In this document: positions 1 to 64,000 of the stretch, in pieces
How the letters are laid out: the number at the start of each line of letters is the position of its first letter
How positions within the stretch are numbered: the first letter of the stretch is position 1
Source: an uncultured Eubacteriales bacterium
Lineage (GTDB): Bacteria; Bacillota; Clostridia; Oscillospirales; UBA644
Length of the DNA: 64,000 nucleotides
NCBI GenBank assembly: GCA_934501435.1
Contig: CAKSTW010000003.1
Location: forward strand, 67,842-131,841
Direction of reading: 5' to 3'
Made by a program: the position numbers and the translations under genes
The notes under the pieces: model-generated
What the model was told of the DNA's origin: nothing
Databases searched by the model: none
What the model saw: only the letters and a program-made list of their open reading frames with translations

Positions 1-809
1 AGCATTGCGAGCTTGTCGGGCTTTGTTTTTGCAAGCCCGTCGACAATATCGAATGCGAAATTGAATTTCTCGGTGTTTTTGAATTTTATCTCGGTCGGAG
101 TTCCGTTTTCGTCCTCTTTGACGTCGATAAACTTCTTATATATTCTGTCCTCACTGTCTTTATAGGGAGACGAGGTGTCGGAAACCGCTTTCGGAACGGA
201 AAATTCGGGAATGGGTTCGCCTGTCGGGTTTAAGACTATCGCATAGAAAATACAGTCTTTGCCGTTGACGGCTATCATTCCGTGAGGAGTCGAACTGTCG
301 TAATAAATGCTGTCGCCGGGACCGAGAACTTCTTTATGCTCGCCGACCTGAACCATGAGGTTGCCCTCGATAACGAGGTCGCATTCCTGACCTGCGTGGG
401 TGGTGAGTTCGATATCCTTATGCTGCGCTTCTTCCGAATACTCGCTTTTAACGTAAAGAGGCTCGGCTATCCTGTTCTGAAAGGCGTAGGCAAGGTTATA
501 ATAAACCATTCCGTGGGCTTTTGCTATTTCCTGTCCCGCGCCAGAACGGGTCACGGTGTAGGATTTCAGCGTCGGGCTGTAACCTTCGATAATGTCGGTA
601 ACGTTTACCGAAAGCGCAAGCGCGCAGCGATAGATAAACGCGAAATTGAGGTCGCTTTTGCCTTCTTCGCAGCGAAGATATTCCTCCGTGGTGACGTCGG
701 TTTTTTCCGCCATCTGTTCGGGAGAAATACCTTCGATCTCGCGAAGAGCTCTTATTCTTCCCGCCATCTCCTTGATCTTGTAGTCAAGAGCAGTAATAGT
801 AGTATTCAT
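1..809 (-). CDS. HTH(XRE)-cupin-AMP-dependent acyl-CoA synthetase paralog, N-terminal part (3' end lies outside the window)
   Basis: The ORF runs off the left edge, so it is absent from the ORF track. My minus-strand translation starts at ATG 809, with SD AGGAGGAAG upstream. It gives MNTTITALDYKIKEMAGRIRALREIEGISPEQMAEKTDVTTEEYLRCEEGKSDLNFAFIYRCALALSV...GDSIYYDSSTPHGMIAVNGKDCIFYAIVL...FNFAFDIVDGLAKTKPDKLAML. This is colinear with the N-terminus of the 1177..3444 product. Confidence 0.8.
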   Translation of the reverse strand, partial: MNTTITALDYKIKEMAGRIRALREIEGISPEQMAEKTDVTTEEYLRCEEGKSDLNFAFIYRCALALSVNVTDIIEGYSPTLKSYTVTRSGAGQEIAKAHGMVYYNLAYAFQNRIAEPLYVKSEYSEEAQHKDIELTTHAGQECDLVIEGNLMVQVGEHKEVLGPGDSIYYDSSTPHGMIAVNGKDCIFYAIVLNPTGEPIPEFSVPKAVSDTSSPYKDSEDRIYKKFIDVKEDENGTPTEIKFKNTEKFNFAFDIVDGLAKTKPDKLAM

Positions 810-834
810 TCTTCTTCCTCCTAAGACGGGACAG

Positions 835-1115
835 GTAAAAAAGAACACCCGTCCCAAAGTATGTAGAACTTTGAGACGAGTGTTAAAATACACCCGCGGT
901 ACCACTCAAATTGCAGTATAAAAACTGCCTCTTATCGAAGTCAGACAACTTCTATGCATTAACGCAGCAATCACGGAGAGGGTCTACTCGTAAAAACTTT
1001 CTTCCTCCCGACTCGGAAGCTACAGGTATAAAAGTCGTACCAACGGCTCGCACCAACCGCCGTCTCTCTTTAAGCCGTACTCAAATACCACTCTTCGTCA
1101 ACGTCTTTTTATTTG
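835..1115 (-). promoter_or_regulatory. T-box riboswitch leader B (apparent specifier GUA, Val)
   Basis: All elements are on the minus strand. K-turn GACGAAG.../...CUUCCGAGUC. AGAGAGA box. Distal loop GGUUGGUGCGAGCC. T-box sequence AAUUUGAGUGGUACCGCGGGUG at 891-912. Terminator arms AACACUCGUCUCAAAG / CUUUGGGACGGGUGUU followed by a U-run (836-886). GUA plus purine G lies directly 5' of the CUUC helix (1020-1023). Confidence 0.85.
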
Positions 1116-1120
1116 AGAGT

Positions 1121-1149
1121 ATTCTACCATATCTTAGGAGTTATGTCAA
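1121..1149 (-). promoter_or_regulatory. sigmaA-type promoter for T-box leader B
   Basis: Minus strand TTGACA (1144-1149), 17 nt spacer, TGgTAGAAT (-10 at 1121-1126). Confidence 0.6.
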
Positions 1150-1176
1150 CTGTTTTTTTTCAAAATTTCTGTGACA

Positions 1177-3444
1177 TCAAAGTTTGTTTCTCTGGATCTT
1201 TCCGCTTATAGTCTTCGGAAGTTCGTCCTTAAAGACGACTATACGCGGATATTTGTAAGGCGCAGTATTTTCCTTGACGTACTGCTGAATTTCCTTCTTG
1301 AGTTCTTCGGTAGGCTCGGTCCCTTTTACAAGCACTATGCTCGCCTTAACGACCTGACCTCTTACTTCGTCGGGGGCTGCGGAAACTCCGCATTCGAGGA
1401 CGTAAGGAAGTTCCATTATGACGCTTTCTATTTCGAAAGGCCCTATACGGTAGCCCGAAGACTTGATAACGTCGTCGACGCGTCCGACATACCAGTAAAA
1501 TCCGTCTTCATCGCGCCATGCGGTGTCTCCGGTATGGTAAAGTCCGTCGTGCATGACTTCCGCGGTCTTCTCGGCATTTCTGTAATAGCCCGCAAACAGT
1601 CCGCAGGGACGTTTTTTGTCGATACGGACGACTATCTCGCCGACTTCGCCGTCGGGAACGGGATTTCCGTCCGGATCAACGATGTCGATATCGTAAAGAG
1701 GAACGGGACGTCCCATGGAACCGACTTTATGACTTCTGCCCATAAGGTTTGCAATGGCAAGGGTAAGTTCGGTCTGACCGAAGCCCTCCATTATACTTAA
1801 ACCCGTCGCCTTTTTGAATTGACGGTAAACTTCGGGGTTAAGCGCTTCTCCCGCGGTCGTCATGTGTTTTATCGACGAAAGGTCGTATTTTGAGATATCT
1901 TCCTTTATCATCATGCGGAGCATTGTCGGGGGCGCGCAGAAAGTCGTGATATGATATTTCGCGAACATCGGAAGAATATCCGCGGCGGAAAAACGGTCGA
2001 AATCGTAAGTGAAGACCGCGCCTTCGCAGAGCCACTGTCCGTAGAGTTTGCCCCACAGTGCTTTTCCCCAGCCGGTGTCGGAGATAGTAAAGTGAAGTCC
2101 GTCGTCAGAAACGCCGTGCCAGTATTTCGCGGTGATATAATGTCCGAGCGGATATTTATATGTATGAGCGGCGATCTTCGGATAGCCCGTCGTTCCCGAA
2201 GTGAAGAACATAAGCATTAAATCGTCTCCGCAGGGAGCGTCTTCGGGGCGGTGATAATGAGCGGAATAAAGCGGAAATTCCTCGTTGAAATTTCTCCAGC
2301 CTTCGCGGCTGCCGCCGACCATGAGTTTATTTTTGAGGGACGGACAGTCCGCCGCCGCAAGATCAACCTGATGAGCAACGTCTCCGTCTGCGGTACAGAT
2401 TATGGTGGAGACTTCCGCGGCGTTAAAGCGATATTCTATATCGTGTTTCTGCAGCTGATAGGTTGCCGGAATTGCTATAGCTCCGAGCTTATGCAGGGCG
2501 ATTATCGCATACCAGAACTGATAGTGTCTTTTTAAAATAAGCATTACTCTGTCGCCTCTTTTTATTCCGAGGCTCTTGAAGTAGTTTACGCACTGGTTGC
2601 TTCCCCTCTTCATGTCGTTAAAGGTAAAGCGACGTTCGGTTTTATCTTTTGCGACATGGATCATCGCAAGTTTATCGGGATTTTTCGCGGCGATTGCGTC
2701 AACGACGTCGAAAGCAAAATTGAATTTGTCTTCGTTTTTGAAATCGATCGTTTCGAGACTTCCGTTTTTGTCTTCGGTCGTTATGATAAACTTTTCGCTG
2801 ACCATTTCCTTTTTCGGAATATGGAGCGGCGGCATTGTTTCGTGAACGACTTCGTCTTCAACATCTTCGCCCGAAAGAACCATTGCAAGGAAAACGCAGT
2901 CTTCGCCGCCGACGGCTATCATTCCGTGAGGAGTCGAACTGTTATAGTAGATACTGTCGCCTTCTTCGAGATATTCAACGTGTTCGCCGACCTGAACTTT
3001 GAGTTTTCCGCTGACGACAAGGTCGAATTCCTGACCGTTATGCTTCGTTAAATGTATCGGCGCGTTCTGGAGTTTCTCGCTGTATTCGTAACGGACGTAA
3101 TACGGTTCGCCGAGTTTTTTGCGGAAGAGCGGCGCAAGGTTTCTTATTTCGATACCGTCTTCTTTCGCGGTCTGCTGTCCCTGTCCCTTACGGGTAACGG
3201 TATAGGAAGAAAGATGAGCGCTCTGACCTTCCATAAGGTCGGTTATTCCTATTCCGAACGCAAGCGAGCATTTATGAATAAAGGTAAACGGAAAATCCGC
3301 GTTTCCGCTTTCATAAAGGCGGTATTCTTCGGGGGTAACTTCCGTTTTTTCAGCCATAGTCTCTTCCGAGAAACCGCATATTTCGCGCATTTCTCTGATT
3401 CTGACGGCTATTTCTCTCAGTTTTTCACTTTCTGTTGTTGCCAT
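1177..3444 (-). CDS. HTH(XRE)-cupin-AMP-dependent acyl-CoA synthetase (ANL superfamily, medium-chain acyl-CoA synthetase-like)
   Basis: This is track ORF 1177..3531. The upstream part of that ORF is the T-box terminator, so the start is trimmed to ATG 3444 (MATTESEKLREIAVRIREMREICGFS), 6 nt after SD GAGGAGA. Motifs: XRE HTH; cupin GDSIYYNSSTPHGMIAV; adenylation FTSGTTGYPK, YHTGDTAWRDEDGFYWYVGRVDD, SGKIQRNKL. Confidence 0.9.
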   Translation of the reverse strand: MATTESEKLREIAVRIREMREICGFSEETMAEKTEVTPEEYRLYESGNADFPFTFIHKCSLAFGIGITDLMEGQSAHLSSYTVTRKGQGQQTAKEDGIEIRNLAPLFRKKLGEPYYVRYEYSEKLQNAPIHLTKHNGQEFDLVVSGKLKVQVGEHVEYLEEGDSIYYNSSTPHGMIAVGGEDCVFLAMVLSGEDVEDEVVHETMPPLHIPKKEMVSEKFIITTEDKNGSLETIDFKNEDKFNFAFDVVDAIAAKNPDKLAMIHVAKDKTERRFTFNDMKRGSNQCVNYFKSLGIKRGDRVMLILKRHYQFWYAIIALHKLGAIAIPATYQLQKHDIEYRFNAAEVSTIICTADGDVAHQVDLAAADCPSLKNKLMVGGSREGWRNFNEEFPLYSAHYHRPEDAPCGDDLMLMFFTSGTTGYPKIAAHTYKYPLGHYITAKYWHGVSDDGLHFTISDTGWGKALWGKLYGQWLCEGAVFTYDFDRFSAADILPMFAKYHITTFCAPPTMLRMMIKEDISKYDLSSIKHMTTAGEALNPEVYRQFKKATGLSIMEGFGQTELTLAIANLMGRSHKVGSMGRPVPLYDIDIVDPDGNPVPDGEVGEIVVRIDKKRPCGLFAGYYRNAEKTAEVMHDGLYHTGDTAWRDEDGFYWYVGRVDDVIKSSGYRIGPFEIESVIMELPYVLECGVSAAPDEVRGQVVKASIVLVKGTEPTEELKKEIQQYVKENTAPYKYPRIVVFKDELPKTISGKIQRNKL

Positions 3445-3464
3445 TTCCATTCTCCTCTTCAGAT

Positions 3465-3745
3465 AATAAAAAAACACACCTGTCTCAAATTTCTTTGAGA
3501 CGGGTGTGTGAAAATACACTCGCGGTACCACTCAAATTGCAGTATGAATACTGCCCCTCTTCGAAGTCAAACAACTTCTATGCACTGACGCGGCAATCAC
3601 GGGAAACACTACTTGCAAACGCTTTCGCATATTCCGGCTCGGAAGTGATGGGTTTAAGAAATTCAACTATCGGCTCTCAGCAAATACCGACTCTCTGTGA
3701 GTTTAGGTTCTGACCGTCTTCGTCGCAGCCTTTGTTATTTAATTT
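3465..3745 (-). promoter_or_regulatory. T-box riboswitch leader A (apparent specifier AUC, Ile)
   Basis: All elements are on the minus strand. K-turn GGCUGCGACGAAG.../...CUUCCGAGCC. ACAGAGAGU box. T-box sequence AAUUUGAGUGGUACCGCGAGUG at 3517-3538. Terminator CACACACCCGUCUCAAAG / UUUGAGACAGGUGUGU followed by a U-run (3468-3510). AUC plus purine A lies directly 5' of the CUUC helix (3646-3649). Confidence 0.85.
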
Positions 3746-3751
3746 AGTATT

Positions 3752-3780
3752 ATGATAGCAATTTTTTTTCGGTTTGTCAA
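3752..3780 (-). promoter_or_regulatory. sigmaA-type promoter for T-box leader A
   Basis: Minus strand TTGACA (3775-3780), 17 nt spacer, TGcTATCAT (-10 at 3752-3757). Confidence 0.6.
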
Positions 3781-3807
3781 GCGGTTATTTGTGAACTTTC
3801 CGAAACA

Positions 3808-5223
3808 TTATTTTTCGGCGGAAAGTTTTTCGTCGATAGCCTTTGCCGCGGTCTTGCCCGCGCCCATCGCAAGAATAACCGTTGCGGCTCCCGTTACGGC
3901 GTCGCCGCCCGCATATACGTTTTCTCTTGTCGTCTCCCCTGTTTCTTCGGTTACGGCAAGCCCTCCGCGCCTTGTCGTTTCAAGACCCGAAGTCGTCGAA
4001 CGGATAAGAGGGTTGGGGCTTGTCCCGACGGCGATTATCACGCAGTCGACGTCAAGCACGAATTCCGAACCCTCGACGGGAACGGGACGGCGTCTGCCTG
4101 AAGCGTCGGGTTCTCCGAGTTCCATTTTTATACATTTCATACCGACAACGGTTCCGTTTTTAATGTCGCGGCAATCGTCGGGATTATTATAACCGAGGAT
4201 CTCGGTCGGATTGCAAAGCAAACGGAAATCGACGCCCTCCTCCATTGCGTGCCCGACTTCTTCGCGGCGCGCGGGAAGTTCCTCCATACCGCGGCGATAG
4301 ACGATATACACTTTTTCGGCGCCGAGACGGAGAGAAGTTCTCGCGGCGTCCATCGCGACGTTTCCTCCTCCGACGACCGCAACTCTCTTTGCCCTGAAAA
4401 CGGGGGTTTTTGCATTTTCCCCGTATGCTTTCATAAGGTTTACGCGTGTTAAAAACTCGTTTGCGGAAAATACGCCTTTAAGGCTTTCGCCGGGGATATT
4501 CATAAAGTTCGGAAGACCCGCTCCGCTTCCTATAAAGACCGCCGAAAATCCCTTTTCAAAAAGTTCGTCTACGGTAAGGGTTTTTCCGATGATGACGTTC
4601 TTTTCTATTTTAACTCCGAGTTTTTCAAGAGTACTTACTTCTTTTTTGACTATCGACTTCGGGAGACGGAATTCGGGAATTCCGTAGACAAGAACGCCGC
4701 CCGCAAGGTGCAGCGCCTCGAAAACGGTCACGTCATATCCCTTTTTCGCAAGGTCTCCGGCGCAGGTAAGCCCCGAAGGGCCCGAACCGACAACGGCGAC
4801 TTTTTTGCCGTTTTTTTCGGGAACTTTTATTTCGGTCTCTTCTTTTGCGATTGCTCTGTCGGCGACAAATCTTTCAAGTCTGCCGATACCGACGGGTTCG
4901 CCCTTTATCCCTCTCACACATTTTGCTTCGCACTGGTTTTCCTGCGGACATACTCTTCCGCAAACGGCGGGAAGAGAGGACGATTCGGAAATAACGGCAT
5001 AAGCGCCGTCGTAATCTTTTTCCCTTATTTTTGCGATAAACGCGGGAATTCTGATATTTACGGGGCAGCCCGAAACGCAGGGCATATTTTTGCAGTTTAA
5101 GCAGCGGTCGGCTTCGAGAAGAGCGGTTTCTTCCGAATATCCGAGAGCGACTTCTTCAAAACAGCGTTTTCTTACTTCCGCAGAAAGGGACGGCATCGGA
5201 TTTTTCTTCGGTGAATTGTTCAT
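3808..5223 (-). CDS. nfnB: NADPH-dependent GltD-like FAD/Fe-S oxidoreductase (NfnB / SudA-type large subunit)
   Basis: 471 aa. N-terminal Cys clusters CLNCKNMPCVSGCP. Two Rossmann GxGxxG motifs (VAVVGSGPSGL, VAVVGGGNVAMD). Overlaps the upstream PyrK-like subunit gene by 4 nt. Confidence 0.75.
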   Translation of the reverse strand: MNNSPKKNPMPSLSAEVRKRCFEEVALGYSEETALLEADRCLNCKNMPCVSGCPVNIRIPAFIAKIREKDYDGAYAVISESSSLPAVCGRVCPQENQCEAKCVRGIKGEPVGIGRLERFVADRAIAKEETEIKVPEKNGKKVAVVGSGPSGLTCAGDLAKKGYDVTVFEALHLAGGVLVYGIPEFRLPKSIVKKEVSTLEKLGVKIEKNVIIGKTLTVDELFEKGFSAVFIGSGAGLPNFMNIPGESLKGVFSANEFLTRVNLMKAYGENAKTPVFRAKRVAVVGGGNVAMDAARTSLRLGAEKVYIVYRRGMEELPARREEVGHAMEEGVDFRLLCNPTEILGYNNPDDCRDIKNGTVVGMKCIKMELGEPDASGRRRPVPVEGSEFVLDVDCVIIAVGTSPNPLIRSTTSGLETTRRGGLAVTEETGETTRENVYAGGDAVTGAATVILAMGAGKTAAKAIDEKLSAEK

Positions 5224-6065
5224 TTCGTCGCCCCCTTAAAGAGATTACATTCTTTTTCATAAGCGTGTTTTTCGAAATCGCGGTAGATCGACGAACGGGA
5301 GATCGCTTCGTCGAAATCTACGGCGTATCCGTCGAATTCGGGGCCGTCGACGCAGGCGAAATGCGTTTTCCCGCCGACCGTAAGACGGCAGCCGCCGCAC
5401 ATACCCGTTCCGTCGATCATTATCGGGTTCATCGAAACAACAGTCGGCACTCCGAACGGGCGACAGGTCTCAACAACGAATTTCATCATGACGAGAGGAC
5501 CTATCGCGATCACTTTATCGTATTTTTTACCGCTTTCGAGCATTTCTTTAAGCGGTTCGGTAACAAGCCCTTTTCTTCCCGCTGTTCCGTCGTCGGTCAT
5601 TAAAGTAAAGGTATTCGACGACTTCTTGAATTCGTCTTCCAGAATAACAAGGTCTTTATTCCTGAAGCCGACGACAGCGTCGACCTCACAGCCTTTTGCA
5701 AAAAGTTTGCGCGCTATCGGAAGAGCGATAGCACAGCCGACGCCGCCGCCGACAACGCACACTCTTTCAAGTCCGTCGGTTTCGGTAGGTCTGCCGAGAG
5801 GACCCGAAAAATCTTCTATTTCCTCGCCCTCGTTTTTAAGGCTGAGTTCAAAAGTCGTTGCGCCGACCGTCTGGAAAATAATATTTACCGTACCTTTTTC
5901 TCTGTCAAAGCCGGCGACGGTAAGGGGAATTCTCTCTCCGTCGTCGGTCACTCTCAGGATTATGAACTGCCCCGCCTCGGCTTTTGCCGCGACATAAGGA
6001 GCAAGAATATCCATCTGAGTTACGGTATCGTTAAGTTTTCGTTTTGAAATTATTTTATAACCCAT
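5220..6065 (-). CDS. nfnA: PyrK/ferredoxin-NADP reductase-like FAD, 2Fe-2S subunit (NfnA / SudB-type)
   Basis: Track ORF 5220..6125, trimmed to ATG 6065 (MGYKIISKRKLNDT), which is preceded by SD GGAGAG. C-terminal CGGCRLTVGGKTHFACVDGPEF is a 2Fe-2S motif. Paired with the GltD-like gene. Confidence 0.75.
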   Translation of the reverse strand: MGYKIISKRKLNDTVTQMDILAPYVAAKAEAGQFIILRVTDDGERIPLTVAGFDREKGTVNIIFQTVGATTFELSLKNEGEEIEDFSGPLGRPTETDGLERVCVVGGGVGCAIALPIARKLFAKGCEVDAVVGFRNKDLVILEDEFKKSSNTFTLMTDDGTAGRKGLVTEPLKEMLESGKKYDKVIAIGPLVMMKFVVETCRPFGVPTVVSMNPIMIDGTGMCGGCRLTVGGKTHFACVDGPEFDGYAVDFDEAISRSSIYRDFEKHAYEKECNLFKGATK

Positions 6066-6164
6066 TTTTATCTCTCCGATTTCTTCATTACAGTTTATAA
6101 TATACCTTTTTATAAAAATAGTCAAGTCAAAATCACGGGTTTTCCCGTTTTATTCGGAAAGATG

Positions 6165-7586
6165 TTACCTGTTGACCATATAATTTTCCGTTATTTTCCT
6201 TACGGTCGGGGCAAGGAAAAAGAGTCCGACAAGGTTCGGAAGAGCCATAAGTCCGTTGAAAATATCCGAAATATCCCACGCCGCCCGCAGAGAGACCGCA
6301 GCCCCGATAACGGTAAACGAAACAAAGACAAAACGATAGACGGCAAAGGAAGAAACCCCGAAAATGTATTCGCATGCCTTTATCCCGTACTGCGACCAGC
6401 CGAGTAGTGTCGTAAAGGAAAAAAGAAGAGAGGAAACGGAAACGAATATTGCCGCCGCGTCGCCCATCGACGACGAAAAAGCCGAAACGACGAGCGCCGT
6501 ACCCTCAAGAGACGAAAGACATCTGCCCGTTTCAAGGTCTATATTTCCCGAAACGAGAACGACGAGCGCGGTAAGGGTACAGATAACAAAAGTATCGGCA
6601 AAAACCTCGAAAATTCCCCACATTCCCTGACCGACAGGCTCTGAAACAGAGGAAGACGACGTCACCGTCACGGAAGAAGCAAGTCCCGCCTCGTTTGAAA
6701 AGACGCCCCTTTTTATACCCGTTTTTACGGTTTGGGAAATAAGAAAACCGACACCGCCGCCGCAGACGGGAAGAAAGCCGAAAGCCCCTTTGAAAACAGA
6801 AACAAACGCCGCGGGAAGAAGCGATATATGCGAAAAAATAATATAAAGACAGCCCGCAATATACATAATTGCCATACCGGGAACAAGCGCTTCCGTTATT
6901 TTGCCGACGCCCGAAAGCCCGCCCGACAGACAGACGTAAGTCACCGCGGCAAGCAAAAGCCCGACAACAAAACAGGGACTTAAAACTATCCCGAAAACGC
7001 TTTTCGGCAAAAGAGAAAAGAGAGAAACCGCCGTCACGGCAATATTGTTCGCCTGCACGGCGTTGCCTATTCCGAAAGAGGCGAAAATGCAGAAAAACGC
7101 AAATATAAAAGACAGGGGCTTTGCGATTCTGCAAACGCAGGGAACCGTCGAAAGCCCGTCCCGAAGATAATACATCGCGCCGCCCGAAAATTCACCTTTT
7201 TCGTTTTTACGGCGATAGTATATTCCGAGAACGTTTTCCGAAAATTTTGTCGCCATGCCGAAAAACGCGGCGACCCACATCCAGAAGACCGCCCCCGGTC
7301 CGCCTATACATACAGCCGACGCAACGCCCGTTATATTTCCCGTACCTACCGTTGCGGCAAGGGACGAACAAACCGCCCGAAACGGAGAAATAGCCCCTTT
7401 TTTATCGCATTTTTTTGCTTTTCCAACTGAAAACAGCGTTTCTTTAAGCCAAAGAGAACATTTCGTAAACTGAAAAAATTTCAACTTAAAAGAAAGAAAA
7501 ACGCCCGCCCCCAGAATCAGAATAAGGGACGGCGTTCCCCAGACGATATCGGAAATGAAAGAAACGGCGCCGGACAGAAAACGCAT
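6165..7586 (-). CDS. alanine/glycine:cation symporter (AGCS family)
   Basis: 473 aa polytopic membrane protein. Contains ISPFRAVCSSLAATVGTGNITGVA and FSNEAGLASS, which are typical of AGCS. It lies directly downstream of a glycine riboswitch. Confidence 0.85.
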   Translation of the reverse strand: MRFLSGAVSFISDIVWGTPSLILILGAGVFLSFKLKFFQFTKCSLWLKETLFSVGKAKKCDKKGAISPFRAVCSSLAATVGTGNITGVASAVCIGGPGAVFWMWVAAFFGMATKFSENVLGIYYRRKNEKGEFSGGAMYYLRDGLSTVPCVCRIAKPLSFIFAFFCIFASFGIGNAVQANNIAVTAVSLFSLLPKSVFGIVLSPCFVVGLLLAAVTYVCLSGGLSGVGKITEALVPGMAIMYIAGCLYIIFSHISLLPAAFVSVFKGAFGFLPVCGGGVGFLISQTVKTGIKRGVFSNEAGLASSVTVTSSSSVSEPVGQGMWGIFEVFADTFVICTLTALVVLVSGNIDLETGRCLSSLEGTALVVSAFSSSMGDAAAIFVSVSSLLFSFTTLLGWSQYGIKACEYIFGVSSFAVYRFVFVSFTVIGAAVSLRAAWDISDIFNGLMALPNLVGLFFLAPTVRKITENYMVNR

Positions 7587-7621
7587 TATATCACCCCGTC
7601 AAAAATATTCGGGGGAAAATA

Positions 7622-7647
7622 AAAAAAGAACCGCGAAGGGTTCTTTG
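7622..7647 (-). terminator. intrinsic terminator (expression platform of the glycine riboswitch)
   Basis: Minus strand AAAGAACCCUUCGCGGUUCUUUUUUU, between the aptamers and the AGCS start codon. Confidence 0.6.
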
Positions 7648-7659
7648 AATATTGTTGCT

Positions 7660-7815
7660 AAAAGGAATGTTCTCCGTCCTTTTGCCTGAGAGATTGCAAA
7701 GCTTACACCTTCGGCACCCGCAAGGGTTTCTCCGGAGTTTCGTCCACCGTCAGTCTTTATCTTTCGACGCCTGAGAGTTTTACTCCTTCGGCAGGCAACG
7801 CCTTTTCCTGACGAC
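7660..7815 (-). promoter_or_regulatory. tandem glycine riboswitch
   Basis: Two aptamers on the minus strand. Aptamer 1 is GGAAAAGGCGUUGCCUGCCGAAGGAGUAAAACUCUCAGGCGUCGAAAGAUAAAGAC. Aptamer 2 is GGACGAAACUCCGGAGAAACCCUUGCGGGUGCCGAAGGUGUAAGCUUUGCAAUCUCUCAGGCAAAAGGACGGAG. Family hallmarks present are CCGAAGG and CUCUCAGGCAAAAGGAC. Confidence 0.85.
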
Positions 7816-7847
7816 TTCAACCGAACAAAAGTTTTAGCAAAATTATA

Positions 7848-8876
7848 TTAGCACATTTTTTCGGGTTTGTCAACCCTTTTATCGGCAGGATACACAATAT
7901 TGCCGTTTTTTCTTATTTCGTCGATGATTTCCGCGCCGATAAGGGAAAGAGAATGGTCAAAAGTTATCGGCTCGGGCAGTTTTTTTTCGATACATTCGAA
8001 AAATTCGGAGATCTCGTAATACATATTGTATTTTTTCTGCGGAAGAGAAAACGTCTCTCTTTTGCCGCCCGAAATAACTTCTATCTTTGTCGGGTCGTTT
8101 ATGTTGTCTATAAGAATTGTCCCCTCTTCGCCCTGAATTTCGGACGCGGAATAACCGAAAGAAACTTTTGATGTATTGACCGTCGCGATAAAGGAACCGT
8201 AATCGAAAATGGCGGAGGTAACGCCGTCGGTTATCGGATATTCCTCTTCGTTCGTGCCGACGGGAAGAGACATCGAAACCGTACGACGGGGTCTTCCGAA
8301 CAGAATAAGCAGAGGATAAAGCAGATAAATTCCGATATCAGCCATTGCCCCGCCTCCGAAAGAGGCTTTGAAGGTGTTGACGTTTTCTCCCCTTTTATGC
8401 GCGTCGTAGCGGGTGGAATATTTCGAAAGAGTGAAAAGCACGTTCCTTATTTCCCCTACTTTATGGAGATGCTCTTTTATCTGAAAAAGGTTAGGGACAA
8501 GGAATGTTTTATACGCTTCCATTAAAAACGAACCGCTTTCCTTTGCCGCTGCTATCATTTCTCGGACTTCTTCGGCGTTCGTTCCGAGCGGCTTTTCGCA
8601 AAGTACGTTTTTGCCGCCGCGCAGAAGAGCTACGGTCTGGCTGCAGTGCAGCGAGTTCGGGGACGCAACATAGACGCAGTTTATTTTTTCGTCCGCGATA
8701 ATTTCGTCAAGCGTCGTGTAAACCTTATTGCAGCCGTATTTTTCGGCGAATTCTTTCCCGTTTTCGGCATTGCGCGAATAGACGGCTTCAAGATGAAAAT
8801 TGTCAAAATATCGGGCAGCCGACAAAAACGACGAAACTATTTTTCCTCTTCCTATTGTTGCAAAATAAAATTCCAT
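7848..8876 (-). CDS. Gfo/Idh/MocA family oxidoreductase
   Basis: 342 aa. N-terminal Rossmann region (ATIGRGKIVSSF ... AVYSRNAENGKEFAEKYG) and the EKPL motif (VLCEKPLG). Confidence 0.75.
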   Translation of the reverse strand: MEFYFATIGRGKIVSSFLSAARYFDNFHLEAVYSRNAENGKEFAEKYGCNKVYTTLDEIIADEKINCVYVASPNSLHCSQTVALLRGGKNVLCEKPLGTNAEEVREMIAAAKESGSFLMEAYKTFLVPNLFQIKEHLHKVGEIRNVLFTLSKYSTRYDAHKRGENVNTFKASFGGGAMADIGIYLLYPLLILFGRPRRTVSMSLPVGTNEEEYPITDGVTSAIFDYGSFIATVNTSKVSFGYSASEIQGEEGTILIDNINDPTKIEVISGGKRETFSLPQKKYNMYYEISEFFECIEKKLPEPITFDHSLSLIGAEIIDEIRKNGNIVYPADKRVDKPEKMC

Positions 8877-8933
8877 ACCGTACCTCTTTCTTTATATTAA
8901 GTTACCATATTCCGCGGGCAAAGTCAAGGGATA

Positions 8934-8962
8934 TTGACAACTCTGACAAATTGTGGTATGAT
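8934..8962 (+). promoter_or_regulatory. sigmaA-type promoter for the abrB-like/ABC operon
   Basis: TTGACA (8934-8939), 17 nt spacer, TGgTATGAT (-10 at 8957-8962). Confidence 0.6.
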
Positions 8963-9004
8963 TTGCAGGAAAAGTATAACTATTCATACCGAAAGGAGAT
9001 AAAT

Positions 9005-9220
9005 ATGCCGAAAGGAAAATATGCATGGACCGCAAAGGTCGGAGAAAAAGGACAGATAGTCATTCCGAAAGAAGCGAGAGAGGTTTTCGGGATAAGCCCC
9101 GGCGACACCCTGCTTTTGCTCGGTGACGAGAAAAAAGGGATAGCCATAGTCAAAAACGACGTTTATCTCAAATTTGCAAAAGCGATATTCAAAGCGCAGG
9201 AAGAAAGTGAAGAAGAATGA
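9005..9220 (+). CDS. AbrB/MazE/SpoVT family DNA-binding protein
   Basis: Track ORF 8855..9220, trimmed to ATG 9005 after SD AAAGGAG. The sequence MPKGKYAWTAKVGEKGQIVIPKEAREVFGISPGDTLLLL is a SpoVT-AbrB swapped-hairpin motif. Its stop overlaps the ABC ATPase start (ATGA). Confidence 0.75.
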   Translation: MPKGKYAWTAKVGEKGQIVIPKEAREVFGISPGDTLLLLGDEKKGIAIVKNDVYLKFAKAIFKAQEESEEE

Positions 9221-9957
9221 AAACCGCGGTAAAATGCGAAAAATTAACAAAGAAATTCAAGGATAAAACAGCGGTTTCGGAAATGGACCTCGAAATTTGC
9301 GAAGGAGAACTGTTTTCTTTATTGGGAGTCAACGGCGCGGGAAAATCAACGACGGTAAGAATGCTTTCCTGCCTTACTTCGCCGACATCGGGAGACGCCG
9401 AAATTTTCGGAAAAAGCATTGTTTCAAAACCTCTCGAAGTCAAGAAGAAAATTGCGGTATGCCCGCAGGAAACGGCGGTCGCAAAGAATCTTACGGTAAA
9501 GGAAAACCTTGTTTTCACCGCAAATATCTACTTTCCGAAAGAAGAAGCACAGAAAAAAGCCGACGAAATTTTTAAGATATTTTTTAAGGAAGACGAAGCA
9601 AAAAAGCGCGCGAAAACGCTTTCGGGCGGGCAGCAGAGAAAACTTTCTATCGCAATGGCTCTGATTTCGGAACCGAAAGTCCTTTTCCTCGACGAACCGA
9701 CTTTGGGGCTTGACGTTATCGCAAGACGCGAACTCTGGAACTTTATAAAAACGCTGAAAGGAAAGATGACTATTCTCCTTACGACCCACTACATGGAAGA
9801 GGCGGAACACCTTTCCGACAGAGTGGCTGTCATGCGCGAGGGAGAAATAAAAACCGTCGGAACGCCCGCCGAAATCATAGAAAAATCGGGCAAAAACACC
9901 TTTGAAGAGGCGTTCGTTCATTTCGCCGCGGGAGGATACTCTTATGAAAATGCTTAA
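9217..9957 (+). CDS. ABC transporter ATP-binding protein
   Basis: Walker A GVNGAGKST, signature LSGGQQRKL, Walker B LFLDEPT. Confidence 0.9.
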   Translation: MKTAVKCEKLTKKFKDKTAVSEMDLEICEGELFSLLGVNGAGKSTTVRMLSCLTSPTSGDAEIFGKSIVSKPLEVKKKIAVCPQETAVAKNLTVKENLVFTANIYFPKEEAQKKADEIFKIFFKEDEAKKRAKTLSGGQQRKLSIAMALISEPKVLFLDEPTLGLDVIARRELWNFIKTLKGKMTILLTTHYMEEAEHLSDRVAVMREGEIKTVGTPAEIIEKSGKNTFEEAFVHFAAGGYSYENA

Positions 9958-10666
9958 TTTTGCAAAAAGAAACACAAAAGAGATGTTAAGAGATCCGCTG
10001 ATGTTCATTTTCGCTCTCGGCTTTCCTTTGGTGCTGCTCGTCCTGATGTCGGCGATAAACGCAAGTGTCCCCGTCGATCTTTTCGCAATAGAAAACCTCG
10101 CTCCGGGAATTGCCGTTTTCGGGCTTTCCTTCGTTTCCCTGCTTTCTGGGACTTTGCTTGCGACCGACCGCACGACGGCGTTTCTTTCCCGTCTTTTTTC
10201 GACCCCGATGACCTCGGCTGATTTCGTTTTCGGATATATCCTGCCGTCGCTTTTGCTTTCGTTTTTACAAACGCTTATCTGCTATGCGGCGTCCCTCTTT
10301 TTCGGGCTTGAATTTTCGGCAAAAATTCTGTTTTCGGCAACAGTCTCTATTCCCTCCGCCCTTCTCTTTGTCTCAATAGGGCTTTGTCTCGGATGTCTTG
10401 TATCGGAAAAGGCGGTCGGCGGGCTTTCCTCCGTCATAATAAACCTTGCGGCATGGCTTTCGGGAATATGGTTCGATATCGGGCTTATCGGCGGAGTTTT
10501 CGAAAAGATATGCAACGTTCTGCCCTTTATTCACGCGAAAGAATCGGTCGCCGCAGCGCTTAACGGGAATTTTTCGGATATTCTCCCCCACCTTTTTTGG
10601 GTCGGTGCCTATGCCGTGGTTTTCACAGTGCTTTCTGTCGTACTTTTCAGGAAAAAAATGAAATAA
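9944..10666 (+). CDS. ABC-2 type transporter permease
   Basis: Track ORF 9902..10666. The likely start is MKMLNFAKRNTKEMLRDP at 9944, overlapping the ATPase stop. It is a multi-pass hydrophobic protein. Confidence 0.75.
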   Translation: MKMLNFAKRNTKEMLRDPLMFIFALGFPLVLLVLMSAINASVPVDLFAIENLAPGIAVFGLSFVSLLSGTLLATDRTTAFLSRLFSTPMTSADFVFGYILPSLLLSFLQTLICYAASLFFGLEFSAKILFSATVSIPSALLFVSIGLCLGCLVSEKAVGGLSSVIINLAAWLSGIWFDIGLIGGVFEKICNVLPFIHAKESVAAALNGNFSDILPHLFWVGAYAVVFTVLSVVLFRKKMK

Positions 10667-10733
10667 TCTTATTGACATTGAAGCCCCGGTAAACTATAAT
10701 ATACAGGAAAAGAAAATTGCGGAGGATAAGAAA

Positions 10734-11873
10734 ATGATTTTCAGAAATGCGGAAATTTACAATGAAAATTTCGACCTTGTAAAAGCCGATATTGCGGTTA
10801 AAGGCGAAAAAATAGAAAAGATAGGCGAAAAACTCGACGGAGACGGTTTTGACCTTTCGGGGCTCACCGTTCTTCCCGGACTTATAGATATACATATCCA
10901 CGGCTGCGCGGGCGCAGATACCGGAGACGCGACGCCCGAAGCGCTTGAAGCGATGAGCGAATGTCTCGTAAAAAGAGGCGTCACATCGTTCTGTCCGACT
11001 TCAATGACCCTTTCTTTCGAAGAGCTGACAAAGATCTTTGCAAACGTTTCGGATATGAAAGACAAAGTTAAGGGGGCATACATCCACGGCGTCAATATGG
11101 AAGGACCTTACATTGCGATGTCGAAAAAAGGAGCGCAGAACGCCGCTTACGTAAGAAACCCCGACAAGGAAGAATTCAAACGTCTCTATGACGGCTGCGG
11201 CGGAAACATCAAGGTCGTCGATATCGCCCCCGAATGCGACGGCGCGGAGGAATTCATAAAGGAAGTCGAGCCTTACTGCCCCGTTTCGGTCGCGCACACC
11301 GCGGCAGGCTATGACGAAACAATAAAGGCGTTCGACCTCGGCGTAAGACACATAACCCACCTTTATAACGCACAGAGCGGACTTTCCCACCGTGCCCCCG
11401 GCGTTGTCGGAGCGGTCTTTGACAGAGCGAAAAAAGACGGCGTTCAGGCGGAGATTATCTGCGACGGATTCCATATCCACCCGGCGGCTCTCCGCATAGC
11501 GTTCGCAATGCTCGGCGAAGACAACAGCATTATAATCAGCGACTCGATGAGAGCGGCGGGACATTTCGACGGAGAATACGACCTCGGAGGTCAGACCGTT
11601 TACGTTAAGGACGGCAAAGCGTTGCTTGCCGACGGAACGATAGCGGCGTCAACGTCGAACGTATATGAAGAACTCAAAAACGTTATAAACTTCGGAATTC
11701 CCGTTAAACAGGCGATAAAATCTGCGACGATAAACCCCGCGAGATCGATAAGAGCCGACAACGAAACAGGCTCGATAAAAGAGGGCAAAAACGCCGACCT
11801 GCTGGTTGTTGACAGGGATATGAACATTAAACTTGTCGTAGTCAGGGGCGAAGTTAAAGTTAATAATTTATAA
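10734..11873 (+). CDS. nagA: N-acetylglucosamine-6-phosphate deacetylase
   Basis: 379 aa. Contains LPGLIDIHIHGCAGAD, the HLYNAQS region and other amidohydrolase metal ligands typical of NagA. Confidence 0.85.
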   Translation: MIFRNAEIYNENFDLVKADIAVKGEKIEKIGEKLDGDGFDLSGLTVLPGLIDIHIHGCAGADTGDATPEALEAMSECLVKRGVTSFCPTSMTLSFEELTKIFANVSDMKDKVKGAYIHGVNMEGPYIAMSKKGAQNAAYVRNPDKEEFKRLYDGCGGNIKVVDIAPECDGAEEFIKEVEPYCPVSVAHTAAGYDETIKAFDLGVRHITHLYNAQSGLSHRAPGVVGAVFDRAKKDGVQAEIICDGFHIHPAALRIAFAMLGEDNSIIISDSMRAAGHFDGEYDLGGQTVYVKDGKALLADGTIAASTSNVYEELKNVINFGIPVKQAIKSATINPARSIRADNETGSIKEGKNADLLVVDRDMNIKLVVVRGEVKVNNL

Positions 11874-11909
11874 TTGAAGAAAAAACGACAGTCTCTTTTT
11901 CGGAGGCTG

Positions 11910-12146
11910 TCATTTTTCATTTTCGATTTCTTCTTCTATAAGTTCTACAAGTTTGCTCACGGGGATATCAAGCGCTTCCGCGATTTTCCAGAGGGTCTCG
12001 AAATTTGCCTGTTTATATCCGCTTTCTATCATTGCGATATGGCTTCTCGCCATTCCCGCAAGCCCGGAAAGCACCTCCTGGGAAAGTCCTCTTTTCTTTC
12101 GCAAAGTCCGGATAACTTTCCCGACTGCATATTTGTCATATTCGAT
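11910..12146 (-). CDS. XRE-family HTH transcriptional regulator (start codon uncertain)
   Basis: The track ORF starts at TTG 12104. The HTH_3-like sequence continues in frame upstream (IEYDKYAVGKVIRTLRKKRGLSQEVLSGLAGMARSHIAMIESG). No ATG, GTG or TTG is available there. SD GGGGGAG sits about 6 nt before an ATC at 12146. Confidence 0.7.
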   Translation of the reverse strand: MEYDKYAVGKVIRTLRKKRGLSQEVLSGLAGMARSHIAMIESGYKQANFETLWKIAEALDIPVSKLVELIEEEIENEK

Positions 12147-12207
12147 AAGGCACTCCCCCTTTCTTTATAGTATAATAAAGAAAGGATACAATTACTGTCT
12201 ACGATAG

Positions 12208-12236
12208 TTGACAAAACCGAAATTTAATGGTAAAAT
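12208..12236 (+). promoter_or_regulatory. sigmaA-type promoter, divergent from the XRE gene
   Basis: TTGACA (12208-12213), 17 nt spacer, TGgTAAAAT (-10 at 12231-12236). It is followed by an AT-rich leader of about 120 nt. Confidence 0.6.
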
Positions 12237-12359
12237 ATAAGAAAAAGTAAAAAAATAACCGATAAAAAAGTTATGTACCAAATTCGGGACGAACATATAT
12301 GTATAATCTAATTGTGTTAAAGACACAACAAAAAATAAAATTAAAGGGGAGAACCTGAC

Positions 12360-12836
12360 ATGGGAAAATGGAAATTGATTTGGTGCATAGCACGCTTCGG
12401 AGACGAGGAGGAGTTCGACACTTTTGAAGAGGCAAAATCTGTTTTCAGAAAAAAGATAAGTCGGGAAGTCAGTGACGAGTGGGAGGAGATTTTCGATTTC
12501 CTCGAAAAAGAGTTGGAAGAAGAAACAGACGGTGAGGAAATAATGAATTTTCTCAAAAAATTCGCCGACAACGAATTAGAAGAATCAGATGTTATTGAAA
12601 CGGAATATCACGGAAAATTCCATCTTACAATCAATGCTGACGGCATTGATATGGCCGAGGATGAGGATTACGGACAACAAGTATATCCGACAATTTCCTC
12701 TAACTTTATTTTTATGGACGATCCGAATATATTTTATCATTTCACATTTATTGATTACTATGATCCCGATTTGATGCCCGGGACGGAGTATAACGGTTAC
12801 GGATATTTCATTACTTTAAACAAAGTGACAGATTAA
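12360..12836 (+). CDS. hypothetical, strongly acidic protein
   Basis: 158 aa, with SD AAAGGGGAG upstream. Runs of D/E occur, for example DEEEFDTFEEA, EKELEEETDGEE and NELEESDVIETE. No motif recognised. It lies 26 nt upstream of the GmrSD-like gene. Confidence 0.7.
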   Translation: MGKWKLIWCIARFGDEEEFDTFEEAKSVFRKKISREVSDEWEEIFDFLEKELEEETDGEEIMNFLKKFADNELEESDVIETEYHGKFHLTINADGIDMAEDEDYGQQVYPTISSNFIFMDDPNIFYHFTFIDYYDPDLMPGTEYNGYGYFITLNKVTD

Positions 12837-12862
12837 ACTGATTAAGAAATGAGGTAAAAAAA

Positions 12863-14644
12863 ATGCCAGAGTATATGCCAACTAAACGCATCGCAGAAAT
12901 AATTGAACTGGTCGAAAAATCAGAATGGATTTTGCCGACTTTTCAAAGAAAATATGTGTGGGACCAAGAACAAATATGTGATTTGTTCGATTCCATCATG
13001 CGGAGCTATCCAATTAGTACATTTATGATTTGGAAAGTTAATAAAACCACAGCTGGCGAAAATAAATTTTACAAGTTTATTCAGGATTATCAGGAGTGGT
13101 GGCGTGAGATTGGAGAACCTTTTTTACCCAAAATAGACGACTATTATTACGCTGTAATTGATGGTCAACAGAGAATAAATTCCTTATATATTGGCTATCA
13201 TGGCAGTTACGCCGTAAGGCTTCCAGGAAAACGCAAGAAAAAAGCATATGATGAATCTATTCAGCCAAAAACTTATTTGTATCTTAATTTACTTGAAAAT
13301 GCAGACGAGAGCACTTCGAGATGTTACGATTTTAGATTCTTTTCTGATGTGGAGATGAATAATCAAGATAACAAGAAAAAGTGGTATCGTGTTGGAGATA
13401 TTCTTGACTATTCATACTTGGAAAATGATGATGTCGATGATAGTCTACCTAATCTTATTGATGAAAAGGAAATACTAAAAGATTTTACTGATGACGAAAG
13501 AAAAACTGCATTGAAAAAACTAAAAATGCTGTATAAAAAGACTTTTAACACACCAGTTATAAATTACTATCAAGAAGAAACTCAAAATCTTGAGCGTGTG
13601 GTGGACGTTTTCCTGCGTGCAAATGGTGGCGGTACGCCGTTGGAATTCTCCGATTTAGTAATGTCTGTCACAACTAGTCAGTGGCCAGAGTCAAGGGATA
13701 AAATTGAAGAACTGATAAAACTGATATACGCTGAAACCGGTATAACTCTTAATAAAGATTTTGTCTTGAAAGTTTTCCTTGTTCTATTTTCTGGAGATAT
13801 AAGTTTCAAAGTTAAAAATTTTGAAGATTCAACAACAGATTTAGTAAATAAGGCAAAAACGAATTTTGATAAGATTTATCAAGTAATACTCGGAACCTGT
13901 AAATTCGCAAATCAAATTGGATTAAACAATGAGACCTTGCGATCTAAATACGCATTGATTCCGATTATTTATTATTCCTATAAGAACGATTTCGAAATAG
14001 ACAACATTTCAAAAGGAAAAGATAACAAAAAACTGATTGAAGTGTGGATAAAATCCGCATTATTAAAAAGTATGTTTGGCGGTAAGCCAGATGCGGTATT
14101 GACAACTATTAAAAAGATTATTGATACCAATGCCGGCAATTTCCCAACCAAAGAGATTATTGCAGAGTATAAGAACAAGACCAAAGATATTTCGATAGAT
14201 AGAGATTTTATAGAAGATCGAATTGAGACATCTCACTATGGTTCTCCAGAGGCTTATCTGCTCTTGTCTCTTGCCATAAACCTTGATCCGCAGCAAAGAT
14301 ATAATGTTGACCATATGTATCCCAAAGATATGTTTAAGAAAACAGAGCTAAACAAATTGTCTTACTTATCAACAGATAAAGCCCTTTACGATTACTATGC
14401 AAACAAAGCAAACTGGAATACGGTCGGCAATCTGCAATTGCTTAATGACTCCGAAAACAAGTCAAAAAACAAAACCAAATTGTCGGAATGGACAAGAGGA
14501 ACGACTACATACACGTGGTCTGACTATTTTATTCCCAAGGATGATTCTGGAAATTATATTGTGCAGGATGATAAGTTTAAAGAATTCGTTGAACTGAGAA
14601 AGAAACTCCTCGCTGATGCGATAATGAATACACTTACAGTTTAA
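12863..14644 (+). CDS. GmrSD-like type IV restriction enzyme (DUF262 + DUF1524/HNH-like)
   Basis: N-terminus: ILPTFQRKYVWDQEQICDLFDSIMRSYPISTF and VIDGQQRINSLYIG (DUF262, DGQQR motif). C-terminus: VDHMYPK...GNLQLLNDSENKSKNK (DUF1524 His-Me finger). Confidence 0.85.
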   Translation: MPEYMPTKRIAEIIELVEKSEWILPTFQRKYVWDQEQICDLFDSIMRSYPISTFMIWKVNKTTAGENKFYKFIQDYQEWWREIGEPFLPKIDDYYYAVIDGQQRINSLYIGYHGSYAVRLPGKRKKKAYDESIQPKTYLYLNLLENADESTSRCYDFRFFSDVEMNNQDNKKKWYRVGDILDYSYLENDDVDDSLPNLIDEKEILKDFTDDERKTALKKLKMLYKKTFNTPVINYYQEETQNLERVVDVFLRANGGGTPLEFSDLVMSVTTSQWPESRDKIEELIKLIYAETGITLNKDFVLKVFLVLFSGDISFKVKNFEDSTTDLVNKAKTNFDKIYQVILGTCKFANQIGLNNETLRSKYALIPIIYYSYKNDFEIDNISKGKDNKKLIEVWIKSALLKSMFGGKPDAVLTTIKKIIDTNAGNFPTKEIIAEYKNKTKDISIDRDFIEDRIETSHYGSPEAYLLLSLAINLDPQQRYNVDHMYPKDMFKKTELNKLSYLSTDKALYDYYANKANWNTVGNLQLLNDSENKSKNKTKLSEWTRGTTTYTWSDYFIPKDDSGNYIVQDDKFKEFVELRKKLLADAIMNTLTV

Positions 14645-14930
14645 TAATCATTCCGCGTAACAAAAAAGAGGTCGTAAGAGCACTGTCTTTTTTGTTGCGT
14701 TGAAGCACAAACAGCGGTTTTATCGGTCAGGTTGGTTGGACAGAACAGAAACTTAAGATACAAAGAGGAAATCCCGGCAAAAGACCGTGAATACAAACAC
14801 ACAGGAAAAGGGATGAAGAAAGTTGAAAAGGACAGTAGAACCGAAAAACCGTTACAAAAATTGATTTCAAAGCCACAAACAACGTAATATTTGAAAATCG
14901 GATAATTCCATAAGAGGTTCTCTTCAATGC

Positions 14931-14962
14931 AAAAAGCCGCAACATCACAGTTGCGGCTTTTT
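14931..14962. terminator. bidirectional intrinsic terminator
   Basis: AAAAAGCCGCAAC-ATCACAG-TTGCGGCTTTTT. The stem is flanked by an A-run and a T-run. It lies immediately after the ECF S-component stop codon. Confidence 0.8.
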
Positions 14963-14975
14963 GTTTATTATCTGA

Positions 14976-15563
14976 TTACTGTTTTTTCGTTATTTTAAGT
15001 GAGCCGGCGATTATCGGGCAGAGGATCACGTTTATTAAGAATTCGACAATGAAGTTTATGCCGATAAGTCCGGTGAAGACGTAAACGAGGACGTCCGAGC
15101 CGCCCGCCCACGCTTTCAAGGTTTCGGTATAGAAAAGAGCCATGGCAAGGCAGAAAATTCCGGTGTTTACAACGGGGGCGGACGCCGCCGCAACGATTAT
15201 TCCCGCAACGCCGTTTTTCTTTGCGACAAGGCGGTAAAGAAGTCCTGCGACAAGTCCTGCGGCAATGCCTTTAACAAAGCAGAGGGCTATTGTCAGAACG
15301 GGATTTGCGGCAAGAAGCATTGCTCCGCCGAAATCAAGACCTATAATGCAGCCGACCGAAGTTATAATTCCGAAAACGCCGCCGAGGAACGCTCCGCAGG
15401 AGGGTCCGTAGAGAGACGCTCCGATAACGACGGGGACGAGAACGAGAGAAATGCTGACGTTCGTTTTAATGACATAACCGAGGAACTGCAAAATAATGAT
15501 AATAACCGACAAAACCGCGGTCGTTACGAGTTTACGCGTCGCGAAACTGTTGTTTTTTCTCAT
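14976..15563 (-). CDS. ECF transporter S component (substrate unknown)
   Basis: 195 aa with about 5-6 TM segments, Gly-rich helices and the N-terminal TRKLVTTAVLSVIIIILQF pattern typical of ECF S components. SD AAAGGAGAAG. Confidence 0.65.
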   Translation of the reverse strand: MRKNNSFATRKLVTTAVLSVIIIILQFLGYVIKTNVSISLVLVPVVIGASLYGPSCGAFLGGVFGIITSVGCIIGLDFGGAMLLAANPVLTIALCFVKGIAAGLVAGLLYRLVAKKNGVAGIIVAAASAPVVNTGIFCLAMALFYTETLKAWAGGSDVLVYVFTGLIGINFIVEFLINVILCPIIAGSLKITKKQ

Positions 15564-15612
15564 AATATCTTCTCCTTTTGTATAAAATCAATACGGAAAG
15601 GACGGAGCGGAT

Positions 15613-15843
15613 ATGGGATTTGAAGCAATATTTCTCGCAATGCTTTTTTCCGTATTTTTTATCTTTTCAAAAAAAGAGCGGAAAGCAAAAATTGCGGCAA
15701 ATACAGTCTCGGGGCTTGTATGTCTCATACTTTTCAATCTTTTCGCTCCGATAAAGCCGGGGTTCGGCTTTTTTCCGATAACCATGGCGTCGCTTCTCGG
15801 AGTTCCCGCAGTGCTTGCCATGGTCGTCGTCAAAATTTTCTGA
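15613..15843 (+). CDS. BofA-like small membrane protein (pro-sigmaK processing inhibitor family)
   Basis: 76 aa, two TM segments. NTVSGLVCLILFNLFAP...ASLLGVPAVLAMVVV resembles BofA. SD AAAGGACGGAG. Confidence 0.5.
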   Translation: MGFEAIFLAMLFSVFFIFSKKERKAKIAANTVSGLVCLILFNLFAPIKPGFGFFPITMASLLGVPAVLAMVVVKIF

Positions 15844-17496
15844 TTATTCAACCGGTTTATAGCTGCCTTTAAGACCGACAGTAAGATTAAAGACGTTGTC
15901 GTCCTTTGAGTCTTTGCAGAAATAGCCGGTGCGGACAAACTGGAATTTATCGCCCGCTTTCGCCTCGGCAAGAGACGGCTCTGTTTTCGCGTCTTTATAG
16001 ACGGTGAGAGAATCGGGGTCAACATAGTCCATATACGATTTGTCTTCGGGGATATCGAAAACGTTTTCAAGAGTAAACATTCTGCCGTACTCTCTTATTT
16101 CGGTATCCTTTGCGTAATCTGCGGAAAGCCAATGAACGGTTCCTTTTATCTTTCTTCCGTCGGCAGGGTTTCCGTTGCCCGTTTCAAGGTCGCAGGTGCA
16201 GAGAAGTTCGGTAACGTTTCCGTTTTCGTCCTTTATAACGTCTTCGCATTTAAGGATATACGAACCCATAAGTCTGACTTCCCCGCCCGGTTTTAAGCGG
16301 TGGAACTTCGGCGGCGGAACTTCCGCAAAATCGTCTCTTTCGATATAGAGATTTTTTGTGAACGGAACTTTTCTTTTGCCCGCGTTTTCGTCCTGCGGGT
16401 TATTTTGCAGTTCGAAATATTCGGTTTTTCCGTCGGGATAGTTTGTCACGGTGACTTTAAGAGGTTTAAGCACCGCAACTCTTCTCGGAGCGACGGCGTT
16501 CTGTTCTTCTCTTATACAATGTTCGAGAAGTCCTATATCAACGATACTGTACGCTTTTGCAACGCCCGCGCGCTTAACGAATTCGATTATCGACGTCGGA
16601 GTGTAGCCTCTTCTGCGAAGTCCGCAGAGAGTCGGCATACGGGGGTCGTCCCAGCCGTCGACCTTGCCCGTTTCGACAAGTTCGCGCAGAAAACGCTTGC
16701 TCATTACGGTATAGGTAAGGTTGAGTCTTGCGAATTCGTACTGATGCGGTTTTTTCTCAAAACCGATATTGTCGACTACCCAGTTATAAAGGGGTCTGTG
16801 GTTTTCAAATTCGATAGAGCAAAGCGAATGGGTAATTCCCTCCAATGCGTCCTGAATGGGGTGCGCAAAGTCGTAAAGGGGGTAAATGCACCATTTGTTG
16901 CCCTGTCTGTGGTGAGAAGTATGGAGAATACGGTAAATTGCGGGGTCTCTCATATTCATATTCGGCGAAGACATATCAATTTTTGCACGGAGAGTATGGG
17001 TCCCGTCCGCAAATTCGCCGTTTTTCATTCTTTCGAAAAGATCGAGATTTTCTTCGACCGAACGGTTTCTGTAAGGGCTTTCCTTACCCGGTTCGGTAAG
17101 GGTTCCGCGGTATTCTCTCATTTCGTCGGCTGAAAGGTCGCAGACGTACGCCTTGCCGTCTTTTATGAGTTTTACGGCGTATTCGTAGCATTTATCGAAA
17201 TAGTCGGAACCGTAATATATTCCGCCGTTAGGCTCTGCCCCGAGCCAACGAAGGTCTTCTTCGATGGAACGGACGTATTCGTCGTCTTCCTTGACGGGGT
17301 TCGTATCGTCATAACGGAGATTGAAAAGTCCGCCGTATTTCTGCGCCGTGCCCGCGTTTATCCATATAGCCTTCGCACTGCCGATATGGAGATATCCGTT
17401 CGGTTCGGGCGGAAAACGGGTGTGAATTTTCTCGACTCTGCCCTCCGCAAGGTCCTTATCTATAATGTCGTGTATGAAGTTGGAGGTGTTTTCCAT
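15844..17496 (-). CDS. glnS: glutaminyl-tRNA synthetase
   Basis: RFPPEPNGYLHIGSAKAI (HIGH motif), VMSKR (KMSKS motif), and a C-terminal anticodon-binding beta-barrel region. Confidence 0.9.
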   Translation of the reverse strand: MENTSNFIHDIIDKDLAEGRVEKIHTRFPPEPNGYLHIGSAKAIWINAGTAQKYGGLFNLRYDDTNPVKEDDEYVRSIEEDLRWLGAEPNGGIYYGSDYFDKCYEYAVKLIKDGKAYVCDLSADEMREYRGTLTEPGKESPYRNRSVEENLDLFERMKNGEFADGTHTLRAKIDMSSPNMNMRDPAIYRILHTSHHRQGNKWCIYPLYDFAHPIQDALEGITHSLCSIEFENHRPLYNWVVDNIGFEKKPHQYEFARLNLTYTVMSKRFLRELVETGKVDGWDDPRMPTLCGLRRRGYTPTSIIEFVKRAGVAKAYSIVDIGLLEHCIREEQNAVAPRRVAVLKPLKVTVTNYPDGKTEYFELQNNPQDENAGKRKVPFTKNLYIERDDFAEVPPPKFHRLKPGGEVRLMGSYILKCEDVIKDENGNVTELLCTCDLETGNGNPADGRKIKGTVHWLSADYAKDTEIREYGRMFTLENVFDIPEDKSYMDYVDPDSLTVYKDAKTEPSLAEAKAGDKFQFVRTGYFCKDSKDDNVFNLTVGLKGSYKPVE

Positions 17497-17497
17497 A

Positions 17498-19162
17498 TTA
17501 TTTTCCGCCTTCCGAAATTGATTTGCAAGCCGCTTTTATTCTTTCGTCAACTTTCTTTGCACCGAGAATTTTCATGACGGCGTAAGTATCGGGAGAAACC
17601 GTTTTACCCGTGACCGCGATACGGAGAACCATTGCGATATCCGCGACGCTTCCCTTGAAGTTTTCGGGATTTTTCTTGTATTCTTTCATATCTGCGGCGT
17701 ATCCGAGAGAGGAAGCGAGTTCCTTTATCTTATTGAACCAGACGTCCTGTTCGTCGTTTTCGTCGTAAATTTCGGGATATTTTTCAAGAATAACAACGGC
17801 GTCTTCTGCCGAAATATTTTCGGGCAGAGAATGAGCCGGAACGAAATATTTATCGTAGAAAAAGCCCATGTAGTCCTTGACGCCGCTCCAGACCGCGATA
17901 TCTTTACGGGGCTTTTTGCCACCTCTGCCGATCGCGAGAATTTCTTTTGCGTAATCGGGTGCGGCTTTGAGTTCGGAGGCGAATTCGGGGTCGTATTCCT
18001 CCGCCCATTTTTCAACATCGTCAAAGACTTCTTCGGCGGTCATCCTCGAAATGACGTTCTTTGAAATATCGAGAACTTTATCCATATCGAAAAGAGCGCC
18101 CGATGAACTCATTTTATTGACGGAGAATTTGAATTCTTCGTAGTTTTTATCGGGGTTCTGAAGTCGCCATTCCTCGAAATTCGAGTTGAGAATGGTTAAA
18201 AGATATTCGATAATGGCTTTCGGAGAAAAGCCCTCTTTATTGTAATATTCAATTCCGAATTCGGGATCTTTGCGTTTCGAAAGTTTGCGTTTGCCCTCGC
18301 CGTCCTGCTTTAACATGTGGGCGGTATGTATGAATTTCGGAGGTTTCCAGCCGATATATTCGAAAAGCTGGAGATGCCACGGGAAAGTCGAAAGCCATTC
18401 TTCGCCGCGGACGACATGGGTCGTTCTCATGAAATGGTCGTCGACGACGTGCGCAAAATGATAAGTCGGGATACCGTCCGATTTGAGAAGAACGATATCG
18501 GCGTTGTTTTCGGGGAATTCAAGTTCGCCTTTGATAAGGTCGCGAGCCTTTACCGTTTTTTCGGGATTTCCGACCGAACGGAGACGGAGAACGTAGGGTT
18601 TTCCCTCTTTAACATACCGTTCGACGGTCTCGTAAGGCAGATCCCTGTATTTTGCCCATTTGCCGTAGTAGCCGGGGTTTTCGCCCGCCGCCGCCTGCGC
18701 GTTTCTTATTTCCTCAAGTTCTTCTTCGGTGCAGAAGCAGGGGTACGCAAGACCTCTTTCGACAAGATTTTTCGCGACGATATGATAGATTTCCGCTCTT
18801 TCCTGCTGACGGTAAGGCCCGTAGTCGCCGAACCCGCCGTCTTCGGTATACCCCTCGTCAAAAGTAAGACCGTAGCGTTTGAAGGTGTCGATTATGAGTT
18901 CGACCGCGCCGTCGACCTTTCTTTTCTGGTCGGTATCCTCTATACGGAGATAGAAAACGCCGCCGCTCTGATGAGCAAGACGCTCATCGACAAGCGCCCC
19001 GAAAAGGTTTCCGATATGGATAAATCCCGTCGGGCTGGGGGCTATTCTTGTTACTTTCGCGCCCTCCGGCAAATTTCTCGGAGGATATTTTTTTTCAAGA
19101 TCGTCAACCGTTTCGGTAACGTCGCCGAATAGAAGTTCGGCTGTTTTTTTTGAGTCGGTCAT
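17498..19162 (-). CDS. gltX: glutamyl-tRNA synthetase
   Basis: RIAPSPTGFIHIGNLFGAL (HIGH motif) and KLSKRK (KMSKS motif). 554 aa. Confidence 0.9.
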   Translation of the reverse strand: MTDSKKTAELLFGDVTETVDDLEKKYPPRNLPEGAKVTRIAPSPTGFIHIGNLFGALVDERLAHQSGGVFYLRIEDTDQKRKVDGAVELIIDTFKRYGLTFDEGYTEDGGFGDYGPYRQQERAEIYHIVAKNLVERGLAYPCFCTEEELEEIRNAQAAAGENPGYYGKWAKYRDLPYETVERYVKEGKPYVLRLRSVGNPEKTVKARDLIKGELEFPENNADIVLLKSDGIPTYHFAHVVDDHFMRTTHVVRGEEWLSTFPWHLQLFEYIGWKPPKFIHTAHMLKQDGEGKRKLSKRKDPEFGIEYYNKEGFSPKAIIEYLLTILNSNFEEWRLQNPDKNYEEFKFSVNKMSSSGALFDMDKVLDISKNVISRMTAEEVFDDVEKWAEEYDPEFASELKAAPDYAKEILAIGRGGKKPRKDIAVWSGVKDYMGFFYDKYFVPAHSLPENISAEDAVVILEKYPEIYDENDEQDVWFNKIKELASSLGYAADMKEYKKNPENFKGSVADIAMVLRIAVTGKTVSPDTYAVMKILGAKKVDERIKAACKSISEGGK

Positions 19163-20094
19163 AAATTCTCCTCGGTGACTGTAAGCCCGTTCTTTTCTAT
19201 GTCAAGTTTTTTAATAAGCCAGAAATTATCGAGTTTTGAAACGGTTTCTTCAAGTTTTCCGGCAATACTGTTGCCCTTTTTATTGACTATCATAAGGGTC
19301 GGACCCGCGCCGCTCAGATATCCGCCGTAAGCGCCGGAATTTTCGGCAGCCGACAGTATTTCTTCCATTCCGGGAATAAGTTTTTTGCGGTAGGGCTGGT
19401 GGATACGGTCCTGCACCGCAAGAGACAGCGCGTCGAAATTTCCCGACATTATCGAAGCGGTAAGCAGCGCCGCTCTCGAAATATTAAAGACAACCTCTTT
19501 ACGGGTATAGTTTTCGGGCAGAACTCCCCTCGCCTCTTTGGTCGAAAGAGAAAAGTCGGGGATAAGCACGATAAATTCGAGTTTATCGGAAACATCGGCT
19601 CTCACATATTCGAGCCGCTCGCCGTCGAACGCTCCGACGACGAAATCGCCCAGAAGTGCGGGCGCGACATTATCGGGGTGTCCCTCAAGTTTTACCGCCA
19701 TTGCAAGCAGATCTTCTTTTGAAAAAGCGTTTCCCGTAAGTCGGTTTGCCGCGGCAAGCCCTGCGGTAATGCAGGCGGCGGAACTTCCGAGTCCTCTTGC
19801 GAGAGGAATTTCGTCGGTCTGCTTAAAATAAAACGGCGGCACTTTTTTGCCTGTCGTTTTTTCAAATTCCTTTACCGTTCTGTAAAGAAGATTTCTTTCG
19901 TCGGTCGGAACAGTCTGTCCCGCTCTTATTCTTTCGTCGATATTGTTGACGCTTTCGATATGAAAATCGCCGTCAAACTTTTTCTCGTCGCGCGTGAAGA
20001 CTTCAACCGTATTGTATAAAGACAGAGCAACGCCCGCAGTATCGAAAGCGGGGCCCATATTCGCGGAGGTCGCGGGAACTTTTATTCTGAACAT
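19159..20094 (-). CDS. thrB: homoserine kinase
   Basis: MFRIKVPATSANMGPAFDTAGVAL and the GHMP kinase motif PLARGLGSSAA. Confidence 0.9.
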   Translation of the reverse strand: MFRIKVPATSANMGPAFDTAGVALSLYNTVEVFTRDEKKFDGDFHIESVNNIDERIRAGQTVPTDERNLLYRTVKEFEKTTGKKVPPFYFKQTDEIPLARGLGSSAACITAGLAAANRLTGNAFSKEDLLAMAVKLEGHPDNVAPALLGDFVVGAFDGERLEYVRADVSDKLEFIVLIPDFSLSTKEARGVLPENYTRKEVVFNISRAALLTASIMSGNFDALSLAVQDRIHQPYRKKLIPGMEEILSAAENSGAYGGYLSGAGPTLMIVNKKGNSIAGKLEETVSKLDNFWLIKKLDIEKNGLTVTEENL

Positions 20095-20105
20095 AGTTGC
20101 CTTTC

Positions 20106-21170
20106 TTAACGGAAAAGTCCTCTGAGAGCCTCAATATCCGTGTCGTAGTGTTTGATGAGTTTTACGGTGTCGTCGTTTACTATTACCGACGGATCTTTGA
20201 GCCCGTTTCCGGTAAGAACGCAGACGATATCGAGGGGCTTGTCTTTTGCGATTTTGCCCTCCTGTGCGGTTTTAATAAAGCCCGCTATCGACGCGCAGGA
20301 AGCGGGTTCGGCAAAGATACCCTCTTCGGAGCAGAGAAGTTTCTGGGCTGCAAGTATTTCTTCGTCTGTTACTTTGTCGATACTTCCGTGGGATTCGTCT
20401 CTTGCGGCGACGGCTTTATCCCATGAAGCGGGGTTTCCTATACGGATAGCGGTCGCTACCGTTTCGGGGTGTTCAAAAACTCTGTTTTCGACTATTGGAG
20501 CCGCTCCCGCCGCCTGAAAGCCTGTCATTTTCGGAAGATTGGCAACGATTTTATTTGCATAATATTCTTTGAAACCCATCCAGTAAGCGGAGATGTTTCC
20601 CGCGTTGCCGACCGGGAGCATAAGGTAGTCGGGCGCTCTGCCGAGGTCGTCGCAGATTTCGAACGCCGCGGTCTTCTGTCCCTGTAAGCGGTAGGGATTT
20701 ACAGAGTTTACGAGAGTTACGTCTTCGGTCTCGGAGAGTTTTCTTACCATTGTGAGAGCGTCGTCGAAATTGCCGTTTATCGCGATGACTTCGGCGCCGT
20801 AAGCAATGGCCTGAGCAAGTTTGCCCATCGCTATTTTGCCGTCGGGTATAAGTACGTACGCTTTCATTCCCGCAGACGCCGCATAAGCCGCCGCGGAAGC
20901 GGAAGTGTTGCCTGTCGACGCGCAGATAACGGCTTTCGAGCCGTTTTCGTTGGCGTTCGTTACAGCCATGGTCATACCTCTGTCCTTAAAGGACCCCGTG
21001 GGGTTAAGACCTTCGAATTTGACGTAAAGATTTACGTTTTTCAGTCCGACAAGCGCCGGAATCTTGGAAAGTTTGAGGAAGAGAGTTCTTCCTTCGTTCA
21101 AAGTGACTATTTTCGATTCGTCGCGAAGAGGAAGATAGTCGCGGTATTTTCTGATAAGTCCCTGATACAT
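20106..21170 (-). CDS. thrC: threonine synthase
   Basis: [16 protein letters not shown] contains the PLP lysine. 354 aa. Confidence 0.9.
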
Positions 21171-21248
21171 AATAATTCTTTTCCTTCCGTTTATAGTTGT
21201 AAAGGACGGAATATTCCGTCCTTATTTTCGATTGAAAGACCCGACGGA

Positions 21249-21545
21249 TCAGATTTCCTTGAGCGCTCTGTCAAGCCATATTGCGGCGATCTCCATCGCC
21301 TGAGCCATATCGGGTTTCTCGGTCTCTTTAACGATCCTGTCTTTTACGTCGCCGTTAAGCTGAAGCTGGATAGTTACCTTTGTCGCTTTTTTATCGGGAA
21401 GATCTTTTGAATAGTCCTCCTCGTCGATAACCTGCATCATTATGATATATTTATCGGTGACGCTTCCGTAGAAAATTATATTACCGAAACGGACAAGAGG
21501 GTGTCCTTTGAACATAAGAAACTCTTTGTTTTCGTTTTCCGCCAT
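21249..21545 (-). CDS. hypothetical protein
   Basis: Track ORF 21249..21641, trimmed to ATG 21545 (MAENENKEFLMF) after SD GAAAGGAG. A promoter-like TTTACA-17-TATACT lies upstream. Confidence 0.6.
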   Translation of the reverse strand: MAENENKEFLMFKGHPLVRFGNIIFYGSVTDKYIIMMQVIDEEDYSKDLPDKKATKVTIQLQLNGDVKDRIVKETEKPDMAQAMEIAAIWLDRALKEI

Positions 21546-21830
21546 GGCCGACTCCTTTCTCAGAGAAAATTTCCGATTCTTAATTATATTATATATAGTC
21601 AGTATAACATAAAAAAAACGGCTTGTAAAGATATTTTTCAATAGTTTTCAAAAGAGTTGAAATATGTACGCCGGGCAGGAAGAGCAGAAAAGATCTTTTA
21701 TCGCCCGGCGCAGGCTCTGTTCGGTAATTTTCCCTTTTTCACCCTGTCCGGCATCACGCAAAGTCTGGACGGAAATCAATCCGTTAAAACCGATAAGAGT
21801 CCGATTCCTCTCTGTCTGTCCGACGGTCGG

Positions 21831-22010
21831 TCAGAACATATTTTCTACGCCCTGTTTTACCATATTCCCGACGTTCATCGCTTCTTTTTTGAGTTTTTTG
21901 CAAAGGCACTTATCGTTCATCAGGCAGACCGCGCCCATGACGGTCATTCCGACAGCGACGCCCGCGAACACAGAAGCCGCCCAATGCGATTTTTTCTTCT
22001 GAAAAAACAT
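21831..22010 (-). CDS. small membrane protein (59 aa), hypothetical
   Basis: Below the track length cutoff. SD GAGGTG lies 7 nt before ATG 22010. My translation is MFFQKKKSHWAASVFAGVAVGMTVMGAVCLMNDKCLCKKLKKEAMNVGNMVKQGVENMF, with one TM segment. It sits directly downstream of the ger operon. Confidence 0.4.
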   Translation of the reverse strand: MFFQKKKSHWAASVFAGVAVGMTVMGAVCLMNDKCLCKKLKKEAMNVGNMVKQGVENMF

Positions 22011-22019
22011 ATTATCACC

Positions 22020-23129
22020 TCATAACTTATTATCGGCTTTATTAACGATTTTATTCCCGTTTTTTTTCAGTTTTATTTCCGCGGTTATCCACATTATAAC
22101 GGGGAAAAACTGCAGCGCCGCCGCGATATGAACATAACCGCCGAGAAATTTCGGAAGTTCGATTATATTCGGAAACAGAAGTTCGGAAATTACGGCGACG
22201 GCAAGCGAAACAAAAAAGATAACAAGCGTCTTTTTTTTCTTCCCGGAAAAGGAAAAACAGGTTTTTATCCCGAGAGACGAAATATAAACGGACAGACTTC
22301 CTTTCAAAATCCCCGCTGTAAAAAACAGAGCGGACGCGATTATTTCGAGCCTTCGCACGACCCCTATCTCGATAAGGGACACCGCGGCGTAGGTCGGATA
22401 GAAAAGTTTTGTCATCGTCGGAACGCCGAGAGAAAGAATGTTGTTAAGCGCCGCCGCGACCATCAGAACAAGAGAAAAAGCAAAGACCGCAAAATATACT
22501 TTTTTCCGCTCTCCTTTTTCTGCCTTCACTCCGAGATTCATAAGGACCATTGCCTCCGTCGCCGGGAAAACAAGGTTGACGTAAGCGTTACGGAAAAGTT
22601 TCTGCGGGTCGTCGACCGTAAAAGGTTCGAGATTGTTGAAATTCCAGATATTAAAAGAACAGACGAAAAAGACGATAAGCACAGCGGCGAAAACGGGCAG
22701 GAAAAGAGCCGAAAACTTCGCGATGACTTCAAGCCCGTGGACGGCAACGTAAAAGCAGACGAATACGCAGACGGCTATAATAAATATCCGCGGCGTCCTG
22801 TCAAGAGAGACTATCCCCGTGAATTCGGAGATATTCCGAACGGCGATCGCCGCGGCAATGACGTAATAAAGAGTATAAACGGCGGACAAACTTCTGCCGA
22901 AAGTTTTCCCGAATATCTCCGACAGCATTCCGAAAATGTTTTTTTCGGGATATATCCCGGAAAGTCTTGCGTAAATAAAATAAAACGGCGCTGCGGCGGC
23001 AAAAGAAATCATATATGAAAGCCAGAGGCTTCTGCCCGCGACGGAATACCCCGAAAGAATGGGAATACCGCTTACGACAAAAAGCGCGGAAATACAGATC
23101 GCCTGTTTTTTTGATATTTTTTCTTCCAT
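22020..23129 (-). CDS. spore germination protein, GerAB/GerKB family (APC-like permease)
   Basis: 369 aa with about 10 TM segments. N-terminal KISKKQAICISALFVVSG is typical of GerxB. It is the last gene of an A-C-B germination operon. Confidence 0.8.
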   Translation of the reverse strand: MEEKISKKQAICISALFVVSGIPILSGYSVAGRSLWLSYMISFAAAAPFYFIYARLSGIYPEKNIFGMLSEIFGKTFGRSLSAVYTLYYVIAAAIAVRNISEFTGIVSLDRTPRIFIIAVCVFVCFYVAVHGLEVIAKFSALFLPVFAAVLIVFFVCSFNIWNFNNLEPFTVDDPQKLFRNAYVNLVFPATEAMVLMNLGVKAEKGERKKVYFAVFAFSLVLMVAAALNNILSLGVPTMTKLFYPTYAAVSLIEIGVVRRLEIIASALFFTAGILKGSLSVYISSLGIKTCFSFSGKKKKTLVIFFVSLAVAVISELLFPNIIELPKFLGGYVHIAAALQFFPVIMWITAEIKLKKNGNKIVNKADNKL

Positions 23130-23133
23130 ACCG

Positions 23134-24243
23134 TCACCTGTCCGAAACCGCGTTTTGCGGAGTTCTGCCCGAGTCGATTATTTCGCATTCGCATACGATC
23201 TCAAGCGACGCCGCGCTGAAAACGTCCCGCCAGCCGTCTTTGATATTTTCCCATTCCGACGGCATTTTCCGATATATCATATTACCGAAAGCAAAGACGT
23301 CGCTGCGGAAATTCCGTTTTATTTCATCAAACGTTTCCGACAGTTCTTCTTCAATCGCTCTTTCCGTTTCTTTCTGAAGATATTCTTTGCATTTCGGATC
23401 GGAAAGGTCGCAATTTTCGGGAAGCTGCCGCGCCGCCGCCTTTATCTTCACTTTTGTTTCAAACGCAGCCGGATAAGTTTCGATCCTGCTTTCAGTCGAA
23501 ATATCACGGATCTCGAAAGAAACGTATTCCCCGCCGACGGAAAGCGTCATATCCCCGCCCGCAAGTTTTCCCATCAGAGTCAGATAGCGTCTTGCCTTTT
23601 CGGAAGAAATGTTTCCGACCGCTCTGTCGTCCCTGAAAACAGTCATTCCCGAATAAAAAATTTCTTTATCGTTTATCGAAAGTCTCGGTAATATCAGGTC
23701 TTTTCCTTTATTTTCAAGAGTGTTCAGACAGGCGTAAGCCTGCGCCGACGGGTAGACTGCCGACCCGGGGTTATCCTGCTTCATCATATCGAATATCCCG
23801 TAGGAAACGATATCGTAAAGCGGCAGTTCGCAGTCAAAAACGGTCGAAGAAAGTCCGCCTCCGACAGTAACGAAAAGAACCGTAAGCCGCAGAGTATTGT
23901 AGTGAAAAACCATATCCAGGATTTCCGATATCCCGTTTTCCGCAGTCTTTTCGCCGACAAAAATAACCTGACAATGACTGAAATCAAAAGGTTTTCCGCT
24001 TGCATTTTTAAGTCCTTCCATCGCTTCGAAAACGGTCTTTCCCTCGGAAAAGACGGTTTCCGATTTTACCGACGCCTCGGAAGACGAACCGGGGGCTATT
24101 GTTTCGGCGACGACGGAATATCCGTTTTCGTTTTTGTCAAGCGCCATGCCCGCAACAACGACGACGTCCTCGACATCCGCGTAATTGTAACATCCCGTAA
24201 ATGTTAAAAGTACGAATATCAGCGCAAAAATCACTTTTTTCAT
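23134..24243 (-). CDS. spore germination lipoprotein, Ger(x)C family
   Basis: Track ORF trimmed to MKKVIFALIFVLLTFTGC (lipobox LTFTGC) at 24243. This overlaps the GerxA stop as ATGA. Confidence 0.8.
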   Translation of the reverse strand: MKKVIFALIFVLLTFTGCYNYADVEDVVVVAGMALDKNENGYSVVAETIAPGSSSEASVKSETVFSEGKTVFEAMEGLKNASGKPFDFSHCQVIFVGEKTAENGISEILDMVFHYNTLRLTVLFVTVGGGLSSTVFDCELPLYDIVSYGIFDMMKQDNPGSAVYPSAQAYACLNTLENKGKDLILPRLSINDKEIFYSGMTVFRDDRAVGNISSEKARRYLTLMGKLAGGDMTLSVGGEYVSFEIRDISTESRIETYPAAFETKVKIKAAARQLPENCDLSDPKCKEYLQKETERAIEEELSETFDEIKRNFRSDVFAFGNMIYRKMPSEWENIKDGWRDVFSAASLEIVCECEIIDSGRTPQNAVSDR

Positions 24244-25844
24244 TTTGTTCTGCCCGCTTTTTGTCTGTATTTCTGCGCGGTGATATCCTCGGGAAAAGTG
24301 ACCATCGCCCACCACGGCGCGCGGACTATATAATCCTTGTTTTTAAGAGGGGTCGAGAAGGGACTGTATGAGAAATAATCCGTGCCGAAACTTTTGAGAG
24401 AGAAAAGGTGCGCGGTCATAATAAATGAGGCGAGAAGAAAACCGTAAGCGCCGAGGACCGACGAAAACGCAAGAAACAGGAGCCTGTAAAACAGTATCGA
24501 ATTTTTGGTATTCTGAACCATAAGCCCCGCAAGGCAGGAAACGGCAACCGCAATAAGCATCGGCGCGCTTGTATACCGCGCGGAAATGGCGGCGTCTCCC
24601 AAGACAAGCGCCCCGACGATACTCAAAGGCTGACCGATGCTTTCGGGGACCCTGAGCGCCGTCTCCCTTAAAATTTCAAATGCGAAAAGGAGCGCCGAAC
24701 ATTCTATTATCGACGGGAACGGAACGCCCTGTCTTGCGGAAATAAAGGACATTACAAGTTCGGTCGGCAGCATATAACTGTGAAAGGCGATAAGCGCGAC
24801 GAAAAGCCCCGGAAGAGAAACCGCCATAAAATAGCAGACTATACGCAATATCCTCATAAACGAGGCGTAAAACGAACTTGTATAATAGTCGTCAGCCGCC
24901 TGAAAACTTTCAACGGCAAGATAAGGGACGGTTATGACCGACGGACAGCCGTTTACAATTACCGCAATTCTCCCCTCCGCTATTTTTGCGGCGGCGGTAT
25001 CGGGACGTTCGGTGTCTCCGACGGTGCGGAAACTGCTCAGGGGGCTGTCTGAAATGAATTCTTCGAGATAATTGCTGTCGAGAACAGCGTCGATATCAAT
25101 ATTTTCAAGCCTTTCGTAAAGAAGAGAAAGCGCCTTTTTATTCACGACCGACGCAAGATAGCAGACCGCCGTTTTAGTGTTGCTGCGTCTGCCGAAAGAA
25201 AAAAAACGCACCTTGAGATCTGGAGTGCGGAGTTTTCGCCGCAGCAGCGAAAGATTTACCATAATATCTTCGACAAACCCCTCGCGCGGACCTTTGAGCG
25301 CCTTTTCGGTATACGGTTCCTCGACGGAACGGCGGCTGTAATTTTTCGTGTCGGCGACAAGCGCGTTTTCCGTTCCGTCGATAAAGATTACCGTATCCCC
25401 CGAAAGGACAGCCGTCACTATTTCCGAAAATTTGTTTTCGGTCGAAATATCGCCGCCGTATATCGCTTTTTCAAGCGTTTTTTCGGCGGTGAACGCTTTC
25501 GGAAAGTCTTCGGGATAAGTCATCAGAGGCTTTATGAACTGCTCGGAAACGGCGTCGGTATTCGACATTCCGTCAAGGAAAAACGCCGCGCATTTCACAT
25601 TGTTGCGGAAAGCAAAAAACCGCCGTGAAATTATCATCGGGTCATTTTCGAAAAGGTCCGATATATATTTGAAGTTTTTTTCAATATCACTGAAGACAAC
25701 GGGTTCGTCCCCGTTTTTTTCAAGTTCTTTTTCCGATATATAATAAGGTTTTTCGGGAATACCGTCGTTTTTCGGAATAAGTTTTTTCAGGCGGAGAAAA
25801 GCGTTCCCCTTTTCGTCTATTTTCTGTTTTTTCACATAATTCAC
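24240..25844 (-). CDS. spore germination protein, GerAA/GerKA family
   Basis: 534 aa. The soluble N-terminal domain plus the C-terminal TM region (PLSIVGALVLGDAAISA) are typical of GerxA. Confidence 0.8.
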   Translation of the reverse strand: MNYVKKQKIDEKGNAFLRLKKLIPKNDGIPEKPYYISEKELEKNGDEPVVFSDIEKNFKYISDLFENDPMIISRRFFAFRNNVKCAAFFLDGMSNTDAVSEQFIKPLMTYPEDFPKAFTAEKTLEKAIYGGDISTENKFSEIVTAVLSGDTVIFIDGTENALVADTKNYSRRSVEEPYTEKALKGPREGFVEDIMVNLSLLRRKLRTPDLKVRFFSFGRRSNTKTAVCYLASVVNKKALSLLYERLENIDIDAVLDSNYLEEFISDSPLSSFRTVGDTERPDTAAAKIAEGRIAVIVNGCPSVITVPYLAVESFQAADDYYTSSFYASFMRILRIVCYFMAVSLPGLFVALIAFHSYMLPTELVMSFISARQGVPFPSIIECSALLFAFEILRETALRVPESIGQPLSIVGALVLGDAAISARYTSAPMLIAVAVSCLAGLMVQNTKNSILFYRLLFLAFSSVLGAYGFLLASFIMTAHLFSLKSFGTDYFSYSPFSTPLKNKDYIVRAPWWAMVTFPEDITAQKYRQKAGRTK

Positions 25845-25904
25845 CCGAAAATATTTTTACATAAAAAAAATAAAGGATACATACCAGATGTATCCTTTTT
25901 TGAT

Positions 25905-27293
25905 TCAGAGCGAATTTACTATGTTTTTGAAATGTTTGCCTCTCGCCTCGAAATTCGGATAAAGGTCGAAACTTGCCGACGCGGGGCTTAAATAGACCCT
26001 GTCGCCTTTCTTCGAATTTTCGACCGCCGCTTTTATGGCGTCTTCCATCGTCTCAACCTCGACTATCTTCGTTTTTTCGGGAGAATATTTATCGCAGTTA
26101 AGCAACGCCTCCTTGATTTTCGGAGCGGTCTTTCCCATAAGGATAAGAACCTTCACTTTTTCGGCAAGGTAAGGCGCCAGCGGCTCGTAAGGTATCTTTT
26201 TATCGTAGCCGCCCGCTATCATCACTATCGGTTCGGTCTGCGATTTAAGGCAGGCAATGCTTCTTGTCGGAGACGTCCCTATCGAATCGTTATAGTAAGA
26301 AACGCCGTTATATTCGCGGACGAATTCCATACGATGCTCGACGCCACCGAAATGCTCGGCGATATCTCTTATTTTTTCGACGGGGCAAAGTCCCCACACG
26401 GCGGATATCGCGGTCATATAGTTATCCACGTTATGGTCGCCCGGAATTCTTATAAGACTGCGGTTCATGACCGTTTCTTCTTTTCCGTTTTCCGAATGGA
26501 TTATGTCGCCGTTTTCTGCAAGGTAAGTACCGTTCCCGACCTTATCGGTAAGAGAAAAGAAACAGACGTTTGCTTTCGCCTTTTTCGCAAAATTTCTTGT
26601 TATGTCGTTATTGTAATTGAGGACAAGTCTTGCGTCGGGGTTCTGATTTATGAAAATATGTTCCTTTGCCTCGATATATTCGTCCATTCCCGTATGCCAG
26701 TCGAGGTGGTTCGGCGCGACGTTCGTCACGACCGCGATATCGGGCGACGGAATAAAGGACGAAAGTTGGAAAGACGAAAGTTCGATTACGGCGAAATCGT
26801 TTTCCTTTATTTTCTCGATTTCGGGGAGCAGCGGTTTGCCTATATTCCCGCCGAGGTGGCAGGTATAGCCCGCCTTTTCGAGCATTTTGCAGATAAGGGT
26901 CGTGGAGGTCGTTTTACCGTCGCTTCCGGTGACCGACGCGATTTTACAGGGGCAGAGACGGAAAAATTCTTCCATTTCCGAAGTGATTCTGCTGCCGCGG
27001 TTTTTTGCATCGACATAAACTTTATTATCGGGTCTCATTCCGGGGGTTCTGAAAACGACGTCTCCCGAAACGCCGTCAAGATAGTTTTCGCCGAGGACGA
27101 ATTTTATATCTTTGCCCTCGTATTCCTTTAATACGTCAGCCATCTGTTCCGGCGTTTTTTTATCGTGGACGATGACAGAAACGCCGTGCGACAGAAACAT
27201 ATCCGCAACGGGTCGGTGACTTACGCCGAAACCGATAAGGGAAACTGTCTTTCCTTTGAGATTTTCAAAATATTCGCTTATTTTGCTGTTCAT
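25905..27293 (-). CDS. murD: UDP-N-acetylmuramoylalanine--D-glutamate ligase
   Basis: VTGSDGKTTSTTL (Mur ligase P-loop), NVAPNHLDWH, 462 aa. Confidence 0.9.
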   Translation of the reverse strand: MNSKISEYFENLKGKTVSLIGFGVSHRPVADMFLSHGVSVIVHDKKTPEQMADVLKEYEGKDIKFVLGENYLDGVSGDVVFRTPGMRPDNKVYVDAKNRGSRITSEMEEFFRLCPCKIASVTGSDGKTTSTTLICKMLEKAGYTCHLGGNIGKPLLPEIEKIKENDFAVIELSSFQLSSFIPSPDIAVVTNVAPNHLDWHTGMDEYIEAKEHIFINQNPDARLVLNYNNDITRNFAKKAKANVCFFSLTDKVGNGTYLAENGDIIHSENGKEETVMNRSLIRIPGDHNVDNYMTAISAVWGLCPVEKIRDIAEHFGGVEHRMEFVREYNGVSYYNDSIGTSPTRSIACLKSQTEPIVMIAGGYDKKIPYEPLAPYLAEKVKVLILMGKTAPKIKEALLNCDKYSPEKTKIVEVETMEDAIKAAVENSKKGDRVYLSPASASFDLYPNFEARGKHFKNIVNSL

Positions 27294-27306
27294 AAAAAAT
27301 CTTCTT

Positions 27307-28977
27307 TCAGATATTTTTGATAACCGGTAAGATCATCGGTTTGCGTTTTGTCTGATCGTAAATAAATTTCGAAAGGTCGTCTCTGACCTTACTCTTTGCG
27401 TTGTAGACCCATTCGCCCGAACCCTCTTTCGCGCAGTTTTCAATGCTCTGGGCGGTGCGTTCCTTTATTCTTTCGGTAAGGTTCTGGTTTTCCTTGACGT
27501 AGACAAATCCTCTTGTCAGAATCTCGGGCTCGGCAAGAAGTTCTTTCGTTTCGTCGTCTACGACTGCGACAACGACGATAAGTCCGTCCTGCGAAAGGTG
27601 GCGTCTGTCGCGCAAAACGATGTTTCCGACGTCCCCTACCCCGAGACCGTCGACAAGGACTTTACCCGCGGGGACCGTTCCTACGGTTTTTATAGACTTC
27701 GAAGTAAGCTCGATTATGTTGCCTATATCGGTTACCATGATATTGTTCTCGGGTATTCCCATCGATTTTGCGATAAGGGCGTGCTTTTTAAGGTGACGGT
27801 ATTCGCCGTGAACGGGAATGAAAAATTTCGGTCTTGCAAGTCCGAAAATGAGTTTTAATTCCTCCTGGCAGGCGTGTCCCGAAACGTGAACTTCGGCAAT
27901 GGAGGAAGAGACGACCTCCGCGCCCGAACGGAAAAGTTCGTTTATGACTCTGTTGACGAGTTTCTCGTTGCCGGGGATCGCGGTCGCGGAAATTACGACA
28001 AGGTCGTTTGAGGTTATTTCAACGGTTTTATGATCGGAATAAGCCATTCTGTAAAGAGCGCTCATCGGTTCTCCCTGACTTCCCGTCGTTATGATTACCA
28101 TTTTTTCGGGGGGATACTGATTTACGTTTGCTATATCGACAAGCGTATTTTCGGGAATATTCATATATCCGAGCTGGTCGGCGACTTCAAGGGTCGTCAC
28201 CATGCTTCTGCCGACGACCGCTACTTTACGCTTGTATTTTTTCGCGATATTGAGAATCTGCTGAACGCGGTCGACGTTCGAAGAAAACGTCGCGATGATA
28301 ATTCTCTTTTTCGCCGCTTTCATAAATATCTCGGAAAGCGTCTCTCCGACCTTCCTTTCGCTCATCGCAAAGCCCGGTCTTTCGGCGTTTGTCGAGTCCA
28401 TGAGAAGCGCGAGAAGCCCCCCTTTGCCGAGTTCGCCTATTCTTGCAAGGTCGATCATTCTGTCGCTTATCGGAGTTGTGTCTATCTTGAAGTCCCCGGT
28501 ATGAAGAACCGTTCCGCAGGGAGTATGCAGAGCGATCGCCGCGGCGTCCGCAATAGAATGGTTGACATGAATATATTCGACTTTGAAAGTCCCGCAGTCG
28601 ATAGTGTCTCCGGGCGCGACTTCGACAAGTTCCGCTTTCTTTTCAAGATGAAATTCCTTGAGTTTGTTATAAATAAGACCGAGAGTAAGTCTCGTTCCGT
28701 AAACGGGAACGTTGACCTGCCTTAAAAGATACGGGATACCTCCGATATGGTCTTCGTGACCGTGGGTTATGAAAAGAGCCTTGAAACGGTCCTGGTTTTT
28801 TATAAGATACTGCATATCGGGGATAACGTAGTCGACTCCCGGCATATCGTCGTCGGGGAAAAGAAGTCCGCAGTCTATTGCGATTATGTCTTTTCCGCAT
28901 TCGAAGACCGTAAGGTTCTTGCCTATCTCATTAAGACCGCCGAGCGGTATTATTCTCAGTTTTTCTGCTTTTTTCAA
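27307..28977 (-). CDS. rnj: ribonuclease J
   Basis: IIPLGGLNEIGKNL and ITHGHEDHIGG (metallo-beta-lactamase/beta-CASP). 556 aa. Confidence 0.9.
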   Translation of the reverse strand: MKKAEKLRIIPLGGLNEIGKNLTVFECGKDIIAIDCGLLFPDDDMPGVDYVIPDMQYLIKNQDRFKALFITHGHEDHIGGIPYLLRQVNVPVYGTRLTLGLIYNKLKEFHLEKKAELVEVAPGDTIDCGTFKVEYIHVNHSIADAAAIALHTPCGTVLHTGDFKIDTTPISDRMIDLARIGELGKGGLLALLMDSTNAERPGFAMSERKVGETLSEIFMKAAKKRIIIATFSSNVDRVQQILNIAKKYKRKVAVVGRSMVTTLEVADQLGYMNIPENTLVDIANVNQYPPEKMVIITTGSQGEPMSALYRMAYSDHKTVEITSNDLVVISATAIPGNEKLVNRVINELFRSGAEVVSSSIAEVHVSGHACQEELKLIFGLARPKFFIPVHGEYRHLKKHALIAKSMGIPENNIMVTDIGNIIELTSKSIKTVGTVPAGKVLVDGLGVGDVGNIVLRDRRHLSQDGLIVVVAVVDDETKELLAEPEILTRGFVYVKENQNLTERIKERTAQSIENCAKEGSGEWVYNAKSKVRDDLSKFIYDQTKRKPMILPVIKNI

Positions 28978-29215
28978 ATATGTTCCTCCTTTTTCATTAT
29001 AAAAAGATACAGTTATGTAGCGACATCGCCTTTTCCGCCGTAAAAACCCGAAAAACCGTTTTCACTGCCATAAAAAAGCGGCGCCGCCCGTTTATTTTGT
29101 TCCGCCGTTATGCGGAAAAGTATGAAAAAGGCGCGCCTCGCCGCCGTATCCATACTTAAATATTCAATTTATATATAATAAATTTTATATTTCGGAATTA
29201 TTTTATTATATTATA

Positions 29216-31393
29216 TCATTCAGTTGTGTCATTTTTTACCTTTTCGGAAACTGTTTTTATTTTATTTACATAAAATTCACACAATGCGCGCGCGGTCTCG
29301 GCGTTTGCCGCCTCCGCCGTGATCTTAAAGCCGCGCCTGTCGGCAGTCGGGAAGATCGATGCGTTTCCGCGTTGAGGCGAAGATATCCTTATCGCGCCGA
29401 AACGCCGTTTTGCACCGGGAAGAGACGAAAGTTCCGATATTATCCTCGCTTTGTCCCGCCCGACAAAAAGCCTTTCGGCGGAAACCGAAATTTCGGGAAA
29501 ACGGCGCAGAATATCGCGAAAAGCCTCTCCGCTTTCGGAAATATACGACATAAGTTCCGCAGCGCAGAAAACGGGGTCGAGAAAATTATACATAAGGTAT
29601 CTGTCCCCGTCCGAAAAAGAAATGCGGCGGACCGTAAAGCCGTTTTCGGCGGCTGTTTTTTCGGCGACGGAACTGAAATATTCGGGAATAAAGACCTTTT
29701 TTCTGCGTTTTCCGAACGCGTAAAAACAGGCAAGACGCACGTCGTTTTCGGAATATTCCCCGCCGTCCGCCGTAAAAATTTTCAATTTGTCGCCCGAAAG
29801 CACTGCCTTTTCCCCGCTCTTCAGGGTAAAGGAGGGATAATCGGACAGATTTTCCCCGAACAACTGCGAAAGATGATGTCCGTAAACTGTAAGAAACCCG
29901 TCGAAGACCTTTAGTTTTCCGCCTCCGCCGTATATAAAATCGCGGGAAAGATATTTTGAAAGCACCGTTTTTGCCTTTTGCGGGGAAATGAGCAGCCCGT
30001 CCTCATCGACAAGCGTCGCACCTCCGTCTTTCATATAAACGCCGCCCTGAAATCCGAAATTTCTGACGATATACTTAAGCGCCGAAAGGTCGGTCCGGAC
30101 AAGAAGATATACGTTGCTGCCGCAGTCCCTGACTGCCGATGAAAAGGTCTGCGCGGCGGCGGTATACGCTTTTTTCGGAAGCGCAAGCGCAATATTTCCG
30201 TCGAACGTTCTTCCGCAGGCGTATCCCCAGCGCAAAGCGTCCGAAAGACCGTTTTGAAGATCAAACCCTCCGCATATAATATCCGGGCGCCCGACAGCCG
30301 ACATTATTCTGCCCGAAAGAGACGAACCTTCGGCAAAAGAACACCCGCCCGAAACGACGCTGCCCGAAGAAACGACCGAGCCCGCGCCGACAGCCGTTTT
30401 TTTTCCGATAACGCTCCCGTCGCCGACCGACGAATTTTCCCCGACGGCTGATCTTTCGCAAAGTACGCTTCTTCGTATAAAAGCGTTTTTGCCTACCGAA
30501 ACGCCGTCAAAAAGAACGCTCCCGTCGATTTTCGCGCCGTCTTCGATAATACAGCCGTCGCCTATTACCGAGAAAGGGCCTATTTCCGCCTTGCCTATCC
30601 TGCAATTTTTGCCGATAACGCACGGAGAAACGATTTTTGCTTCCGGAATATCTTCCGGCTTTTCAAATTTACAGTCCCTGACCTTTCCGTTCAGAATATC
30701 CCTGTTCGCGCGCAGAAACTTTTCGCAGGTTCCGATGTCCTCCCAATAGAAATCAAAACATTTCGCATATATCGGAATATGTTTTTTCAGAAGCAGAGGA
30801 AAAAGATCTTTTGAAAAATCAAACGGAACGTTTTCGGGGATAAAATCAAAAATTTCTTTTTTGAAAATATAGATGCCCGCGTTTATTTCCGTCGTAAAAA
30901 CTCTCGACCAATCGGGTTTTTCAACAAATTCGCAGACCCTGTTTTTTTCGTCGGTTATCACGGTTCCGTATTCCGTCGGGTCGTCTCTTTCGGCAAGAAT
31001 TACGGTCGCCGTTCCGTTTTTTTCTTTATGAAAATTCACGGCGTCCGCAATATCGAGATCGCAAAGGCAGTCGCCGCTCATAACGATAAAATCGCCGTCG
31101 AAAAAGTCTCTTGCCGCGCCGACCGACCCTGCCGTTCCGAGGGGCGTTTCTTCGTTAAAAAAAGTAAAAGAAACATTCGGAAAACGGTTTTCAAGACATT
31201 CTTTTATTTTTTCGCCCATAAACATCGTCGTGACGGCAATTTCCGTTATTCCGTATTTCATAAGAAGTTCCGCCGCGCGCACGATACATTCTTTCCCTGC
31301 CAATGGTACAAGGGGCTTAGGCAGAGAGTCTGTTATCGGGCGGAGCCTCACACCCTTTCCTCCCGCGGTTATAACGGCTTTCAATTCTGACAT
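29216..31393 (-). CDS. sugar-phosphate nucleotidyltransferase fused to a phosphohexomutase-like C-terminal region
   Basis: Start trimmed to ATG 31393 (MSELKAVITAGGKGVRLRPITDSLPKPLVPL) after SD AGGAGAG. Contains the NTP-transferase G-loop, hexapeptide repeats (left-handed beta-helix) and a long C-terminal domain. Confidence 0.75.
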   Translation of the reverse strand: MSELKAVITAGGKGVRLRPITDSLPKPLVPLAGKECIVRAAELLMKYGITEIAVTTMFMGEKIKECLENRFPNVSFTFFNEETPLGTAGSVGAARDFFDGDFIVMSGDCLCDLDIADAVNFHKEKNGTATVILAERDDPTEYGTVITDEKNRVCEFVEKPDWSRVFTTEINAGIYIFKKEIFDFIPENVPFDFSKDLFPLLLKKHIPIYAKCFDFYWEDIGTCEKFLRANRDILNGKVRDCKFEKPEDIPEAKIVSPCVIGKNCRIGKAEIGPFSVIGDGCIIEDGAKIDGSVLFDGVSVGKNAFIRRSVLCERSAVGENSSVGDGSVIGKKTAVGAGSVVSSGSVVSGGCSFAEGSSLSGRIMSAVGRPDIICGGFDLQNGLSDALRWGYACGRTFDGNIALALPKKAYTAAAQTFSSAVRDCGSNVYLLVRTDLSALKYIVRNFGFQGGVYMKDGGATLVDEDGLLISPQKAKTVLSKYLSRDFIYGGGGKLKVFDGFLTVYGHHLSQLFGENLSDYPSFTLKSGEKAVLSGDKLKIFTADGGEYSENDVRLACFYAFGKRRKKVFIPEYFSSVAEKTAAENGFTVRRISFSDGDRYLMYNFLDPVFCAAELMSYISESGEAFRDILRRFPEISVSAERLFVGRDKARIISELSSLPGAKRRFGAIRISSPQRGNASIFPTADRRGFKITAEAANAETARALCEFYVNKIKTVSEKVKNDTTE

Positions 31394-31474
31394 AAAAAAC
31401 TCTCCTGACAAAAAAATAAGTCTGATTTTCTCAGACTTATTATTTCCCTTTTAAGGCGGAGTATTCCGTTTTTT

Positions 31475-32194
31475 CTATGAAAGAATATTTTCGATGAGTT
31501 TTTCGGCGTTAGCGAATTCCGCTTTTTTCTGATCAGACATCTGCGCAAGAGTTCCGCTAAAGACGCGAAGACCTATATAAATGGGAATATCTTCTTCTCC
31601 CCTGCCTATCTTTTCGCCGAGTCTGTCGTTTAGCAGAACGGCTTTTCCGTCATAATAAAGAGGCAGTGAAGTAATTGAGGACAGGTCTTCGAGAGCTTCG
31701 GCCTCCGAAAGAAAGTCCATACCTACGGTATCTCCGAGCAGTATCATACATTCGCCGGTCCGCAGAGCCGTCAGTATCTGTTCTTTATGTTTCTGAATTT
31801 CGGTCGCGGTCTCCCTGTTCCCCTCGATATTTATATAATTTATCGAAACGGTCACTTTTCCGTCGCCGTTAAGGTCTTCGCCGACGCTTTCGAGATACCG
31901 TTTGAGATAATCGGAATCTTCTTCGTAGATATATGTTTTGCCGTCGCCGTCCGAAAGATAATCGCCGTTTTCCCTTGTTATAACGGGATTCTGCAAAACG
32001 CATATCATTTCATAGTCGTATTTTTCTTTCATAACAAGAGACGTCGAAAGATAGATAAGAACGGCGACCGCAGCCACGGCGATCATGACGTGATATTTGT
32101 GGTAATACCAGAAATTCGAAAGTTTATCCGCGAAAGTCGCGTTCGGGTCTTTATACTTATCGGCTTCCCTGACCCATTTTTTTTCTTGTTCCAA
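31475..32194 (-). CDS. hypothetical membrane-anchored protein
   Basis: 239 aa with a single N-terminal TM segment (HVMIAVAAVAVLIYLSTSLV). No motif recognised. Confidence 0.6.
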   Translation of the reverse strand: MEQEKKWVREADKYKDPNATFADKLSNFWYYHKYHVMIAVAAVAVLIYLSTSLVMKEKYDYEMICVLQNPVITRENGDYLSDGDGKTYIYEEDSDYLKRYLESVGEDLNGDGKVTVSINYINIEGNRETATEIQKHKEQILTALRTGECMILLGDTVGMDFLSEAEALEDLSSITSLPLYYDGKAVLLNDRLGEKIGRGEEDIPIYIGLRVFSGTLAQMSDQKKAEFANAEKLIENILS

Positions 32195-32209
32195 AATTTC
32201 CTCCGCAGG

Positions 32210-32629
32210 TCATTTATCCGAAAGTTTTTTCTTTATATCGGCGCTTGAAATTCCGTTCGTATGCGGCAGATACTCTACTGCGACGCCGTGTTTTCCGAGT
32301 TTCTTCTCAATATCGTTATATAATTCGGTTCCTTTCCAGTCGTCTCCGTGGAAAAGCGCGTCAAAATGCAGTTTTTCCCATGCTTCGATTTTATCCAGAG
32401 AAGTCTGAGGCACGACATCGTCCACATATCTTATCGCCTGAACAATGGCCTTTCTCTCTTCAAAAGAGATGAGCGGGCATCTGTGTTTGTATTCTTTTAC
32501 CAGCTCGTCGGTACTGACCCCGACGATAAGGTATTCGCACTGTTCTTTCGCATTGCGAAGAAGGTTGAGATGTCCTATATGAAACAGGTCGAATACTCCG
32601 GTGGTATAGCCGATGTTGTACTTTTTCAT
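32210..32629 (-). CDS. tagD: glycerol-3-phosphate cytidylyltransferase
   Basis: YTTGVFDLFHIGHLNLLRNAK (HxGH cytidylyltransferase motif). 139 aa. Confidence 0.85.
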   Translation of the reverse strand: MKKYNIGYTTGVFDLFHIGHLNLLRNAKEQCEYLIVGVSTDELVKEYKHRCPLISFEERKAIVQAIRYVDDVVPQTSLDKIEAWEKLHFDALFHGDDWKGTELYNDIEKKLGKHGVAVEYLPHTNGISSADIKKKLSDK

Positions 32630-33438
32630 GATTCACCTTTCCGAGTATCAAAACTTATTCTGAGGGGTTTATGCGTTCTCCTTTTTTCCTCCGGAGGAAG
32701 TTCCGCATAATTTTTACCGAAAATCCGCGTAAGCACATATTCGTAATCTTTCGGCGCAAAATAACTGTTCTTTTCGAATTCTACAAGGCTCGCAGGTTCA
32801 TATACGCTTTTCGGCATCGTCTGTCTGACAGAATCATAGTTGCTGCCGTAATTAGTGTAAAACGCTCCGCCCCTGCCGCTGTTTTTGCTCATCAACCGGA
32901 TCTGAAACTTCTGAAGTTTTTCGATAGAAAACGGAAAAGCGAAGAAAACGGCGATTTTTCTGATAATATCGTTTTTCCGCAGCCCTTTTTTGCTTATTAT
33001 CAGAACATTTATGCTCTTGATTATTTTCGTACGGAACTTCTTTTCGAAAGAAGTCTCCGAAAATTCCTCATCAAGAGGAAATACGTCGACAAAAATTCCC
33101 TTCGGAACATCAAGCCCCGCAATGTTTTCTTCATCGAAAAGAGTATGTTTTTTCCGGATCTTCGAAAAAGGAAGCCAATATTCCTTGTCGGTTTTTATAC
33201 TGTGAAGATAGAAGTTATCGTTTAACTCCGTTTCGCAGAGGTCGAGGAACCTGTTATATTCGGCACGTGGCATCGCAATATCAAGGTCGTCGTCCCACGG
33301 AATAAAGCCCTTATGCCTTATTGCGCCGAGAAGCGTTCCGCCTATAAGAAAATACGAAAGACCGTTTTCGGAACAGATCCGGTGTATTTCATTGAGAATT
33401 TCCAATTCGGTAAGCTGCAGTTCTCTTAAATATTCCAT
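32626..33438 (-). CDS. licD: LicD family phosphocholine/phosphotransferase
   Basis: Start trimmed to MEYLRELQL at 33438 after SD AAGGGG. LIGGTLLGAIRHKGFIPWDDDLDIAMPR is the LicD signature. Confidence 0.8.
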   Translation of the reverse strand: MEYLRELQLTELEILNEIHRICSENGLSYFLIGGTLLGAIRHKGFIPWDDDLDIAMPRAEYNRFLDLCETELNDNFYLHSIKTDKEYWLPFSKIRKKHTLFDEENIAGLDVPKGIFVDVFPLDEEFSETSFEKKFRTKIIKSINVLIISKKGLRKNDIIRKIAVFFAFPFSIEKLQKFQIRLMSKNSGRGGAFYTNYGSNYDSVRQTMPKSVYEPASLVEFEKNSYFAPKDYEYVLTRIFGKNYAELPPEEKRRTHKPLRISFDTRKGES

Positions 33439-33510
33439 AGATATTACCCCTTCTCGGAAACTCAATGACTTGTATATTATAATATATTTCACACAAATTT
33501 GCAAGACTCT

Positions 33511-33612
33511 TCACAGAAAAAGCCCAAATTTACCGAAAATCAAAAACACGGCGGCAAATATGCCGCCGATAGAGAGGGCTGTGCTGTTTATAAGTGTTCC
33601 GAGCCGTATCAT
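33511..33612 (-). CDS. possible 33-aa hydrophobic peptide
   Basis: Below the track cutoff. SD GGGGG lies 7 nt before ATG 33612. My translation is MIRLGTLINSTALSIGGIFAAVFLIFGKFGLFL. There is no other support. Confidence 0.25.
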   Translation of the reverse strand: MIRLGTLINSTALSIGGIFAAVFLIFGKFGLFL

Positions 33613-33678
33613 TACCAAACCCCCTTTTTGGGGCTGCATAGTTAAAGGACGGAATCCGATATGGGATCCCGTCCTTTT

Positions 33679-34713
33679 TTATCTTTGTCCCGTCAATATT
33701 CTTCTCAGGCAGGGAATCCGTCGCAGTACAATATCAAACAGATATATAAATACAACGGTTAACACAATAGTAAGAACATAATTGACCGGAGCAAAGTATA
33801 CAGACTTCGGCATGGCAAGATAAAGAAGTTTCGTAAATACCGCACCGACATTCAGATGCATGGCAAAAACCAGAAATGAAATCGTTTCGAAATCGTGATA
33901 GCCGTCTTTCACAAAGAAATCCATAATAAGCCAAAAGGCAAAACACATTACAAGAAGTATCGGTACATGAACTGCTCCGGGAAGTATCTCCTTATATTCC
34001 GCATACAGACCGACAATGCATGCAATAAAGACAGGGACGGCAATAATTCTCACAGTCGGAGAGCTTTTTCGCTTGAACAAATCAAAACCGTATCTTCCTA
34101 TCAAAGCCCCCGCCAGATAGTAAGTCAAAGCATCGTGTCGGTAAAATATCTCTTCCGGAAGCCCGTATCCGAACATATTGAGAATTATCAGTATCAGAAA
34201 AGCAGCCGTTCCTATCTTCTTATTCTTTACGATCAGGTACAGAAGAGGACAAAACAGAGTAAAGACGATAAGATCGAAAATAAACCAGAAGGGACCGTAT
34301 GCCTTATAAAAAAATATACCGCCGAGGATATTGCCGACAGAAAGAGAAAATAACTGCCGGTTTATAAAGAACTTTGAAACAGGCGTATAGGAACACAGCA
34401 GATTGAACACTACCCAGATTATATTCCATGACAGATAAGGAATTACAAGCGACTTAAAGCGCGACTTGTATTTTTTCAGAGTCATATCCGGTTCGTAGTT
34501 CCGATAAAACAACGCTCCCGATATAATTAAAAACAAAGGGACTGCGACTTTTGCAATCATATTAAGGATCTGGGAAACAAATAAAACAGCTCCGCCGAAA
34601 TTTCCGTCCAAATTATAGTTCGGCAAAGACGGCATGTGTATAATAAAGACCAAAATCGACAGAATGAATGTCGTTTTATATTTTTTACAAGTAAAAAAAT
34701 CGGCGCGTATCAT
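33679..34713 (-). CDS. acyltransferase family 3 membrane protein (O-acyltransferase)
   Basis: Start trimmed to MIRADFF at 34713 after SD AAAGGGGAAG. The protein has about 10 TM segments. Its stop is followed at once by a hairpin, AAAAGGACGGGAUCCCAUAUCGGAUUCCGUCCUUU. Confidence 0.75.
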   Translation of the reverse strand: MIRADFFTCKKYKTTFILSILVFIIHMPSLPNYNLDGNFGGAVLFVSQILNMIAKVAVPLFLIISGALFYRNYEPDMTLKKYKSRFKSLVIPYLSWNIIWVVFNLLCSYTPVSKFFINRQLFSLSVGNILGGIFFYKAYGPFWFIFDLIVFTLFCPLLYLIVKNKKIGTAAFLILIILNMFGYGLPEEIFYRHDALTYYLAGALIGRYGFDLFKRKSSPTVRIIAVPVFIACIVGLYAEYKEILPGAVHVPILLVMCFAFWLIMDFFVKDGYHDFETISFLVFAMHLNVGAVFTKLLYLAMPKSVYFAPVNYVLTIVLTVVFIYLFDIVLRRIPCLRRILTGQR

Positions 34714-35019
34714 TTGTTTTTCTTCCCCTTTTTGACAGTTTATAATGCCTGAAACAAAGGTGGGCAAGCTGCTGTTGTCCGGTGCAGGCTCTTAAGATTA
34801 TTTCTCTCTTTTTGCCTTGAAAGGTATCCGCCCGTATGCGGAAAAAAGAATTTCCGGAGCATTTCTCGGTGCCGTGTGTCGGAGTTTTCACGGACTGTTT
34901 TTCGGCATAACGATAAAGAAACCGCAGAAAATACCGACGTATTTGCAAAATTTCCGCAAAAGTCGGGACAACCTGTCCGTCAAAACTGATAAGGATTCGT
35001 TTCTTCTCCGCCTGCCCGA

Positions 35020-35047
35020 AAACTATGATATAATTATATCATAGTTT
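35020..35047. repeat. perfect 28-bp palindrome
   Basis: AAACTATGATATAA|TTATATCATAGTTT, with 14-bp arms, no spacer and no mismatch. It lies in the 470-bp gap at the left edge of the accessory island. Confidence 0.9.
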
Positions 35048-35184
35048 CCGACAGATTTCAATCCACCCGTAAGAAAAAGGAAGAAAGAACCTCCGCAAAG
35101 CAGGTTTTTCCGGAATCGCCGCTCTGCTCTTCGGTTCTTAACTTTCAGTAAGTTCAAACTGTAACATTGAAAAGCAGCCCGTTT

Positions 35185-36324
35185 TTATTCCTTCCCGCGC
35201 TTTTTACCGCCCGCATTTTCGCTCGCCTTGAAATTATATATCGGCTTGATGATTTTCTCGACGATTACGGTTTCTTTTATGTTATTCATTATTTCTTCCA
35301 TCGGTTTATACACCATGGGACATTCATCGATTGTATCTCTTGCGACAGAAGTGGTAAAAATGCCTTCCATTGATTTCTCGAACGCGCTCAAAGTAAAGGA
35401 ATCAAAAGCATCTTTTCGGCTCATCAATCTTCCTGCGCCGTGAGGAGCGCTGCAATTCCAGTCTTCATTTCCGAGTCCCGTGCAGATAAGGCTCCCGTCA
35501 CGCATGTTCATGGGAATCAGGAGACGCTCATCTTTTTTTGCCGACACGGCACCTTTGCGGAGGATCATCGTATTAACATCAACATAGTTGTGGATTGTTG
35601 TAAAGCTGTCATCTTCCGTTAATTTCATACCGTCGAGAATCACTTCTTTGATTACCGTCCGGTTCAGATCGGCGAAAGCCTGCATAAACTCCATGTCATG
35701 TAAATAGTCCTGCATTTCATCACCGCTGAGATATGCAAGTTCATACGGAATCTCGGTCTGATTTTTGCCGCCGCAGGCATTGTAAGCCTTTTTCTGATAG
35801 TATTCCGCAACACGCAATCCGAGATTTCGACTTCCCGTATGTATTACCAAATATAAGTTGTCCTCATGATCTTTATCTATCTCGATAAAGTGGTTGCCTC
35901 CGCCAAGAGTCCCGATGCTTTCCTTGGCGCGACGTATATCAACCTTTCCGACGCAGCGCAGGTCATAAATATCAAGGCGGCCGTGACTTCTGTGGCTTCT
36001 TTCCCGAACTTCTCTGCCATACGGAATATTTTGACGGATGAAACTGTCAAGTTTAGGCAGATCGACCCTTTTTTCTTTCAGTTTTACTGTCAGCATTCCG
36101 CATCCGATATCTACTCCGACGATGTTGGGAACGATTTTATCTTTAACTGTCATGGTTGTCCCGATAGTACAACCTTTTCCCGCGTGCACATCCGGCATAA
36201 TCCGGATTTTGGATTCAGCAGAATAAGGCTGATTACAGAATGTCCTGATCAATCCCTCGGCAGAGGCCTCAAGGGTGTCCGTAAATATTTTCGCTGTCCC
36301 GTATTGTCCTTTAATTTCTATCAT
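35185..36324 (-). CDS. rtcB: RtcB family RNA 3'-phosphate ligase
   Basis: MPDVHAGKGCTIG, GGGNHFIE, HTGSRNLG and SAPHGAGR (nucleophilic His region). 379 aa. Confidence 0.9.
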   Translation of the reverse strand: MIEIKGQYGTAKIFTDTLEASAEGLIRTFCNQPYSAESKIRIMPDVHAGKGCTIGTTMTVKDKIVPNIVGVDIGCGMLTVKLKEKRVDLPKLDSFIRQNIPYGREVRERSHRSHGRLDIYDLRCVGKVDIRRAKESIGTLGGGNHFIEIDKDHEDNLYLVIHTGSRNLGLRVAEYYQKKAYNACGGKNQTEIPYELAYLSGDEMQDYLHDMEFMQAFADLNRTVIKEVILDGMKLTEDDSFTTIHNYVDVNTMILRKGAVSAKKDERLLIPMNMRDGSLICTGLGNEDWNCSAPHGAGRLMSRKDAFDSFTLSAFEKSMEGIFTTSVARDTIDECPMVYKPMEEIMNNIKETVIVEKIIKPIYNFKASENAGGKKRGKE

Positions 36325-36385
36325 TTGTTTTCTCCGTTTCTATATATTACGTCGCGGACGGTCTTTGAAAGACGCAAAGAGCGCA

Positions 36386-36928
36386 TCATACGATTATTGT
36401 CTCCCTGAAACATGCGTTGTTGATTTGCATCTGTTCAAAAGTCACAGGTTCAAAACCGTTGATGTCTGCTCCGGCGTTCAGCAGACGCGGATTGTTTTTA
36501 ATAACCGACCGGTAAGGCAGGGGTATGTTATTGTGAATATGTCCGTGAACCATATAACTTTTCAGTTCGTGCTTCCAGCACATCAAAGGATAATGACAAA
36601 GCACGAGACTGTGTTTGCCGTCCGAAACCTCTATGAAATGGTCAACCGAAAGAAAATAGCGTGAAGCGTCCAACCTTTTTAACCAACCGCCGTCATGGTT
36701 CCCGACAACGAGCCTTTTCCTGCCTTTAAGCTGCTTTAGAATTTTTTCGGGATCTTTATGTTTGTAAAACAGGTCCCCGACTATATACACGGTATCATTC
36801 CCGGATACCCTTTCGTTCCACCGCTCAATCATAAAGCTGTCCATTTCCTTGACGCTTTTGAAAGGGCGGCGGCATAAATCGATAACGGCTCCGTGTCCGA
36901 AATGTGTGTCCGCTATAAAGAAAAGCAT
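36386..36928 (-). CDS. calcineurin-like metallophosphoesterase
   Basis: FIADTHFGH (DxH), IVGDLF (GD), VVGNHDG (GNHD), GHIH. 180 aa. Confidence 0.8.
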   Translation of the reverse strand: MLFFIADTHFGHGAVIDLCRRPFKSVKEMDSFMIERWNERVSGNDTVYIVGDLFYKHKDPEKILKQLKGRKRLVVGNHDGGWLKRLDASRYFLSVDHFIEVSDGKHSLVLCHYPLMCWKHELKSYMVHGHIHNNIPLPYRSVIKNNPRLLNAGADINGFEPVTFEQMQINNACFRETIIV

Positions 36929-36947
36929 GATTCGATCTCCGTTAATT

Positions 36948-38255
36948 TCATTTTGTTTTATTCCAATACCGGTCGATCTCCCGCTGCATATTCTCGCGTC
37001 CGACAGGGTTCATTGTATGCAGTTTAACAGGATAATGGGTTTTTCTTTCGGCAAGCCAGTCAATCAGTTTGATTCCGTCACCGCCGTCGGAAGCGTAATC
37101 TCCCAGATCATGGTCGCAGTTGATTTCATCAATAACGGCATATTCTTTTTCACACTCGATTATCTTTTTTATTGCCTCATTGACACTGCGGCAGTGACAG
37201 TATCCTTCCGGCGCTTTTCTGACATCGTCAAGCCATATTTTAATATGCTCCGGCTTGGATAATCCCGCCAGGATCATACCTGACTTCAAATAATCAAGAG
37301 GAATACTGTTTTCCGCATACCCGGCAGTGATTATCTGATGATAAGCGCGGGCGAAAAGTGCCGGATCTATTTCATCTTTCAGGAAATTACCGAGAGCAAT
37401 CAGAGTTCTTTTTGAACCGGTCAGTTCCTTATCATAGAATTCAAGATCCATATAGTTTGCCATACACTCTCCGTAAATACTGCCGTCCTCTCTTAAGAAA
37501 AATCCTCCGGCACACATGTCGGAAAAGTCGCCGTTTTTTCTGAGATTGTCTTTCAACTTATCGTTTTCGATACCGTCAAGGCAAACTCCTGTCGTCACAA
37601 ACGGACCGGCACAGATTCCATCCGGTTTATTCGGATCCCATACTATATCGCCCTTTTTAAACGGTGTCGGAAAGTCAAACCAAAGACCGTCGAAAACACC
37701 GAAAAACAAATCTTCTTCATTACTGTCAACGGGTCCGGGGTAAATGCGCAGAAAATCAAAGGAAGGGGTCAGATACGCAATTTGCCGCGAATCCAATCCA
37801 TCTATCTGCATTTTGGTGCATTGAATGGAGATAACGTCGTCTTCCGGCTCCATAATGCTTTCATATAAAGCATCAAAGCATGAAAATACCGTATCCCATT
37901 CGTATTCGGAACCGTCTTTGTAAATGTATTTGAATTTGTAAACAAACGGCTTGTCATCGTCAGAAGTGTCGGCAGGTTTCTCATCACGGAACTTGTCAAT
38001 ATACTTACTTTCAATCTCCATATACTGCTTCAGAAAAGCGTGAAGACTATCCTGCGGGACAGTGTTCAATCGTTCCGCTATCCGGCAATCCGGCATCTTT
38101 TCAATCAGTTCGTTCCACGCTTTATGCTTTTCGTCAACAGTCGCGCCGCGGCACTGATAGATAAGCCATGCAGCCTCAAGAGAATTAAATTCATAACCGA
38201 TATTTCCGAGGTATTCTCTTATATCTTCGGAATTGACAAATCTTAATATATCCAT
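36948..38255 (-). CDS. protein with a C-terminal cyclic-phosphate-processing receiver-like (CPR) domain; the N-terminal ~330 aa are unknown
   Basis: The track ORF starts at GTG 38264. ATG 38255 lies 8 nt after SD GAGGAG. The C-terminus IKIWLDDVRKAPEGY...INCDHDLGDYASDGGDGIKLIDWL...VKLHTMNPVGRENM matches my recollection of the CPR/receiver-like domain described in RtcB-centred RNA repair systems. Confidence 0.7.
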   Translation of the reverse strand: MDILRFVNSEDIREYLGNIGYEFNSLEAAWLIYQCRGATVDEKHKAWNELIEKMPDCRIAERLNTVPQDSLHAFLKQYMEIESKYIDKFRDEKPADTSDDDKPFVYKFKYIYKDGSEYEWDTVFSCFDALYESIMEPEDDVISIQCTKMQIDGLDSRQIAYLTPSFDFLRIYPGPVDSNEEDLFFGVFDGLWFDFPTPFKKGDIVWDPNKPDGICAGPFVTTGVCLDGIENDKLKDNLRKNGDFSDMCAGGFFLREDGSIYGECMANYMDLEFYDKELTGSKRTLIALGNFLKDEIDPALFARAYHQIITAGYAENSIPLDYLKSGMILAGLSKPEHIKIWLDDVRKAPEGYCHCRSVNEAIKKIIECEKEYAVIDEINCDHDLGDYASDGGDGIKLIDWLAERKTHYPVKLHTMNPVGRENMQREIDRYWNKTK

Positions 38256-38315
38256 ACGTTTCACTCCTCATATATTTATTTTTCAGGTCTGTTTCTCTAT
38301 ATATAATACAACAAT

Positions 38316-38339
38316 ATATGCACCGAAAGCGGTACATAT
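38316..38339. promoter_or_regulatory. operator-like inverted repeat (island motif, site 1)
   Basis: ATATGCACC-GAAAGC-GGTACATAT, about 60-85 nt upstream of the CPR/MPP/RtcB operon start. It overlaps a putative -35. Confidence 0.6.
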
Positions 38340-38390
38340 CGACCGATAGAATAAAGACATCGGGCAAGAGATACAAAGTTTGTATTCGAC

Positions 38391-38420
38391 TTTACAAAAC
38401 ACATTGAATTATGGTATAAT
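38391..38420 (+). promoter_or_regulatory. sigmaA-type promoter P1
   Basis: TTTACA (38391-38396), 18 nt spacer, TGgTATAAT (-10 at 38415-38420). Confidence 0.5.
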
Positions 38421-38426
38421 AGCCAC

Positions 38427-38532
38427 AGAAAGTCTTGCTACCGCAAGCCTTCGCGGCTGTCGCCTCCCCGTGCTCACGCACGGCTGCGGTATTGACGGCC
38501 TCGCAAAAATGCCCTTGCAGGCAAGCATTTTT
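38427..38532 (+). ncRNA. candidate structured small RNA or cis-regulatory leader
   Basis: A GC-rich segment lies between P1 and a terminator-like hairpin. Long-range stem UACCGCA(A)GCC / GGCUGCGGUA spans 38439-38491. An inner hairpin is CCGUGC-UCAC-GCACGG. The 3' hairpin is AAAAAUGC..CUUGCAGGCAAGCAUUUUU (38505-38532). A second TGgTATAAT follows at 38539-38547. Confidence 0.35.
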
Positions 38533-38575
38533 GCATCGTGGTATAATATATAAAATCGGGAAAGGATAAAGAGAC

Positions 38576-38779
38576 ATGGACGAATTGAAGGATAATCAAA
38601 ATGTCGAAACAAAAGAATTGGTCAGGCAGTATCTAAAGAAAAAATATCACGATGATCAATTTTCAGATGCGGATTTGAAATTTCTTGCAAGGTTTTCTGT
38701 AAAAAAGGAACCCAAAGAAAGCGAAATAATGAAAAGCCTTGGCCTCATCAGCGACAAGGGAAGGGTGCAAGACTATTGA
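38576..38779 (+). CDS. hypothetical 67-aa ORF, possibly the frameshifted N-terminus of the HNH gene
   Basis: SD GGGAAAGGA lies upstream of ATG 38576. The ORF overlaps the next ORF by 41 nt in another frame, near the run AAGGGAAGGG. Confidence 0.4.
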   Translation: MDELKDNQNVETKELVRQYLKKKYHDDQFSDADLKFLARFSVKKEPKESEIMKSLGLISDKGRVQDY

Positions 38780-39206
38780 AGCCGTTAAAAAGGCAAAGGA
38801 TTGTATCCAAAAAATCTATGAGCGCTTTAGCACCAAAAGAAATAGCCAAACGAAAAAGGAAAAACCCGTAAATGTTTTTGACGATGACTTCGAAACTTTT
38901 TTGGCTTGGTGGTGCGAAAAAACGCCTGAGGACGGAATACGGCATTGTTGTTATTGCGGGATTGATGAAAACACGCTAAAAAATGCTTTTGAAAATGGGG
39001 TAGTTATCTCTAAAAAACCATCTTTCAGCGGAGAATTACAGATTGAGCGTAAGGATCCCAACGGGGATTACTGCCATGATAACTGTGAGTTTGCCTGCGT
39101 GATCTGCAACAACGCAAAAAGCGATATGATCTCTGCGGAGGACTTCACAACATACTTTATTCTGGGTATTAAAGAATACTGGGAACATATCAATGGAAAA
39201 TTATAG
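38739..39206 (+). CDS. HNH endonuclease domain protein
   Basis: CCYCGIDENTL...ELQIERKDPNGDYCHDNCEFACVICNNAKSD is a Cys-box HNH. The track start is a TTG with no SD, so the real N-terminus is unclear. Confidence 0.6.
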   Translation: MASSATREGCKTIEAVKKAKDCIQKIYERFSTKRNSQTKKEKPVNVFDDDFETFLAWWCEKTPEDGIRHCCYCGIDENTLKNAFENGVVISKKPSFSGELQIERKDPNGDYCHDNCEFACVICNNAKSDMISAEDFTTYFILGIKEYWEHINGKL

Positions 39207-39263
39207 TGCTTGCGGTGAAAATCTCATTATTCTTTTAACGCAAGGCACAAGGAGGCCTTTTCT

Positions 39264-40775
39264 ATGATTTACTTGTCAAAATCAAAATATTGCGGACTTT
39301 GGCAATGCCCCAAAATTGCATGGATGAAAAAATACAAACCGGAAGAACTGCGGCTGGACGAAAGCGTCGTTTCCCGCATGGAAGCCGGCAACGAGGTCGG
39401 CGATCTGGCTATGGGGCTTTTCGGAGACTATGTTGAGGTGACAGCGTATAACAACGAAAAACCTGACCTTTCCAAAATGATTGAAACCACAAAAGCGGAA
39501 ATGCAAAAAGGCACGCCGGTCATCTGCGAGGCTTCTTTTGAGTATAACGGGCTCTATTGCGCTGTGGACATCCTAAAAAAGGAGGGGAACGGCTGGTCAA
39601 TTTATGAGGTCAAAAGTTCCGCAAAACACGAAGATAAAAAGGATGATAAGCCGGTATACATTGCGGATGTCGCTTATCAGAAATATGTGCTGGAAAACTG
39701 CGGCATAAAACTCACCGGGACATATCTTGTCTGCCTGAACGGAGATTATATATTTGACGGAGTCCTTGACATCAATCGTTTATTCACTGTTTCTGACATA
39801 TCAGAAGCCGTATCTGTTGAAGAAAAAAATATTTCTGCAAATCTGTCTGTTGCCGAAAAATTGCTTAACTCTTCCGATGAGCCGGATATAGATATATCAG
39901 CAAATTGCAAAAAGCCGTACCTTTGCGGATTTTGGGATTATTGCGCAAAAAACATCCCAAAACAATCGGTATTCAACTTGTATAAAATGAGGTTCAGCAG
40001 AAAGATAAAGTTCTATAAAAAAGGGATTATTACATACCGGGAATTGTTGAACAGCCCCGAAATCACCAACGAAAAACATCTTCGACAGATCGAGTTCTCA
40101 TTGCAGGATAAAGGAACCTATATCGAAAAAGAAAATATCCGTAAATTTCTTTCAACTCTCTCTTATCCGCTCTACTTTCTCGATTTTGAAACAATTCAGC
40201 CTGTCATTCCGAAATATGCAGGAACAAAACCTTATGCGCAAATACCGTTTCAGTATTCGCTGCACTGTATCGAAACAGAGGGCGGAGAGTTAAAACACAA
40301 AGAATTTCTCGCAGAATCCGGTACCGATCCGAGAAGAAAACTCGCCGAACAGCTTTGCTCGGACATTCCCATGAACGTCTGCGTTACGGTTTACAACAAA
40401 GCCTTTGAGTGCACCCGGCTTAAAGAATTGGCGGAGACATTCCCGGATTTGGCGAAGCATCTTCTCAATATACGAAAGAACATCGTCGACCTGCTTGTTC
40501 CGTTTCAATCGGGCTATTACTACAATCGGGCAATGGGCGGGTCATTTTCCATTAAAAGCGTTCTGCCTGCCATTTTCCCGGACGATCCCGAATTGAACTA
40601 TCACAACCTTGAAGGTGTGCATAACGGCGGAGAGGCAATGACGATTTTTCCGAAAATACAGTTCATGACGCCGGAGGAACAAAAGAAAGCGCGGCGCGAT
40701 CTGTTAAAGTATTGCGAACTTGATACCTATGCTATGGTTAAAGTCTGGGAAGAACTTATTCGCGCAGCAGAATAA
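39264..40775 (+). CDS. DUF2779 family protein (Cas4/RecB-like PD-(D/E)xK nuclease + DnaQ-like exonuclease region)
   Basis: MIYLSKSKYCGLWQCPKIAWMKKY; EASF...VDIL...WSIYEVKSS (D..EVK nuclease core); Cys cluster CKKPYLCGFWDYC; YPLYFLDFETIQPVIPKYAGTKPYAQIPFQYSLH. Confidence 0.8.
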   Translation: MIYLSKSKYCGLWQCPKIAWMKKYKPEELRLDESVVSRMEAGNEVGDLAMGLFGDYVEVTAYNNEKPDLSKMIETTKAEMQKGTPVICEASFEYNGLYCAVDILKKEGNGWSIYEVKSSAKHEDKKDDKPVYIADVAYQKYVLENCGIKLTGTYLVCLNGDYIFDGVLDINRLFTVSDISEAVSVEEKNISANLSVAEKLLNSSDEPDIDISANCKKPYLCGFWDYCAKNIPKQSVFNLYKMRFSRKIKFYKKGIITYRELLNSPEITNEKHLRQIEFSLQDKGTYIEKENIRKFLSTLSYPLYFLDFETIQPVIPKYAGTKPYAQIPFQYSLHCIETEGGELKHKEFLAESGTDPRRKLAEQLCSDIPMNVCVTVYNKAFECTRLKELAETFPDLAKHLLNIRKNIVDLLVPFQSGYYYNRAMGGSFSIKSVLPAIFPDDPELNYHNLEGVHNGGEAMTIFPKIQFMTPEEQKKARRDLLKYCELDTYAMVKVWEELIRAAE

Positions 40776-40840
40776 ATCGGAAAAAATCTCTCGGCACCTT
40801 ATAATAAGCAGTAATTGTCGAACATTTTTTACAATGAAAT

Positions 40841-40893
40841 CAGCACAGCCGCCGAATCACTTTATTTCGGGGCTGTGCTGTCATTTTCTTTTT
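40841..40893. terminator. intrinsic terminator between convergent genes
   Basis: CAGCACAGCC-N20-GGCTGTGCTG followed by TCATTTTCTTTTT. Confidence 0.7.
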
Positions 40894-40965
40894 GTCCTAT
40901 TAAGTCTTTATTATTTACAGTAAAATGCTTCGGACCGCAGTTCCTCTCAAGTTTCTCTTCCGGGG

Positions 40966-41763
40966 TCACGTCTCCCAACTTATGCAATTCAAGACTCCCC
41001 CGTCCTCGGCTATACCGTTTATATTCACGGTAATTATTTCTTTATCAAAAACTTCCTTTGCACATTTTACCGCCGTTTTATCCTTTTCATTACCGAAAAT
41101 CGGCAGGAAAATATGTCTTTCTGTTTCAAGAAAATTCAAGTAACAACCGACAGCGCTTATGCCAACGGAATCAATATACGGAAAGTCAACAACCGAAATG
41201 CCGTGTTTTTCCAACGCCTTTTTAACCTTCTGCTCGTAACCGTTGCATGACAAGGCATTACCGAGAATCGTGTTTTCATCTATAAATCGCACTACGCCGT
41301 CCGCATGACCTGTCATATCGCTTTTAAGCGACGGAATAATAATTATCCCGGCTTCAAGCAAGTTTTCAAGTTCGGTTAAAAGAGTGTTTTTATCATATTC
41401 GGGATTTTCCGAAAACACTCTGTCCGAGATAACTGCTTTTGTTTTAGAGGGTGAAAACACAACATTTCCGCCGTCAAGATTGATGTTTGAATATGTAATC
41501 GGCAAACCGAAATGCGGCGCGATATCGACTTTAAAATTTGTTCTTAATTGCGGATAGCCCGCAAGGTACCCCGGCTCATACCGAAACGATATATATTTAC
41601 CGCTTTGGGTTTTGACCGGCATATAATCTCTTGCCCAGATATCCTTTGCTCCGTCAAAAAGAGTAAATTGTTCGCCGTGATCGGATAAAGCAGAAAACAA
41701 ATTCTCCGCCGATAACGAATATTGGGGGTTGGTTTTCAGAAGTGATGAAAAATATAATCTCAT
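40966..41763 (-). CDS. agmatine deiminase / PAD_porph-like guanidino-group-modifying enzyme (pentein superfamily)
   Basis: DIWARDYMP (D.W.RD..P); NLDGGNVV; MTGHADGVVRF (TGH.D); CYLNFLETERHIFLPIFGNEKDKTAVKCAKEVF; C-terminal DGGVLNCISWE (GG..HC.T-type Cys nucleophile). Its ATG shares 1 nt with the upstream stop (TAATG). Confidence 0.75.
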   Translation of the reverse strand: MRLYFSSLLKTNPQYSLSAENLFSALSDHGEQFTLFDGAKDIWARDYMPVKTQSGKYISFRYEPGYLAGYPQLRTNFKVDIAPHFGLPITYSNINLDGGNVVFSPSKTKAVISDRVFSENPEYDKNTLLTELENLLEAGIIIIPSLKSDMTGHADGVVRFIDENTILGNALSCNGYEQKVKKALEKHGISVVDFPYIDSVGISAVGCYLNFLETERHIFLPIFGNEKDKTAVKCAKEVFDKEIITVNINGIAEDGGVLNCISWET

Positions 41764-42314
41764 TATTTAAAAGTAACTTCAGCAGAATAGTTGAATTTTA
41801 AATGTTCATTGCTATCTATATTTACTCTCTCTTCTGTATTAAATGAGAGCGTGTCAATTTTATCGCTCAAAAGCAGAGAACATCCATAAAGAGAAAATTT
41901 TCCGTGACAATCACAATAATCAGGTTTACTCTTATACAAATGCAATTCCTTTGCTATGCCGTCAGGTCCAAAGCATATCCCGTTTTCATCTTGAATTTCC
42001 TTTATCAGGACATTGTCAGAGTAAACATTATCGGTGACCGATAAAAGCAATTGACCGCCATATACACACCATGTTCCCGGTGTTGAAAACAATGGCGCAG
42101 AAACAGCATTTTGCGCTTCAGCCTTTGTCTTTTCAGCACCATAACATATTTTCTTTCCTTTATTATCATATTCTTCATGGTAATAAGCTTCTGTGGATGT
42201 AATCATATATTTTTTTATTCGGTTGCCTCGCTGAAAAGTAATTGTCGCTCCCAACAAACCCTTGGCAACAGTAGCAGCATCTTCCTTAAAAAAATCTTGT
42301 GTAAATTTGCTCAT
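41763..42314 (-). CDS. divergent AAG/Mpg-fold (3-methyladenine DNA glycosylase-like) protein
   Basis: FFKEDAATVAKGLLGATI...YMITSTEAYYHEE matches the LLG...IVETEAY motif. TPGTWCVYGGQLLLSV...NVLIKEI matches the G..YVY..YG...LN.V...VLIRA motif. GPDGIAKEL matches GPGKL. An insertion follows the TEAY motif. TGgTATAAT and SD AAAGGGAG lie upstream. Confidence 0.65.
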   Translation of the reverse strand: MSKFTQDFFKEDAATVAKGLLGATITFQRGNRIKKYMITSTEAYYHEEYDNKGKKICYGAEKTKAEAQNAVSAPLFSTPGTWCVYGGQLLLSVTDNVYSDNVLIKEIQDENGICFGPDGIAKELHLYKSKPDYCDCHGKFSLYGCSLLLSDKIDTLSFNTEERVNIDSNEHLKFNYSAEVTFK

Positions 42315-42409
42315 TTCAAATTTCTCCCTTTGTTTTTACTCCATTATACCACGCTTAAACAGCCTACCGTCCGCGGCGATTTCTAAGGTGATTTAACTGT
42401 CAAAAGGTA

Positions 42410-43351
42410 TCACGCATCGGTCGTTTTACCGCAAAGTTTTTCTTTGATCCGGGTTTTATACCCGATAAACTCCGAATTATTCGGGTCAACAGAAAGCACA
42501 TAGTTTATCCGTCCCAGCAGTTTCCTCAAATAAACAGTCTCGTTATCCGTATTTCCTTTCTTTTCAAGATGACTCCTGATTCCGTATTTTTTACAATAGT
42601 ACATCTCCTGTCGGACATTCTTTCTGTACGATGCTGCCACATTCGGTTTTTGATTGACAACGATCCCGGTAACAGACATTTTTTGTCCATTACATACACA
42701 AACCGTCTTTTTTTCATTTAAGAAAAAACCGAGTTTTCCGAGTTCGCCTGATACAAAACATTTCAAAACCGACGGTTCAAAGACCCCCGAAAAAGTCATA
42801 TCGTCACAGTAGCGTGTATAGGTTATTCCTCTTTCACGGCACCAACTGCCGACAGTATTATCAAAATCCCGCATAATGATATTGGATATTGCCGGAGATG
42901 ACGGTGCGCCCTGCGGCAGACAGCCTTTATAACAGCACAAGACAGACAGCAGAACCCCGTTCGACTCGGAAAAAATTCTGTCATTGAAAACAATATTTCT
43001 GACAAGCGCATAGGTAATTTTATCAAAGAAATGCCGGATATCAAGTTTCAGCAACATCGCGTGTCCTGCATGCGGCTTTGCATTTTTCAAAGGGCTGCCG
43101 CCGAATCGGTATGCGGTTGCATACGGAGAAAGTTCGATTCGGTTCAGAATGACATTCGTAATTTTCTTTTGCACCGCTTTAAGCTCTTCATCCGGAACAA
43201 ACAGTTTGCGGTATTCGCCGTTTCCTTTGGGAACAGACGTTTCATGATAATGCGAATTGATTGTATTGCTGAGAGTGTACAACATTTTTGCCGAGCATCC
43301 GAGATCGGTTTCGAGGGAGGAATGCTCCCGATAGATAATCATATTTGGCAA
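42410..43351 (-). CDS. retron-type reverse transcriptase
   Basis: 313 aa. LKNAKPHAGH (NAxxH); LLKLDIRHFFDKI (motif A); LPQGAPSSPAISN (motif B); YCDDMTFSG (motif C); MSVTGIVVNQKPNV (retron VTG motif). SD GAGGGAGG. A structured non-coding region lies immediately upstream. Confidence 0.9.
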   Translation of the reverse strand: MPNMIIYREHSSLETDLGCSAKMLYTLSNTINSHYHETSVPKGNGEYRKLFVPDEELKAVQKKITNVILNRIELSPYATAYRFGGSPLKNAKPHAGHAMLLKLDIRHFFDKITYALVRNIVFNDRIFSESNGVLLSVLCCYKGCLPQGAPSSPAISNIIMRDFDNTVGSWCRERGITYTRYCDDMTFSGVFEPSVLKCFVSGELGKLGFFLNEKKTVCVCNGQKMSVTGIVVNQKPNVAASYRKNVRQEMYYCKKYGIRSHLEKKGNTDNETVYLRKLLGRINYVLSVDPNNSEFIGYKTRIKEKLCGKTTDA

Positions 43352-43368
43352 TCCTCCCTCTTTTTAAG

Positions 43369-43597
43369 TAACGGAACAAAACAATGAGTATATCGAAGTT
43401 GTGGAGCTGATGAATCGTGCACATGAAGTGTGCCTAGCATCAGTGGAATCAACTTTGATTGAGCATAGCGAATGCCTGTAAATATCGCTGTCCCGATAAC
43501 GACTCGCCATCGGTGTCAATATATTCGCGGTAATACGATGTCCATTGACCTGCACTAATGTTCCGTTATCCTTTTAATCGGTTTTTAATGTTCAGGC
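43369..43597 (-). ncRNA. retron msr-msd non-coding RNA (predicted)
   Basis: Read on the minus strand. a1 UAACGGAACA (43559-43568) is complementary to a2 UGUUCCGUUA (43369-43378, 18 nt before the RT ATG). UUAGUG with a candidate branching G follows a1. Internal hairpins are CCGAU..AUCGG, AGCGA..UCGCU, AAUCAA-AG-UUGAUU and CUGAUG..GCACA-CUUCA-UGUGC..CAUCAG. Confidence 0.7.
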
Positions 43598-43603
43598 AAT
43601 TAC

Positions 43604-43632
43604 ATTATACCACCCTTTTGTTATTTTGACAA
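43604..43632 (-). promoter_or_regulatory. sigmaA-type promoter of the retron
   Basis: Minus strand TTGTCA (43627-43632), 17 nt spacer, TGgTATAAT (-10 at 43604-43609). Confidence 0.65.
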
Positions 43633-43656
43633 GTATTTTTGATATTCTCTGAATAT

Positions 43657-44895
43657 TCAACTGAATTTCGGATAATTATGCTGCATTATATTGATGTCGT
43701 GTTCAAAAATTTTCACTCGGGTGTCCGGCGCACAGACCTCCCCGATACGCAATATGTCCAGAACGGAATTCATATAAACCGATTCGTATTCCTGCGATAC
43801 ATCGGGTGAAAATCTCTTGACAATAAATCCGGCGGTAAGTTCGTTCGGCTCACTCATCGACTTATATGTTTCGTAAAACGACGGAAGCGAAAGAAACACT
43901 CCCATCAGTTCGGTTTGAAAAGATGAAGTTTCTTTTTCGGGATTTTTCAAACGCTCAACCGTATAAACAGTTCCCCGCTTTTCGCTTTTGAACTTTGCAA
44001 GAAACTCGTCTTCTGCGGCAATCATTTCCGAAAGCAAGGCGTGGACTCCCGCGATGCCTTCAGACAGAAAGCCCGTGGCGTCAACTGAAGTGTCGGGAAT
44101 ATCGGCGATTATATTTTTCAACTCCGCATGCTTTTCTTCAAGAGTCAGCCAACTGCAATTATGCACAATCACCGCCGCCTCGCCGGAGTCGAACTCATAG
44201 CGTTCATCGTCCAGGCGCTTGCGCACGCCGTCATTTTCAATCAAACGCAGCGTATTTTTTCTGATTCTTTCGGATTTATCGTCGATCCCGTTTATCAACT
44301 CTTTTTCCTTGATTCGGGAAAACAGGGCGTATTCATAAGAAAACTCTTCGAACAGCGTTTTTCTGCGGGGAAACGCTGCCGCAAGGGCAAACTCATGAAG
44401 CGTTTGCGAAAAACACGACAAATTCTCATTTTTCTTTGATTTGGAATAACTCTTGTAATCGCCGCTGTAAACAAGGTCGGTAAAAAACAGAGCCTTCTCC
44501 TTTTCACAGCCTGTCGAAATAAGGAATTCGTAAAAATCTTCCCCATACCATATATCAGCGCCGAGAAAAGCCCGTACCTGCCTGTTTACGCAACCGACCC
44601 CTTTTTGTTTCGCGTAGCGGACGTATGCCTCTGCGGCGGTTAACGGCTTCTTTATTGCTTCTTTAAGCGTTCTTACCCTTGCATCATAAAGGTCAAACTT
44701 ATGAAACAGCGTCCATACCGGACGGTGCAATACCGTACAATTCTCCTTGCCTCTCAGATATTCCAGAAACTCCAGACATTCTTTTTTTGTCGGAGCCTCT
44801 GCCGGGTCGAATGGTTTTTGGCGGCAAGAAAACGGATCCTCTTTATAAAAAGTGATATTTCCGTTTTCTCTGACACAGTAACAGCTTACTGACAT
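43657..44895 (-). CDS. hypothetical protein (412 aa)
   Basis: Track ORF 43657..44940, trimmed to ATG 44895 (MSVSCYCVRENG), 6 nt after SD GGAGGGGG. No motif recognised. Confidence 0.65.
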   Translation of the reverse strand: MSVSCYCVRENGNITFYKEDPFSCRQKPFDPAEAPTKKECLEFLEYLRGKENCTVLHRPVWTLFHKFDLYDARVRTLKEAIKKPLTAAEAYVRYAKQKGVGCVNRQVRAFLGADIWYGEDFYEFLISTGCEKEKALFFTDLVYSGDYKSYSKSKKNENLSCFSQTLHEFALAAAFPRRKTLFEEFSYEYALFSRIKEKELINGIDDKSERIRKNTLRLIENDGVRKRLDDERYEFDSGEAAVIVHNCSWLTLEEKHAELKNIIADIPDTSVDATGFLSEGIAGVHALLSEMIAAEDEFLAKFKSEKRGTVYTVERLKNPEKETSSFQTELMGVFLSLPSFYETYKSMSEPNELTAGFIVKRFSPDVSQEYESVYMNSVLDILRIGEVCAPDTRVKIFEHDINIMQHNYPKFS

Positions 44896-45045
44896 TTTTA
44901 TCCCCCTCCGTGTTTTTTCGGTTTCGGTAACCGCCCGCATTGATAATACTTTGGCTCATTATATTCCGGCAGGCGCCGAGAAACGAACTTTTATCGCCCG
45001 TCACAGACCCTTTCCGGTGATTTCCCTTTTTAAACATCTGAAAAT

Positions 45046-45423
45046 TCAGCAAAAATATCGGTAGTGTTCAGATCCGTCACTCTTTATCGTTATTGATCGC
45101 AGTTCCTTTACATTGTTTAACTCAAAGCAATCAAATATCATTTTGACGACATCTTCGTTGTTGATATCCGGATTAAGGTATATTGTCGCTTTTCCGTTTT
45201 TGATCTCAACACGTCCTCTCGGATAATAATTGTAAGGTAAACCGTTGGTAACTCTTCGATCAAGTTGCTGCCATTCGGTTTTATGATTAAAGTTATCTCC
45301 GCATTTTGAACTGTATTTAACAAACGAATCAGAATTGCCGGATGCAGAACAAGTTGTTGACACCGTTATCAATGCAGGCTGCGCGGAATCAGAATTTTTG
45401 ACCCAAAAGATACCTTTTTTCAT
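45046..45423 (-). CDS. hypothetical protein (125 aa)
   Basis: SD AAGAGG is present. Contains GDNFNHKTEW...LPYNYYPRGRVEI, which I cannot assign to a family. Confidence 0.6.
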   Translation of the reverse strand: MKKGIFWVKNSDSAQPALITVSTTCSASGNSDSFVKYSSKCGDNFNHKTEWQQLDRRVTNGLPYNYYPRGRVEIKNGKATIYLNPDINNEDVVKMIFDCFELNNVKELRSITIKSDGSEHYRYFC

Positions 45424-45465
45424 TCATCAACCTCTTTTCCGATAACCTCTGATATTTCAGGCGGT

Positions 45466-46335
45466 TTAATCTTTCAGGTCCGGGCATAAGCATTTTTTCT
45501 CATTTCGTTCCGTACTGCTTTTGCAGATAAACACCTGCCGGTTTAACGCCAGCGTTTTTTCGATGTAGTCACTCAACTCTACTGTCTCATCGGTTCGTTC
45601 ACACAAATCAAAAACGACGAGCGGCCAATTTATATGATTGAAATCTCTGATTTCTTCGACCTTTTGCCAAAACTGATTGATACTGAGATAGCACAGATAT
45701 TCAAACAAGACCGAATCGGATTCGCTTAAAACATCTCGACTGCACCTGCCGGCAGAGGAGACAATAACAGTTTCACCGTTTTCTTTGATACGAATTTGAT
45801 TGGTGTCCGTTGCTCCCGAGTTTCGGTTGTTCCATTCCTTAATATGATTATTCAGACACGATCGAAATGATCTTGTATTGCCGATACCGTCTGTCTGTTT
45901 CGAAAAATCGGTTTTGGAATAATACTTTTCAGCGTCCTTATAGTTCCTGAATCTATCTGAAAACCTGTCGCTGCTGCTGAAGGAAAAACATGACAGATGC
46001 TCCTCTTCCGAGCTTTGGTGAATCATACGGTAAAAGTCTTCGCGCAATTCGGCATCCTCGGTTTTTACAGTGTAAGCGAACCCCTGTTTATTCTTCAATC
46101 CCGACGCAGTTATGAAGTATTTCTTTCCCGATATTTCAATCTCGACTTTAATGTTCGTTCTTTCCGCCGCTTTAACTTTTTCTCCGACAAGAGATCTGCT
46201 TTTCAGAACAACACCTAACGCTTTTTTGATAACTTCTGCGTTTTCCGGGGACAGAACGACAAGTTGAGAGTCAAAAGAAGATTCATAACGGACTGTGTTT
46301 TCAAAATCTTCAATTTGTATTCTCCTGACGATCAA
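45466..46335 (-). CDS. hypothetical protein, possibly a degenerate ABC/SMC-like ATPase fold
   Basis: Track ORF 45466..46422. The best initiation signal is SD AAAGGAGAA 8 nt before TTG 46335, giving (M)IVRRIQIEDFENT. ATG 46404 is an alternative. The N-terminus resembles the M.I..I.I.NF start of RecF/SMC-type ATPases but has no GK[ST] P-loop. The C-terminal PLVVFDLCE...NRQVFICKS resembles a decayed Walker B/D-loop. Confidence 0.55.
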   Translation of the reverse strand: MIVRRIQIEDFENTVRYESSFDSQLVVLSPENAEVIKKALGVVLKSRSLVGEKVKAAERTNIKVEIEISGKKYFITASGLKNKQGFAYTVKTEDAELREDFYRMIHQSSEEEHLSCFSFSSSDRFSDRFRNYKDAEKYYSKTDFSKQTDGIGNTRSFRSCLNNHIKEWNNRNSGATDTNQIRIKENGETVIVSSAGRCSRDVLSESDSVLFEYLCYLSINQFWQKVEEIRDFNHINWPLVVFDLCERTDETVELSDYIEKTLALNRQVFICKSSTERNEKKCLCPDLKD

Positions 46336-46406
46336 CGAGTCGCTTCTCCTTTCACTTTGATCTGTTTTTACTTTGTCTCTTGCCGATAACCCAATCCGGC
46401 GCATGA

Positions 46407-48431
46407 TTATTCCGCAACACAAAATCCTATCGGATTTTTGCGTTTTTTTGCGGCGGCGGGAGGGTCTTCAATGTCTTCGGCGCAAATTGTGATAATGTCA
46501 TCTTTTGCAATATGATCAAAATCCATTTGAAGCAATCTGGTTGCCTGCGCCATTTTTGCTTTTTCAATCACATTACGGGCATAACGTCCGTTGCCGAACT
46601 CGCTTTCTTCTTTGGCAAAATCAAACAAACCGGTCAGTTTTTCACGGGCGTCTTCCGTTAATTTCATGCCTTTTTTCTTTGCAATCAGATTTGCGATCTT
46701 GCAGAGTTCATCAGTATTATAATCGGCAAAAGGAACATGAAAAGCGATTCTGGATCTTAAACCGGGATTCTTTTGAAGGAACTTTTCCATTTTATCGGGA
46801 TAGCCTGCAAAGATTACGACAACATCGTCCCTATGATTTTCCATTTCCTGAACGATCGTATTGATTGCCTCGTCTCCATAGGAACCGTCCCTGTCATCAA
46901 CGAGAGAATATGCTTCATCTATGAAAAGCACGCTGCCTTGAGCTTCGCGGAATTTCTTTTGAATCGTGGGAGCAGTCCATCCCACAAACTTGCCGACAAG
47001 ATCGCCGCGCCCGACCTCGATAAGTTTTCCTTTGGAAAGCAAATCGTTTTCCTTCATGATTCGGGAAAAGAGTCTGGCAACAGTTGTTTTTGCAGTACCG
47101 GGATTCCCGCTGAAGACCATATGCATGGCAGGTCTGTCTCTCATCATAGCCTTGTCTGCAAAGAGTTTCTGCGCCTTGTAATAATTCAACGCCTGAATTA
47201 TTACTTTTTTAGCCTCATCAACTCCGATCATTTCCATCAGTTCATCGTAAGCGGATCCCTTCGGAGCCGCCTTTACAACTTCGCGCTTTGCAGTCATAAT
47301 GTCTTTATACTGGGGGAAAACACCGGTTTTGAGTTTATTATTGAACCATTCGTCAAATATCTCGTGAAGATCCGGAGCCAAATACCCTTTCTCATTTTCA
47401 AGCGCTGAAAACAATTTCTTATCAGGTCTGATTCCATTGTCTTTTGCGAGCATTTTCAGAAACCGTTCCGCACGCTCCCCTGAAACAAAGTCTTCTTTCA
47501 ATTCAATGAAACTGATATTTCCGAGCTTCTCGCAGAACATTTCTTTTGACTTTGTACATTCGCGAGGAAGACAGAACACCGTAAGTACCAGGTTGCGGTA
47601 TTTTCTCATTATTTCACAAAGGGTTTCGATTGTATCCCTGCCGCAAGACGCGTGTTCGTTTTCTCTGTCATCGTTCGCAAGATATCTGACGATGACCGCT
47701 CCGCCTATACTGCTTTTGTAAAGGCAGTCATAAGCATCGGAAGAAAAATCATCGCCGGGCTTAAAATCAAGGAAGCAGTATCTTTTGCTGCGCAGCCTTC
47801 CGTTTAAATAAAGAGACTGAAGAAGAAGCCTATACATACTCTTGCGTGTTTCGCGATCATCGGTTTGCACAAAATAGTGCACGGGATGCCCAAAGGCACG
47901 GCGCATACTTTTTCCCGCAAATATCCGATCGAGTTCGGGAATGACAGAGTCTCTCGCAAGAAAACGGTCGGCTTCTTTATAGATTTCATCTCTTTTCGAC
48001 TCATCCAGAAGGTTTTCGCCGTATTCAACATTTCTTTCGTTTCTTCCGGTAAGCTTATCTAAACCGAAAAGTTCAAGGACCTCATCATCGTCTTCGATAT
48101 AATCGTTTTTGTCTGCACAAAAGAGCATATTCCGCGTGGCGCTCAAAGTAGTCTCTTCAATATATATGTCTTTTAAACTGATTTCAATCGCAGCCAAAAA
48201 CGATGATATCTGTTTATCAAGATTGGCAGGCTCACGGCAAATAACTCCAATGGTTGCAGTGTCTTCAGATACGCTAATAATATAGAAGAAATTTCTTTTT
48301 TTCTGCTTTTGGTTAAACGCATTTCCTTTCATGGCAATCTTGCGGACGTTTTCACGCATTATATGTCTGTTATTATATCTTTCCGACCAATCCTCATCAG
48401 TTATGATACCGTTGGCTTTGAAAAACTGCAT
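46407..48431 (-). CDS. SpoVK/CbbX-type AAA+ ATPase with a ~400-aa unknown N-terminal region
   Basis: Walker A FSGNPGTAKTTVARL, Walker B VLFIDEAYSL, VVIFAGY (sensor 1 region), NPGLRSRIAFHVPFADY. SD GGAGG. Confidence 0.85.
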   Translation of the reverse strand: MQFFKANGIITDEDWSERYNNRHIMRENVRKIAMKGNAFNQKQKKRNFFYIISVSEDTATIGVICREPANLDKQISSFLAAIEISLKDIYIEETTLSATRNMLFCADKNDYIEDDDEVLELFGLDKLTGRNERNVEYGENLLDESKRDEIYKEADRFLARDSVIPELDRIFAGKSMRRAFGHPVHYFVQTDDRETRKSMYRLLLQSLYLNGRLRSKRYCFLDFKPGDDFSSDAYDCLYKSSIGGAVIVRYLANDDRENEHASCGRDTIETLCEIMRKYRNLVLTVFCLPRECTKSKEMFCEKLGNISFIELKEDFVSGERAERFLKMLAKDNGIRPDKKLFSALENEKGYLAPDLHEIFDEWFNNKLKTGVFPQYKDIMTAKREVVKAAPKGSAYDELMEMIGVDEAKKVIIQALNYYKAQKLFADKAMMRDRPAMHMVFSGNPGTAKTTVARLFSRIMKENDLLSKGKLIEVGRGDLVGKFVGWTAPTIQKKFREAQGSVLFIDEAYSLVDDRDGSYGDEAINTIVQEMENHRDDVVVIFAGYPDKMEKFLQKNPGLRSRIAFHVPFADYNTDELCKIANLIAKKKGMKLTEDAREKLTGLFDFAKEESEFGNGRYARNVIEKAKMAQATRLLQMDFDHIAKDDIITICAEDIEDPPAAAKKRKNPIGFCVAE

Positions 48432-48477
48432 ATTGATACCTCCGTACTCTTTTCTTTACGGTTATACTATAACGCAA

Positions 48478-48503
48478 GTAAAGCACCGTTTTTGGTGCTT
48501 TAC
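48478..48503. promoter_or_regulatory. operator-like inverted repeat (island motif, site 2)
   Basis: GTAAAGCACC-GTTTTT-GGTGCTTTAC with perfect 10-bp arms, 47-72 nt upstream of the AAA+ ATG. Confidence 0.6.
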
Positions 48504-48743
48504 TGTCAATAAGAATAATTTTGTCAATCGATCGTATGTTGACCGGAATATCATCCTGCGTCCGTTCAAAAAGTGTCCGGGAGAATAACTGACAAGATAT
48601 CACGGCGAATATCAGCGATAAGGATAGTCCACTCGTCAAATACTTTCCCGCAGATTGCGCATTAAATCTTTGCGGCTCCCGATCTGCTTTTTTCTTCTGT
48701 ATAATCTCCTGTAACTTCATTCAATTCTTTATAATTTATTTTT

Positions 48744-49241
48744 TCACCAACTTAAGTCAGGATAGATATAGATTAAATCCCTGAAAGCCTTTTCCGTTGA
48801 TTTTTTAAGTTCTTCGTCAGAGACAGCACCGTCAAAGTAATAATTTTCAATCAATCGTCTGAGATCATCAAATTCGTCGGCGACCCTATTAACGGTATCT
48901 TCCCATCTCCCGGCGAAGTCGATCGTTTCGGATTCCGATGCTTCAAAATAGTTTAATCCCTCCGGATTATCAATCAGAACACAGTTTCCGATTGCCGGAG
49001 TTTTTTTAATAAAAAACCTGAGATAATCACGAATTATAATCGCAAGAATCCTGTCCGTTTGCCAGTGAACGTCCCAGTCGATTTTCTCGATGTGGAAAGA
49101 TTCATCATCGGCATCTTTTTTATTTCTGACAAGTTTGCCGATTTTCAGATGATTAAGCTTATAATCATCATATTTTTCTTTTATTCGATATATAAAACGG
49201 CAGATTTGATGTTTTACTCTTAATTTATACATATTTTTCAC
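48744..49241 (-). CDS. hypothetical protein (165 aa)
   Basis: A long ORF, but with a GTG start (ATG alternative at 49232) and no convincing SD. No motif recognised. Confidence 0.45.
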   Translation of the reverse strand: MKNMYKLRVKHQICRFIYRIKEKYDDYKLNHLKIGKLVRNKKDADDESFHIEKIDWDVHWQTDRILAIIIRDYLRFFIKKTPAIGNCVLIDNPEGLNYFEASESETIDFAGRWEDTVNRVADEFDDLRRLIENYYFDGAVSDEELKKSTEKAFRDLIYIYPDLSW

Positions 49242-49464
49242 ACTTAGATAAAGAGCAGTCTATAACCGTACTTCGACTGCTCGGGGAAAGTTTTTGTCAA
49301 TGCTTTATCGCTGTTGAAAACTCATAATTTTTTGCAAATCTTTAACCTTATACTTTCACTTGAAAATACTAAATAACACACAAAGAACGCAATAAAAATT
49401 AACGATAAACAATCAAGTACTCTGACCTTTGCAAGAGCAAAAAGCACTGACGGCGGAAAGTTCT

Positions 49465-49968
49465 TCACATATCAATATCAATGACTGCCGTATGATTGAT
49501 TAAGTCGAGCGCGAGCTGCGCATTGGAAAGTTCTTCCGTTACGGCGTCAAGGTCGTTCCTGACGGTGACAAGGTCGTAATTTATATACTTATAGTCGATG
49601 ATATTCGTTCTCTCATAGCTTTCATATCGAGACTTGGGGAGAGTATCTGCCATTTCTTTAAGTTTTGCTTTCTTCCTTGACAACTGAGGAATATAAATCA
49701 ACATCTCATCAATCGTCATATTAAAATCGGGAATAACGGTAGTTGTGTTGAAAGTGTTGATCGCATGTTTAATCTTTCTGATTTTCCTCTCAAGAGCAGA
49801 AAGCCGGTCTTTGGTAGTTTCATAGTTGTACTCGGGACGGACAGACTCGACGTCTTCTCCTATGCTTGCCAGAAATGTTTTGGAGTTTCCTTCCTGCATT
49901 GCAATTCTTTCATAGTCCTGCTGAAGTTTGGAAAGCGCTTTTGCCGCCTGTGCAGATGTGTAGTTCAT
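49465..49968 (-). CDS. hypothetical coiled-coil protein (167 aa)
   Basis: Track ORF 49465..50037, trimmed to ATG 49968 (MNYTSAQAAKALSKLQ) after SD AAGGAGAG. Its promoter region carries two copies of the island inverted repeat. Confidence 0.65.
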   Translation of the reverse strand: MNYTSAQAAKALSKLQQDYERIAMQEGNSKTFLASIGEDVESVRPEYNYETTKDRLSALERKIRKIKHAINTFNTTTVIPDFNMTIDEMLIYIPQLSRKKAKLKEMADTLPKSRYESYERTNIIDYKYINYDLVTVRNDLDAVTEELSNAQLALDLINHTAVIDIDM

Positions 49969-50015
49969 AATCAAATCTCTCCTTCTTTTTATGTCTATGA
50001 ATATTATAACCCTCA

Positions 50016-50039
50016 CAATGCACCTAATATGGTGCATTG
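50016..50039. promoter_or_regulatory. operator-like inverted repeat (island motif, site 3)
   Basis: CAATGCACC-TAATAT-GGTGCATTG with perfect 9-bp arms. It lies just upstream of a TATAAT on the minus strand. Confidence 0.6.
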
Positions 50040-50086
50040 CGCAGTCCCCGTTACAGGTTCTTTTTTCGGTATCATTATATCAGCGA

Positions 50087-50110
50087 CAATGCACCGAAAA
50101 CGGTGCGTTG
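50087..50110. promoter_or_regulatory. operator-like inverted repeat (island motif, site 4)
   Basis: CAATGCACC-GAAAAC-GGTGCGTTG, with one mismatch between the arms. Confidence 0.55.
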
Positions 50111-50203
50111 AAACGAAACCGAATCGCAGGATACGATTCGGTCTGTTTTCAAAATTAAAACCGGATAAGTTCCTGCGCCGTTGCAGGTCCTGCCTTTCCG
50201 CGA

Positions 50204-51205
50204 CTATTTGACATTTTTATTCTCATTATATTTCTTCAGTCCGCTATCCAAGATTTCTTTCATTCGATTTCTTAAGGATTCCGGTGAAACTATCTCCACA
50301 TGGTTTATGTACTGCATTGCCCAAAGTTCCATGGCGGTTGGGCTTGCTTTAACACCGACTCTGACTTTTCCTTCTTCGTTTGATTTCATGATGCGAATGT
50401 CCTTTCCGAACCAGTCGACAATTTGATCAACTATCCCCTCGTCGGCAATAAAATCAATGTATTCGGGTTTATCAGAATACATATACGGCATCGTTGAAGA
50501 TAATTCTTTATAATTGATGCCGTTTTCATAACCCGGCACGTTTTTAAGCGGAGTTGCTTTTCGGGCTGTGATTGTCATATTGCTGATACGGTCAAGTCGG
50601 TGAAATACAATATTGTGCCAGTATTCACTGTATGCCATCAAATAATAGCGTTGATTGTGCAAAATCATCAAATACGGGCTGACATATTGCTGCGAAGTCT
50701 TGTGCAGTTTTTTATCAACTCCGTATTTATTGTAATCGTAATGTATCTGTTTCCCTTCTTCTATGGCGGCATCAATTAACTCAATATTATAGAACAACGC
50801 CTGATTGTCTGTTTTGCTCCAGTCGTTCACCGAGTGGATATGTTTAACGCTTGACCTGAAATACTTGTTCGACAGAGCGCAAATACGATCAATCAGATCC
50901 TGCGAGTGGCGGGCTGTAATGTGCTTACTGCTCAACACGCCGTCAATCAGCATATGGAGTTCCGAATCTTCAAAATCGCGGCTGTCCAAATAGCTGCCGG
51001 ATCTTCGGGATTCGATTTCTATCCCGGATTCTTTTAACAAAGAAATATTACGGCTGATTGCTTTTCTTTCAATGACTATCCCGTATTCATTTTCCAGCTT
51101 TCGTGCAATATCCTCCTGCGTCATGGGATGGTCATAGTCACTGTTTTCTTTGAGTATTTGCCAAATCCTTATCAATGCAAGTTTTTTCGGTTCAAAGCTC
51201 TCCAT
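50204..51205 (-). CDS. WYL-domain transcriptional regulator (wHTH-WYL-WCX architecture; BrxR/CapW-like)
   Basis: N-terminal wHTH (LIRIWQILKENSDYDHPMTQEDIARKL). WYL core (SPYLMILHNQRYYLMAYSEYWHNIVFHRLDRISNMTI). C-terminal extension. SD AAGGAG. Confidence 0.8.
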   Translation of the reverse strand: MESFEPKKLALIRIWQILKENSDYDHPMTQEDIARKLENEYGIVIERKAISRNISLLKESGIEIESRRSGSYLDSRDFEDSELHMLIDGVLSSKHITARHSQDLIDRICALSNKYFRSSVKHIHSVNDWSKTDNQALFYNIELIDAAIEEGKQIHYDYNKYGVDKKLHKTSQQYVSPYLMILHNQRYYLMAYSEYWHNIVFHRLDRISNMTITARKATPLKNVPGYENGINYKELSSTMPYMYSDKPEYIDFIADEGIVDQIVDWFGKDIRIMKSNEEGKVRVGVKASPTAMELWAMQYINHVEIVSPESLRNRMKEILDSGLKKYNENKNVK

Positions 51206-51802
51206 ATTATAGCTCCTTGTCGTTTTCCGTATGTTAAAAACATAATCTTAAACAGATTATACCGTACCATAAAAGTCACGCCCGTTTTTGGTACATTTCA
51301 TTCTTTTATTTGCCCGCAATAATATTTATATCAACAAACACGCGGAAGGTCACCTTGATTACCGGGTCCGCATTTTATTTCTTTCCGGTCTTTTTAGGTT
51401 TTCCATTGTTCCGTAACGGTTGCCGAAGCTTTAACTTTGGCAACAAACCGATTACAATCACCTTTTACTTTATTATACTCATTTTTGAAATACGAGTCAA
51501 GACCTTAAAATTCAGGCTTTATCAAATTCACCGTAATACGACGCAGAGGAAATATCTTTTATCTTCCGGTTTCAGGATATCCGCAACTGTAAAAAGCCCT
51601 TTGCGAAAAGGATTTCTCCTCTCGCAAAGGGAAAGCTGACGAGTAAAATTTTACAGTACGGTTTTTCACAATAAAATGATACCGGAAGCAATGTACCGGT
51701 TTTGATGCCCCGCCGTTCAATTTCAATCGGTTCAAAGTTTTCTCTGCCATACCTGTCAAACATACAACGCCGCTCACATTTGTGTCTCTTCAGATCCTGA
51801 CT

Positions 51803-53785
51803 TTATTCTTCTTCGGCTACCGCGCTCTCGGATAGCATCTTTGCGAAATGTCCTTCGGTAATAATCTTCGTTCCATAGTTCAATGCAGTTGAAAGTTTTT
51901 TTGTTCCCGGCGCTTCACCGACGATCAGATAGGTTGTATTTTTCGTCACGGAATCATTTACATTTGCTCCGAGGAGTTTCAAAAGTTCGGTGATATCCTT
52001 GCGGTTCATACCGTTCACGGTACCGGTCACCACAACATTGGCATTCACAAACGGATTACCCTCTTCCCCGATTTTAACGGGCTGGTCAATAAAGGTAATT
52101 TCTTTCAAAACAGGTTTCCACAGTTTTGCTTCCGTCTCATCAGCGTACCATTTATAAATATTTCTGCTTAATGTTTGGGAAACGCCGGCAATATGAAAGA
52201 AACAAAACTCCTCTTTGATTGCTTTCTCGAAATCGTCCCACGATCCGAGAAAATATTCGTCAATCGCTCTGGCATTATTGGGTCCCATAAGCGGAATGCC
52301 GACTGCAACCAGAAACTGCGCCAGATGGCATCGTCTGCTGTTCTCAACGGCTGATATTAGTTTATCATAAGTCCCATAGCCAAATCCGGGCGTTGTCAAA
52401 ATCCTCTCGCGGTACTTTTCCAGATCATACAGATCCGCAAAGGTTTTTACAAATCCGTATGCCATCAACTTTTCGAGAACAGAGGCATTGAAGCCTTCCA
52501 TATTCATTGCATTTTTATCGCAGAATCTTGCGATTTTCTGAGCGTTTCTGGCAATACATTCTTCATTGGGACAATATAGGTTTTTTGTACCGCCGGAAGC
52601 GATCTTAAGTTCAAGTTCACTTCCGCAGCAGGGGCATCTGTCGGGAAGTTTATATGTCCCGCTCCGGGTAACGTTTTCCGAAATCTGAGGGACAATCATA
52701 TTGGCTTTATATACTTTAATTGTGTCGCCGATTCCGAATTCATACTTCTCAAAATTACTGAGAGAATGAATATCTGCCCGCTTAACATAAGAACCGTCAA
52801 TCAACACCGGATCGAATTCGGCGCAAAGAGTTATCATTCCGTTTCTTGTTGTAGCAAGTTCCACTCCACGGAAGACCGTCTCGTATTCGTCATCCTCCCA
52901 CTTAAGGGCAAGCATTCTGTTCTCATGGTGCGCAGTGGCTCCGAGGCTTTTGCCGAATGAAAGATCATTATATTCAAAAATGAGCCCGTCAACAGGATAA
53001 TCGTATTTTTCGGGATTAAAACTTTCAATGGTTTTTTTAAGCGCCGTCTCTCCGGAAAACGCATGAATAAGTGTATGTTCAACTACATCAAAGCCGTTTG
53101 CCGAGAGAAAGTCCAACTGTTCCTCTTTCGTAGTTCCGCCATCACCGGGAAGGATCAGTTCAAATGCGTAGAAATCCATATGAGAAAGGTTTCCCTTGTC
53201 GGGGGTCAGGCTTCTCACAAGCCCGGCGGCAACGTTTCGAGGGTGACTCGGTGAATTATCTCTGTTGAGCAGTTGATAATCTGCCCATGAAACAACTCCT
53301 TCACCCCGAACCTCAAAACTCTTTCTGCAATTCACTTTTTTCGGTATGTTACGGAGATATCTGACCGTATTGGTAATATCCTCGCCCACAAGCCCCTCTT
53401 CGCCTCTGGTAACGGCTTGCTTAAAGTTCCCGTCCTCATATCTCAGTACAAGAGTAAGTCCGTCCATTTTCCAGGATAACATAACATCGTTTCCGGCAGC
53501 AAAGTGAGCGACATCATCAACTGACTTTGTTTTCTTAGCCGAAAGCATAGGTCTGGAATGCTCAACTTTTTTCAGTTCGGTCTTATTACAGCCGCCGACC
53601 CGCTTTGTCGGAGAGTTTGCAAATACAATACCGGTGACGGCTTCCAATGTTTTCAGTTCATCCATTAAGGCATCGTACTCCCTGTCCGTCATGACAGGAT
53701 TGTCTTCGCCGTAATATGCTTTATCGGCGTCCTTAATAATTGAAATCAGTTCTTTAATTCTTGAAACATTATTTTTTTCCTCCAT
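51803..53785 (-). CDS. ligA: NAD-dependent DNA ligase (LigA family), divergent island-borne copy
   Basis: Domain Ia YYGEDNPVMTDREYDALMDEL; adenylation lysine SWKMDGLT; TRGEEGLVGEDIT; Zn finger CPCCGSEL...YCPNEEC; HhH region; C-terminal BRCT (VVVTGTVNGMNRKDITELL...YLIVGEAPGTKK). Confidence 0.85.
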   Translation of the reverse strand: MEEKNNVSRIKELISIIKDADKAYYGEDNPVMTDREYDALMDELKTLEAVTGIVFANSPTKRVGGCNKTELKKVEHSRPMLSAKKTKSVDDVAHFAAGNDVMLSWKMDGLTLVLRYEDGNFKQAVTRGEEGLVGEDITNTVRYLRNIPKKVNCRKSFEVRGEGVVSWADYQLLNRDNSPSHPRNVAAGLVRSLTPDKGNLSHMDFYAFELILPGDGGTTKEEQLDFLSANGFDVVEHTLIHAFSGETALKKTIESFNPEKYDYPVDGLIFEYNDLSFGKSLGATAHHENRMLALKWEDDEYETVFRGVELATTRNGMITLCAEFDPVLIDGSYVKRADIHSLSNFEKYEFGIGDTIKVYKANMIVPQISENVTRSGTYKLPDRCPCCGSELELKIASGGTKNLYCPNEECIARNAQKIARFCDKNAMNMEGFNASVLEKLMAYGFVKTFADLYDLEKYRERILTTPGFGYGTYDKLISAVENSRRCHLAQFLVAVGIPLMGPNNARAIDEYFLGSWDDFEKAIKEEFCFFHIAGVSQTLSRNIYKWYADETEAKLWKPVLKEITFIDQPVKIGEEGNPFVNANVVVTGTVNGMNRKDITELLKLLGANVNDSVTKNTTYLIVGEAPGTKKLSTALNYGTKIITEGHFAKMLSESAVAEEE

Positions 53786-53858
53786 ATCCGCACCTCTTCT
53801 TTTCTTTATACACGAATTATAGCAACAGTAATGTACCGATTATATCCCGCTGAAAATT

Positions 53859-54476
53859 TCATGCTTCCTGTTGATGCTTTTGCATTTCGTTTTCTTTGAT
53901 AAGTTTCATATACCAACCGTCAACGCAAAGTCTGAGGATCGAACATTCATAATTTATTGCGGAATATGTGCATGAGTCTTCCAAACAAGCGGTTTTAATG
54001 GCCAATGAAGAAGTAAGCAATTTGAATTTCTCGTCATTGATATAGAATACTTCTCCCGGAGTCAAATCGCCTTTAATATCGTCAATAACAATAACCGGCC
54101 GTATTCTGCCGCCCGTATCTCCGTCATAAGACCGGTTTGCGTTGTTGTTTGAAACGCAATAATGCTCGTATAACCACCAGTTATCTTTTGTGTCCGGAAG
54201 ATTGTTGCATAACAAATCAAAATCATGCCTTGTTAAAAGTGAAGCTCCGACGGTTTTAACGGTTCCTTCTTTTTTCCCTTTTCCGACATAACGGAGAGTT
54301 GCCTCACAACGTTCGGTAGTAGTAAGGAGCCTGGCTTTTTCTCCTTTTTCTTTATTATTCTTTTTATATACTGCAGATCTGCAGCCATTGAGGGTATTGA
54401 TGGTTTTTTCAATTTCCTCTTCGGACATAGAGGACAAAAGTTCTTTCAGTTCATTTGTAAAATCATTCTTATTCAT
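53859..54476 (-). CDS. hypothetical protein (205 aa)
   Basis: Track ORF 53859..54494, trimmed to ATG 54476 (MNKNDFTNELKEL), 6 nt after SD AAGGAG, which overlaps the upstream stop codon. No motif recognised. Confidence 0.6.
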   Translation of the reverse strand: MNKNDFTNELKELLSSMSEEEIEKTINTLNGCRSAVYKKNNKEKGEKARLLTTTERCEATLRYVGKGKKEGTVKTVGASLLTRHDFDLLCNNLPDTKDNWWLYEHYCVSNNNANRSYDGDTGGRIRPVIVIDDIKGDLTPGEVFYINDEKFKLLTSSLAIKTACLEDSCTYSAINYECSILRLCVDGWYMKLIKENEMQKHQQEA

Positions 54477-54486
54477 TGTGAACTCC

Positions 54487-56013
54487 TTACTCATCGACTT
54501 TTATTCTGCCGATCTTTCCCCACGGCGGATTTCTGTCTTCGTTATTGATTAACCAAAGGACAGGGATACCTCCCGCCTCACTTTCGGCAGGAAACTCGTC
54601 GTAGCCATCTGTAATTATGATGATATATGCCGGCGGCTCATCTGTCATGTTTTCGTTCATATAGCGGAAAATAGCAGAAAAGTCATTTCCACCGCCGCCG
54701 ACCGGCTTAATTTCCATGACATCCTCAACTGACGAGAACGGTATTGGCACCGTAACGTAACTTTCCGTAAAACTTAACCAGCCCTCCAGTTTCCCGTTAA
54801 ATTGATCAATTGCAGCACATATCTCGCTGTAAGCAGCACGGATAGCATTGTCCCCGATAGATCCTGAGGTATCTATCAGAAACCATATATTTTTGACACC
54901 GGACTCTTTTTCATTAAAGTCGGGTAAAAGAAACATACTGTCCTGAAAGCGCCTGTCCGGTGGATTAAAAGAATAATCGTTTATTTCTTCCTGAACAAAA
55001 TCCTGTAAAACTTCTCTCCAGTCGGTTTGCGGTTCTGTTAATTCCATGAGAATTCTTTGAGCCATCAAAGGTGGTCCGCCATAACCTTCATGACTATCTT
55101 TGATACTGATTATTCTGTTTGCGATTGTAGTAGCTTCAATCATTCTCTGAAGCCAGATATCTTTTGAATATCCATCATCTGTTTCGCTCTTATTATATGC
55201 GCTGCAATGGTTTGATTCATATTCTTCTCCATATTCATTACAGCTTTGCCCCGGTGACCCCGTATCACCCATACCCCAGTAGGTGTGATCATCAAAGCCG
55301 CCGTCAAAACGCGCGGGACCGGTGCCGCCTTCACCGCTGCCGCCTTCATCACTGTCGCCATCACCACTGCCGCCTTCATCATTGCCGCCTTCATCACTGT
55401 CGCCATCACCACTGCCGCCTTCATCACTGTCTCCTTCACCACTGCCGCCTTCATCACTGTCGCCTTCATCACTGTCTCCTTCACCACCGCCGCCTTCATC
55501 ACTGCCGCCTTCATCATTGCCGCTGTTCATGGGATTATTTTTCTTTTTTTCAGTCTCATTACAACTATGAACTAGTTTGTATACTTCTTCTGCCGAATAC
55601 TCGTAACCTTCCTTTCCGTCAGGAGCAATATGCATGCTCTCACCGTAATTTTTTAAAGTGATTTTCGAGAGATCCATATCAAAGGAATACAGAATATTGG
55701 AATTAACCACTATGTCACAAGCTGTATTAAAATCATCGAAGTCATAAGAATCCGATTTTCTGTTGCAATGGTTCAGCGCGGCATGGAGTACTTCATGCAT
55801 AAGAACAAATTCAAGTTCTTCATCCGATAGGGAATCTATAAAATCCGGACAGAAAACGATCCGGCTCCCGTCTGTGTAGGCAGTCTCGCACATAGGGTCA
55901 AGTGAGAATTGCATATGAAGAAGAAGTACCGCATAGAACGGCTGCTTTCTCATCAAAGAAAGCCGAGACGCCTGCAGTCTCTTTACAATTTTCAATACTT
56001 CTTTACTGAACAT
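54487..56013 (-). CDS. HExxH metallopeptidase-like domain + acidic repeat linker + vWA (MIDAS) domain protein (DUF2201-like)
   Basis: N-terminus [12 protein letters not shown]...[16 protein letters not shown] (HExxH). Central (G/S/D/E) repeats. C-terminal v[13 protein letters not shown] (MIDAS DxSxS) ...IIIITDGYD. Overlaps the MoxR gene by 11 nt. Confidence 0.8.
55321..55525. repeat. imperfect tandem repeat (units of about 15-30 nt) inside the vWA gene
   Basis: Repeating ACTGCCGCCTTCATCACTGTCGCCATCACC-like units encode [10 protein letters not shown]-type acidic repeats on the minus strand. Confidence 0.9.
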
Positions 56014-57121
56014 TTCCGTTTCTTAACCTTCCTCTTTTTTCGGCATATTCCAGATATTCCGGTACAGACCGAAGAAACTTCTCGTAATCCTTTTCAAAAA
56101 TTTTATAGTTTTGAATCAAAAGTTCGCCAAAATCCGCAGGAAGCCGTTTTGCATAAGAAATTGAATTACCGATGGCTACTGAATCATATCTATGTTCACT
56201 TGCATAAGCCGTCATGGAGGATACGAGCGCATACTTTGCGTCTGCTCCTTTCGGAACATCAATTGTCGTTCCGGAAAAAACAGCATCCATAGTCGGAAGA
56301 TCGTTATAAACCTTACACCACGCTCTGAATTCAACAGCCGCCCCAGAACCGATCAGACCGGCAATCATCGGATACATAGTTGCCACATTATCCTTTACGT
56401 TATTAAGCAGGCAACTTACCATTTCCCATGAACGGGGTGTAGGAAATGCCAAATCATCATTTGTTGCATCAAACCCGAAAAGTCTGTCATTCCGAAAAGA
56501 GAGGTATCCGAGGACCTGACTGTTGATACCGACTTTTACCGCCCATTTTCTCCATGATTCAAAGCTGCCTTCAATTTCAATATGAAGAAGACGATTTGCA
56601 AGAGCTTTCGGCATTTTGAAAGATACCGACTTATCCGTGACCCGGTTTCCGGCAGCAATTACAATACAGTTATCAGGCAGTTTGTGCTCACCGACGACTC
56701 TGTCCAGCGTGATCTGATAAGCAGCAGCCTGAACCGATTGAGGCGCTGCCGATATTTCATCGAGAAACAGAATGTTTATAACATTGTTCCCGGGATCCAT
56801 TTGAAAGATTTTCGGCTTCAGCCAAACAGCAAGCGTTCTATCCTCACTTGCAACAGGGATGCCCCGAAGGTCAATCGGATTAAAAAGGAGAAGCCGCACA
56901 TCAATAATTTCAACATGTTTGCCCGTATCTGCTTCGATCGTTTTTGCAATCTGACGGACAGCCTGAGATTTACCGACACCGGGAGGTCCCCAAAGCATCA
57001 CGGAGGGTAATACTTTCGGGGAAAGCCCCGCCTTTATGACGCTCAGATACGATTTGCTGAGCATATTTACGGTTTTGTCAATAGATAATATCGGAAGATT
57101 TGTGGATACTGTACTTTCCAT
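56003..57121 (-). CDS. MoxR-like AAA+ ATPase (AAA_5-type)
   Basis: Walker A LWGPPGVGKSQ, Walker B ILFLDEISAA, IVIAAGN (sensor 1), PKALANRLLHIEI. Confidence 0.85.
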   Translation of the reverse strand: MESTVSTNLPILSIDKTVNMLSKSYLSVIKAGLSPKVLPSVMLWGPPGVGKSQAVRQIAKTIEADTGKHVEIIDVRLLLFNPIDLRGIPVASEDRTLAVWLKPKIFQMDPGNNVINILFLDEISAAPQSVQAAAYQITLDRVVGEHKLPDNCIVIAAGNRVTDKSVSFKMPKALANRLLHIEIEGSFESWRKWAVKVGINSQVLGYLSFRNDRLFGFDATNDDLAFPTPRSWEMVSCLLNNVKDNVATMYPMIAGLIGSGAAVEFRAWCKVYNDLPTMDAVFSGTTIDVPKGADAKYALVSSMTAYASEHRYDSVAIGNSISYAKRLPADFGELLIQNYKIFEKDYEKFLRSVPEYLEYAEKRGRLRNGNVQ

Positions 57122-60100
57122 TATGATGCCACTCCTAATTCTTCATTCAGTTCTTTCAGTTCATTTCTTAATTTGTCAATTTCGTCCGCGTAACCCTTGA
57201 TTTCTTTATTCAGTTCTTCTTCTGTAATCTTAAGTTTTGTTTCAAGACTCAGAAGAACATCTTCGTACTTTGCTTTCTGTTCATTAAGACTTTCAAGAAA
57301 ATTATTCAGCCTTGCAGTAATACCGGACTCGGATTCGATCTCAAGGTAGTAAGTATTATTTTTGATAAGGTGTACGTATGGAATCGGCTTTCTTGCCACA
57401 GAAATATCTTCGCCGGAGCCCTGTGCGTCCTTTCTTCTTTCCGGCCTTCTCGGAACCATGTATGCCGGAACAACAACCTTGAATCCCTGAAAAGTCAAAA
57501 CTTCAACAGGTTCAGGATTATTACTGTGAGACTGAACCGCTCTGTAAATTGCTTCACGGATCGCCTTCTGGTCTTCGTACTTCATTGATTTGTAATCAAT
57601 CTTTTCTTTTTGGTACGCATCAATGTCCATTTGACATTTGGCAATTCTCTCCTTCTGTTTCTCAATTTTGGTCGGCAGTTCTCTGACAATCTGTTCCTTC
57701 TTCCTGTGATTATCCATATAATCTTTCTGAAGGATCCTGTACTTATCCAGTTCGTTGCACACTTCAACTCTGCGTTTGATTTTCGGATTACCGACCGCAA
57801 GGGCTTTCACTTCAGCATAATTCAGAACCGTGTCGTCAATATCGGTTCCGTCTCGCATAGTTGCCTCTCCTGCCATAATCTGACTGATAAATCTCTGTTT
57901 TGTTTCAAGAAGCTGCCAGGAATATGCATCAAAACTTGCTTTGGTAATATATCTGAAGATTTGTACCTTCTTATTATCATTTCCCCGGCGAAGAATCCTG
58001 CCTTCCCTCTGGACCATATCAGAAGGTCTCCACGGCACATCGAGGTGATGAATAGCCGAGAGACGCTTCTGAACATTCATACCATGTCCCATCTTTGCAG
58101 TGGAACCAACGAGTACGGCAATTTCACCCGCACACATTGCCTTGAAAAGATCCTGCCGCTGAATGTCGGTATCTGCATCGTGAATGAATGCAATTTCCTT
58201 TTCGGGCATTCCCATGGCAATGAGCAGAGTTTTCAGTTCATCATAAAGATTAAATCCTTCCTTGGGCGTAGAAATATCACAAAACACAAGCTGTGTTCCT
58301 TTGGTATCTCTGGTGTTTTGATAGACCTCGTAAACATTTTCAGCGCAGCGAATAACTTTAGAATTGAGATCCAGACCGAAAGCTGTATCAATAAGGCGCA
58401 TATCAAGCGCGGCTTTTCTCCCGTCGGAAGTTACTTTCAGCATATTGTCTTCTTTGATGGTTACGCGTTTCTGCCTGATATCATCGGCACGATTGCCGAT
58501 CTCCCGCAGATAATCCCTGAAGTCGTCGGACCCTTCCCGCAACGAATCTTTGTATCCCTCCAGTTCGGGAATTCCGGCTGTTTTATCAACCTTATGAAAA
58601 TCCGCAACGGAAGCAAGCGTCGCCGTCAACTCCGGAATGTTGCAAAATCTCGAAAAACGCGTAACGAGGTGATAACTGTTTGTATCAACGTCAATCTCAA
58701 AATCTGTCGTCTTTTCGGCATACATTCCTGCCCATGCATCAAAATTCTGGATTTCCTGAAATTCAAGTTCGCCTTCCTGAAGATACTTCTGTATGACAAA
58801 GATATCGGAAAGTGAGTTTGTTACCGGAGTACCGGTTGCAAATACAATTCGGCCTCCGTCATTCATCCGTTGAATGCAGTGAACCTTATCCATCATACCG
58901 TTACCTTTTGCAGCTCCGCCGCTTCCGAGGCCTCTTACTTTTGAAATTCTGCTTTCCAGATCAATGTTCTTATAGTTATGTGCCTCGTCAAGAAACAAAG
59001 TATTGATTCCCAACTCATCAAAAGGCATGGTTTTAGGTGTTTTTCTGTATGAAAGCTGAAGTTTGTTCAGCGACTCCCGAATATGCCTGCGTTTTTTTTC
59101 AATCGTTGTTTTCGAGTAAAAGTTCTTTGTTGCCTTTTCCAGTAATTCAAGGCGTTCTTTATACAACATGATATAATATCTGTCCGAAAGCGAAAGCATA
59201 TCGAAACAGCTGTAAGTCATCAGGATCGCGTCAAAATCCTCATTCTTAATTTGATTGAGCGTCTCGCTGCGCTTATGGGGTCCGAAATTTTTGATGCTGA
59301 CGGTAAAAATATTTGCATCAGGGTACATGGTTTTAAAAATACTTTCCCACTGACCTATAAGGTTATTCGGCACAACATAGAGGTTCTTCTTTGACTTGCC
59401 GAGCCTTCTGAGTTCCATACCTGCCGCAATCATAATATAGGTCTTCCCTGAGCCGACGTCATGGGCAAGAAGCGTGTTCGGAGAAAAGAGTATCCTTGCT
59501 ACTGCATTCTTCTGATAATCATAAAGTTTGACTTTATCGCTAAGCCCCGGAAGTTCAAGAAAAGAACCGTCATAAGTTCTCTTTTTAATGTTTCCGTATT
59601 TTCTGCAATAAGCAGCCTGCAATCTTTTCTTTCGGGCTTCATCTTCCCAAACCCAATTTCGGAAGATATCGATCATATATTTCTGCTTTTCAAGAAGTTT
59701 TACTGTTTCATCCTGATTTATGACTCTTACTTTACAATTGGGATCGCTCGGATCCTTGGAATCAGACACAGAAAGAGTCTTCATATTAAGAGTATTTTCC
59801 AAAACATAAAGCATGTCCATTCGATCCGTTCCGTAAATTTTATAATTGACCTCTTCAAACATGCCGTGAAAATGACTTGTCCGGAAACGCGTCTTTTCGG
59901 GGATTTCCCAATATCCCGTATACTCATCATGGCGAACGGCATAGTCGTTCTCCTGACTGATGCAGTAATATTCTTTGGCTTCCTTGCTGTTAAGATTCCC
60001 TCCGAAAGCCATGTATGCAATAAAGTCATCAATAACATCAGTCGGAACCCACGGAGAACCAAGCGTTACATAGATATCTTCTGTTTCGATGTCAGGTTCC

Positions 60101-61068
60101 AGTATCCCTTCAAGCGCCGTAACATTATTCTGAAAATATCCGTTATAATTTTCATTGGCCTCTTTAGCCACTTTATATTTGTGCATAAGGTTACCGGAAA
60201 GATACTCGTCTGCGGTTTCCCATCCCTTATAAAAAACCTCATTCCAATGAAGAGGATTCTGATAAATAGACCCTCTCAGGGTTTCAATGACCGTTTTCAT
60301 ATCTTCGCCTGTTACTGATGCGATAAATTCAATGTCAACAAGTCCGAGCATATCCAGAGACATCATAAGGGCGTCGGACATGGAATCACAGCGTTCGGAG
60401 GCTCTGGCATCATCGTCATAGGCATTAACGAAGTCTATGGGAAGGTCCATTCGCGTGACCTCATTTACATGCTCAATGCGTTTCTTTTCACGACGCGCTG
60501 CCGCACGTCTGGCTGCAGCCTGTCTGCGCTTATTCCATGCTTCGATTTCTTTCTTCCTTTTTTCCGCTTCCTCTTCAAGTTTCCGTCGTGTTTCTTTTTC
60601 ACGAGCCTCAAGACCGGCGACCTTCAGAGATTCAATGGCGATATCAAGATCTTCAAAGGAAAGGACCTCTCCGACATCTTTCAGTGCATTAAAGAAGTTG
60701 TCCATGCGTTCATTGCGGATTTTCGCGGCGGAAACAAGGTCAATGTACTGATACTTTGAATAATCCGTTGAAACTTTTTCATTGCTCATATGATGGAATG
60801 CGCGAACTTTATAATAATAGGATCTCCCGTCCGGAACATAAAATTCTATTACGGGCGAAGCACTGCTCCCCACTTTGACGTACTTCCCGCGCGGCGTCTC
60901 GCTCTGATACACTTCATAGATTTCAGCGCCTACTATGGCTTTTATTCTTACAAGAACCTGCGTTCCGCTTACAAAGAACGAAAACTCCGGAACCACAACT
61001 TTAAAAGTGTCCTCTGCGTATTCCGGCTTTTCCCCCTCAATGATATTAGTAACATCTGCCTTTTTCAT
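57121..61068 (-). CDS. SNF2-family helicase (1315 aa) with a long N-terminal extension
   Basis: Motif I LLAHDVGSGKTY, motif II LFLDEAHNYKN, motif III FATGTPVTNS, motifs V-VI LVGSTAKMGHGMNVQ and QREGRILRRGN. The pre-helicase segment (EYLSGNLMHKYKVAKEA...VTLGSPWVPTDVIDDFI...YDGSFLELPGL) resembles, from memory, the helicase half of large plasmid/phage methylase-helicase proteins. I see no NPPY/DPPY methyltransferase motif. Confidence 0.85.
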   Translation of the reverse strand: MKKADVTNIIEGEKPEYAEDTFKVVVPEFSFFVSGTQVLVRIKAIVGAEIYEVYQSETPRGKYVKVGSSASPVIEFYVPDGRSYYYKVRAFHHMSNEKVSTDYSKYQYIDLVSAAKIRNERMDNFFNALKDVGEVLSFEDLDIAIESLKVAGLEAREKETRRKLEEEAEKRKKEIEAWNKRRQAAARRAAARREKKRIEHVNEVTRMDLPIDFVNAYDDDARASERCDSMSDALMMSLDMLGLVDIEFIASVTGEDMKTVIETLRGSIYQNPLHWNEVFYKGWETADEYLSGNLMHKYKVAKEANENYNGYFQNNVTALEGILEPDIETEDIYVTLGSPWVPTDVIDDFIAYMAFGGNLNSKEAKEYYCISQENDYAVRHDEYTGYWEIPEKTRFRTSHFHGMFEEVNYKIYGTDRMDMLYVLENTLNMKTLSVSDSKDPSDPNCKVRVINQDETVKLLEKQKYMIDIFRNWVWEDEARKKRLQAAYCRKYGNIKKRTYDGSFLELPGLSDKVKLYDYQKNAVARILFSPNTLLAHDVGSGKTYIMIAAGMELRRLGKSKKNLYVVPNNLIGQWESIFKTMYPDANIFTVSIKNFGPHKRSETLNQIKNEDFDAILMTYSCFDMLSLSDRYYIMLYKERLELLEKATKNFYSKTTIEKKRRHIRESLNKLQLSYRKTPKTMPFDELGINTLFLDEAHNYKNIDLESRISKVRGLGSGGAAKGNGMMDKVHCIQRMNDGGRIVFATGTPVTNSLSDIFVIQKYLQEGELEFQEIQNFDAWAGMYAEKTTDFEIDVDTNSYHLVTRFSRFCNIPELTATLASVADFHKVDKTAGIPELEGYKDSLREGSDDFRDYLREIGNRADDIRQKRVTIKEDNMLKVTSDGRKAALDMRLIDTAFGLDLNSKVIRCAENVYEVYQNTRDTKGTQLVFCDISTPKEGFNLYDELKTLLIAMGMPEKEIAFIHDADTDIQRQDLFKAMCAGEIAVLVGSTAKMGHGMNVQKRLSAIHHLDVPWRPSDMVQREGRILRRGNDNKKVQIFRYITKASFDAYSWQLLETKQRFISQIMAGEATMRDGTDIDDTVLNYAEVKALAVGNPKIKRRVEVCNELDKYRILQKDYMDNHRKKEQIVRELPTKIEKQKERIAKCQMDIDAYQKEKIDYKSMKYEDQKAIREAIYRAVQSHSNNPEPVEVLTFQGFKVVVPAYMVPRRPERRKDAQGSGEDISVARKPIPYVHLIKNNTYYLEIESESGITARLNNFLESLNEQKAKYEDVLLSLETKLKITEEELNKEIKGYADEIDKLRNELKELNEELGVAS

Positions 61069-61113
61069 TCAAGCACCTCTGATTTGTTCTTATACCTGTA
61101 TTATACAAAATGT

Positions 61114-61135
61114 AATGTCCCGTTTTCGGTGCAAC
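61114..61135. promoter_or_regulatory. operator-like inverted repeat (island motif, site 5, degenerate)
   Basis: AATGTCCC-GTTTTC-GGTGCAAC, 46-67 nt upstream of the SNF2 ATG. It lies next to a TGTATAAT -10 on the minus strand. Confidence 0.5.
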
Positions 61136-61244
61136 CATATTTGAGTTGAGAATTTGTAGAAATATGTTAAACATGAGGAATTCTTTCATCTTATGCCGAT
61201 ATGCACAATACTTAATGCAGGCTGTTCGGTGAAAACTAACAGTC

Positions 61245-61279
61245 AAAAAAAAAGACCCACTACCTTTCGATAGTGAGTC
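61245..61279 (-). terminator. intrinsic terminator downstream of lysS
   Basis: Minus strand GACUCACUA-UCGAAAGG-UAGUGGGUC followed by U9. Confidence 0.8.
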
Positions 61280-61402
61280 TCGTGTGAAAATACGGTAACT
61301 TATAAAATTCTATGTGATTTTACAAAAAATCACAATTCTGTTTACTCCGAATCGGAGATTTTCGGATACCGAATCGGCTTTTTCGCCTTTTTACAGCTCG
61401 GA

Positions 61403-63881
<2,479 letters not shown>

Positions 63882-63907
63882 CTGAAAGTCTCCTGTCTGA
63901 AAAATAT

Positions 63908-64000
63908 TTATTGCAAAGTTTTTAATACTTCGATTGCCTTTTTGAGTTGCGCGTCGGTCGTTTCGTCGGCGGAATAGATATTCACGTCCGTTTCGACATT
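63908..64000 (-). CDS. 3' end of an unidentified gene (5' part outside the window)
   Basis: Open minus-strand frame ending ...NVETDVNIYSADETTDAQLKKAIEVLKTLQ*. Only 26 nt separate its stop from the greA start. Confidence 0.35.
   Translation of the reverse strand, partial: NVETDVNIYSADETTDAQLKKAIEVLKTLQ

Follow-up and report, generated by a model that had tools for sequence, protein, structure and literature searches.

Tandem isoleucine and valine T-box leaders upstream of paralogous acyl-CoA synthetase genes in Oscillospirales: candidate control of branched-acid salvage

In the 64,000-nucleotide stretch of an uncultured Eubacteriales genome analysed here (the window), two tandem T-box riboswitches, with isoleucine (AUC) and valine (GUA) specifiers, precede two paralogous acyl-CoA synthetase genes, which we call A and B (Table 1). 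We consider it probable that each T-box gates its own branched-acid synthetase, and that the valine T-box heads an operon for the reductive carboxylation of branched acids to isoleucine and valine. This metabolic reading, put forward in a first-pass annotation of the window, is well supported at the sequence level because VOR and IlvE are encoded downstream of gene B, codon and enzyme are coupled across related genomes, and the closest characterised homologues of the enzymes prefer 2-methylbutyrate or isobutyrate.

Table 1. Positions in the window of the two leaders, their elements and the genes behind them.
Feature	Position	Strand	Remarks
Promoter, leader A	3752..3780	(-)	TTGACA-17-TATCAT, 11/12 matches, TG extension
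T-box leader A	3493..3735	(-)	Stem I, Stem II, IIA/B, extra hairpin, Stem III, antiterminator; RF00230 87.6 bits
K-turn motif GACGAAG, leader A	3724-3718	(-)	
CUUCCGAG, leader A	3645-3638	(-)	
AGAGA, leader A	3696-3692	(-)	
Specifier and next base, leader A	3646..3649	(-)	AUC (Ile) 3649-3647, next base A 3646; Rfam model positions 91-94
T-box sequence AAUUUGAGUGGUACCGCG, leader A	3521..3538	(-)	UGGU bulge, predicted to pair with A73-C-C-A
Intrinsic terminator, leader A	3464..3509	(-)	Hairpin 3474-3509 and U run; -25.1 kcal/mol, z -4.6
Gene A	1177..3450	(-)	757 aa; HTH-cupin fused to MACS-type AMP-forming acyl-CoA synthetase, Ile class
Promoter, leader B	1121..1149	(-)	TTGACA-17-TAGAAT, 11/12 matches, TG
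T-box leader B	869..1110	(-)	RF00230 100.6 bits
K-turn motif GACGAAG, leader B	1099-1093	(-)	
CUUCCGAG, leader B	1019-1012	(-)	
AGAGA, leader B	1069-1065	(-)	
Specifier and next base, leader B	1020..1023	(-)	GUA (Val) 1023-1021, next purine G 1020; Rfam alignment
T-box sequence AAUUUGAGUGGUACCGCG, leader B	895..912	(-)	UGGU bulge
Intrinsic terminator, leader B	836..884	(-)	17-bp stem 844-884 and U run; -28.9 kcal/mol, z -4.7
Gene B, 5' part	1..809	(-)	269/763 codons in window; HTH-cupin acyl-CoA synthetase paralogue, Val class

Both leaders are confirmed as T-box riboswitches. Against the Rfam covariance model RF00230 (gathering threshold 93 bits), leader B scores above the threshold (100.6 bits, E = 5e-21) and leader A below it (87.6 bits, E = 8e-20 in a local scan). 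Leader A is a clear homologue of leader B, with which it shares 86% of alignment columns, and it scores 153 bits against a covariance model (R1) that has leader B as its template. The parts named in the first-pass annotation (promoter, K-turn, AGAGA box, T-box sequence and terminator) were all located, on the minus strand, in both leaders; within Stem I, the AGAGA and distal-loop consensus was found in both and Rfam aligns a UGA/GA motif. The minimum-free-energy folds likewise contain the helices that had been annotated, namely a GAAG/CUUC lower helix, a 3' loop strand of 5 nt and a GGU/ACC helix above it. In each leader the 5' arm of the terminator is shared with the antiterminator; in leader A it overlaps the antiterminator's 3' arm. 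The window contains no tRNA genes.

These leaders have much in common with other members of the family, such as B. subtilis glyQS and tyrS or the ilv-leu operon's Leu T-box. Stem I has a K-turn at its base, an AG bulge and a distal loop, and the specifier lies immediately 5' of the lower helix; Stem II, IIA/B and Stem III are present, as are the 14-nt T-box sequence, with its UGGN bulge, and an antiterminator that competes with a terminator. They differ in having a compact specifier loop without an S-turn, an additional hairpin that separates IIA/B from Stem III and, in 42% of the isoleucine-class orthologues, a C after the codon. They also differ in their targets: in place of aminoacyl-tRNA synthetase, classical biosynthesis or transport genes, they precede acyl-CoA synthetase genes and a VOR-IlvE operon.

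We surveyed 80 species-level Oscillospirales genomes from gut and rumen, which yielded 147 T-box matches including those in the window. The arrangement is far beyond chance. Homologous leaders lie upstream of orthologous genes in essentially all of the 80 genomes. AUC is invariant in 69 leaders, every one of which (69/69) lies upstream of an A-type enzyme, and all 52 leaders with GUA (46) or the synonymous GUC (6) precede a B-type enzyme; the same coupling of codon and enzyme is seen in more-distant clusters with 59% and 42% protein identity. Within each class, leader identity averages only 68-69%, and the codon columns are still invariant. Across the 147 leaders the flanking loop bases and helices vary, and Stem I is rich in compensatory variation. 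Overall, 94.3% of cells are paired and changes on both sides were found in 50 of 54 pairs; in a control in which the partners were slid, pairing was 37-47%. Compensatory changes are present in helices 1, 2 and 11, where pairing is 97-100%. An equivalent TTGACA promoter lies about 30 nt upstream of the T-box in orthologous leaders. A Leu T-box and a third synthetase were also seen in relatives.

The proposed mechanism is as follows. Both leaders would attenuate transcription, with the terminator folded and the gene off by default. In leader A the anticodon of uncharged tRNA-Ile(GAU) is predicted to pair with AUC, and in leader B that of uncharged tRNA-Val(UAC) with GUA, in each case in the compact loop of Stem I. 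The free A73-CCA end would then pair with the UGGU bulge and stabilise the antiterminator, allowing RNA polymerase to continue. Read-through of leader A would express a single gene, a MACS-type synthetase that we predict to activate 2-methylbutyrate; read-through of leader B would express the paralogue, presumably acting on isobutyrate, together with a P-loop protein, a ferredoxin, a three-subunit VOR and IlvE. The branched acid would thereby be converted to its acyl-CoA, this to the 2-oxoacid by reductive carboxylation, with VOR running in that direction, and the 2-oxoacid to isoleucine or valine by transamination. Starvation for a branched-chain amino acid would in this way induce the cell to salvage the corresponding fermentation acid. 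It counts against this reading that, under starvation for isoleucine alone, enzyme A of this genome would be induced with no obvious partner, barring read-through, basal expression or another copy of VOR.

The genes downstream of gene B, on the same contig but beyond the left end of the window, which cuts gene B, encode a P-loop protein (CbiA/Mrp-like), a 2x[4Fe-4S] ferredoxin, the alpha, beta and gamma subunits of VOR, and IlvE, and are followed by a LeuA-like gene and a third ACS. From acsB to IlvE the intergenic gaps are 16 nt or less, and this synteny is kept in most loci with flanks long enough to show it. VorB and IlvE score above the cut-offs of their models (VorB subfamily NF005507, 542 against 399 bits; IlvE NF009897, 486 against 307 bits); the beta, gamma and delta-like VOR subunits fall below their own cut-offs and are clearly family members. 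In this genome VOR and IlvE stand behind the valine T-box only, and gene A is monocistronic; its stop codon lies 28 nt upstream of the leader B promoter, with no terminator in that gap. In about 15 genomes the isoleucine T-box and A-type enzyme lead the VOR-IlvE operon directly. The first-pass annotation had also suggested adjacent NfnAB-like genes as a source of reductant. This partnership is not supported, and the link is not conserved: none of the 80 other genomes has an NfnA or NfnB homologue within 6 kb of the cluster.

Proteins A and B are 68% identical over their full length, and gene A encodes HTH_19, Cupin_2, AMP-binding and AMP-binding_C domains. The best PDB match is MacsMa, the medium-chain acyl-CoA synthetase of Methanosarcina acetivorans (3etc, E = 3.5e-185, residues 239-755), which aligns with the catalytic domain along its entire length. 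The GFGQTE and AKYW motifs are conserved, and our motif alignment places a Gly of GFGQTE at the position of Trp416, the acetate-restricting Trp of Acs; both this Gly and the alternate pocket Trp (YW motif) are kept in the A class as in MacsMa. Homology to 3ETC over the full length, the Gly that replaces Trp and the alternate pocket Trp are features expected of MACS-type synthetases for branched short- and medium-chain acids, and the two enzymes have all three. The same replacement of Trp by Gly has been reported for medium-chain enzymes, and the preferred substrate of MacsMa is 2-methylbutyrate (PMC10455477). Unlike MacsMa, the enzymes here carry an additional N-terminal HTH-cupin region of about 235 aa, and their substrates are predictions from sequence. 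In the catalytic domain a single residue is class-specific, and it directly follows the Trp of DTGW (DxGW): Gly462 in the isoleucine class, as in MacsMa, and Ala in the valine class. From motif alignment and the Acs literature, we take residue 462 to lie at an acyl-pocket position. This single Gly/Ala switch is the likely determinant of a C5 versus C4 preference, with enzyme A predicted to act on 2-methylbutyrate and paralogue B on isobutyrate.

Among NCBIfam models, S. aureus MbcS (NF047394) is the best match for both enzymes (A, 430.8 bits; B, 430.1 bits), yet these scores are far below the equivalog cut-off of 850, and we regard A and B as relatives of MbcS and not as equivalogs. MbcS is active on 2-methylbutyrate and isobutyrate, poor on isovalerate and inactive on acetate, and it supplies branched acyl-CoA primers to fatty-acid synthesis (PMC10026030); it has no HTH-cupin domain, and T-box control has not been reported for it. 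Its role raises the alternative that the T-boxes work as described and the synthetases mainly make primers for the branched-chain fatty acids of the membrane, so that when isoleucine and valine, the usual primer sources, run short, the acids would be scavenged for lipids and not for amino acids. Such a role would fit gene A, which is monocistronic here and whose own T-box has no VOR behind it. However, the B-type gene shares its operon with ferredoxin, VOR and IlvE, as does the A-type gene in about 15 genomes, and these partners serve the making of amino acids rather than lipid primers; moreover, the cluster contains no fab genes. We regard the lipid alternative as unlikely.

It is still less likely that the cluster is catabolic or generic, with IlvE and VOR working oxidatively from branched-chain amino acids to acyl-CoA and the synthetases acting on acetate, propionate, butyrate and similar acids. 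VOR is reversible, the second-best NCBIfam matches are acetate-CoA ligase models, and MACS-type enzymes accept many different acids for adenylation (PMC10455477). However, a T-box would then induce the genes during starvation for the very amino acid being degraded; as T-box induction follows amino-acid starvation, synthesis fits better than degradation. An AMP-forming synthetase would also conserve no energy in the catabolic direction, Gly stands in place of the acetate-gating Trp, and the strict coupling of codon and paralogue, together with the Gly/Ala switch, points to two distinct branched substrates.

The Rfam model positions for the specifier (91-93) and the following base (94) fall on AUC-A in leader A and GUA-G in leader B, the triplets and register of the first-pass annotation, and across orthologues these codons are constant or synonymous. 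The specifier loop is compact, with a 5' strand of 2-3 nt (AC or AGU) and a 3' strand of 5 nt, and it lacks the canonical S-turn (loop E; AGUA in the 5' strand, GAA in the 3' strand), as is typical across the related leaders as a whole. The base 3' of the codon is a purine in every valine leader; in the 69 isoleucine leaders it is A in 40, as in this window, and C in 29. It is highly improbable that leader A instead presents UCA or UCC (Ser) next to the helix, or has its specifier at some other place in Stem I: the A/C alternation would match synonymous third positions of Ser UCN, and the loop is non-canonical in lacking an S-turn, but the register is fixed because the same 5-nt strand in the homologous B leaders carries GUA or GUC and then a purine, the Rfam alignment concurs with AUC, and the metabolic context is branched-chain. 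The discriminator base agrees: tRNA-Ile, -Val and -Leu have A73, which fits UGGU, and tRNA-Ser usually has G73, which does not. The UGGU bulge, annotated earlier as fitting A73, is kept in all leaders.

It has been known for about sixty years that, to make valine, isoleucine and leucine, anaerobes of the rumen and gut need or draw on isobutyrate, 2-methylbutyrate and isovalerate, and the physiology of this reductive carboxylation was described in classical work by Allison, Bryant and others. To our knowledge that work assigned no genes or regulation, and, to judge from the literature that could be searched, the genes and regulation of branched-acid use in Clostridia have yet to be established. 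Here synthetase, ferredoxin, VOR and IlvE, the full set of enzyme types that the route needs, are encoded together, the carriers are gut and rumen Oscillospirales, and an RNA specifier ties the synthetases to an amino acid. The specifier would be a built-in label that assigns one paralogue to isoleucine and the other to valine in about 80 species, and that also connects both with the VOR-IlvE operon. This yields candidate gene functions for cross-feeding on the acids of protein fermentation in the human and ruminant gut. T-boxes usually control aminoacyl-tRNA synthetase, de novo biosynthesis and transport genes, and we found no paper connecting them to acyl-CoA synthetases or VOR. The system would widen the T-box regulon to the salvage of fermentation products.

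The HTH-cupin domain fused to the N-terminus of both enzymes, on which, as on the missing S-turn, the first-pass annotation is silent, exceeds the gathering score for Cupin_2 (45.7 against 27.2 bits) and falls just under those of the HTH models (HTH_19, 26-29 against 30 bits; HTH_3, 22.4 against 23 bits). We found no sequence relative of it in the PDB. We suggest, tentatively and with more doubt than conviction, that it is a paralogue-specific ligand sensor, binding isoleucine versus valine or else the matching branched acid or acyl-adenylate, and that it makes each synthetase bifunctional, an enzyme and a regulator, working either as a repressor in the manner of BirA or through a site for allosteric feedback. 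The synthetase and T-box could then form an AND gate, the RNA reporting amino-acid starvation and the protein the availability of substrate or product; if the third synthetase and Leu T-box of relatives are counted as a further channel, RNA-addressed salvage might extend to all three branched-chain amino acids. The comparison with BirA-type ligase/repressors is one of analogy only: both combine an adenylate-forming enzyme with an N-terminal helix-turn-helix, but the folds are unrelated (XRE-HTH and cupin here, winged helix and biotin ligase in BirA), and DNA binding by the domain is hypothetical. In one case (L092), an unfused HTH-cupin gene adjoins an unfused homologue.

Leaders A and B, the T-box leaders ahead of the paralogous acyl-CoA synthetase genes A (product ACS-A) and B (product ACS-B), were both recovered with the Rfam T-box model, leader B above its gathering threshold of 93 bits and leader A slightly below. 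The first-pass annotation had read their specifiers as AUC (Ile) and GUA (Val), and the Rfam alignments place model positions 91-94 on the same bases, with each specifier abutting the CUUC strand of the lower helix on its 5' side. Minimum-free-energy folds of Stem I reproduce the rest of the proposed geometry: the GAAG/CUUC lower helix, the GGU/ACC helix above the loop, and a 3' loop strand of 5 nt (C-AUC-A in leader A, U-GUA-G in leader B). The specifier loop lacks an S-turn. As had been noted from the sequence, each leader has its own promoter, the T-box sequence AAUUUGAGUGGUACCGCG and a terminator (-25.1 kcal/mol, z -4.6 in leader A; -28.9 kcal/mol, z -4.7 in leader B), and in both the 3' arm of the antiterminator doubles as the 5' arm of the terminator. 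The two leaders differ mainly in Stem I and are near-identical from Stem II onward. The interval from gene A to promoter B holds no terminator, so gene A transcripts should run into the Val terminator. The NfnB-like gene ends just upstream of promoter A, and its stop codon lies within a perfect 9-bp inverted repeat, which may act as an operator or as a terminator that lacks a U run. The 64-kb window contains no tRNA genes.

Positions of the features of the window
Feature	Position	Strand	Details
Gene A	1177-3450	-	757 aa; Pfam HTH_19, Cupin_2, AMP-binding, AMP-binding_C
Gene B	start at 809, runs out of window	-	first 269 residues: HTH-cupin architecture as gene A
HTH-cupin domain, gene A	2731-3450	-	
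HTH-cupin domain, gene B	90-809	-	
T-box leader A	3493-3735	-	local Rfam scan, 87.6 bits, E 8e-20
T-box leader B	869-1110	-	Rfam cmscan of whole window, 100.6 bits, E 5e-21
Specifier AUC and next base A	3649-3646	-	Rfam model positions 91-93 and 94
Specifier GUA and next base G	1023-1020	-	Rfam model positions 91-93 and 94
Promoter A	3780..3752	-	TTGACA-17-TATCAT, 11/12 matches plus TG
Promoter B	1149..1121	-	TTGACA-17-TAGAAT, 11/12 matches plus TG
Inverted repeat	3794-3827		AACTTTCCG / CGGAAAGTT
A/T-rich quasi-palindrome	about 1150-1170		T(5-7)-C/G-A(5-7)
Na:alanine-family symporter, then NfnAB-like genes	3808-7586	-	
Glycine riboswitch	7664-7745	-	RF00504, 51.5 bits
Aminoacyl-tRNA synthetase genes (three)	15844-19162, 61403-63361	-	no Rfam T-box match
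GerA-type operon	22020-25844	-	GerA, GerAC, spore permease

The comparison uses the best 80 of more than 589 relatives that a pattern scan returned from 185,579 species genomes. All 80 are metagenome-assembled genomes from the guts of humans, ruminants, birds and mice (67-82% identity), labelled mostly as Acutalibacteraceae, Oscillospiraceae, Ruminococcus, Christensenellaceae or Faecousia, or more broadly as Clostridia or Eubacteriales. With a covariance model built on leader B, its structure checked by hand, we found 147 T-boxes in the 80 loci and the window. The covariation that the first-pass annotation had proposed to look for is present: bases pair in 94.3% of cells of the 147-leader alignment, and 50 of 54 pairs vary on both sides. 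When the partners are slid in the same alignment, pairing falls to 37-47%; because the alignment was fitted to the model, this control is more telling than the raw pairing.

Specifier classes were read from the four bases 5' of the lower helix, and the first long open reading frame downstream of each leader was typed independently by BLASTP. Every AUC leader (69; next base A in 40, C in 29) is followed by an A-type protein, every GUA leader (46; G in 40, A in 6) or GUC leader (6; G in 5, A in 1) by a B-type protein, and every CUC leader (14; G in 9, A in 3, C in 2) or CUG leader (8; G in 4, A in 2, C in 2) by a LeuA-like protein. Mean leader identity within a class is just 68-69% (minimum 53-56%); the codon columns are invariant, while the loop bases on both sides vary. 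All Val-class leaders have a purine after the codon, and the synonymous switch between GUA and GUC beside this constant purine fixes the register for this leader family. In the Ile class the base after AUC (the column of leader alignment A5 that corresponds to window position 3646) is not a conserved purine, being C in 29 of 69 leaders (42%). UGGU occurs in all specifier classes, and A73 of tRNA-Ile, tRNA-Val and tRNA-Leu fits it. More-distant protein clusters keep the arrangement, with AUC-A and then GUC-G (59% identity), or AUC-A ahead of two tandem fusions (42% identity). Two single loci depart from the usual arrangement: at L050:8325-8573 a T-box whose specifier can be read as GCA-U or UGC-A lies directly before the P-loop, ferredoxin and oxidoreductase genes described below, and at L022:8325-8580 a Val T-box precedes a 213-aa stand-alone HTH-cupin reading frame that replaces the full B gene.

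An exact-protein look-up led to the same contig in metagenomes of the human gut (Hadza and other), which show the genes past the window edge. Gene B encodes 763 aa at full length, with 68% identity to gene A. On its 3' side lie genes for a 223-aa CbiA/Mrp-like P-loop protein, a 68-aa 2x[4Fe-4S] ferredoxin, three subunits of a VOR-type 2-oxoacid:ferredoxin oxidoreductase (VOR), an Aminotran_4 protein, a LeuA-like protein and an AP_endonuc_2/AMP-binding fusion. Gaps from gene B to the aminotransferase are at most 16 nt; the LeuA-like gene starts 38 nt past the aminotransferase, and a few nt separate it from the fusion gene. Two of the products score above the cut-offs of specific models: the VOR alpha subunit that of VorB (3-methyl-2-oxobutanoate dehydrogenase; 542 bits, cut-off 399) and the aminotransferase that of IlvE (486 bits, cut-off 307). 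On a 22-kb stretch of the contig there are no T-boxes besides leaders A and B. In this genome, VOR and IlvE stand behind the Val switch only. The P-loop protein (L001:14945-15616, in the extended locus just past the window's left end) has weak N-terminal similarity to Mrp/ApbC Fe-S cluster carriers and may be a maturation factor. In nearly all loci of sufficient length its gene lies between synthetase and ferredoxin-VOR, with IlvE interposed between synthetase and P-loop gene in a few.

Three units recur among the relatives: a Leu T-box with leuA-like and AP_endonuc_2-ACS genes; an Ile T-box with ACS-A; and a Val T-box with ACS-B, P-loop protein, ferredoxin, VOR and IlvE. In about 15 genomes the B gene is missing, and the genes for P-loop protein, ferredoxin, VOR and IlvE come straight after the Ile T-box and ACS-A; in a few genomes the Val unit stands alone. 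This indicates that the conserved core is a T-box-gated synthetase with VOR and IlvE. NfnAB, earlier put forward as a possible source of reductant, finds no support as part of it: tblastn found neither NfnA, NfnB nor the Na:alanine symporter within 6 kb of the cluster in the 80 other loci, and we take the adjacency here as species-specific. The Leu T-boxes, with CUC or CUG ahead of the LeuA-like gene and then the AP_endonuc_2/AMP-binding fusion (PRK12583-like; 692 bits, cut-off 832), occur at L024, L025, L036-L038, L046, L048, L049, L051, L052, L056, L057, L063, L064, L066, L069, L070, L072, L074 (5301-5537, minus strand), L080 and L082-L084. They may mark a third arm of the system, one for isovalerate and Leu. 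The genome of the window has its LeuA-like and fusion genes after ilvE, without a T-box of their own (L001:19303-22274).

For both synthetases the top NCBIfam model is S. aureus MbcS (430 bits; equivalog cut-off 850), and the top solved structure is 3ETC, the M. acetivorans medium-chain acyl-CoA synthetase MacsMa, matched over the entire catalytic domain (E 3.5e-185). MacsMa prefers 2-methylbutyrate (PMC10455477); MbcS is active on 2-methylbutyrate and isobutyrate, poor on isovalerate and inactive on acetate (PMC10026030). Both synthetases appear to have Gly (GFGQTE) in place of the acetate-restricting Trp of Acs, and they retain the alternate pocket Trp of MacsMa. A comparison of full-length orthologues, 67 of A type and 41 of B type, left only six positions that differ between the classes and are at least 90% conserved within each. 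The one in the catalytic domain, directly after the Trp of DTGW, is Gly462 in the Ile class and Ala in the Val class; MacsMa has Gly here; Ala or Ile occupies the position in other members of the family, which have other substrates. By motif alignment we take residue 462 to be the acyl-pocket residue Val310 of S. enterica Acs and Ile312 of M. thermautotrophicus Acs; the Acs pocket positions were reportedly described by Ingram-Smith et al. in 2006. The model predicts the smaller residue for the C5 acid and the larger for the C4 acid.

The other five (K60R, E97A, I100M, I102Y, Y117L) fall in the HTH-cupin domain, which hints at a paralogue-specific ligand. A sequence search of the PDB found no relative of this domain. 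At L092:769-3113 an unfused synthetase homologue (50% identity) comes directly after a separate 187-aa HTH-cupin gene, a split form of the fusion, and no T-boxes were found at the unfused homologues (three loci only, L090-L092); the T-box-free split pair suggests that the fused domain derives from a dedicated regulator. Upstream of the leaders we found no conserved operator for it beyond A/T-rich quasi-palindromes, which in many leaders of the Ile and Val classes directly precede the -35 box and could be UP elements or a candidate HTH-domain site.

The best-supported reading, in which all functions are predicted, is that Ile and Val T-box switches control branched-acid salvage through VOR and IlvE. 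Uncharged tRNA-Ile and tRNA-Val would lift termination at leaders A and B, respectively; the synthetases would convert 2-methylbutyrate and isobutyrate to acyl-CoAs; VOR, using the operon ferredoxin, would carboxylate these reductively; and IlvE would yield Ile and Val. Lipid-primer supply, as in MbcS, would agree with the top model match and is less likely for enzymes encoded with VOR and IlvE. A catabolic or generic role is also less likely, as T-box induction on starvation combined with an AMP-forming ligase argues for the synthetic direction. A misread specifier, for which the variable base after AUC might speak, is less likely too: covariance-model alignment and the co-variation of codon and paralogue argue against another loop or register.

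The RNA belongs to a known family with a known mechanism, and the new part is the regulon, which joins acyl-CoA synthetases of predicted substrate specificity to a VOR-IlvE operon. Further new features are the compact specifier loop, the fusion to an HTH-cupin domain and the modular Ile/Val design (Leu in relatives). A full-text literature search found no report of T-box control of acyl-CoA synthetase/ligase, VOR or isobutyrate/reductive-carboxylation genes. The window's only T-boxes serve acyl-CoA synthetase genes; its aminoacyl-tRNA synthetases are two of class Ic Glu/Gln type and one of class IIb Lys/Asn/Asp type with a tRNA_bind domain. The glycine riboswitch (in L001 a tandem-type match, RF03166) lies ahead of the symporter, whose block with the NfnAB-like genes is not conserved beside the T-box cluster elsewhere. 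The GerA-type spore germination operon indicates a spore-forming Clostridia host.

Follow-up and report, generated by a model that had tools for sequence, protein, structure and literature searches.

Three neighbouring minus-strand genes, coding for an orphan domain fused to a cyclic-phosphate processing receiver-like (cREC) domain, for a metallophosphoesterase, and for the RNA ligase RtcB, are found within 64,000 nucleotides of DNA from an uncultured Eubacteriales bacterium (GCA_934501435.1 CAKSTW010000003.1:67842-131841; hereafter, the window). Is this cassette a dedicated pathway of RNA repair, or an assembly of genes with separate histories? A first-pass annotation viewed it as an RNA end-healing and sealing module, controlled by an operator shared with a nearby retron.

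Layout of the cassette and its upstream region

The cassette consists of three co-oriented ORFs (36948-38255/38264, 36386-36928 and 35185-36324). For the first gene, geneA, the likeliest start is the ATG at 38255, which has a GAGGAG Shine-Dalgarno sequence upstream and gives a product of 435 aa (36948..38255), made of an orphan N-domain (aa 1-335; 37251..38255) and a C-terminal cREC domain (aa 341-431; 36963..37235). The second encodes MPP180, a binuclear metallophosphoesterase of 180 aa (36386..36928), and the third a short, phage-type RtcB of 379 aa (35185..36324). The genes are separated by 19 nt (geneA to MPP180) and 61 nt (MPP180 to RtcB); GGAG Shine-Dalgarno sequences are seen across the cassette, including one in the 61-nt gap before RtcB, and no minus-strand terminators were called between the three genes. 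This spacing fits a single operon, and geneA, MPP180 and RtcB are probably co-transcribed.

The cassette sits at the left end of a genomic island of approximately 26 kb (about 35.1 to 61.1 kb), with cell-envelope genes on one side and lysyl-tRNA synthetase on the other. The island also encodes a WYL-WCX regulator, NAD-dependent DNA ligase, SNF2 helicase, MoxR AAA, DUF2201-VWA, and the retron, whose reverse transcriptase (RT; 42410-43351, RT_Ec107-like in PADLOC, E 1e-125) is 4 kb off the cassette. Another minus-strand gene (43657..44940) codes for a 427-aa protein in which aa 229-399 are homologous to aa 2-171 of geneA, its head and middle parts (26% identity, E 5e-14 in BLASTP); the two proteins belong to a common blastp cluster. 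No mobility genes were identified inside the island, no tRNA genes within the window, and no Rfam matches at E<=0.1 between 33 and 46 kb. The three cassette proteins match no defence system in PADLOC, and none of them has a name in the databases.

The divergent intergenic region upstream of geneA (38256..38575) contains two plus-strand extended -10 promoters (38412-38420 and 38539-38547) for orf67-HNH-DUF2779. On the minus strand it has a weak candidate promoter (38342..38313), accompanied by a hairpin at 38339-38316, and a palindrome, ATACAAAGTTTGTAT, lies at 38371-38385. The sole motif that the region has in common with the retron promoter is TGGTATAAT, which is the extended -10 promoter consensus; it is found four times, against 0.28 expected, and the flanks of the four sites share nothing. 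Both copies adjacent to the cassette are on the plus strand, and are thus aimed at orf67-HNH-DUF2779 and away from the cassette. A near-perfect 34-nt palindrome (35017..35050, with a perfect 26-nt core at 35021-35046) lies 3' of RtcB at the junction between the island and the host, where it overlaps a near-consensus minus-strand promoter, and is probably not part of the cassette. We considered the palindromes ATACAAANTTTGTAT and the 26-nt core as candidates for a shared operator and rejected both, as each is single-copy in the window and is kept only within the same species. What had been read as an island operator common to the cassette and the retron is therefore a promoter consensus in unrelated surroundings.

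Domain identities and active sites of the three proteins

The C-terminal domain of geneA is matched by the Pfam family cREC_REC (PF20274) at aa 341-431, with E 1.7e-20 and 74 bits against a cut-off of 27, over model positions 1-87 of 88, and by phrog_1479 (E 2e-16). Its motifs WLDD (341-344), CDHDLG (380-385) and HTMNP (413-417) are all in place, together with the receiver-type aspartates D343, D344, D381 and D383, and with T414; the aspartate motifs are near-invariant in set A1. No histidine kinase is encoded in the cassette or by its immediate neighbours. The proposal of a cyclic-phosphate-processing domain at this end of the protein holds, as does the observation that some 330 residues before it contain no recognised motif: the N-terminal ~335 aa are unmatched in Pfam, NCBIfam, PHROGs and PADLOC. 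The AF2 model of geneA has a pLDDT of 87. In Foldseek searches, nothing is found in PDB at E<0.001; in BFVD, the cREC part matches phage proteins of about 100 aa, of which two bear the name cREC (TM up to 0.79), but the N-domain matches none. In the literature, cREC is called 'experimentally uncharacterized' (PMC9503650). Its activity is predicted, and phage neighbourhoods that link it to RNA ligases, in some cases along with calcineurin-like enzymes, have been published by authors who posit processing of cADPr or 2',3'-cyclic nucleotides and note an association with WYL sensors (PMC7824862, PMC9503650).

The N-domain begins with a helical head (aa 1-90) and a variable middle (aa ~90-187), followed by a conserved lobe with the motifs PxPFxxGD, DxxDM and YxxxE; in its two lobes, acidic, His and Lys residues are conserved. 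The family is large, with about 2,077 clusters at 50% identity, and the 495 homologues of geneA are all unnamed. Most N-domain proteins stand alone, often directly 3' of a metallophosphoesterase resembling lambda phosphatase.

MPP180 belongs to the Metallophos family (PF00149; E 3e-7, 31.5 bits against a cut-off of 21.5) and to phrog_547 (E 6.4e-44), and its five motifs are intact (D7xH9, G51-D52, G76-N77-H78-D79, H112, and G128-H129-x-H131). Its closest solved relative is aq_1665 of Aquifex aeolicus, a structural-genomics metallophosphoesterase of equal size and with equal motifs (PDB: 1XM7, E 4.5e-11), and the rest of the superfamily in PDB gives no match below E 0.69. Lambda phosphatase (1G5B) and 4J6O, which we take to be the phosphatase domain of CthPnkp, are unmatched even at E<=10, whereas MPP227, a different metallophosphoesterase found beside geneA in its relatives, matches both of them (E 2.8e-8 and 1.5e-5, respectively). 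The assignment of MPP180 as a calcineurin-type phosphoesterase is thus sound, but its supposed likeness to Pnkp is not, and by its sequence the enzyme is aq_1665-like and stands outside the Pnkp/lambda clade. As aq_1665 itself is uncharacterised, it is no guide to the substrate of MPP180.

RtcB is matched by PF01139 with E 2.7e-66 and 225 bits (cut-off, 27), in an alignment that takes in model positions 13-423 of 426, and by phrog_1075 with E 3.7e-138. The NCBIfam model PRK09588, whose cut-off is 407 bits, gives no more than 131, as for a phage subtype, and the protein shares 47-53% identity with the RtcB proteins of Bacillus phages and of phage contigs from faeces. VDIGCG (D72, C75), GNHF (H145), HTGSR (H162) and PHGAGR (H296) align to segments of P. 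horikoshii RtcB, and IHNY (H245) is placed by motif only. Assuming that these residues have the metal-binding and guanylylated-His roles of their P. horikoshii counterparts, RtcB has, to judge by its sequence, every catalytic residue intact, and the metal- and GMP-binding histidines reported in the first-pass annotation are indeed there. For RtcB, as for MPP180 and cREC, the best-scoring families are phage families.

Could the three proteins work on the same RNA, with cREC opening 2',3'-cyclic phosphates, MPP180 trimming 2'- or 3'-phosphates, and RtcB sealing the ends cooperatively? The three domains are intact and tightly spaced, and cREC is predicted to resolve cyclic phosphates in the company of RNA ligases. 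One form of such a pathway is compatible with RtcB chemistry, as phosphoesterases might clear 2'-phosphate ends, which RtcB cannot seal (PMC3592404). RtcB, however, performs its own cyclic-phosphodiesterase step, strictly requires a 3'-phosphate, and has been described as 'a stand-alone catalytic unit' (PMC3592404); a Pnkp-like phosphatase would therefore destroy its substrate, and the position of MPP180 outside the Pnkp/lambda clade also speaks against the pathway. There is no kinase and no ATP-grasp/adenylyltransferase ligase in the cassette or its flanking genes, and no RtcA cyclase among the Pfam-annotated neighbours. The domains expected of an RNA end-processing and religation module are all present, but the analogy with Pnkp is biochemically inverted, and gene neighbourhoods, discussed below, make the cooperative pathway still more doubtful.

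Gene neighbourhoods and the mosaic origin of the cassette

For 73 other species, we examined the genes up to 5 kb on either side of relatives of geneA. As many of these loci are on short contigs, the numbers that follow are minimum values: any metallophosphoesterase is found in 24 of them, MPP227 in 24, MPP180 in five, cREC in 19 and RtcB in six, and the combination of cREC, metallophosphoesterase and RtcB in none. Neither a retron RT nor an MPG-like gene was found within 5 kb in any of the 73, which leaves the proposed tie to the neighbouring retron without a counterpart elsewhere. Seen from the other side, 160 loci holding RtcB relatives have no cREC and no N-domain within 6 kb, and only two have any metallophosphoesterase.

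Synteny tells the same story. In close relatives the gene order is MPP227-geneA-MPP180-c10, with the MPP227 gene (~680 bp) separating the divergent intergenic region from geneA; in the window, MPP227 is missing, and RtcB stands where c10 was. Homology to these relatives (L008, L009, L011 and L081) spans 38280-36403, ending inside the 3' end of MPP180, and the RtcB segment has nucleotide matches only to two other loci, L035 and L041, at 70-75% identity. RtcB is thus a recent replacement of the unrelated gene c10 at the end of the geneA-MPP180 unit. The three genes, expected at first to be conserved together, are instead a recent, species-specific patchwork, not a conserved RNA-repair system, and on this evidence we regard the cooperative heal-and-seal pathway as improbable.

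The association of RtcB with the N-domain may nevertheless have a meaning of its own. In L035, L040 and L041, RtcB is located directly 3' of a stand-alone N-domain gene, and in L035 and L041 a metallophosphoesterase is present as well, a recurrence that can be counted in favour of the cooperative pathway. RtcB is 74-81% identical between these three loci and the window, and the adjoining N-domain proteins are only 40-43% identical to geneA, which indicates independent exchange. Six RtcB neighbours in 73 species are more than we would expect of unlinked genes, an expectation that is a matter of judgement and not a computed rate, and the N-domain and RtcB may well be linked in function. Phages do not provide a model for the pairing of MPP180 with RtcB, which we rejected as a phage pair: the relatives of MPP180 that we inspected in phages of Eggerthella and Streptomyces are not accompanied by the partner gene, nor is RtcB of phage Grass. 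The whole cassette does not seem to be of phage origin either, as a tblastn search of 50,697 phage records with geneA recovered the cREC part only. A plasmid search matched RtcB alone.

Another reading takes the three genes for chance neighbours with no common substrate: the N-domain would serve the DNA biology of mobile elements (replication, transfer or anti-restriction), MPP180 would be a generic phage phosphoesterase, and RtcB a passenger. Among 21 long members of the N-domain family, two are fused to FtsK/SpoIIIE, one to Bac_DnaA and one to DnaB_C, and these ATPase fusions hint at a role with DNA or mobile elements, not with RNA. DnaB/PolIII-alpha, S24 and ImmA-type repressors, and sigma factors recur around the family, the gene order around it varies strongly, and the phage relatives of MPP180 do not adjoin RtcB, as noted above. 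Some of the fusions, however, may be gene-calling read-through. Moreover, the commonest partners of the N-domain are phosphoesterases, namely the metallophosphoesterases, often at a gap of 5 nt (MPP227 is immediately 5' of the N-domain gene at this distance in L081, L084 and L089), and cREC, often as a fusion. This argues for a role in phosphoester chemistry, and we consider an accidental grouping of the three genes rather unlikely.

Possible functions and relation to known systems

The explanation we put forward, with confidence and doubt about evenly balanced, is that of a mosaic cargo operon in which two separately inherited units have been joined. Unit 1, geneA together with MPP180, would be a version of a widespread island module of gut Firmicutes, in which an N-domain protein is combined with a metallophosphoesterase and, in a minority of cases, with a fused or neighbouring cREC. 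As for substrates and the direction of benefit, we infer them from context: this unit would hydrolyse phosphoesters or cyclic phosphates, either at RNA ends or on molecules derived from nucleotides, with 2',3'-cyclic phosphate, ADP-ribose cyclic phosphate and cyclic oligonucleotides as candidates, and the N-domain would supply substrate recognition or an additional catalytic step. Unit 2 is the phage-type RtcB, which by established RtcB chemistry would convert a 2',3'-cyclic phosphate into a 3'-phosphate and then join this to a 5'-OH, using GTP and Mn2+; being self-sufficient, it would rejoin tRNA or rRNA after cleavage by metal-independent ribonuclease toxins or by defence effectors. The two units would have in common a conflict centred on RNA and nucleotides, rather than an obligate heal-and-seal pathway, and phosphoester chemistry on RNA or nucleotides is a reasonable theme for the cassette.

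The same parts can be arranged as a counter-defence system, in which geneA and MPP180 would act for the island by degrading cyclic oligonucleotide or cADPR-type messengers (as in CBASS, Pycsar, Thoeris and type III CRISPR), and RtcB would mend collateral RNA cleavage by effector RNases. The activities posited for cREC and its association with WYL sensors (PMC7824862, PMC9503650) agree with this, as do the WYL-WCX regulator and NAD-dependent ligase of the island, the WYL genes (cluster c1) that recur near the N-domain family, and the fact that the closest resemblances of all three proteins are to phage proteins. Yet PADLOC and other searches match no known anti-defence family, the N-domain family hardly occurs on recognised viral contigs (one locus in IMG/VR), and no signalling system was identified nearby; the argument is one from context, and we think it unlikely to be correct. 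Somewhat less remote, though still tentative, is the idea that the N-domain and its tightly coupled metallophosphoesterase, joined in some lineages by cREC and RtcB, constitute an undescribed system on mobile islands of gut Firmicutes, in which the N-domain would be a new family of enzymes or sensors with an unrecognised fold, and damaged RNA ends or nucleotide immune signals would be processed.

The mosaic operon has several partial precedents. The phage cREC neighbourhoods concerned with RNA repair and NAD-ADPr (Iyer, Burroughs, Anantharaman, Aravind; Viruses 2021 PMC7824862, 2022 PMC9503650) are similar in that one operon, in a mobile or conflict context, unites cREC with an RNA ligase and with a phosphoesterase of the calcineurin-like type, and the WYL regulator of the island extends the likeness. 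In the published cases, however, cREC is mainly stand-alone or Nudix-fused, and is accompanied by T4-like ATP-grasp ligases, sirtuin or KptA, kinase, and 2H or HAD enzymes (PMC7824862, PMC9503650); here it is fused to a 335-aa orphan N-domain, the ligase is RtcB, the kinase, sirtuin, KptA and Nudix are lacking, and the setting is a chromosomal island of a gut Firmicute, not a phage. RtcB itself resembles, over its full length and in its short form of ~380 aa with all catalytic residues, the enzymes encoded by Bacillus phages Grass, P59 and Bcp1; in phages and in the 160 related loci, RtcB has neither cREC nor the N-domain beside it, and a metallophosphoesterase is near in two loci only, whereas in the window it closes a three-gene operon on a chromosomal island. 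A binuclear metallophosphoesterase is likewise encoded beside an RNA ligase in bacterial Pnkp/Hen1 and T4 Pnkp/Rnl, with the same idea of repairing RNA cut by ribotoxins, but the cassette is without a 5'-kinase, ATP-dependent ligase and Hen1, and its RtcB uses the 3'-phosphate that Pnkp removes (PMC3592404). E. coli rtcBA, regulated by RtcR, also employs RtcB for stress-related RNA repair, and differs in that RtcA and the CARF/sigma-54 RtcR have no equivalent among the Pfam-annotated neighbours of the cassette. The first-pass annotation considered the three-gene form uncharacterised; the association between cREC and RNA ligases is already known (PMC7824862, PMC9503650), and the fusion of cREC to the N-domain, in combination with RtcB, is a new form of it.

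The workings of RtcB are well understood, and cREC has been linked to ligases before, so that the cassette adds little as an RNA-repair system per se; it is of interest as an example of island cargo slots that recombine RNA-repair and phosphoesterase genes, and above all for its N-domain. If the operon acts on phosphoesters of RNA or nucleotides, it would provide a compact and tractable test bed for the predicted activity of cREC, and a route to the function of a large orphan family that is common in the Firmicutes of human and animal gut.

Gene content and chemistry of the cassette

Three co-oriented minus-strand ORFs, called at positions 35185-38264, include a 435-aa protein as the first-pass annotation had claimed, and its three domain assignments are also right (Pfam: cREC_REC, Metallophos and RtcB). 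For the upstream gene, geneA, the likeliest start codon is the ATG at 38255, which a GAGGAG Shine-Dalgarno sequence precedes by 8 nt; translation from there gives the 435-aa protein. Profile search places the cyclic-phosphate processing receiver-like domain (cREC, PF20274; 'CPR' in the earlier annotation) at its residues 341-431 (E = 1.7e-20, 74 bits against a cut-off of 27). Next come a 180-aa metallophosphoesterase, MPP180 (36386-36928, minus strand; Metallophos, 31.5 bits against a cut-off of 21.5), and a 379-aa RtcB (35185-36324, minus strand; 225 bits). The spacers are 19 and 61 nt long, each with a GGAG ribosome-binding site, and no minus-strand terminator was called between the genes, so that a single operon is likely.

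The RtcB looks intact, as had been stated: the VDIGCG, GNHF, HTGSR and PHGAGR segments of P. horikoshii RtcB, home to its metal-binding residues and its guanylylated histidine, align with the window protein, and H245 (IHNY) is assigned by motif only. All five binuclear-centre motifs are present in MPP180, and the cREC part of geneA retains WLDD, CDHD and HTMN, which are near-invariant in aligned cREC-bearing homologues. PHROG families outscore general models by far for RtcB (phrog_1075, E = 3.7e-138), MPP180 (phrog_547, E = 6.4e-44) and cREC (phrog_1479, E = 2e-16), and RtcBs of Bacillus phages and human faecal phage contigs are 47-53% identical to the window RtcB.

MPP180 had been given the same fold as the Pnkp phosphatase. 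Among solved structures it matches only 1XM7 (uncharacterised aq_1665), and a lambda-phosphatase/Pnkp-like assignment was rejected, with no match to 1G5B or 4J6O at E<=10; the shared fold therefore holds at the superfamily level only. The ~227-aa metallophosphoesterase of relatives' loci, MPP227, matches both 1G5B (lambda phosphatase) and 4J6O, presumably the CthPnkp phosphatase domain. Unlike the Pnkp heal-and-seal system, the cassette has neither a kinase nor an ATP-dependent ligase. RtcB has been called a stand-alone catalytic unit, which carries out its own Mn2+-dependent cyclic-phosphodiesterase step, strictly needs a 3'-phosphate and does not seal 2'-phosphate, while the CthPnkp metallophosphoesterase takes the phosphate off and leaves a 3'-OH (PMC3592404). 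A Pnkp-like phosphatase would thus not ready the RtcB substrate but take it away.

Iyer and co-workers, who defined the cREC domain, predicted that it resolves cyclic phosphates of RNA ends or of ADP-ribose derivatives, reported that it associates with WYL sensors and shares operons with RNA ligases and, in occasional cases, with calcineurin-like phosphoesterases, and stated that it was experimentally uncharacterised (PMC7824862, PMC9503650); no later experimental work was found in the literature searched. Like the published operons, the window operon pairs cREC with an RNA ligase; unlike them, its cREC is fused to an orphan N-terminal domain, its ligase is RtcB, and its setting is a chromosomal island. 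This N-domain-cREC fusion with RtcB on a chromosomal island is what is new, the cREC-ligase theme being already known.

The island and its promoters

The island spans roughly 35.1-61.1 kb; its left neighbours are cell-envelope genes, Acyl_transf_3 and LicD among them, and its right neighbour is lysyl-tRNA synthetase. It also carries genes for a retron RT, MPG-like and PAD-like proteins, an AAA-lid_6 ATPase, a WYL-WCX regulator, an NAD-dependent DNA ligase, a DUF2201-VWA protein, a MoxR-like AAA protein and a 1315-aa SNF2 helicase. This backbone recurs partly in two relatives' loci, L081 and L089. The ligase paralogue (660 aa; adenylation, OB and BRCT domains) and the regulator (333 aa) lie at 50204-53785 on the minus strand, and fit the NAD/cyclic-nucleotide theme of the cREC literature. 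The retron RT, the MPG-like glycosylase-fold protein (183 aa) and the PAD_porph-like protein (265 aa) follow one another at 40966-43351 (minus strand); the RT is RT_Ec107-like in PADLOC (E = 1e-125) and just under the cut-off for the NCBIfam St85 family. Inside the DUF2201/VWA metallopeptidase-like gene (54487-56013), a 15-nt tandem repeat (x13, 55278-55553) is expected to yield a low-complexity linker that is acidic and rich in Gly/Ser/Asp/Glu. At 12000-15000, GC is only 0.33-0.36, well under the ~0.47 on either side; this segment (ORFs 12360-12836 and 12863-14644) may be a second, unrelated insertion.

What the first-pass annotation had observed is real except for the shared island operator: none was found. 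The candidate, TGGTATAAT, has four copies in the window, all in island intergenic regions, and was rejected since it is the extended -10 promoter consensus, its four flanks are unrelated, and the two copies beside the cassette, on the plus strand, serve the divergent orf67-HNH-DUF2779 genes. There are 53 further occurrences in ~1.15 Mb of relatives' loci (L001-L094). The candidate promoter of the cassette itself matches at 9/12 positions at best and is followed by a hairpin.

The divergent operon (38576-40775, plus strand), driven by these two tandem TGGTATAAT promoters, consists of orf67, a gene for an HNH/endonuclease VII-like protein of 155 aa (weak PHROG matches) and one for a DUF2779 protein of 503 aa whose N-terminus is Cas4-like; its place beside geneA is conserved in L008-L011 and in part in L037 and L084. 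At the island/host junction, the 420 nt that separate RtcB from the Acyl_transf_3 gene contain a 34-nt near-perfect palindrome (35017-35050; CGAAAACTATGATATAA/TTATATCATAGTTTCCG), whose core of 26 nt (35021-35046) is perfect. The palindrome overlaps a minus-strand promoter close to consensus (TTGAAA-17-TATAAT with TG), is single-copy in the window and conserved only within the same species, and could act as an operator for the cell-envelope operon downstream or as a site of recombination.

The N-terminal domain of geneA

The first 335 residues of geneA, in which no motif had been recognised at first pass, indeed have no matches in Pfam, NCBIfam, PHROGs or PADLOC. A confident AlphaFold2 model of the whole protein (24 homologues as input; mean pLDDT 87, pTM 0.78) predicts, from the N-terminus on, a head of helices, a middle rich in beta structure, a lobe of mixed alpha/beta type and cREC. 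Foldseek found nothing in the PDB at E<0.001, only weak receiver-domain matches to the C-terminus; the significant full-length matches in BFVD are phage proteins of ~100 aa that align with the cREC portion, and two of these bear the name cREC.

By exhaustive profile search, the N-domain family comprises 2,077 clusters (50% identity), of which 668 reach E<=1e-30; with few exceptions the proteins are 330-345 aa long and stand alone. Fused domains in the 21 longer members are cREC (4), FtsK/SpoIIIE (2), Bac_DnaA (1) and DnaB_C (1). When 119 diverse members are compared (their median identity to the window protein is 36%), conserved positions form two lobes, the head (N8, S9, D11, E27, E42, K43, D56, H72) and the C-lobe (P196-x-P198-F199-x-x-G202-D203, D243, D246, Y268, E272, K293), and residues ~90-187 are variable; an enzyme would fit this pattern, and so would a conserved binding surface.

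Residues 229-399 of a 427-aa protein (43657-44940, minus strand), encoded just upstream of the retron ncRNA/RT region, are homologous to the geneA head and middle (26% identity, E = 5e-14). A 543-aa protein in L049 joins the N-terminal extension of this protein to a full N-domain, so these domains are being shuffled. A ~355-aa family (cluster c6), without Pfam matches, often directly adjoins geneA relatives (L013, L014, L018, L019, L022, L023, L085) and by eye looks like a remote N-domain paralogue, with a like N-terminal helix pattern and 'PFRTGDIV' resembling PFKKGDIV. In L024, a 505-aa ORF (roughly 10-12 kb) has a separate cREC flanked by regions that look, by eye, SLOG/YpsA-like and Toprim/primase-like, an architecture unlike the geneA fusion.

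Conservation and origin of the three-gene form

We scanned for geneA relatives in one genome per species and obtained 73 loci; with few exceptions these come from Firmicutes of the gut or rumen. Among neighbours up to 5 kb away from the N-domain gene, the lambda-phosphatase-like MPP227 occurs in 24/73 loci, cREC, fused or separate, in 19, DUF2779 in 10, RtcB in six and MPP180 in five. In L081, L084 and L089, MPP227 is directly upstream of the N-domain gene with a 5-nt gap. The PAD-like gene is present in nine of the 73 species, usually after a ~240-aa gene (cluster c9) and always without RT, so it may belong to the island backbone rather than be a retron effector. Retron RT and MPG-like genes are near none of the 73, and the proposed link to the retron is unsupported.

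The combination of cREC, MPP and RtcB is absent from every other species among these loci; L035 and L041 have a looser analogue (MPP227, stand-alone N-domain, RtcB). From the RtcB side, among 160 loci with relatives 45-70% identical (80 viral, 80 metagenomic), neither cREC nor N-domain lies within 6 kb, and MPP does in two. Phage MPP180 relatives number 1,410 records, and none of those inspected adjoins RtcB; recognised viral contigs hardly ever carry the N-domain (one locus in IMG/VR). The three genes are thus not conserved together, and of the RNA-repair reading the general theme stands with the domain calls, but a conserved cooperative three-enzyme pathway is unsupported.

In nucleotide comparison, three segments of the window are collinear with their counterparts in L008, L009 and L011: DUF2779-HNH-orf67 (40775-38521), the promoter region (38421-38280), and geneA with MPP180 (38280-36403). 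Between the last two, the relatives have an MPP227 gene (~680 bp) that the window lacks. Homology ends at 36403, within the MPP180 3' end, and downstream the relatives have a gene for a 188-aa protein of unknown function (c10) where the window has RtcB. The RtcB-segment DNA matches only L035 and L041 (70-75%). The RtcB protein is 74-81% identical to the copies in L035, L040 and L041, whereas the N-domain proteins beside those copies are only 40-43% identical to geneA. These synteny breaks and unequal identities mark the three-gene form as a recent mosaic, found only in the window's species among those sampled; wherever else the identical geneA protein was found, the gene arrangement is the same.

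The best explanation would be a mosaic cargo operon in which a self-sufficient phage-type RtcB was joined to a separately inherited N-domain/cREC and MPP unit, a predicted phosphoesterase unit; we hold the chances for and against this to be evenly balanced. The main residual interest is in the large orphan N-domain family itself, tightly paired with metallophosphoesterases.

Follow-up and report, generated by a model that had tools for sequence, protein, structure and literature searches.

A palindrome in fixed register with the -10 element marks RNA-repair, DNA-repair and defence promoters around a WYL-domain regulator in Clostridia

The window (the whole 64,000-nucleotide stretch of DNA analysed here, from an uncultured Eubacteriales bacterium) carries a 26-kb island in which genes for RNA repair, an AAA+ operon, an SNF2-MoxR-vWA operon, a DNA ligase and a retron unit lie around the gene for an HTH-WYL-WCX transcription factor. 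Several intergenic regions contain a palindrome with the consensus ATGYACC-N6-GGTRCAT (Table 1). The TAGAAT hexamer to the right of the palindrome at 38316-38339 may drive the rightward unit; confidence in this assignment is reduced by the presence of a canonical promoter (38391-38420) 40 nt further on.

Table 1. Palindrome-associated promoters of the window, the genes that follow them, and loci of relatives or metagenomes in which homologues of those genes are preceded by the motif
Feature	Position	Strand	Sequence and layout	Genes downstream	Motif-driven homologues elsewhere
Motif promoter	12271..12307	+	TTATGTACC-AAATTC-GGGACGAAC, 7 nt, TATAAT (12302-12307)	158-aa gene (12360-12836), then GmrSD-like gene (12863-14644; Pfam GmrSD_N match; PADLOC HEC-05, E=7.5e-161)	GmrSD-like: L003, L012
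Palindrome with a -10 hexamer 7 nt off each side	38303..38352	both	Palindrome 38316-38339; TATTAT (38303-38308, minus); TAGAAT (38347-38352, plus)	Minus: cREC-domain protein, metallophosphoesterase, RtcB (35185-38264; Pfam matches). Plus (possible): unit including DUF2779/Cas4-like nuclease (39264-40775)	cREC: L001, L102; DUF2779: L005
Motif promoter	48466..48502	-	TAAAGCACC-AAAAAC-GGTGCTTTA, 7 nt, TATAGT (48466-48471)	Operon: AAA+ 674 aa (46407-48431; Pfam AAA/AAA_lid_6 matches), 318 aa, 125 aa, 427 aa (to 43657)	AAA+: L026, L027; 125-aa: L071, L144
Tandem motif promoters, 71 bp apart	50003..50110	-	Palindromes 50016-50039 and 50087-50110; TATAAT at 50003-50008 and 50074-50079; downstream of the WYL stop (50204)	167-aa coiled-coil gene (49465-49968)	167-aa (~58% identity): ~27 metagenome loci
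HTH-WYL-WCX transcription factor gene, 333 aa (Pfam)	50204..51205	-			
Degenerate copy	51256..51298	-	AATGTACC-AAAAAC-GGGCGTGA (51275-51298); TATAAT (51256-51261)	WYL gene	
Half-site match 9/10	51597..51712	-	CGGGGCATC-AAAACC-GGTACATTG (51689-51712), 7 nt, TATCAT (51676-51681); strong hairpin terminator 51631-51597 downstream		
Promoter-proximal half-site only	53816..53837	-	GGTACATTA (half-site 53830-53837), 7 nt, extended -10 TGcTATAAT	LigA-family ligase (51803-53785; TIGR00575, 454 bits vs 444 cut-off)	
Motif promoter	61100..61136	-	GGTTGCACC-GAAAAC-GGGACATTA, 7 nt, TATAAT (61100-61105)	SNF2 1315 aa (57121-61068), MoxR AAA+ (56003-57121), DUF2201 metallopeptidase-vWA (54487-56013), 211-aa gene, probably ligA (Pfam matches in the operon)	SNF2: L003, L006, L007, L018, L028, L033, L034, L063, L113

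A preliminary description of this DNA had reported five near-perfect, exclusively intergenic copies of the palindrome, and all five are present where it placed them. With up to three mismatches to ATGCACC-N6-GGTGCAT, the window yields these same five copies against 1.13 expected, a number reached in 0 of 100 shuffles, and the core GCACC-N6-GGTGC with at most one mismatch occurs four times (0.47 expected). The palindromes are non-random. A position weight matrix built from the five full copies scores them at 22.5-32.6 bits, compared with at most 11.1 bits for the best background match within genes. The intergenic placement is borne out once real gene starts are used: a 107-aa ORF (48397-48720) that overlaps one palindrome is probably not a gene, since it has no homologue in any of the fetched loci. 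A sixth full palindrome (12271-12294, plus strand; 15.8 bits) sits outside the island to which the full motif had been thought to be confined, and the promoter that it forms likewise extends the candidate regulon beyond the 26-kb region.

Read in the direction of the gene that follows, all full sites share one layout, namely a 24-mer with the consensus ATGYACC-N6-GGTRCAT, exactly 7 nt, and then TATAAT, TATTAT or TATAGT. The half-sites fall at about -39 to -35 and -28 to -24, the core ending 11 nt and the 24-mer 7 nt from the -10 hexamer. The composite GGKRC-N11-TATNNT matches the window 10 times against 1.02 expected; eight of the ten matches are intergenic and correctly oriented, whereas the two inside genes (39413 and 57946) are at chance level, and the predicted palindrome-composite promoters of the window number eight or nine. 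A histogram of palindrome-to-(-10) distances, made without bias over 103 orientations, peaks at 11 nt (30 cases), with 9 cases at 12 nt and 0-8 at each remaining distance. The sites had been described as overlapping -35 and -10 elements, but no -35 is present: at 68 of 68 non-redundant motif promoters the best match to TTGACA reaches at most 3/6, poorer than at random positions, and a TG extended -10 is found in 13 of the 68. Canonical -35/-10 promoters coexist in the window (38391, 43632, and 51500). Sites with both halves perfect were observed 30 times against an expectation of about zero, and those with 5+4 half-site matches 14 and 12 times against 0.8 and 0.5, whereas the half-site-only class (18 observed in 790 kb, 14.4 expected) is at chance level. 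Because the two halves are symmetric and equally constrained, a homodimer with both HTHs on the DNA is the probable occupant.

The three degenerate copies listed earlier are of unequal quality. The one at 51689-51712 is a 9/10 half-site match in correct register with TATCAT; it may drive a short transcript of ~80 nt, and the corresponding region (51597..51712) has no Rfam match. The degenerate motif in front of the WYL gene is not supported by itself and is out of register by 6 nt, lying 17 rather than 11 nt from its TATAAT; locus L001 shares this variant, whereas an in-register consensus site is the rule among orthologues. A canonical promoter (51500-51472) precedes the window's WYL gene, and the autoregulation observed in relatives is not evident here, since the gene lacks an in-register consensus site. 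The half-site in front of ligA is in correct register and belongs to the class found at chance level, so that it does not itself place ligA in the regulon as had been proposed; ligA is probably co-transcribed with the SNF2 operon, whose final gene it would be, and is best placed in the regulon on that basis; L063 keeps this gene order. No motif is present at the retron unit (RT, glycosylase-like, and PAD-like genes, 40966-43632), in agreement with the earlier reading; the unit has its own canonical TTGTCA-17-TATAAT promoter. At another locus (L064), a retron is among the predicted targets of the regulator. The picture of the 26-kb region as a single regulon is only partly right: several units share the motif, but the retron unit and the WYL gene stand on canonical promoters.

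The same arrangement recurs in relatives. Across 57 Clostridial loci from gut and rumen that encode HTH-WYL-WCX orthologues, the composite is enriched ~500-fold, with 33 sites in 725 kb around the orthologues against 0.07 expected. It precedes both the WYL gene itself (at least 16 loci) and the gene just downstream, the order of WYL stop, motif promoter, and cargo gene being found in ~15 of the 57 loci. Further genes led by the composite encode SNF2, AAA+, cREC/RtcB, DUF2779, GmrSD, FtsH-like, ClpP-like, and UvrD proteins. The SNF2-MoxR-vWA block adjoins the WYL gene in more than 12 loci, and the order of the four-gene AAA+ operon recurs after the WYL gene in L001. A metagenome scan using the motif alone recovered homologues of WYL, SNF2, MoxR, vWA, AAA+, DUF2779, cREC, and the 167-aa protein, as well as recA in Christensenellales, recA control being indicated for that lineage alone and not for the organism of the window; there, the recA composite promoter is kept across lineages (RecA identity 93-100%) whose flanks have diverged. 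The motif, its -10 register, and the target families are conserved over dozens of Clostridial genomes. The targets, which in other loci include UvrD, LigA, RtcB, and FtsH/ClpP-like proteases, suggest a damage-response character for the regulon.

Apart from the WYL protein, the island encodes no recognisable DNA-binding protein. The WYL protein passes the Pfam cut-offs for WYL (E=1.6e-8) and WCX (26.6 bits vs 23.9), whereas its HTH_11 match is weak (E=1.2e-3; 19.1 bits, below the 25-bit cut-off); among 17 homologues, WYL was detected in 17, WCX in 16, and HTH_11 in 10. PADLOC returned generic WYL models only, and the AlphaFold model (pLDDT 51) is unusable. In a profile search, the best solved relatives were chains 7u02, 7tzv, 9cu3, 9pfq, and 8tp8 (E=3e-7 to 1e-6), with PafC next. 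These chains are deposited as 'WYL domain-containing protein' or 'DeoR-family transcriptional regulator', and we take them to be DriD; the similarity is low, detectable by profiles only (E ~1e-6) and in the WYL-WCX region alone. The recognition helix of the wHTH, ERKAxxRN, is kept down to 36% overall identity (L129) and diverges in three homologues, two from loci without the motif (L052 and L056) and one with a site (L043, LKRKAVAAN). Binding tests had been proposed for both the WYL protein and the 167-aa protein. The former is the best candidate, given that orthologue promoters carry the motif and that the island has no other recognisable DNA-binding protein, and it is most likely the partner of the palindrome. 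In the coiled-coil 167-aa protein, a search for a DNA-binding domain found none, and it is better regarded as a conserved target.

We consider it fairly likely that the palindrome is the homodimer site of this HTH-WYL-WCX factor and that the factor activates the composite promoters. A single dimeric, sequence-specific regulator very probably coordinates the units, in line with the earlier proposal of one common repressor, but 'repressor' is probably wrong and an activator likelier: these promoters have no -35, and the spacing between the site and the -10 downstream of it is invariant, which is the architecture of the WYL activators DriD and PafBC. DriD sites overlap the place where a -35 is missing, and their spacing to the -10 is constant (PMC13004042). 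As here, DriD of Caulobacter crescentus is a single-gene HTH-WYL-WCX protein with a ~20-bp (pseudo)palindrome, ATACGAC-N7-GTCGTAT, which differs from the present motif in its half-site and in a spacer of 7 rather than 6; its targets include the small induced protein didA, whose counterpart here would be the doubly promoted 167-aa gene. The phylum is different (Bacillota here), sequence similarity is low, and the regulon here consists mainly of genes for RNA repair, SNF2/MoxR/vWA, AAA+, and defence that are carried by an island of variable content. PafBC promoters of mycobacteria (tGTCgg-N10-tAnnnT) have their element at -28..-23, where the proximal half-site GGTRCA lies here, with a canonical -10 and no -35 (PMC8635444). 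PafBC has the same HTH-WYL-WCX architecture, activates by 'sigma adaptation', and controls recA and repair genes, recA being a target here for Christensenellales; in contrast to the symmetric site and implied homodimer here, it is a heterodimer with one HTH on an asymmetric motif, and its pup-proteasome context is lacking here. DdaA of Moraxellaceae, a WYL activator with the palindromic motif CGWCA-N5-TGWCG, governs defence systems as well as recA and other repair genes (PMC12392091). The mix of repair and defence is like that seen here; motif and lineage differ, and RtcB RNA repair, SNF2-MoxR-vWA, a retron (L064), and GmrSD are among the targets in the present case. The LexA/SOS system of Firmicutes likewise uses one palindromic box at dispersed repair promoters, recA being included here in one lineage, but the LexA box (GAAC-N4-GTTC) is a different motif at variable positions over complete promoters, and no LexA-like protein was found to be encoded here.

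That the palindrome is instead a repressor's operator, bound by the WYL protein in the manner of BrxR/CapW or by some other protein that blocks RNA polymerase until phage infection or damage releases it, appears unlikely, though it deserves the most serious consideration among the alternatives. Many defence-adjacent WYL regulators repress (PMC9122601; PMC13622015), and BrxR and CapW, like the present regulator, reside in defence islands with variable cargo and are often autoregulated. A dimer over -39..-24 would hinder RNA polymerase, the TG extended -10 at 13 of 68 promoters could permit activity without an activator, and the proximal half-site GGTACAAT in the WYL promoters of several relatives could itself be a -10, implying autorepression. 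However, derepression would leave promoters without a -35, most of them also without TG, and occlusion has no need of the invariant 11-nt register that is the hallmark of DriD/PafBC activation. BrxR binds inverted repeats at an operator downstream of the promoter (PMC9122601), blocking sterically past a complete promoter, whereas the site here takes the place of the -35 in fixed register at many dispersed promoters. Moreover, the nearest relatives by profile are the chains presumed to be the activator DriD, then PafC, a subunit of an activator.

It is improbable that the motif is bound by a different protein, either from a gene elsewhere in the genome or an unrecognised island protein such as the cREC or 167-aa protein, and that the WYL gene is simply co-resident. 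In favour of such a reading are the want of a good site at the WYL promoter of the window and the 340 N-terminal residues of the cREC protein, which carry no annotation; yet at least 16 genomes have the motif in the WYL promoter and ~15 directly after the gene, WYL is the sole partner common to all island variants, and conservation of the wHTH helix broadly follows the presence of the motif, whereas no DNA-binding domain is seen in the 167-aa protein, the cREC protein, or the other small proteins, which are absent from many motif loci. It is most improbable that the palindromes are terminators or RNA hairpins, an alternative-sigma element, or chance: a simple scan did flag 38339-38316 as terminator-like and ~18 metagenome matches are real terminator-like hairpins (GATGCACCTTTCGGGGTGCATC then a T-run), but the window sites, that weak flag aside, have no T-run, convergent genes do not end at them, and the true terminator of LysRS is a separate element (61281-61252). 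The half-site letters are themselves conserved rather than co-varying, the sites lie upstream of the predicted starts, two-fold symmetry with 11-bp half-site spacing fits a dimer rather than a sigma factor, GGTRC being only 11 nt from the -10, and the counts given above (5 vs 1.13, 10 vs 1.02, and 33 vs 0.07) exclude chance.

Under the favoured activator reading, a WYL homodimer on ATGYACC-N6-GGTRCAT would form part of a composite promoter with a sigma-A -10. For want of a -35 hexamer, such promoters would be nearly silent alone and would fire when the ligand-bound dimer occupies the -35 position, there to recruit or adapt RNA polymerase in the way shown for DriD and PafBC, the regulator itself being made constitutively from its canonical promoter. 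We infer that the signal could be a nucleic-acid damage product, for example ssDNA, bound by the WYL domain. The regulon would comprise cREC/metallophosphoesterase/RtcB RNA repair, the four-gene AAA+ operon, the 167-aa coiled-coil gene behind its two tandem promoters, the SNF2-MoxR-vWA-211aa-LigA operon, and the distant GmrSD/HEC-05 unit; the divergent DUF2779 nuclease unit and a short RNA are possible further members. If so, RNA-repair, DNA-repair, and anti-phage genes would be induced together in these Clostridia, as by the WYL activators of other phyla.

The palindrome ATGYACC-N6-GGTRCAT had been noted in five copies in the ~26-kb variable region of the window (the island) and read there as the operator of one repressor. 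All five copies are present, and a search of both strands of the 64 kb with ATGCACC-N6-GGTGCAT, allowing up to 3 mismatches, returned exactly these five (1.13 expected), a number that none of 100 dinucleotide shuffles reached; with the 16-nt core and at most 1 mismatch, there were 4 matches in the window against 0.47 expected. A position weight matrix built from the five sites, which themselves score 22.5 to 32.6 bits, gave at most 11.1 bits within genes. The same scan added a sixth site (15.8 bits) outside the island, where the full motif had not been noticed.

Each palindrome belongs to a larger composite. On the sense strand of the downstream gene, the 24-mer is followed at every site by exactly 7 nt and then by TATAAT, TATTAT, or TATAGT, and the pattern GGKRC-N11-TATNNT occurs 10 times in the window (1.02 expected). 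Eight of these composites are intergenic and aimed at a gene 30 to 105 nt away, and the 2 within genes correspond to the chance level. None of the composites has a −35 element, the best match to TTGACA reaching 1 to 3 of 6 positions at spacers of 16 to 18 nt; ordinary TTGACA-like/TATAAT promoters are found in the same window (see table). The palindrome at 38316-38339 may serve divergent promoters, since each of its flanks carries a −10 at a distance of 7 nt. Reading the palindromes as intrinsic terminators was rejected, as there are no T-runs after the sites at 48479, 50016, 50087, and 61113, and the stem sequence is conserved, not co-varying. A 107-aa open reading frame that overlaps both one motif and the start codon of the AAA+ gene finds no counterpart among the fetched loci and is unlikely to be a real gene.

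Promoters, motif sites, and transcription units (window positions unless a comparison locus, L, is named)
Feature	Position	Strand	Remarks
Intergenic composites (starts)	12286, 38324, 48487, 50024, 50095, 51697, 53837, 61121
Sixth palindrome	12271-12294
Ordinary promoters	38391, 43632, 51500		TTGACA-like/TATAAT
158-aa and GmrSD-like genes	12360-14644	+	predicted motif-driven; motif at 12.3 kb
cREC-domain protein, metallophosphoesterase, RtcB			predicted motif-driven
Divergent unit ending in DUF2779/Cas4-like nuclease			possibly motif-driven
Ec107-like retron unit	40966-43632	−	without motif; canonical TG-TATAAT promoter at 43632-43604
Retron reverse transcriptase (RT)	42410-43351
AAA+ (674 aa), 318-aa, 125-aa, 427-aa			predicted motif-driven operon
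107-aa open reading frame	48397-48720	−	overlaps motif 48479-48502
167-aa coiled-coil gene			predicted motif-driven; two tandem promoters
WYL gene	50204-51205	−	333 aa, HTH-WYL-WCX
Copy upstream of WYL gene	51275-51298		degenerate, 6 nt out of register
WYL gene's own promoter	51500-51472	−	strong canonical TTGACT-17-TATAAT; no motif drive
Untranslated stretch before WYL gene	51206-51500	−	~265 nt between promoter and start codon
Site in long spacer	51689-51712	−	9/10 half-site match, TATCAT; strong terminator (14-bp stem) at 51631-51597, ~45 nt later
SNF2 (1315 aa), MoxR, DUF2201-vWA, 211-aa, LigA			predicted motif-driven operon
Region compared with L055	51205-63881		holds the inserted 10-kb module SNF2-MoxR-vWA-211aa-LigA
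Corresponding region of closest genome	L055 6641-9878		WYL gene next to LysRS; consensus autoregulatory site
recA motif sites, Christensenellales	L138 2087-2121; L149/L150 ~9915-9950; L151/L152

The only recognisable DNA-binding protein of the island is its 333-aa WYL protein, which has thousands of homologues. Set against the HTH-WYL-WCX transcription factors of PafBC/DriD "class A", it matches the WYL domain (PF13280, E = 1.6e-8, 34.8 bits with a cut-off of 21.8), as do 17 of 17 homologues, and carries the C-terminal WCX extension (PF25583, 26.6 bits with a cut-off of 23.9; 16 of 17 homologues); HTH_11 was matched below the gathering score (E = 1.2e-3) and in 10 of 17 homologues, and the N-terminal 70 residues are the best-conserved part of the protein. 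An AlphaFold2 model from an 18-sequence alignment had a mean pLDDT of 50.9, too low for the fold to be confirmed. A PDB search with the single sequence gave no match, and the homology was seen by profile alone: a profile of the 17 homologues matched chains 7u02, 7tzv, 9cu3, 9pfq, and 8tp8 best (E = 3e-7 to 1.4e-6), followed by PafC (E = 9e-3). In the PDB, these five chains bear no more specific name than "WYL domain-containing protein" or "DeoR-family transcriptional regulator"; we take them to be DriD. The 167-aa protein was rejected as a regulator, having no DNA-binding signature and only weak coiled-coil and DIP1984-family similarity.

For comparison, we fetched 57 genome loci (725 kb) from gut and rumen Clostridia that encode WYL orthologues of 28% to 91% identity. 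These loci contain 33 copies of the strict composite, against 0.07 in Markov-shuffled controls. When the distance from the palindrome core to the −10 was measured with no preset spacing over 103 orientations, 11 nt was found in 30 and 12 nt in 9, every other distance accounting for 0 to 8, and at 68 of 68 promoters the best TTGACA match did not exceed 3 of 6 positions. Both half-sites are perfect in 30 cases (~0 expected), and the 5+4 half-site classes hold 14 and 12 matches against 0.8 and 0.5; the half-sites are equally constrained and symmetric, which fits a homodimer. Classes with a single half-site stay at the chance level (18 observed and 14.4 expected; 23 observed and 14.2 expected), so that the half-site in front of ligA, earlier counted among the operator copies, carries no weight by itself and was dropped.

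In at least 16 loci, the WYL gene carries the motif in its own promoter, and in ~15 loci, as in the window, it directly follows the WYL stop codon, ahead of a variable "cargo" gene. Autoregulation of the WYL gene, as judged from these sites, appears clear in relatives and is not evident in the window, where the copy reported upstream of the gene is indeed present, in degenerate form and out of register. Elsewhere in the fetched loci, the motif precedes genes for homologues of SNF2, the AAA+ protein, cREC, DUF2779, and GmrSD, as well as for a metallophosphoesterase, soluble FtsH-like AAA-M41 proteases (4 loci), a ClpP-like protease, and UvrD. In three homologues, the recognition helix of the wHTH, elsewhere kept as ERKAxxRN, is divergent; two of them (L052 and L056) come from loci without the motif and the third (L043) from a locus with a site, suggesting that helix conservation tracks motif presence only as a broad trend.

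A metagenome scan with ATGYACC-N6-GGTRCAT-N9-TATAAT, which used no protein anchor and returned 91 stretches, recovered homologues of the 167-aa protein behind the motif in ~27 loci (~58% identity), along with SNF2, cREC, the 125-aa protein, FtsH-like proteases, PLD-helicase, retron RT, and recA, and in one stretch (L129) a distant WYL orthologue (36%). Homologues of WYL, SNF2, MoxR, vWA, AAA+, and DUF2779 are encoded nearby. Roughly 18 matches were discarded as an unrelated terminator-like hairpin, GATGCACC-TTTCGG-GGTGCATC followed by a T-run, which derives from one abundant gut organism (L059, L068, L070, and ~15 further loci) and constitutes a false-positive class to be filtered in scans for the motif. 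Viral contigs yielded only 1 composite match, and the composite is therefore not a phage feature. Four further candidates for distant WYL homologues (L065, L069, L107, and L119) proved to belong to a separate ~340-aa family that shares only an 80-aa stretch, L129 being the only true one. This family, of 210 to 350 aa, recurs behind the motif (as the first gene in those four stretches and at 15554 in L005), and its 80-aa stretch is ~33% identical to the WYL regulator. Among the commonest genes behind the motif are those for soluble FtsH-like proteins of ~430 aa (AAA and peptidase M41 domains, no membrane anchor), found in L004, L019, L029, L047, L062, L082, L098, and L109, often as the first gene past the WYL gene.

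In Christensenellales, recA itself has a palindrome-N11-(−10) promoter ~60 nt upstream. Its half-sites, 11-nt register, and −10 are kept across lineages with 93% to 100% RecA identity, and the remaining upstream region has diverged; the motif therefore belongs to a DNA-damage response in this order. The co-regulation of several island units put forward in the preliminary description is supported by the motif, its fixed −10 register, and its recurrence in relatives, and the WYL protein is the likely regulator; a single regulon coextensive with the 26 kb is not upheld, given the retron unit without the motif and the site outside the island, and the extent of the regulon had been drawn too narrowly.

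The retron unit has a canonical promoter, and its lack of the motif agrees with the earlier observation. Its RT is assigned by PADLOC to the RT_Ec107-like class (E = 1e-125), a ~250-nt gap in the unit probably holds msr/msd, and the two genes downstream of the RT resemble methylpurine-glycosylase and PAD_porph in partial matches. A motif promoter in L064 precedes, by 212 nt, an RT of 38% identity. The sixth site precedes a small separate defence islet among housekeeping genes, consisting of the 158-aa gene and a GmrSD-like type IV restriction enzyme (PADLOC HEC-05, E = 7.5e-161). For the SNF2/MoxR/vWA and AAA+ operons, PADLOC returned no named system, only generic helicase/ATPase similarity. 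The site in the long spacer and the terminator behind it (51597-51712) may specify an inducible small RNA of ~80 nt or may do no more than terminate the ligA operon; an Rfam search of 35 to 64 kb (E ≤ 0.1) gave no match, including at the putative short RNA.

With the −10 placed at −12 to −7, the half-sites fall at −39 to −35 and −28 to −24 (−23). Promoters of PafBC have the layout tGTCgg-N10-tAnnnT, with the factor element at −28 to −23 and no −35 (PMC8635444), and in every DriD promoter the pseudo-palindrome covers the place of a missing −35, always equally far from the −10 (PMC13004042). The promoters described here are alike in that the spacing between factor site and −10 does not vary, the comparison with DriD concerning constancy and not the number of nucleotides, and in that the motif occupies the place of a −35 that is not recognisable. 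The BrxR repressor acts at an R-BOX downstream of the −10 of a complete promoter (PMC9122601). Unlike the BrxR operator, the motif precedes the −10 in a fixed register and at promoters without a −35, which also speaks against the repressor originally proposed. Repression, which we regard as less likely, would nevertheless suit two features: a dimer at −39 to −24 would also be placed to repress, and a TG extended −10 occurs at 13 of 68 promoters. BrxR/CapW regulators are encoded beside the defence genes they control and have a site in their own promoters, a pattern seen in at least 16 orthologues and only as a degenerate, out-of-register copy in the window. Because the promoters match the PafBC/DriD layout, the best solved relatives are taken to be DriD and then PafC, and BrxR differs, we consider that the WYL protein is probably a ligand-dependent activator and that the sign of regulation first proposed is probably wrong. 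As an activator, the ligand-bound protein would switch on promoters lacking a −35; the ligand, by analogy only, would probably be a product of nucleic-acid damage.

In the closest genome, L055 (GreA 98%, LysRS 94%), the WYL gene is the immediate neighbour of LysRS, and the SNF2-to-ligA module that is inserted between them in the window is missing; this makes the island a cargo site of variable content whose locus is fixed. The order GreA-LysRS-WYL is also found in L006, L044, and L054.

Sensing of damaged nucleic acid by WYL activators is established for PafBC in Actinobacteria, DriD in Caulobacter, and DdaA in Moraxellaceae, and SiwR governs a further known WYL activator regulon. The DdaA regulon also joins repair and defence (PMC12392091). 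Full-text literature searches found no WYL activator regulon described for Bacillota. We tentatively propose, at somewhat below even confidence, that gut and rumen Clostridia (Oscillospirales and Christensenellales-like) possess an undescribed LexA-independent nucleic-acid-damage response, in which a DriD-like homodimeric WYL activator would act through a 35-bp "plug-in" promoter (palindrome, 7 nt, and −10, with no −35) on recA, RtcB RNA repair, SNF2/MoxR/vWA and AAA+ machines, proteases, and a changing anti-phage set (GmrSD/HEC-05 and retrons), with the island in the window as an example, sited at a LysRS-GreA locus prone to recombination.

If confirmed, this would be a fourth, independent example of a WYL factor standing in for a −35 element, and ATGYACC-N6-GGTRCAT-N9-TATAAT would serve as a simple signature by which inducible defence and repair genes without assigned function could be picked out of metagenomes, such as those for the soluble FtsH-like proteases and the 167-aa, 318-aa, 427-aa, and ~340-aa families. 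Abundant, mostly uncultured gut Clostridia would gain a defined motif, regulator, and regulon, and one switch would govern RNA repair (RtcB/cREC), DNA repair (LigA, with recA and UvrD added in relatives), and anti-phage genes; whole defence islands would be inducible by a single damage signal.
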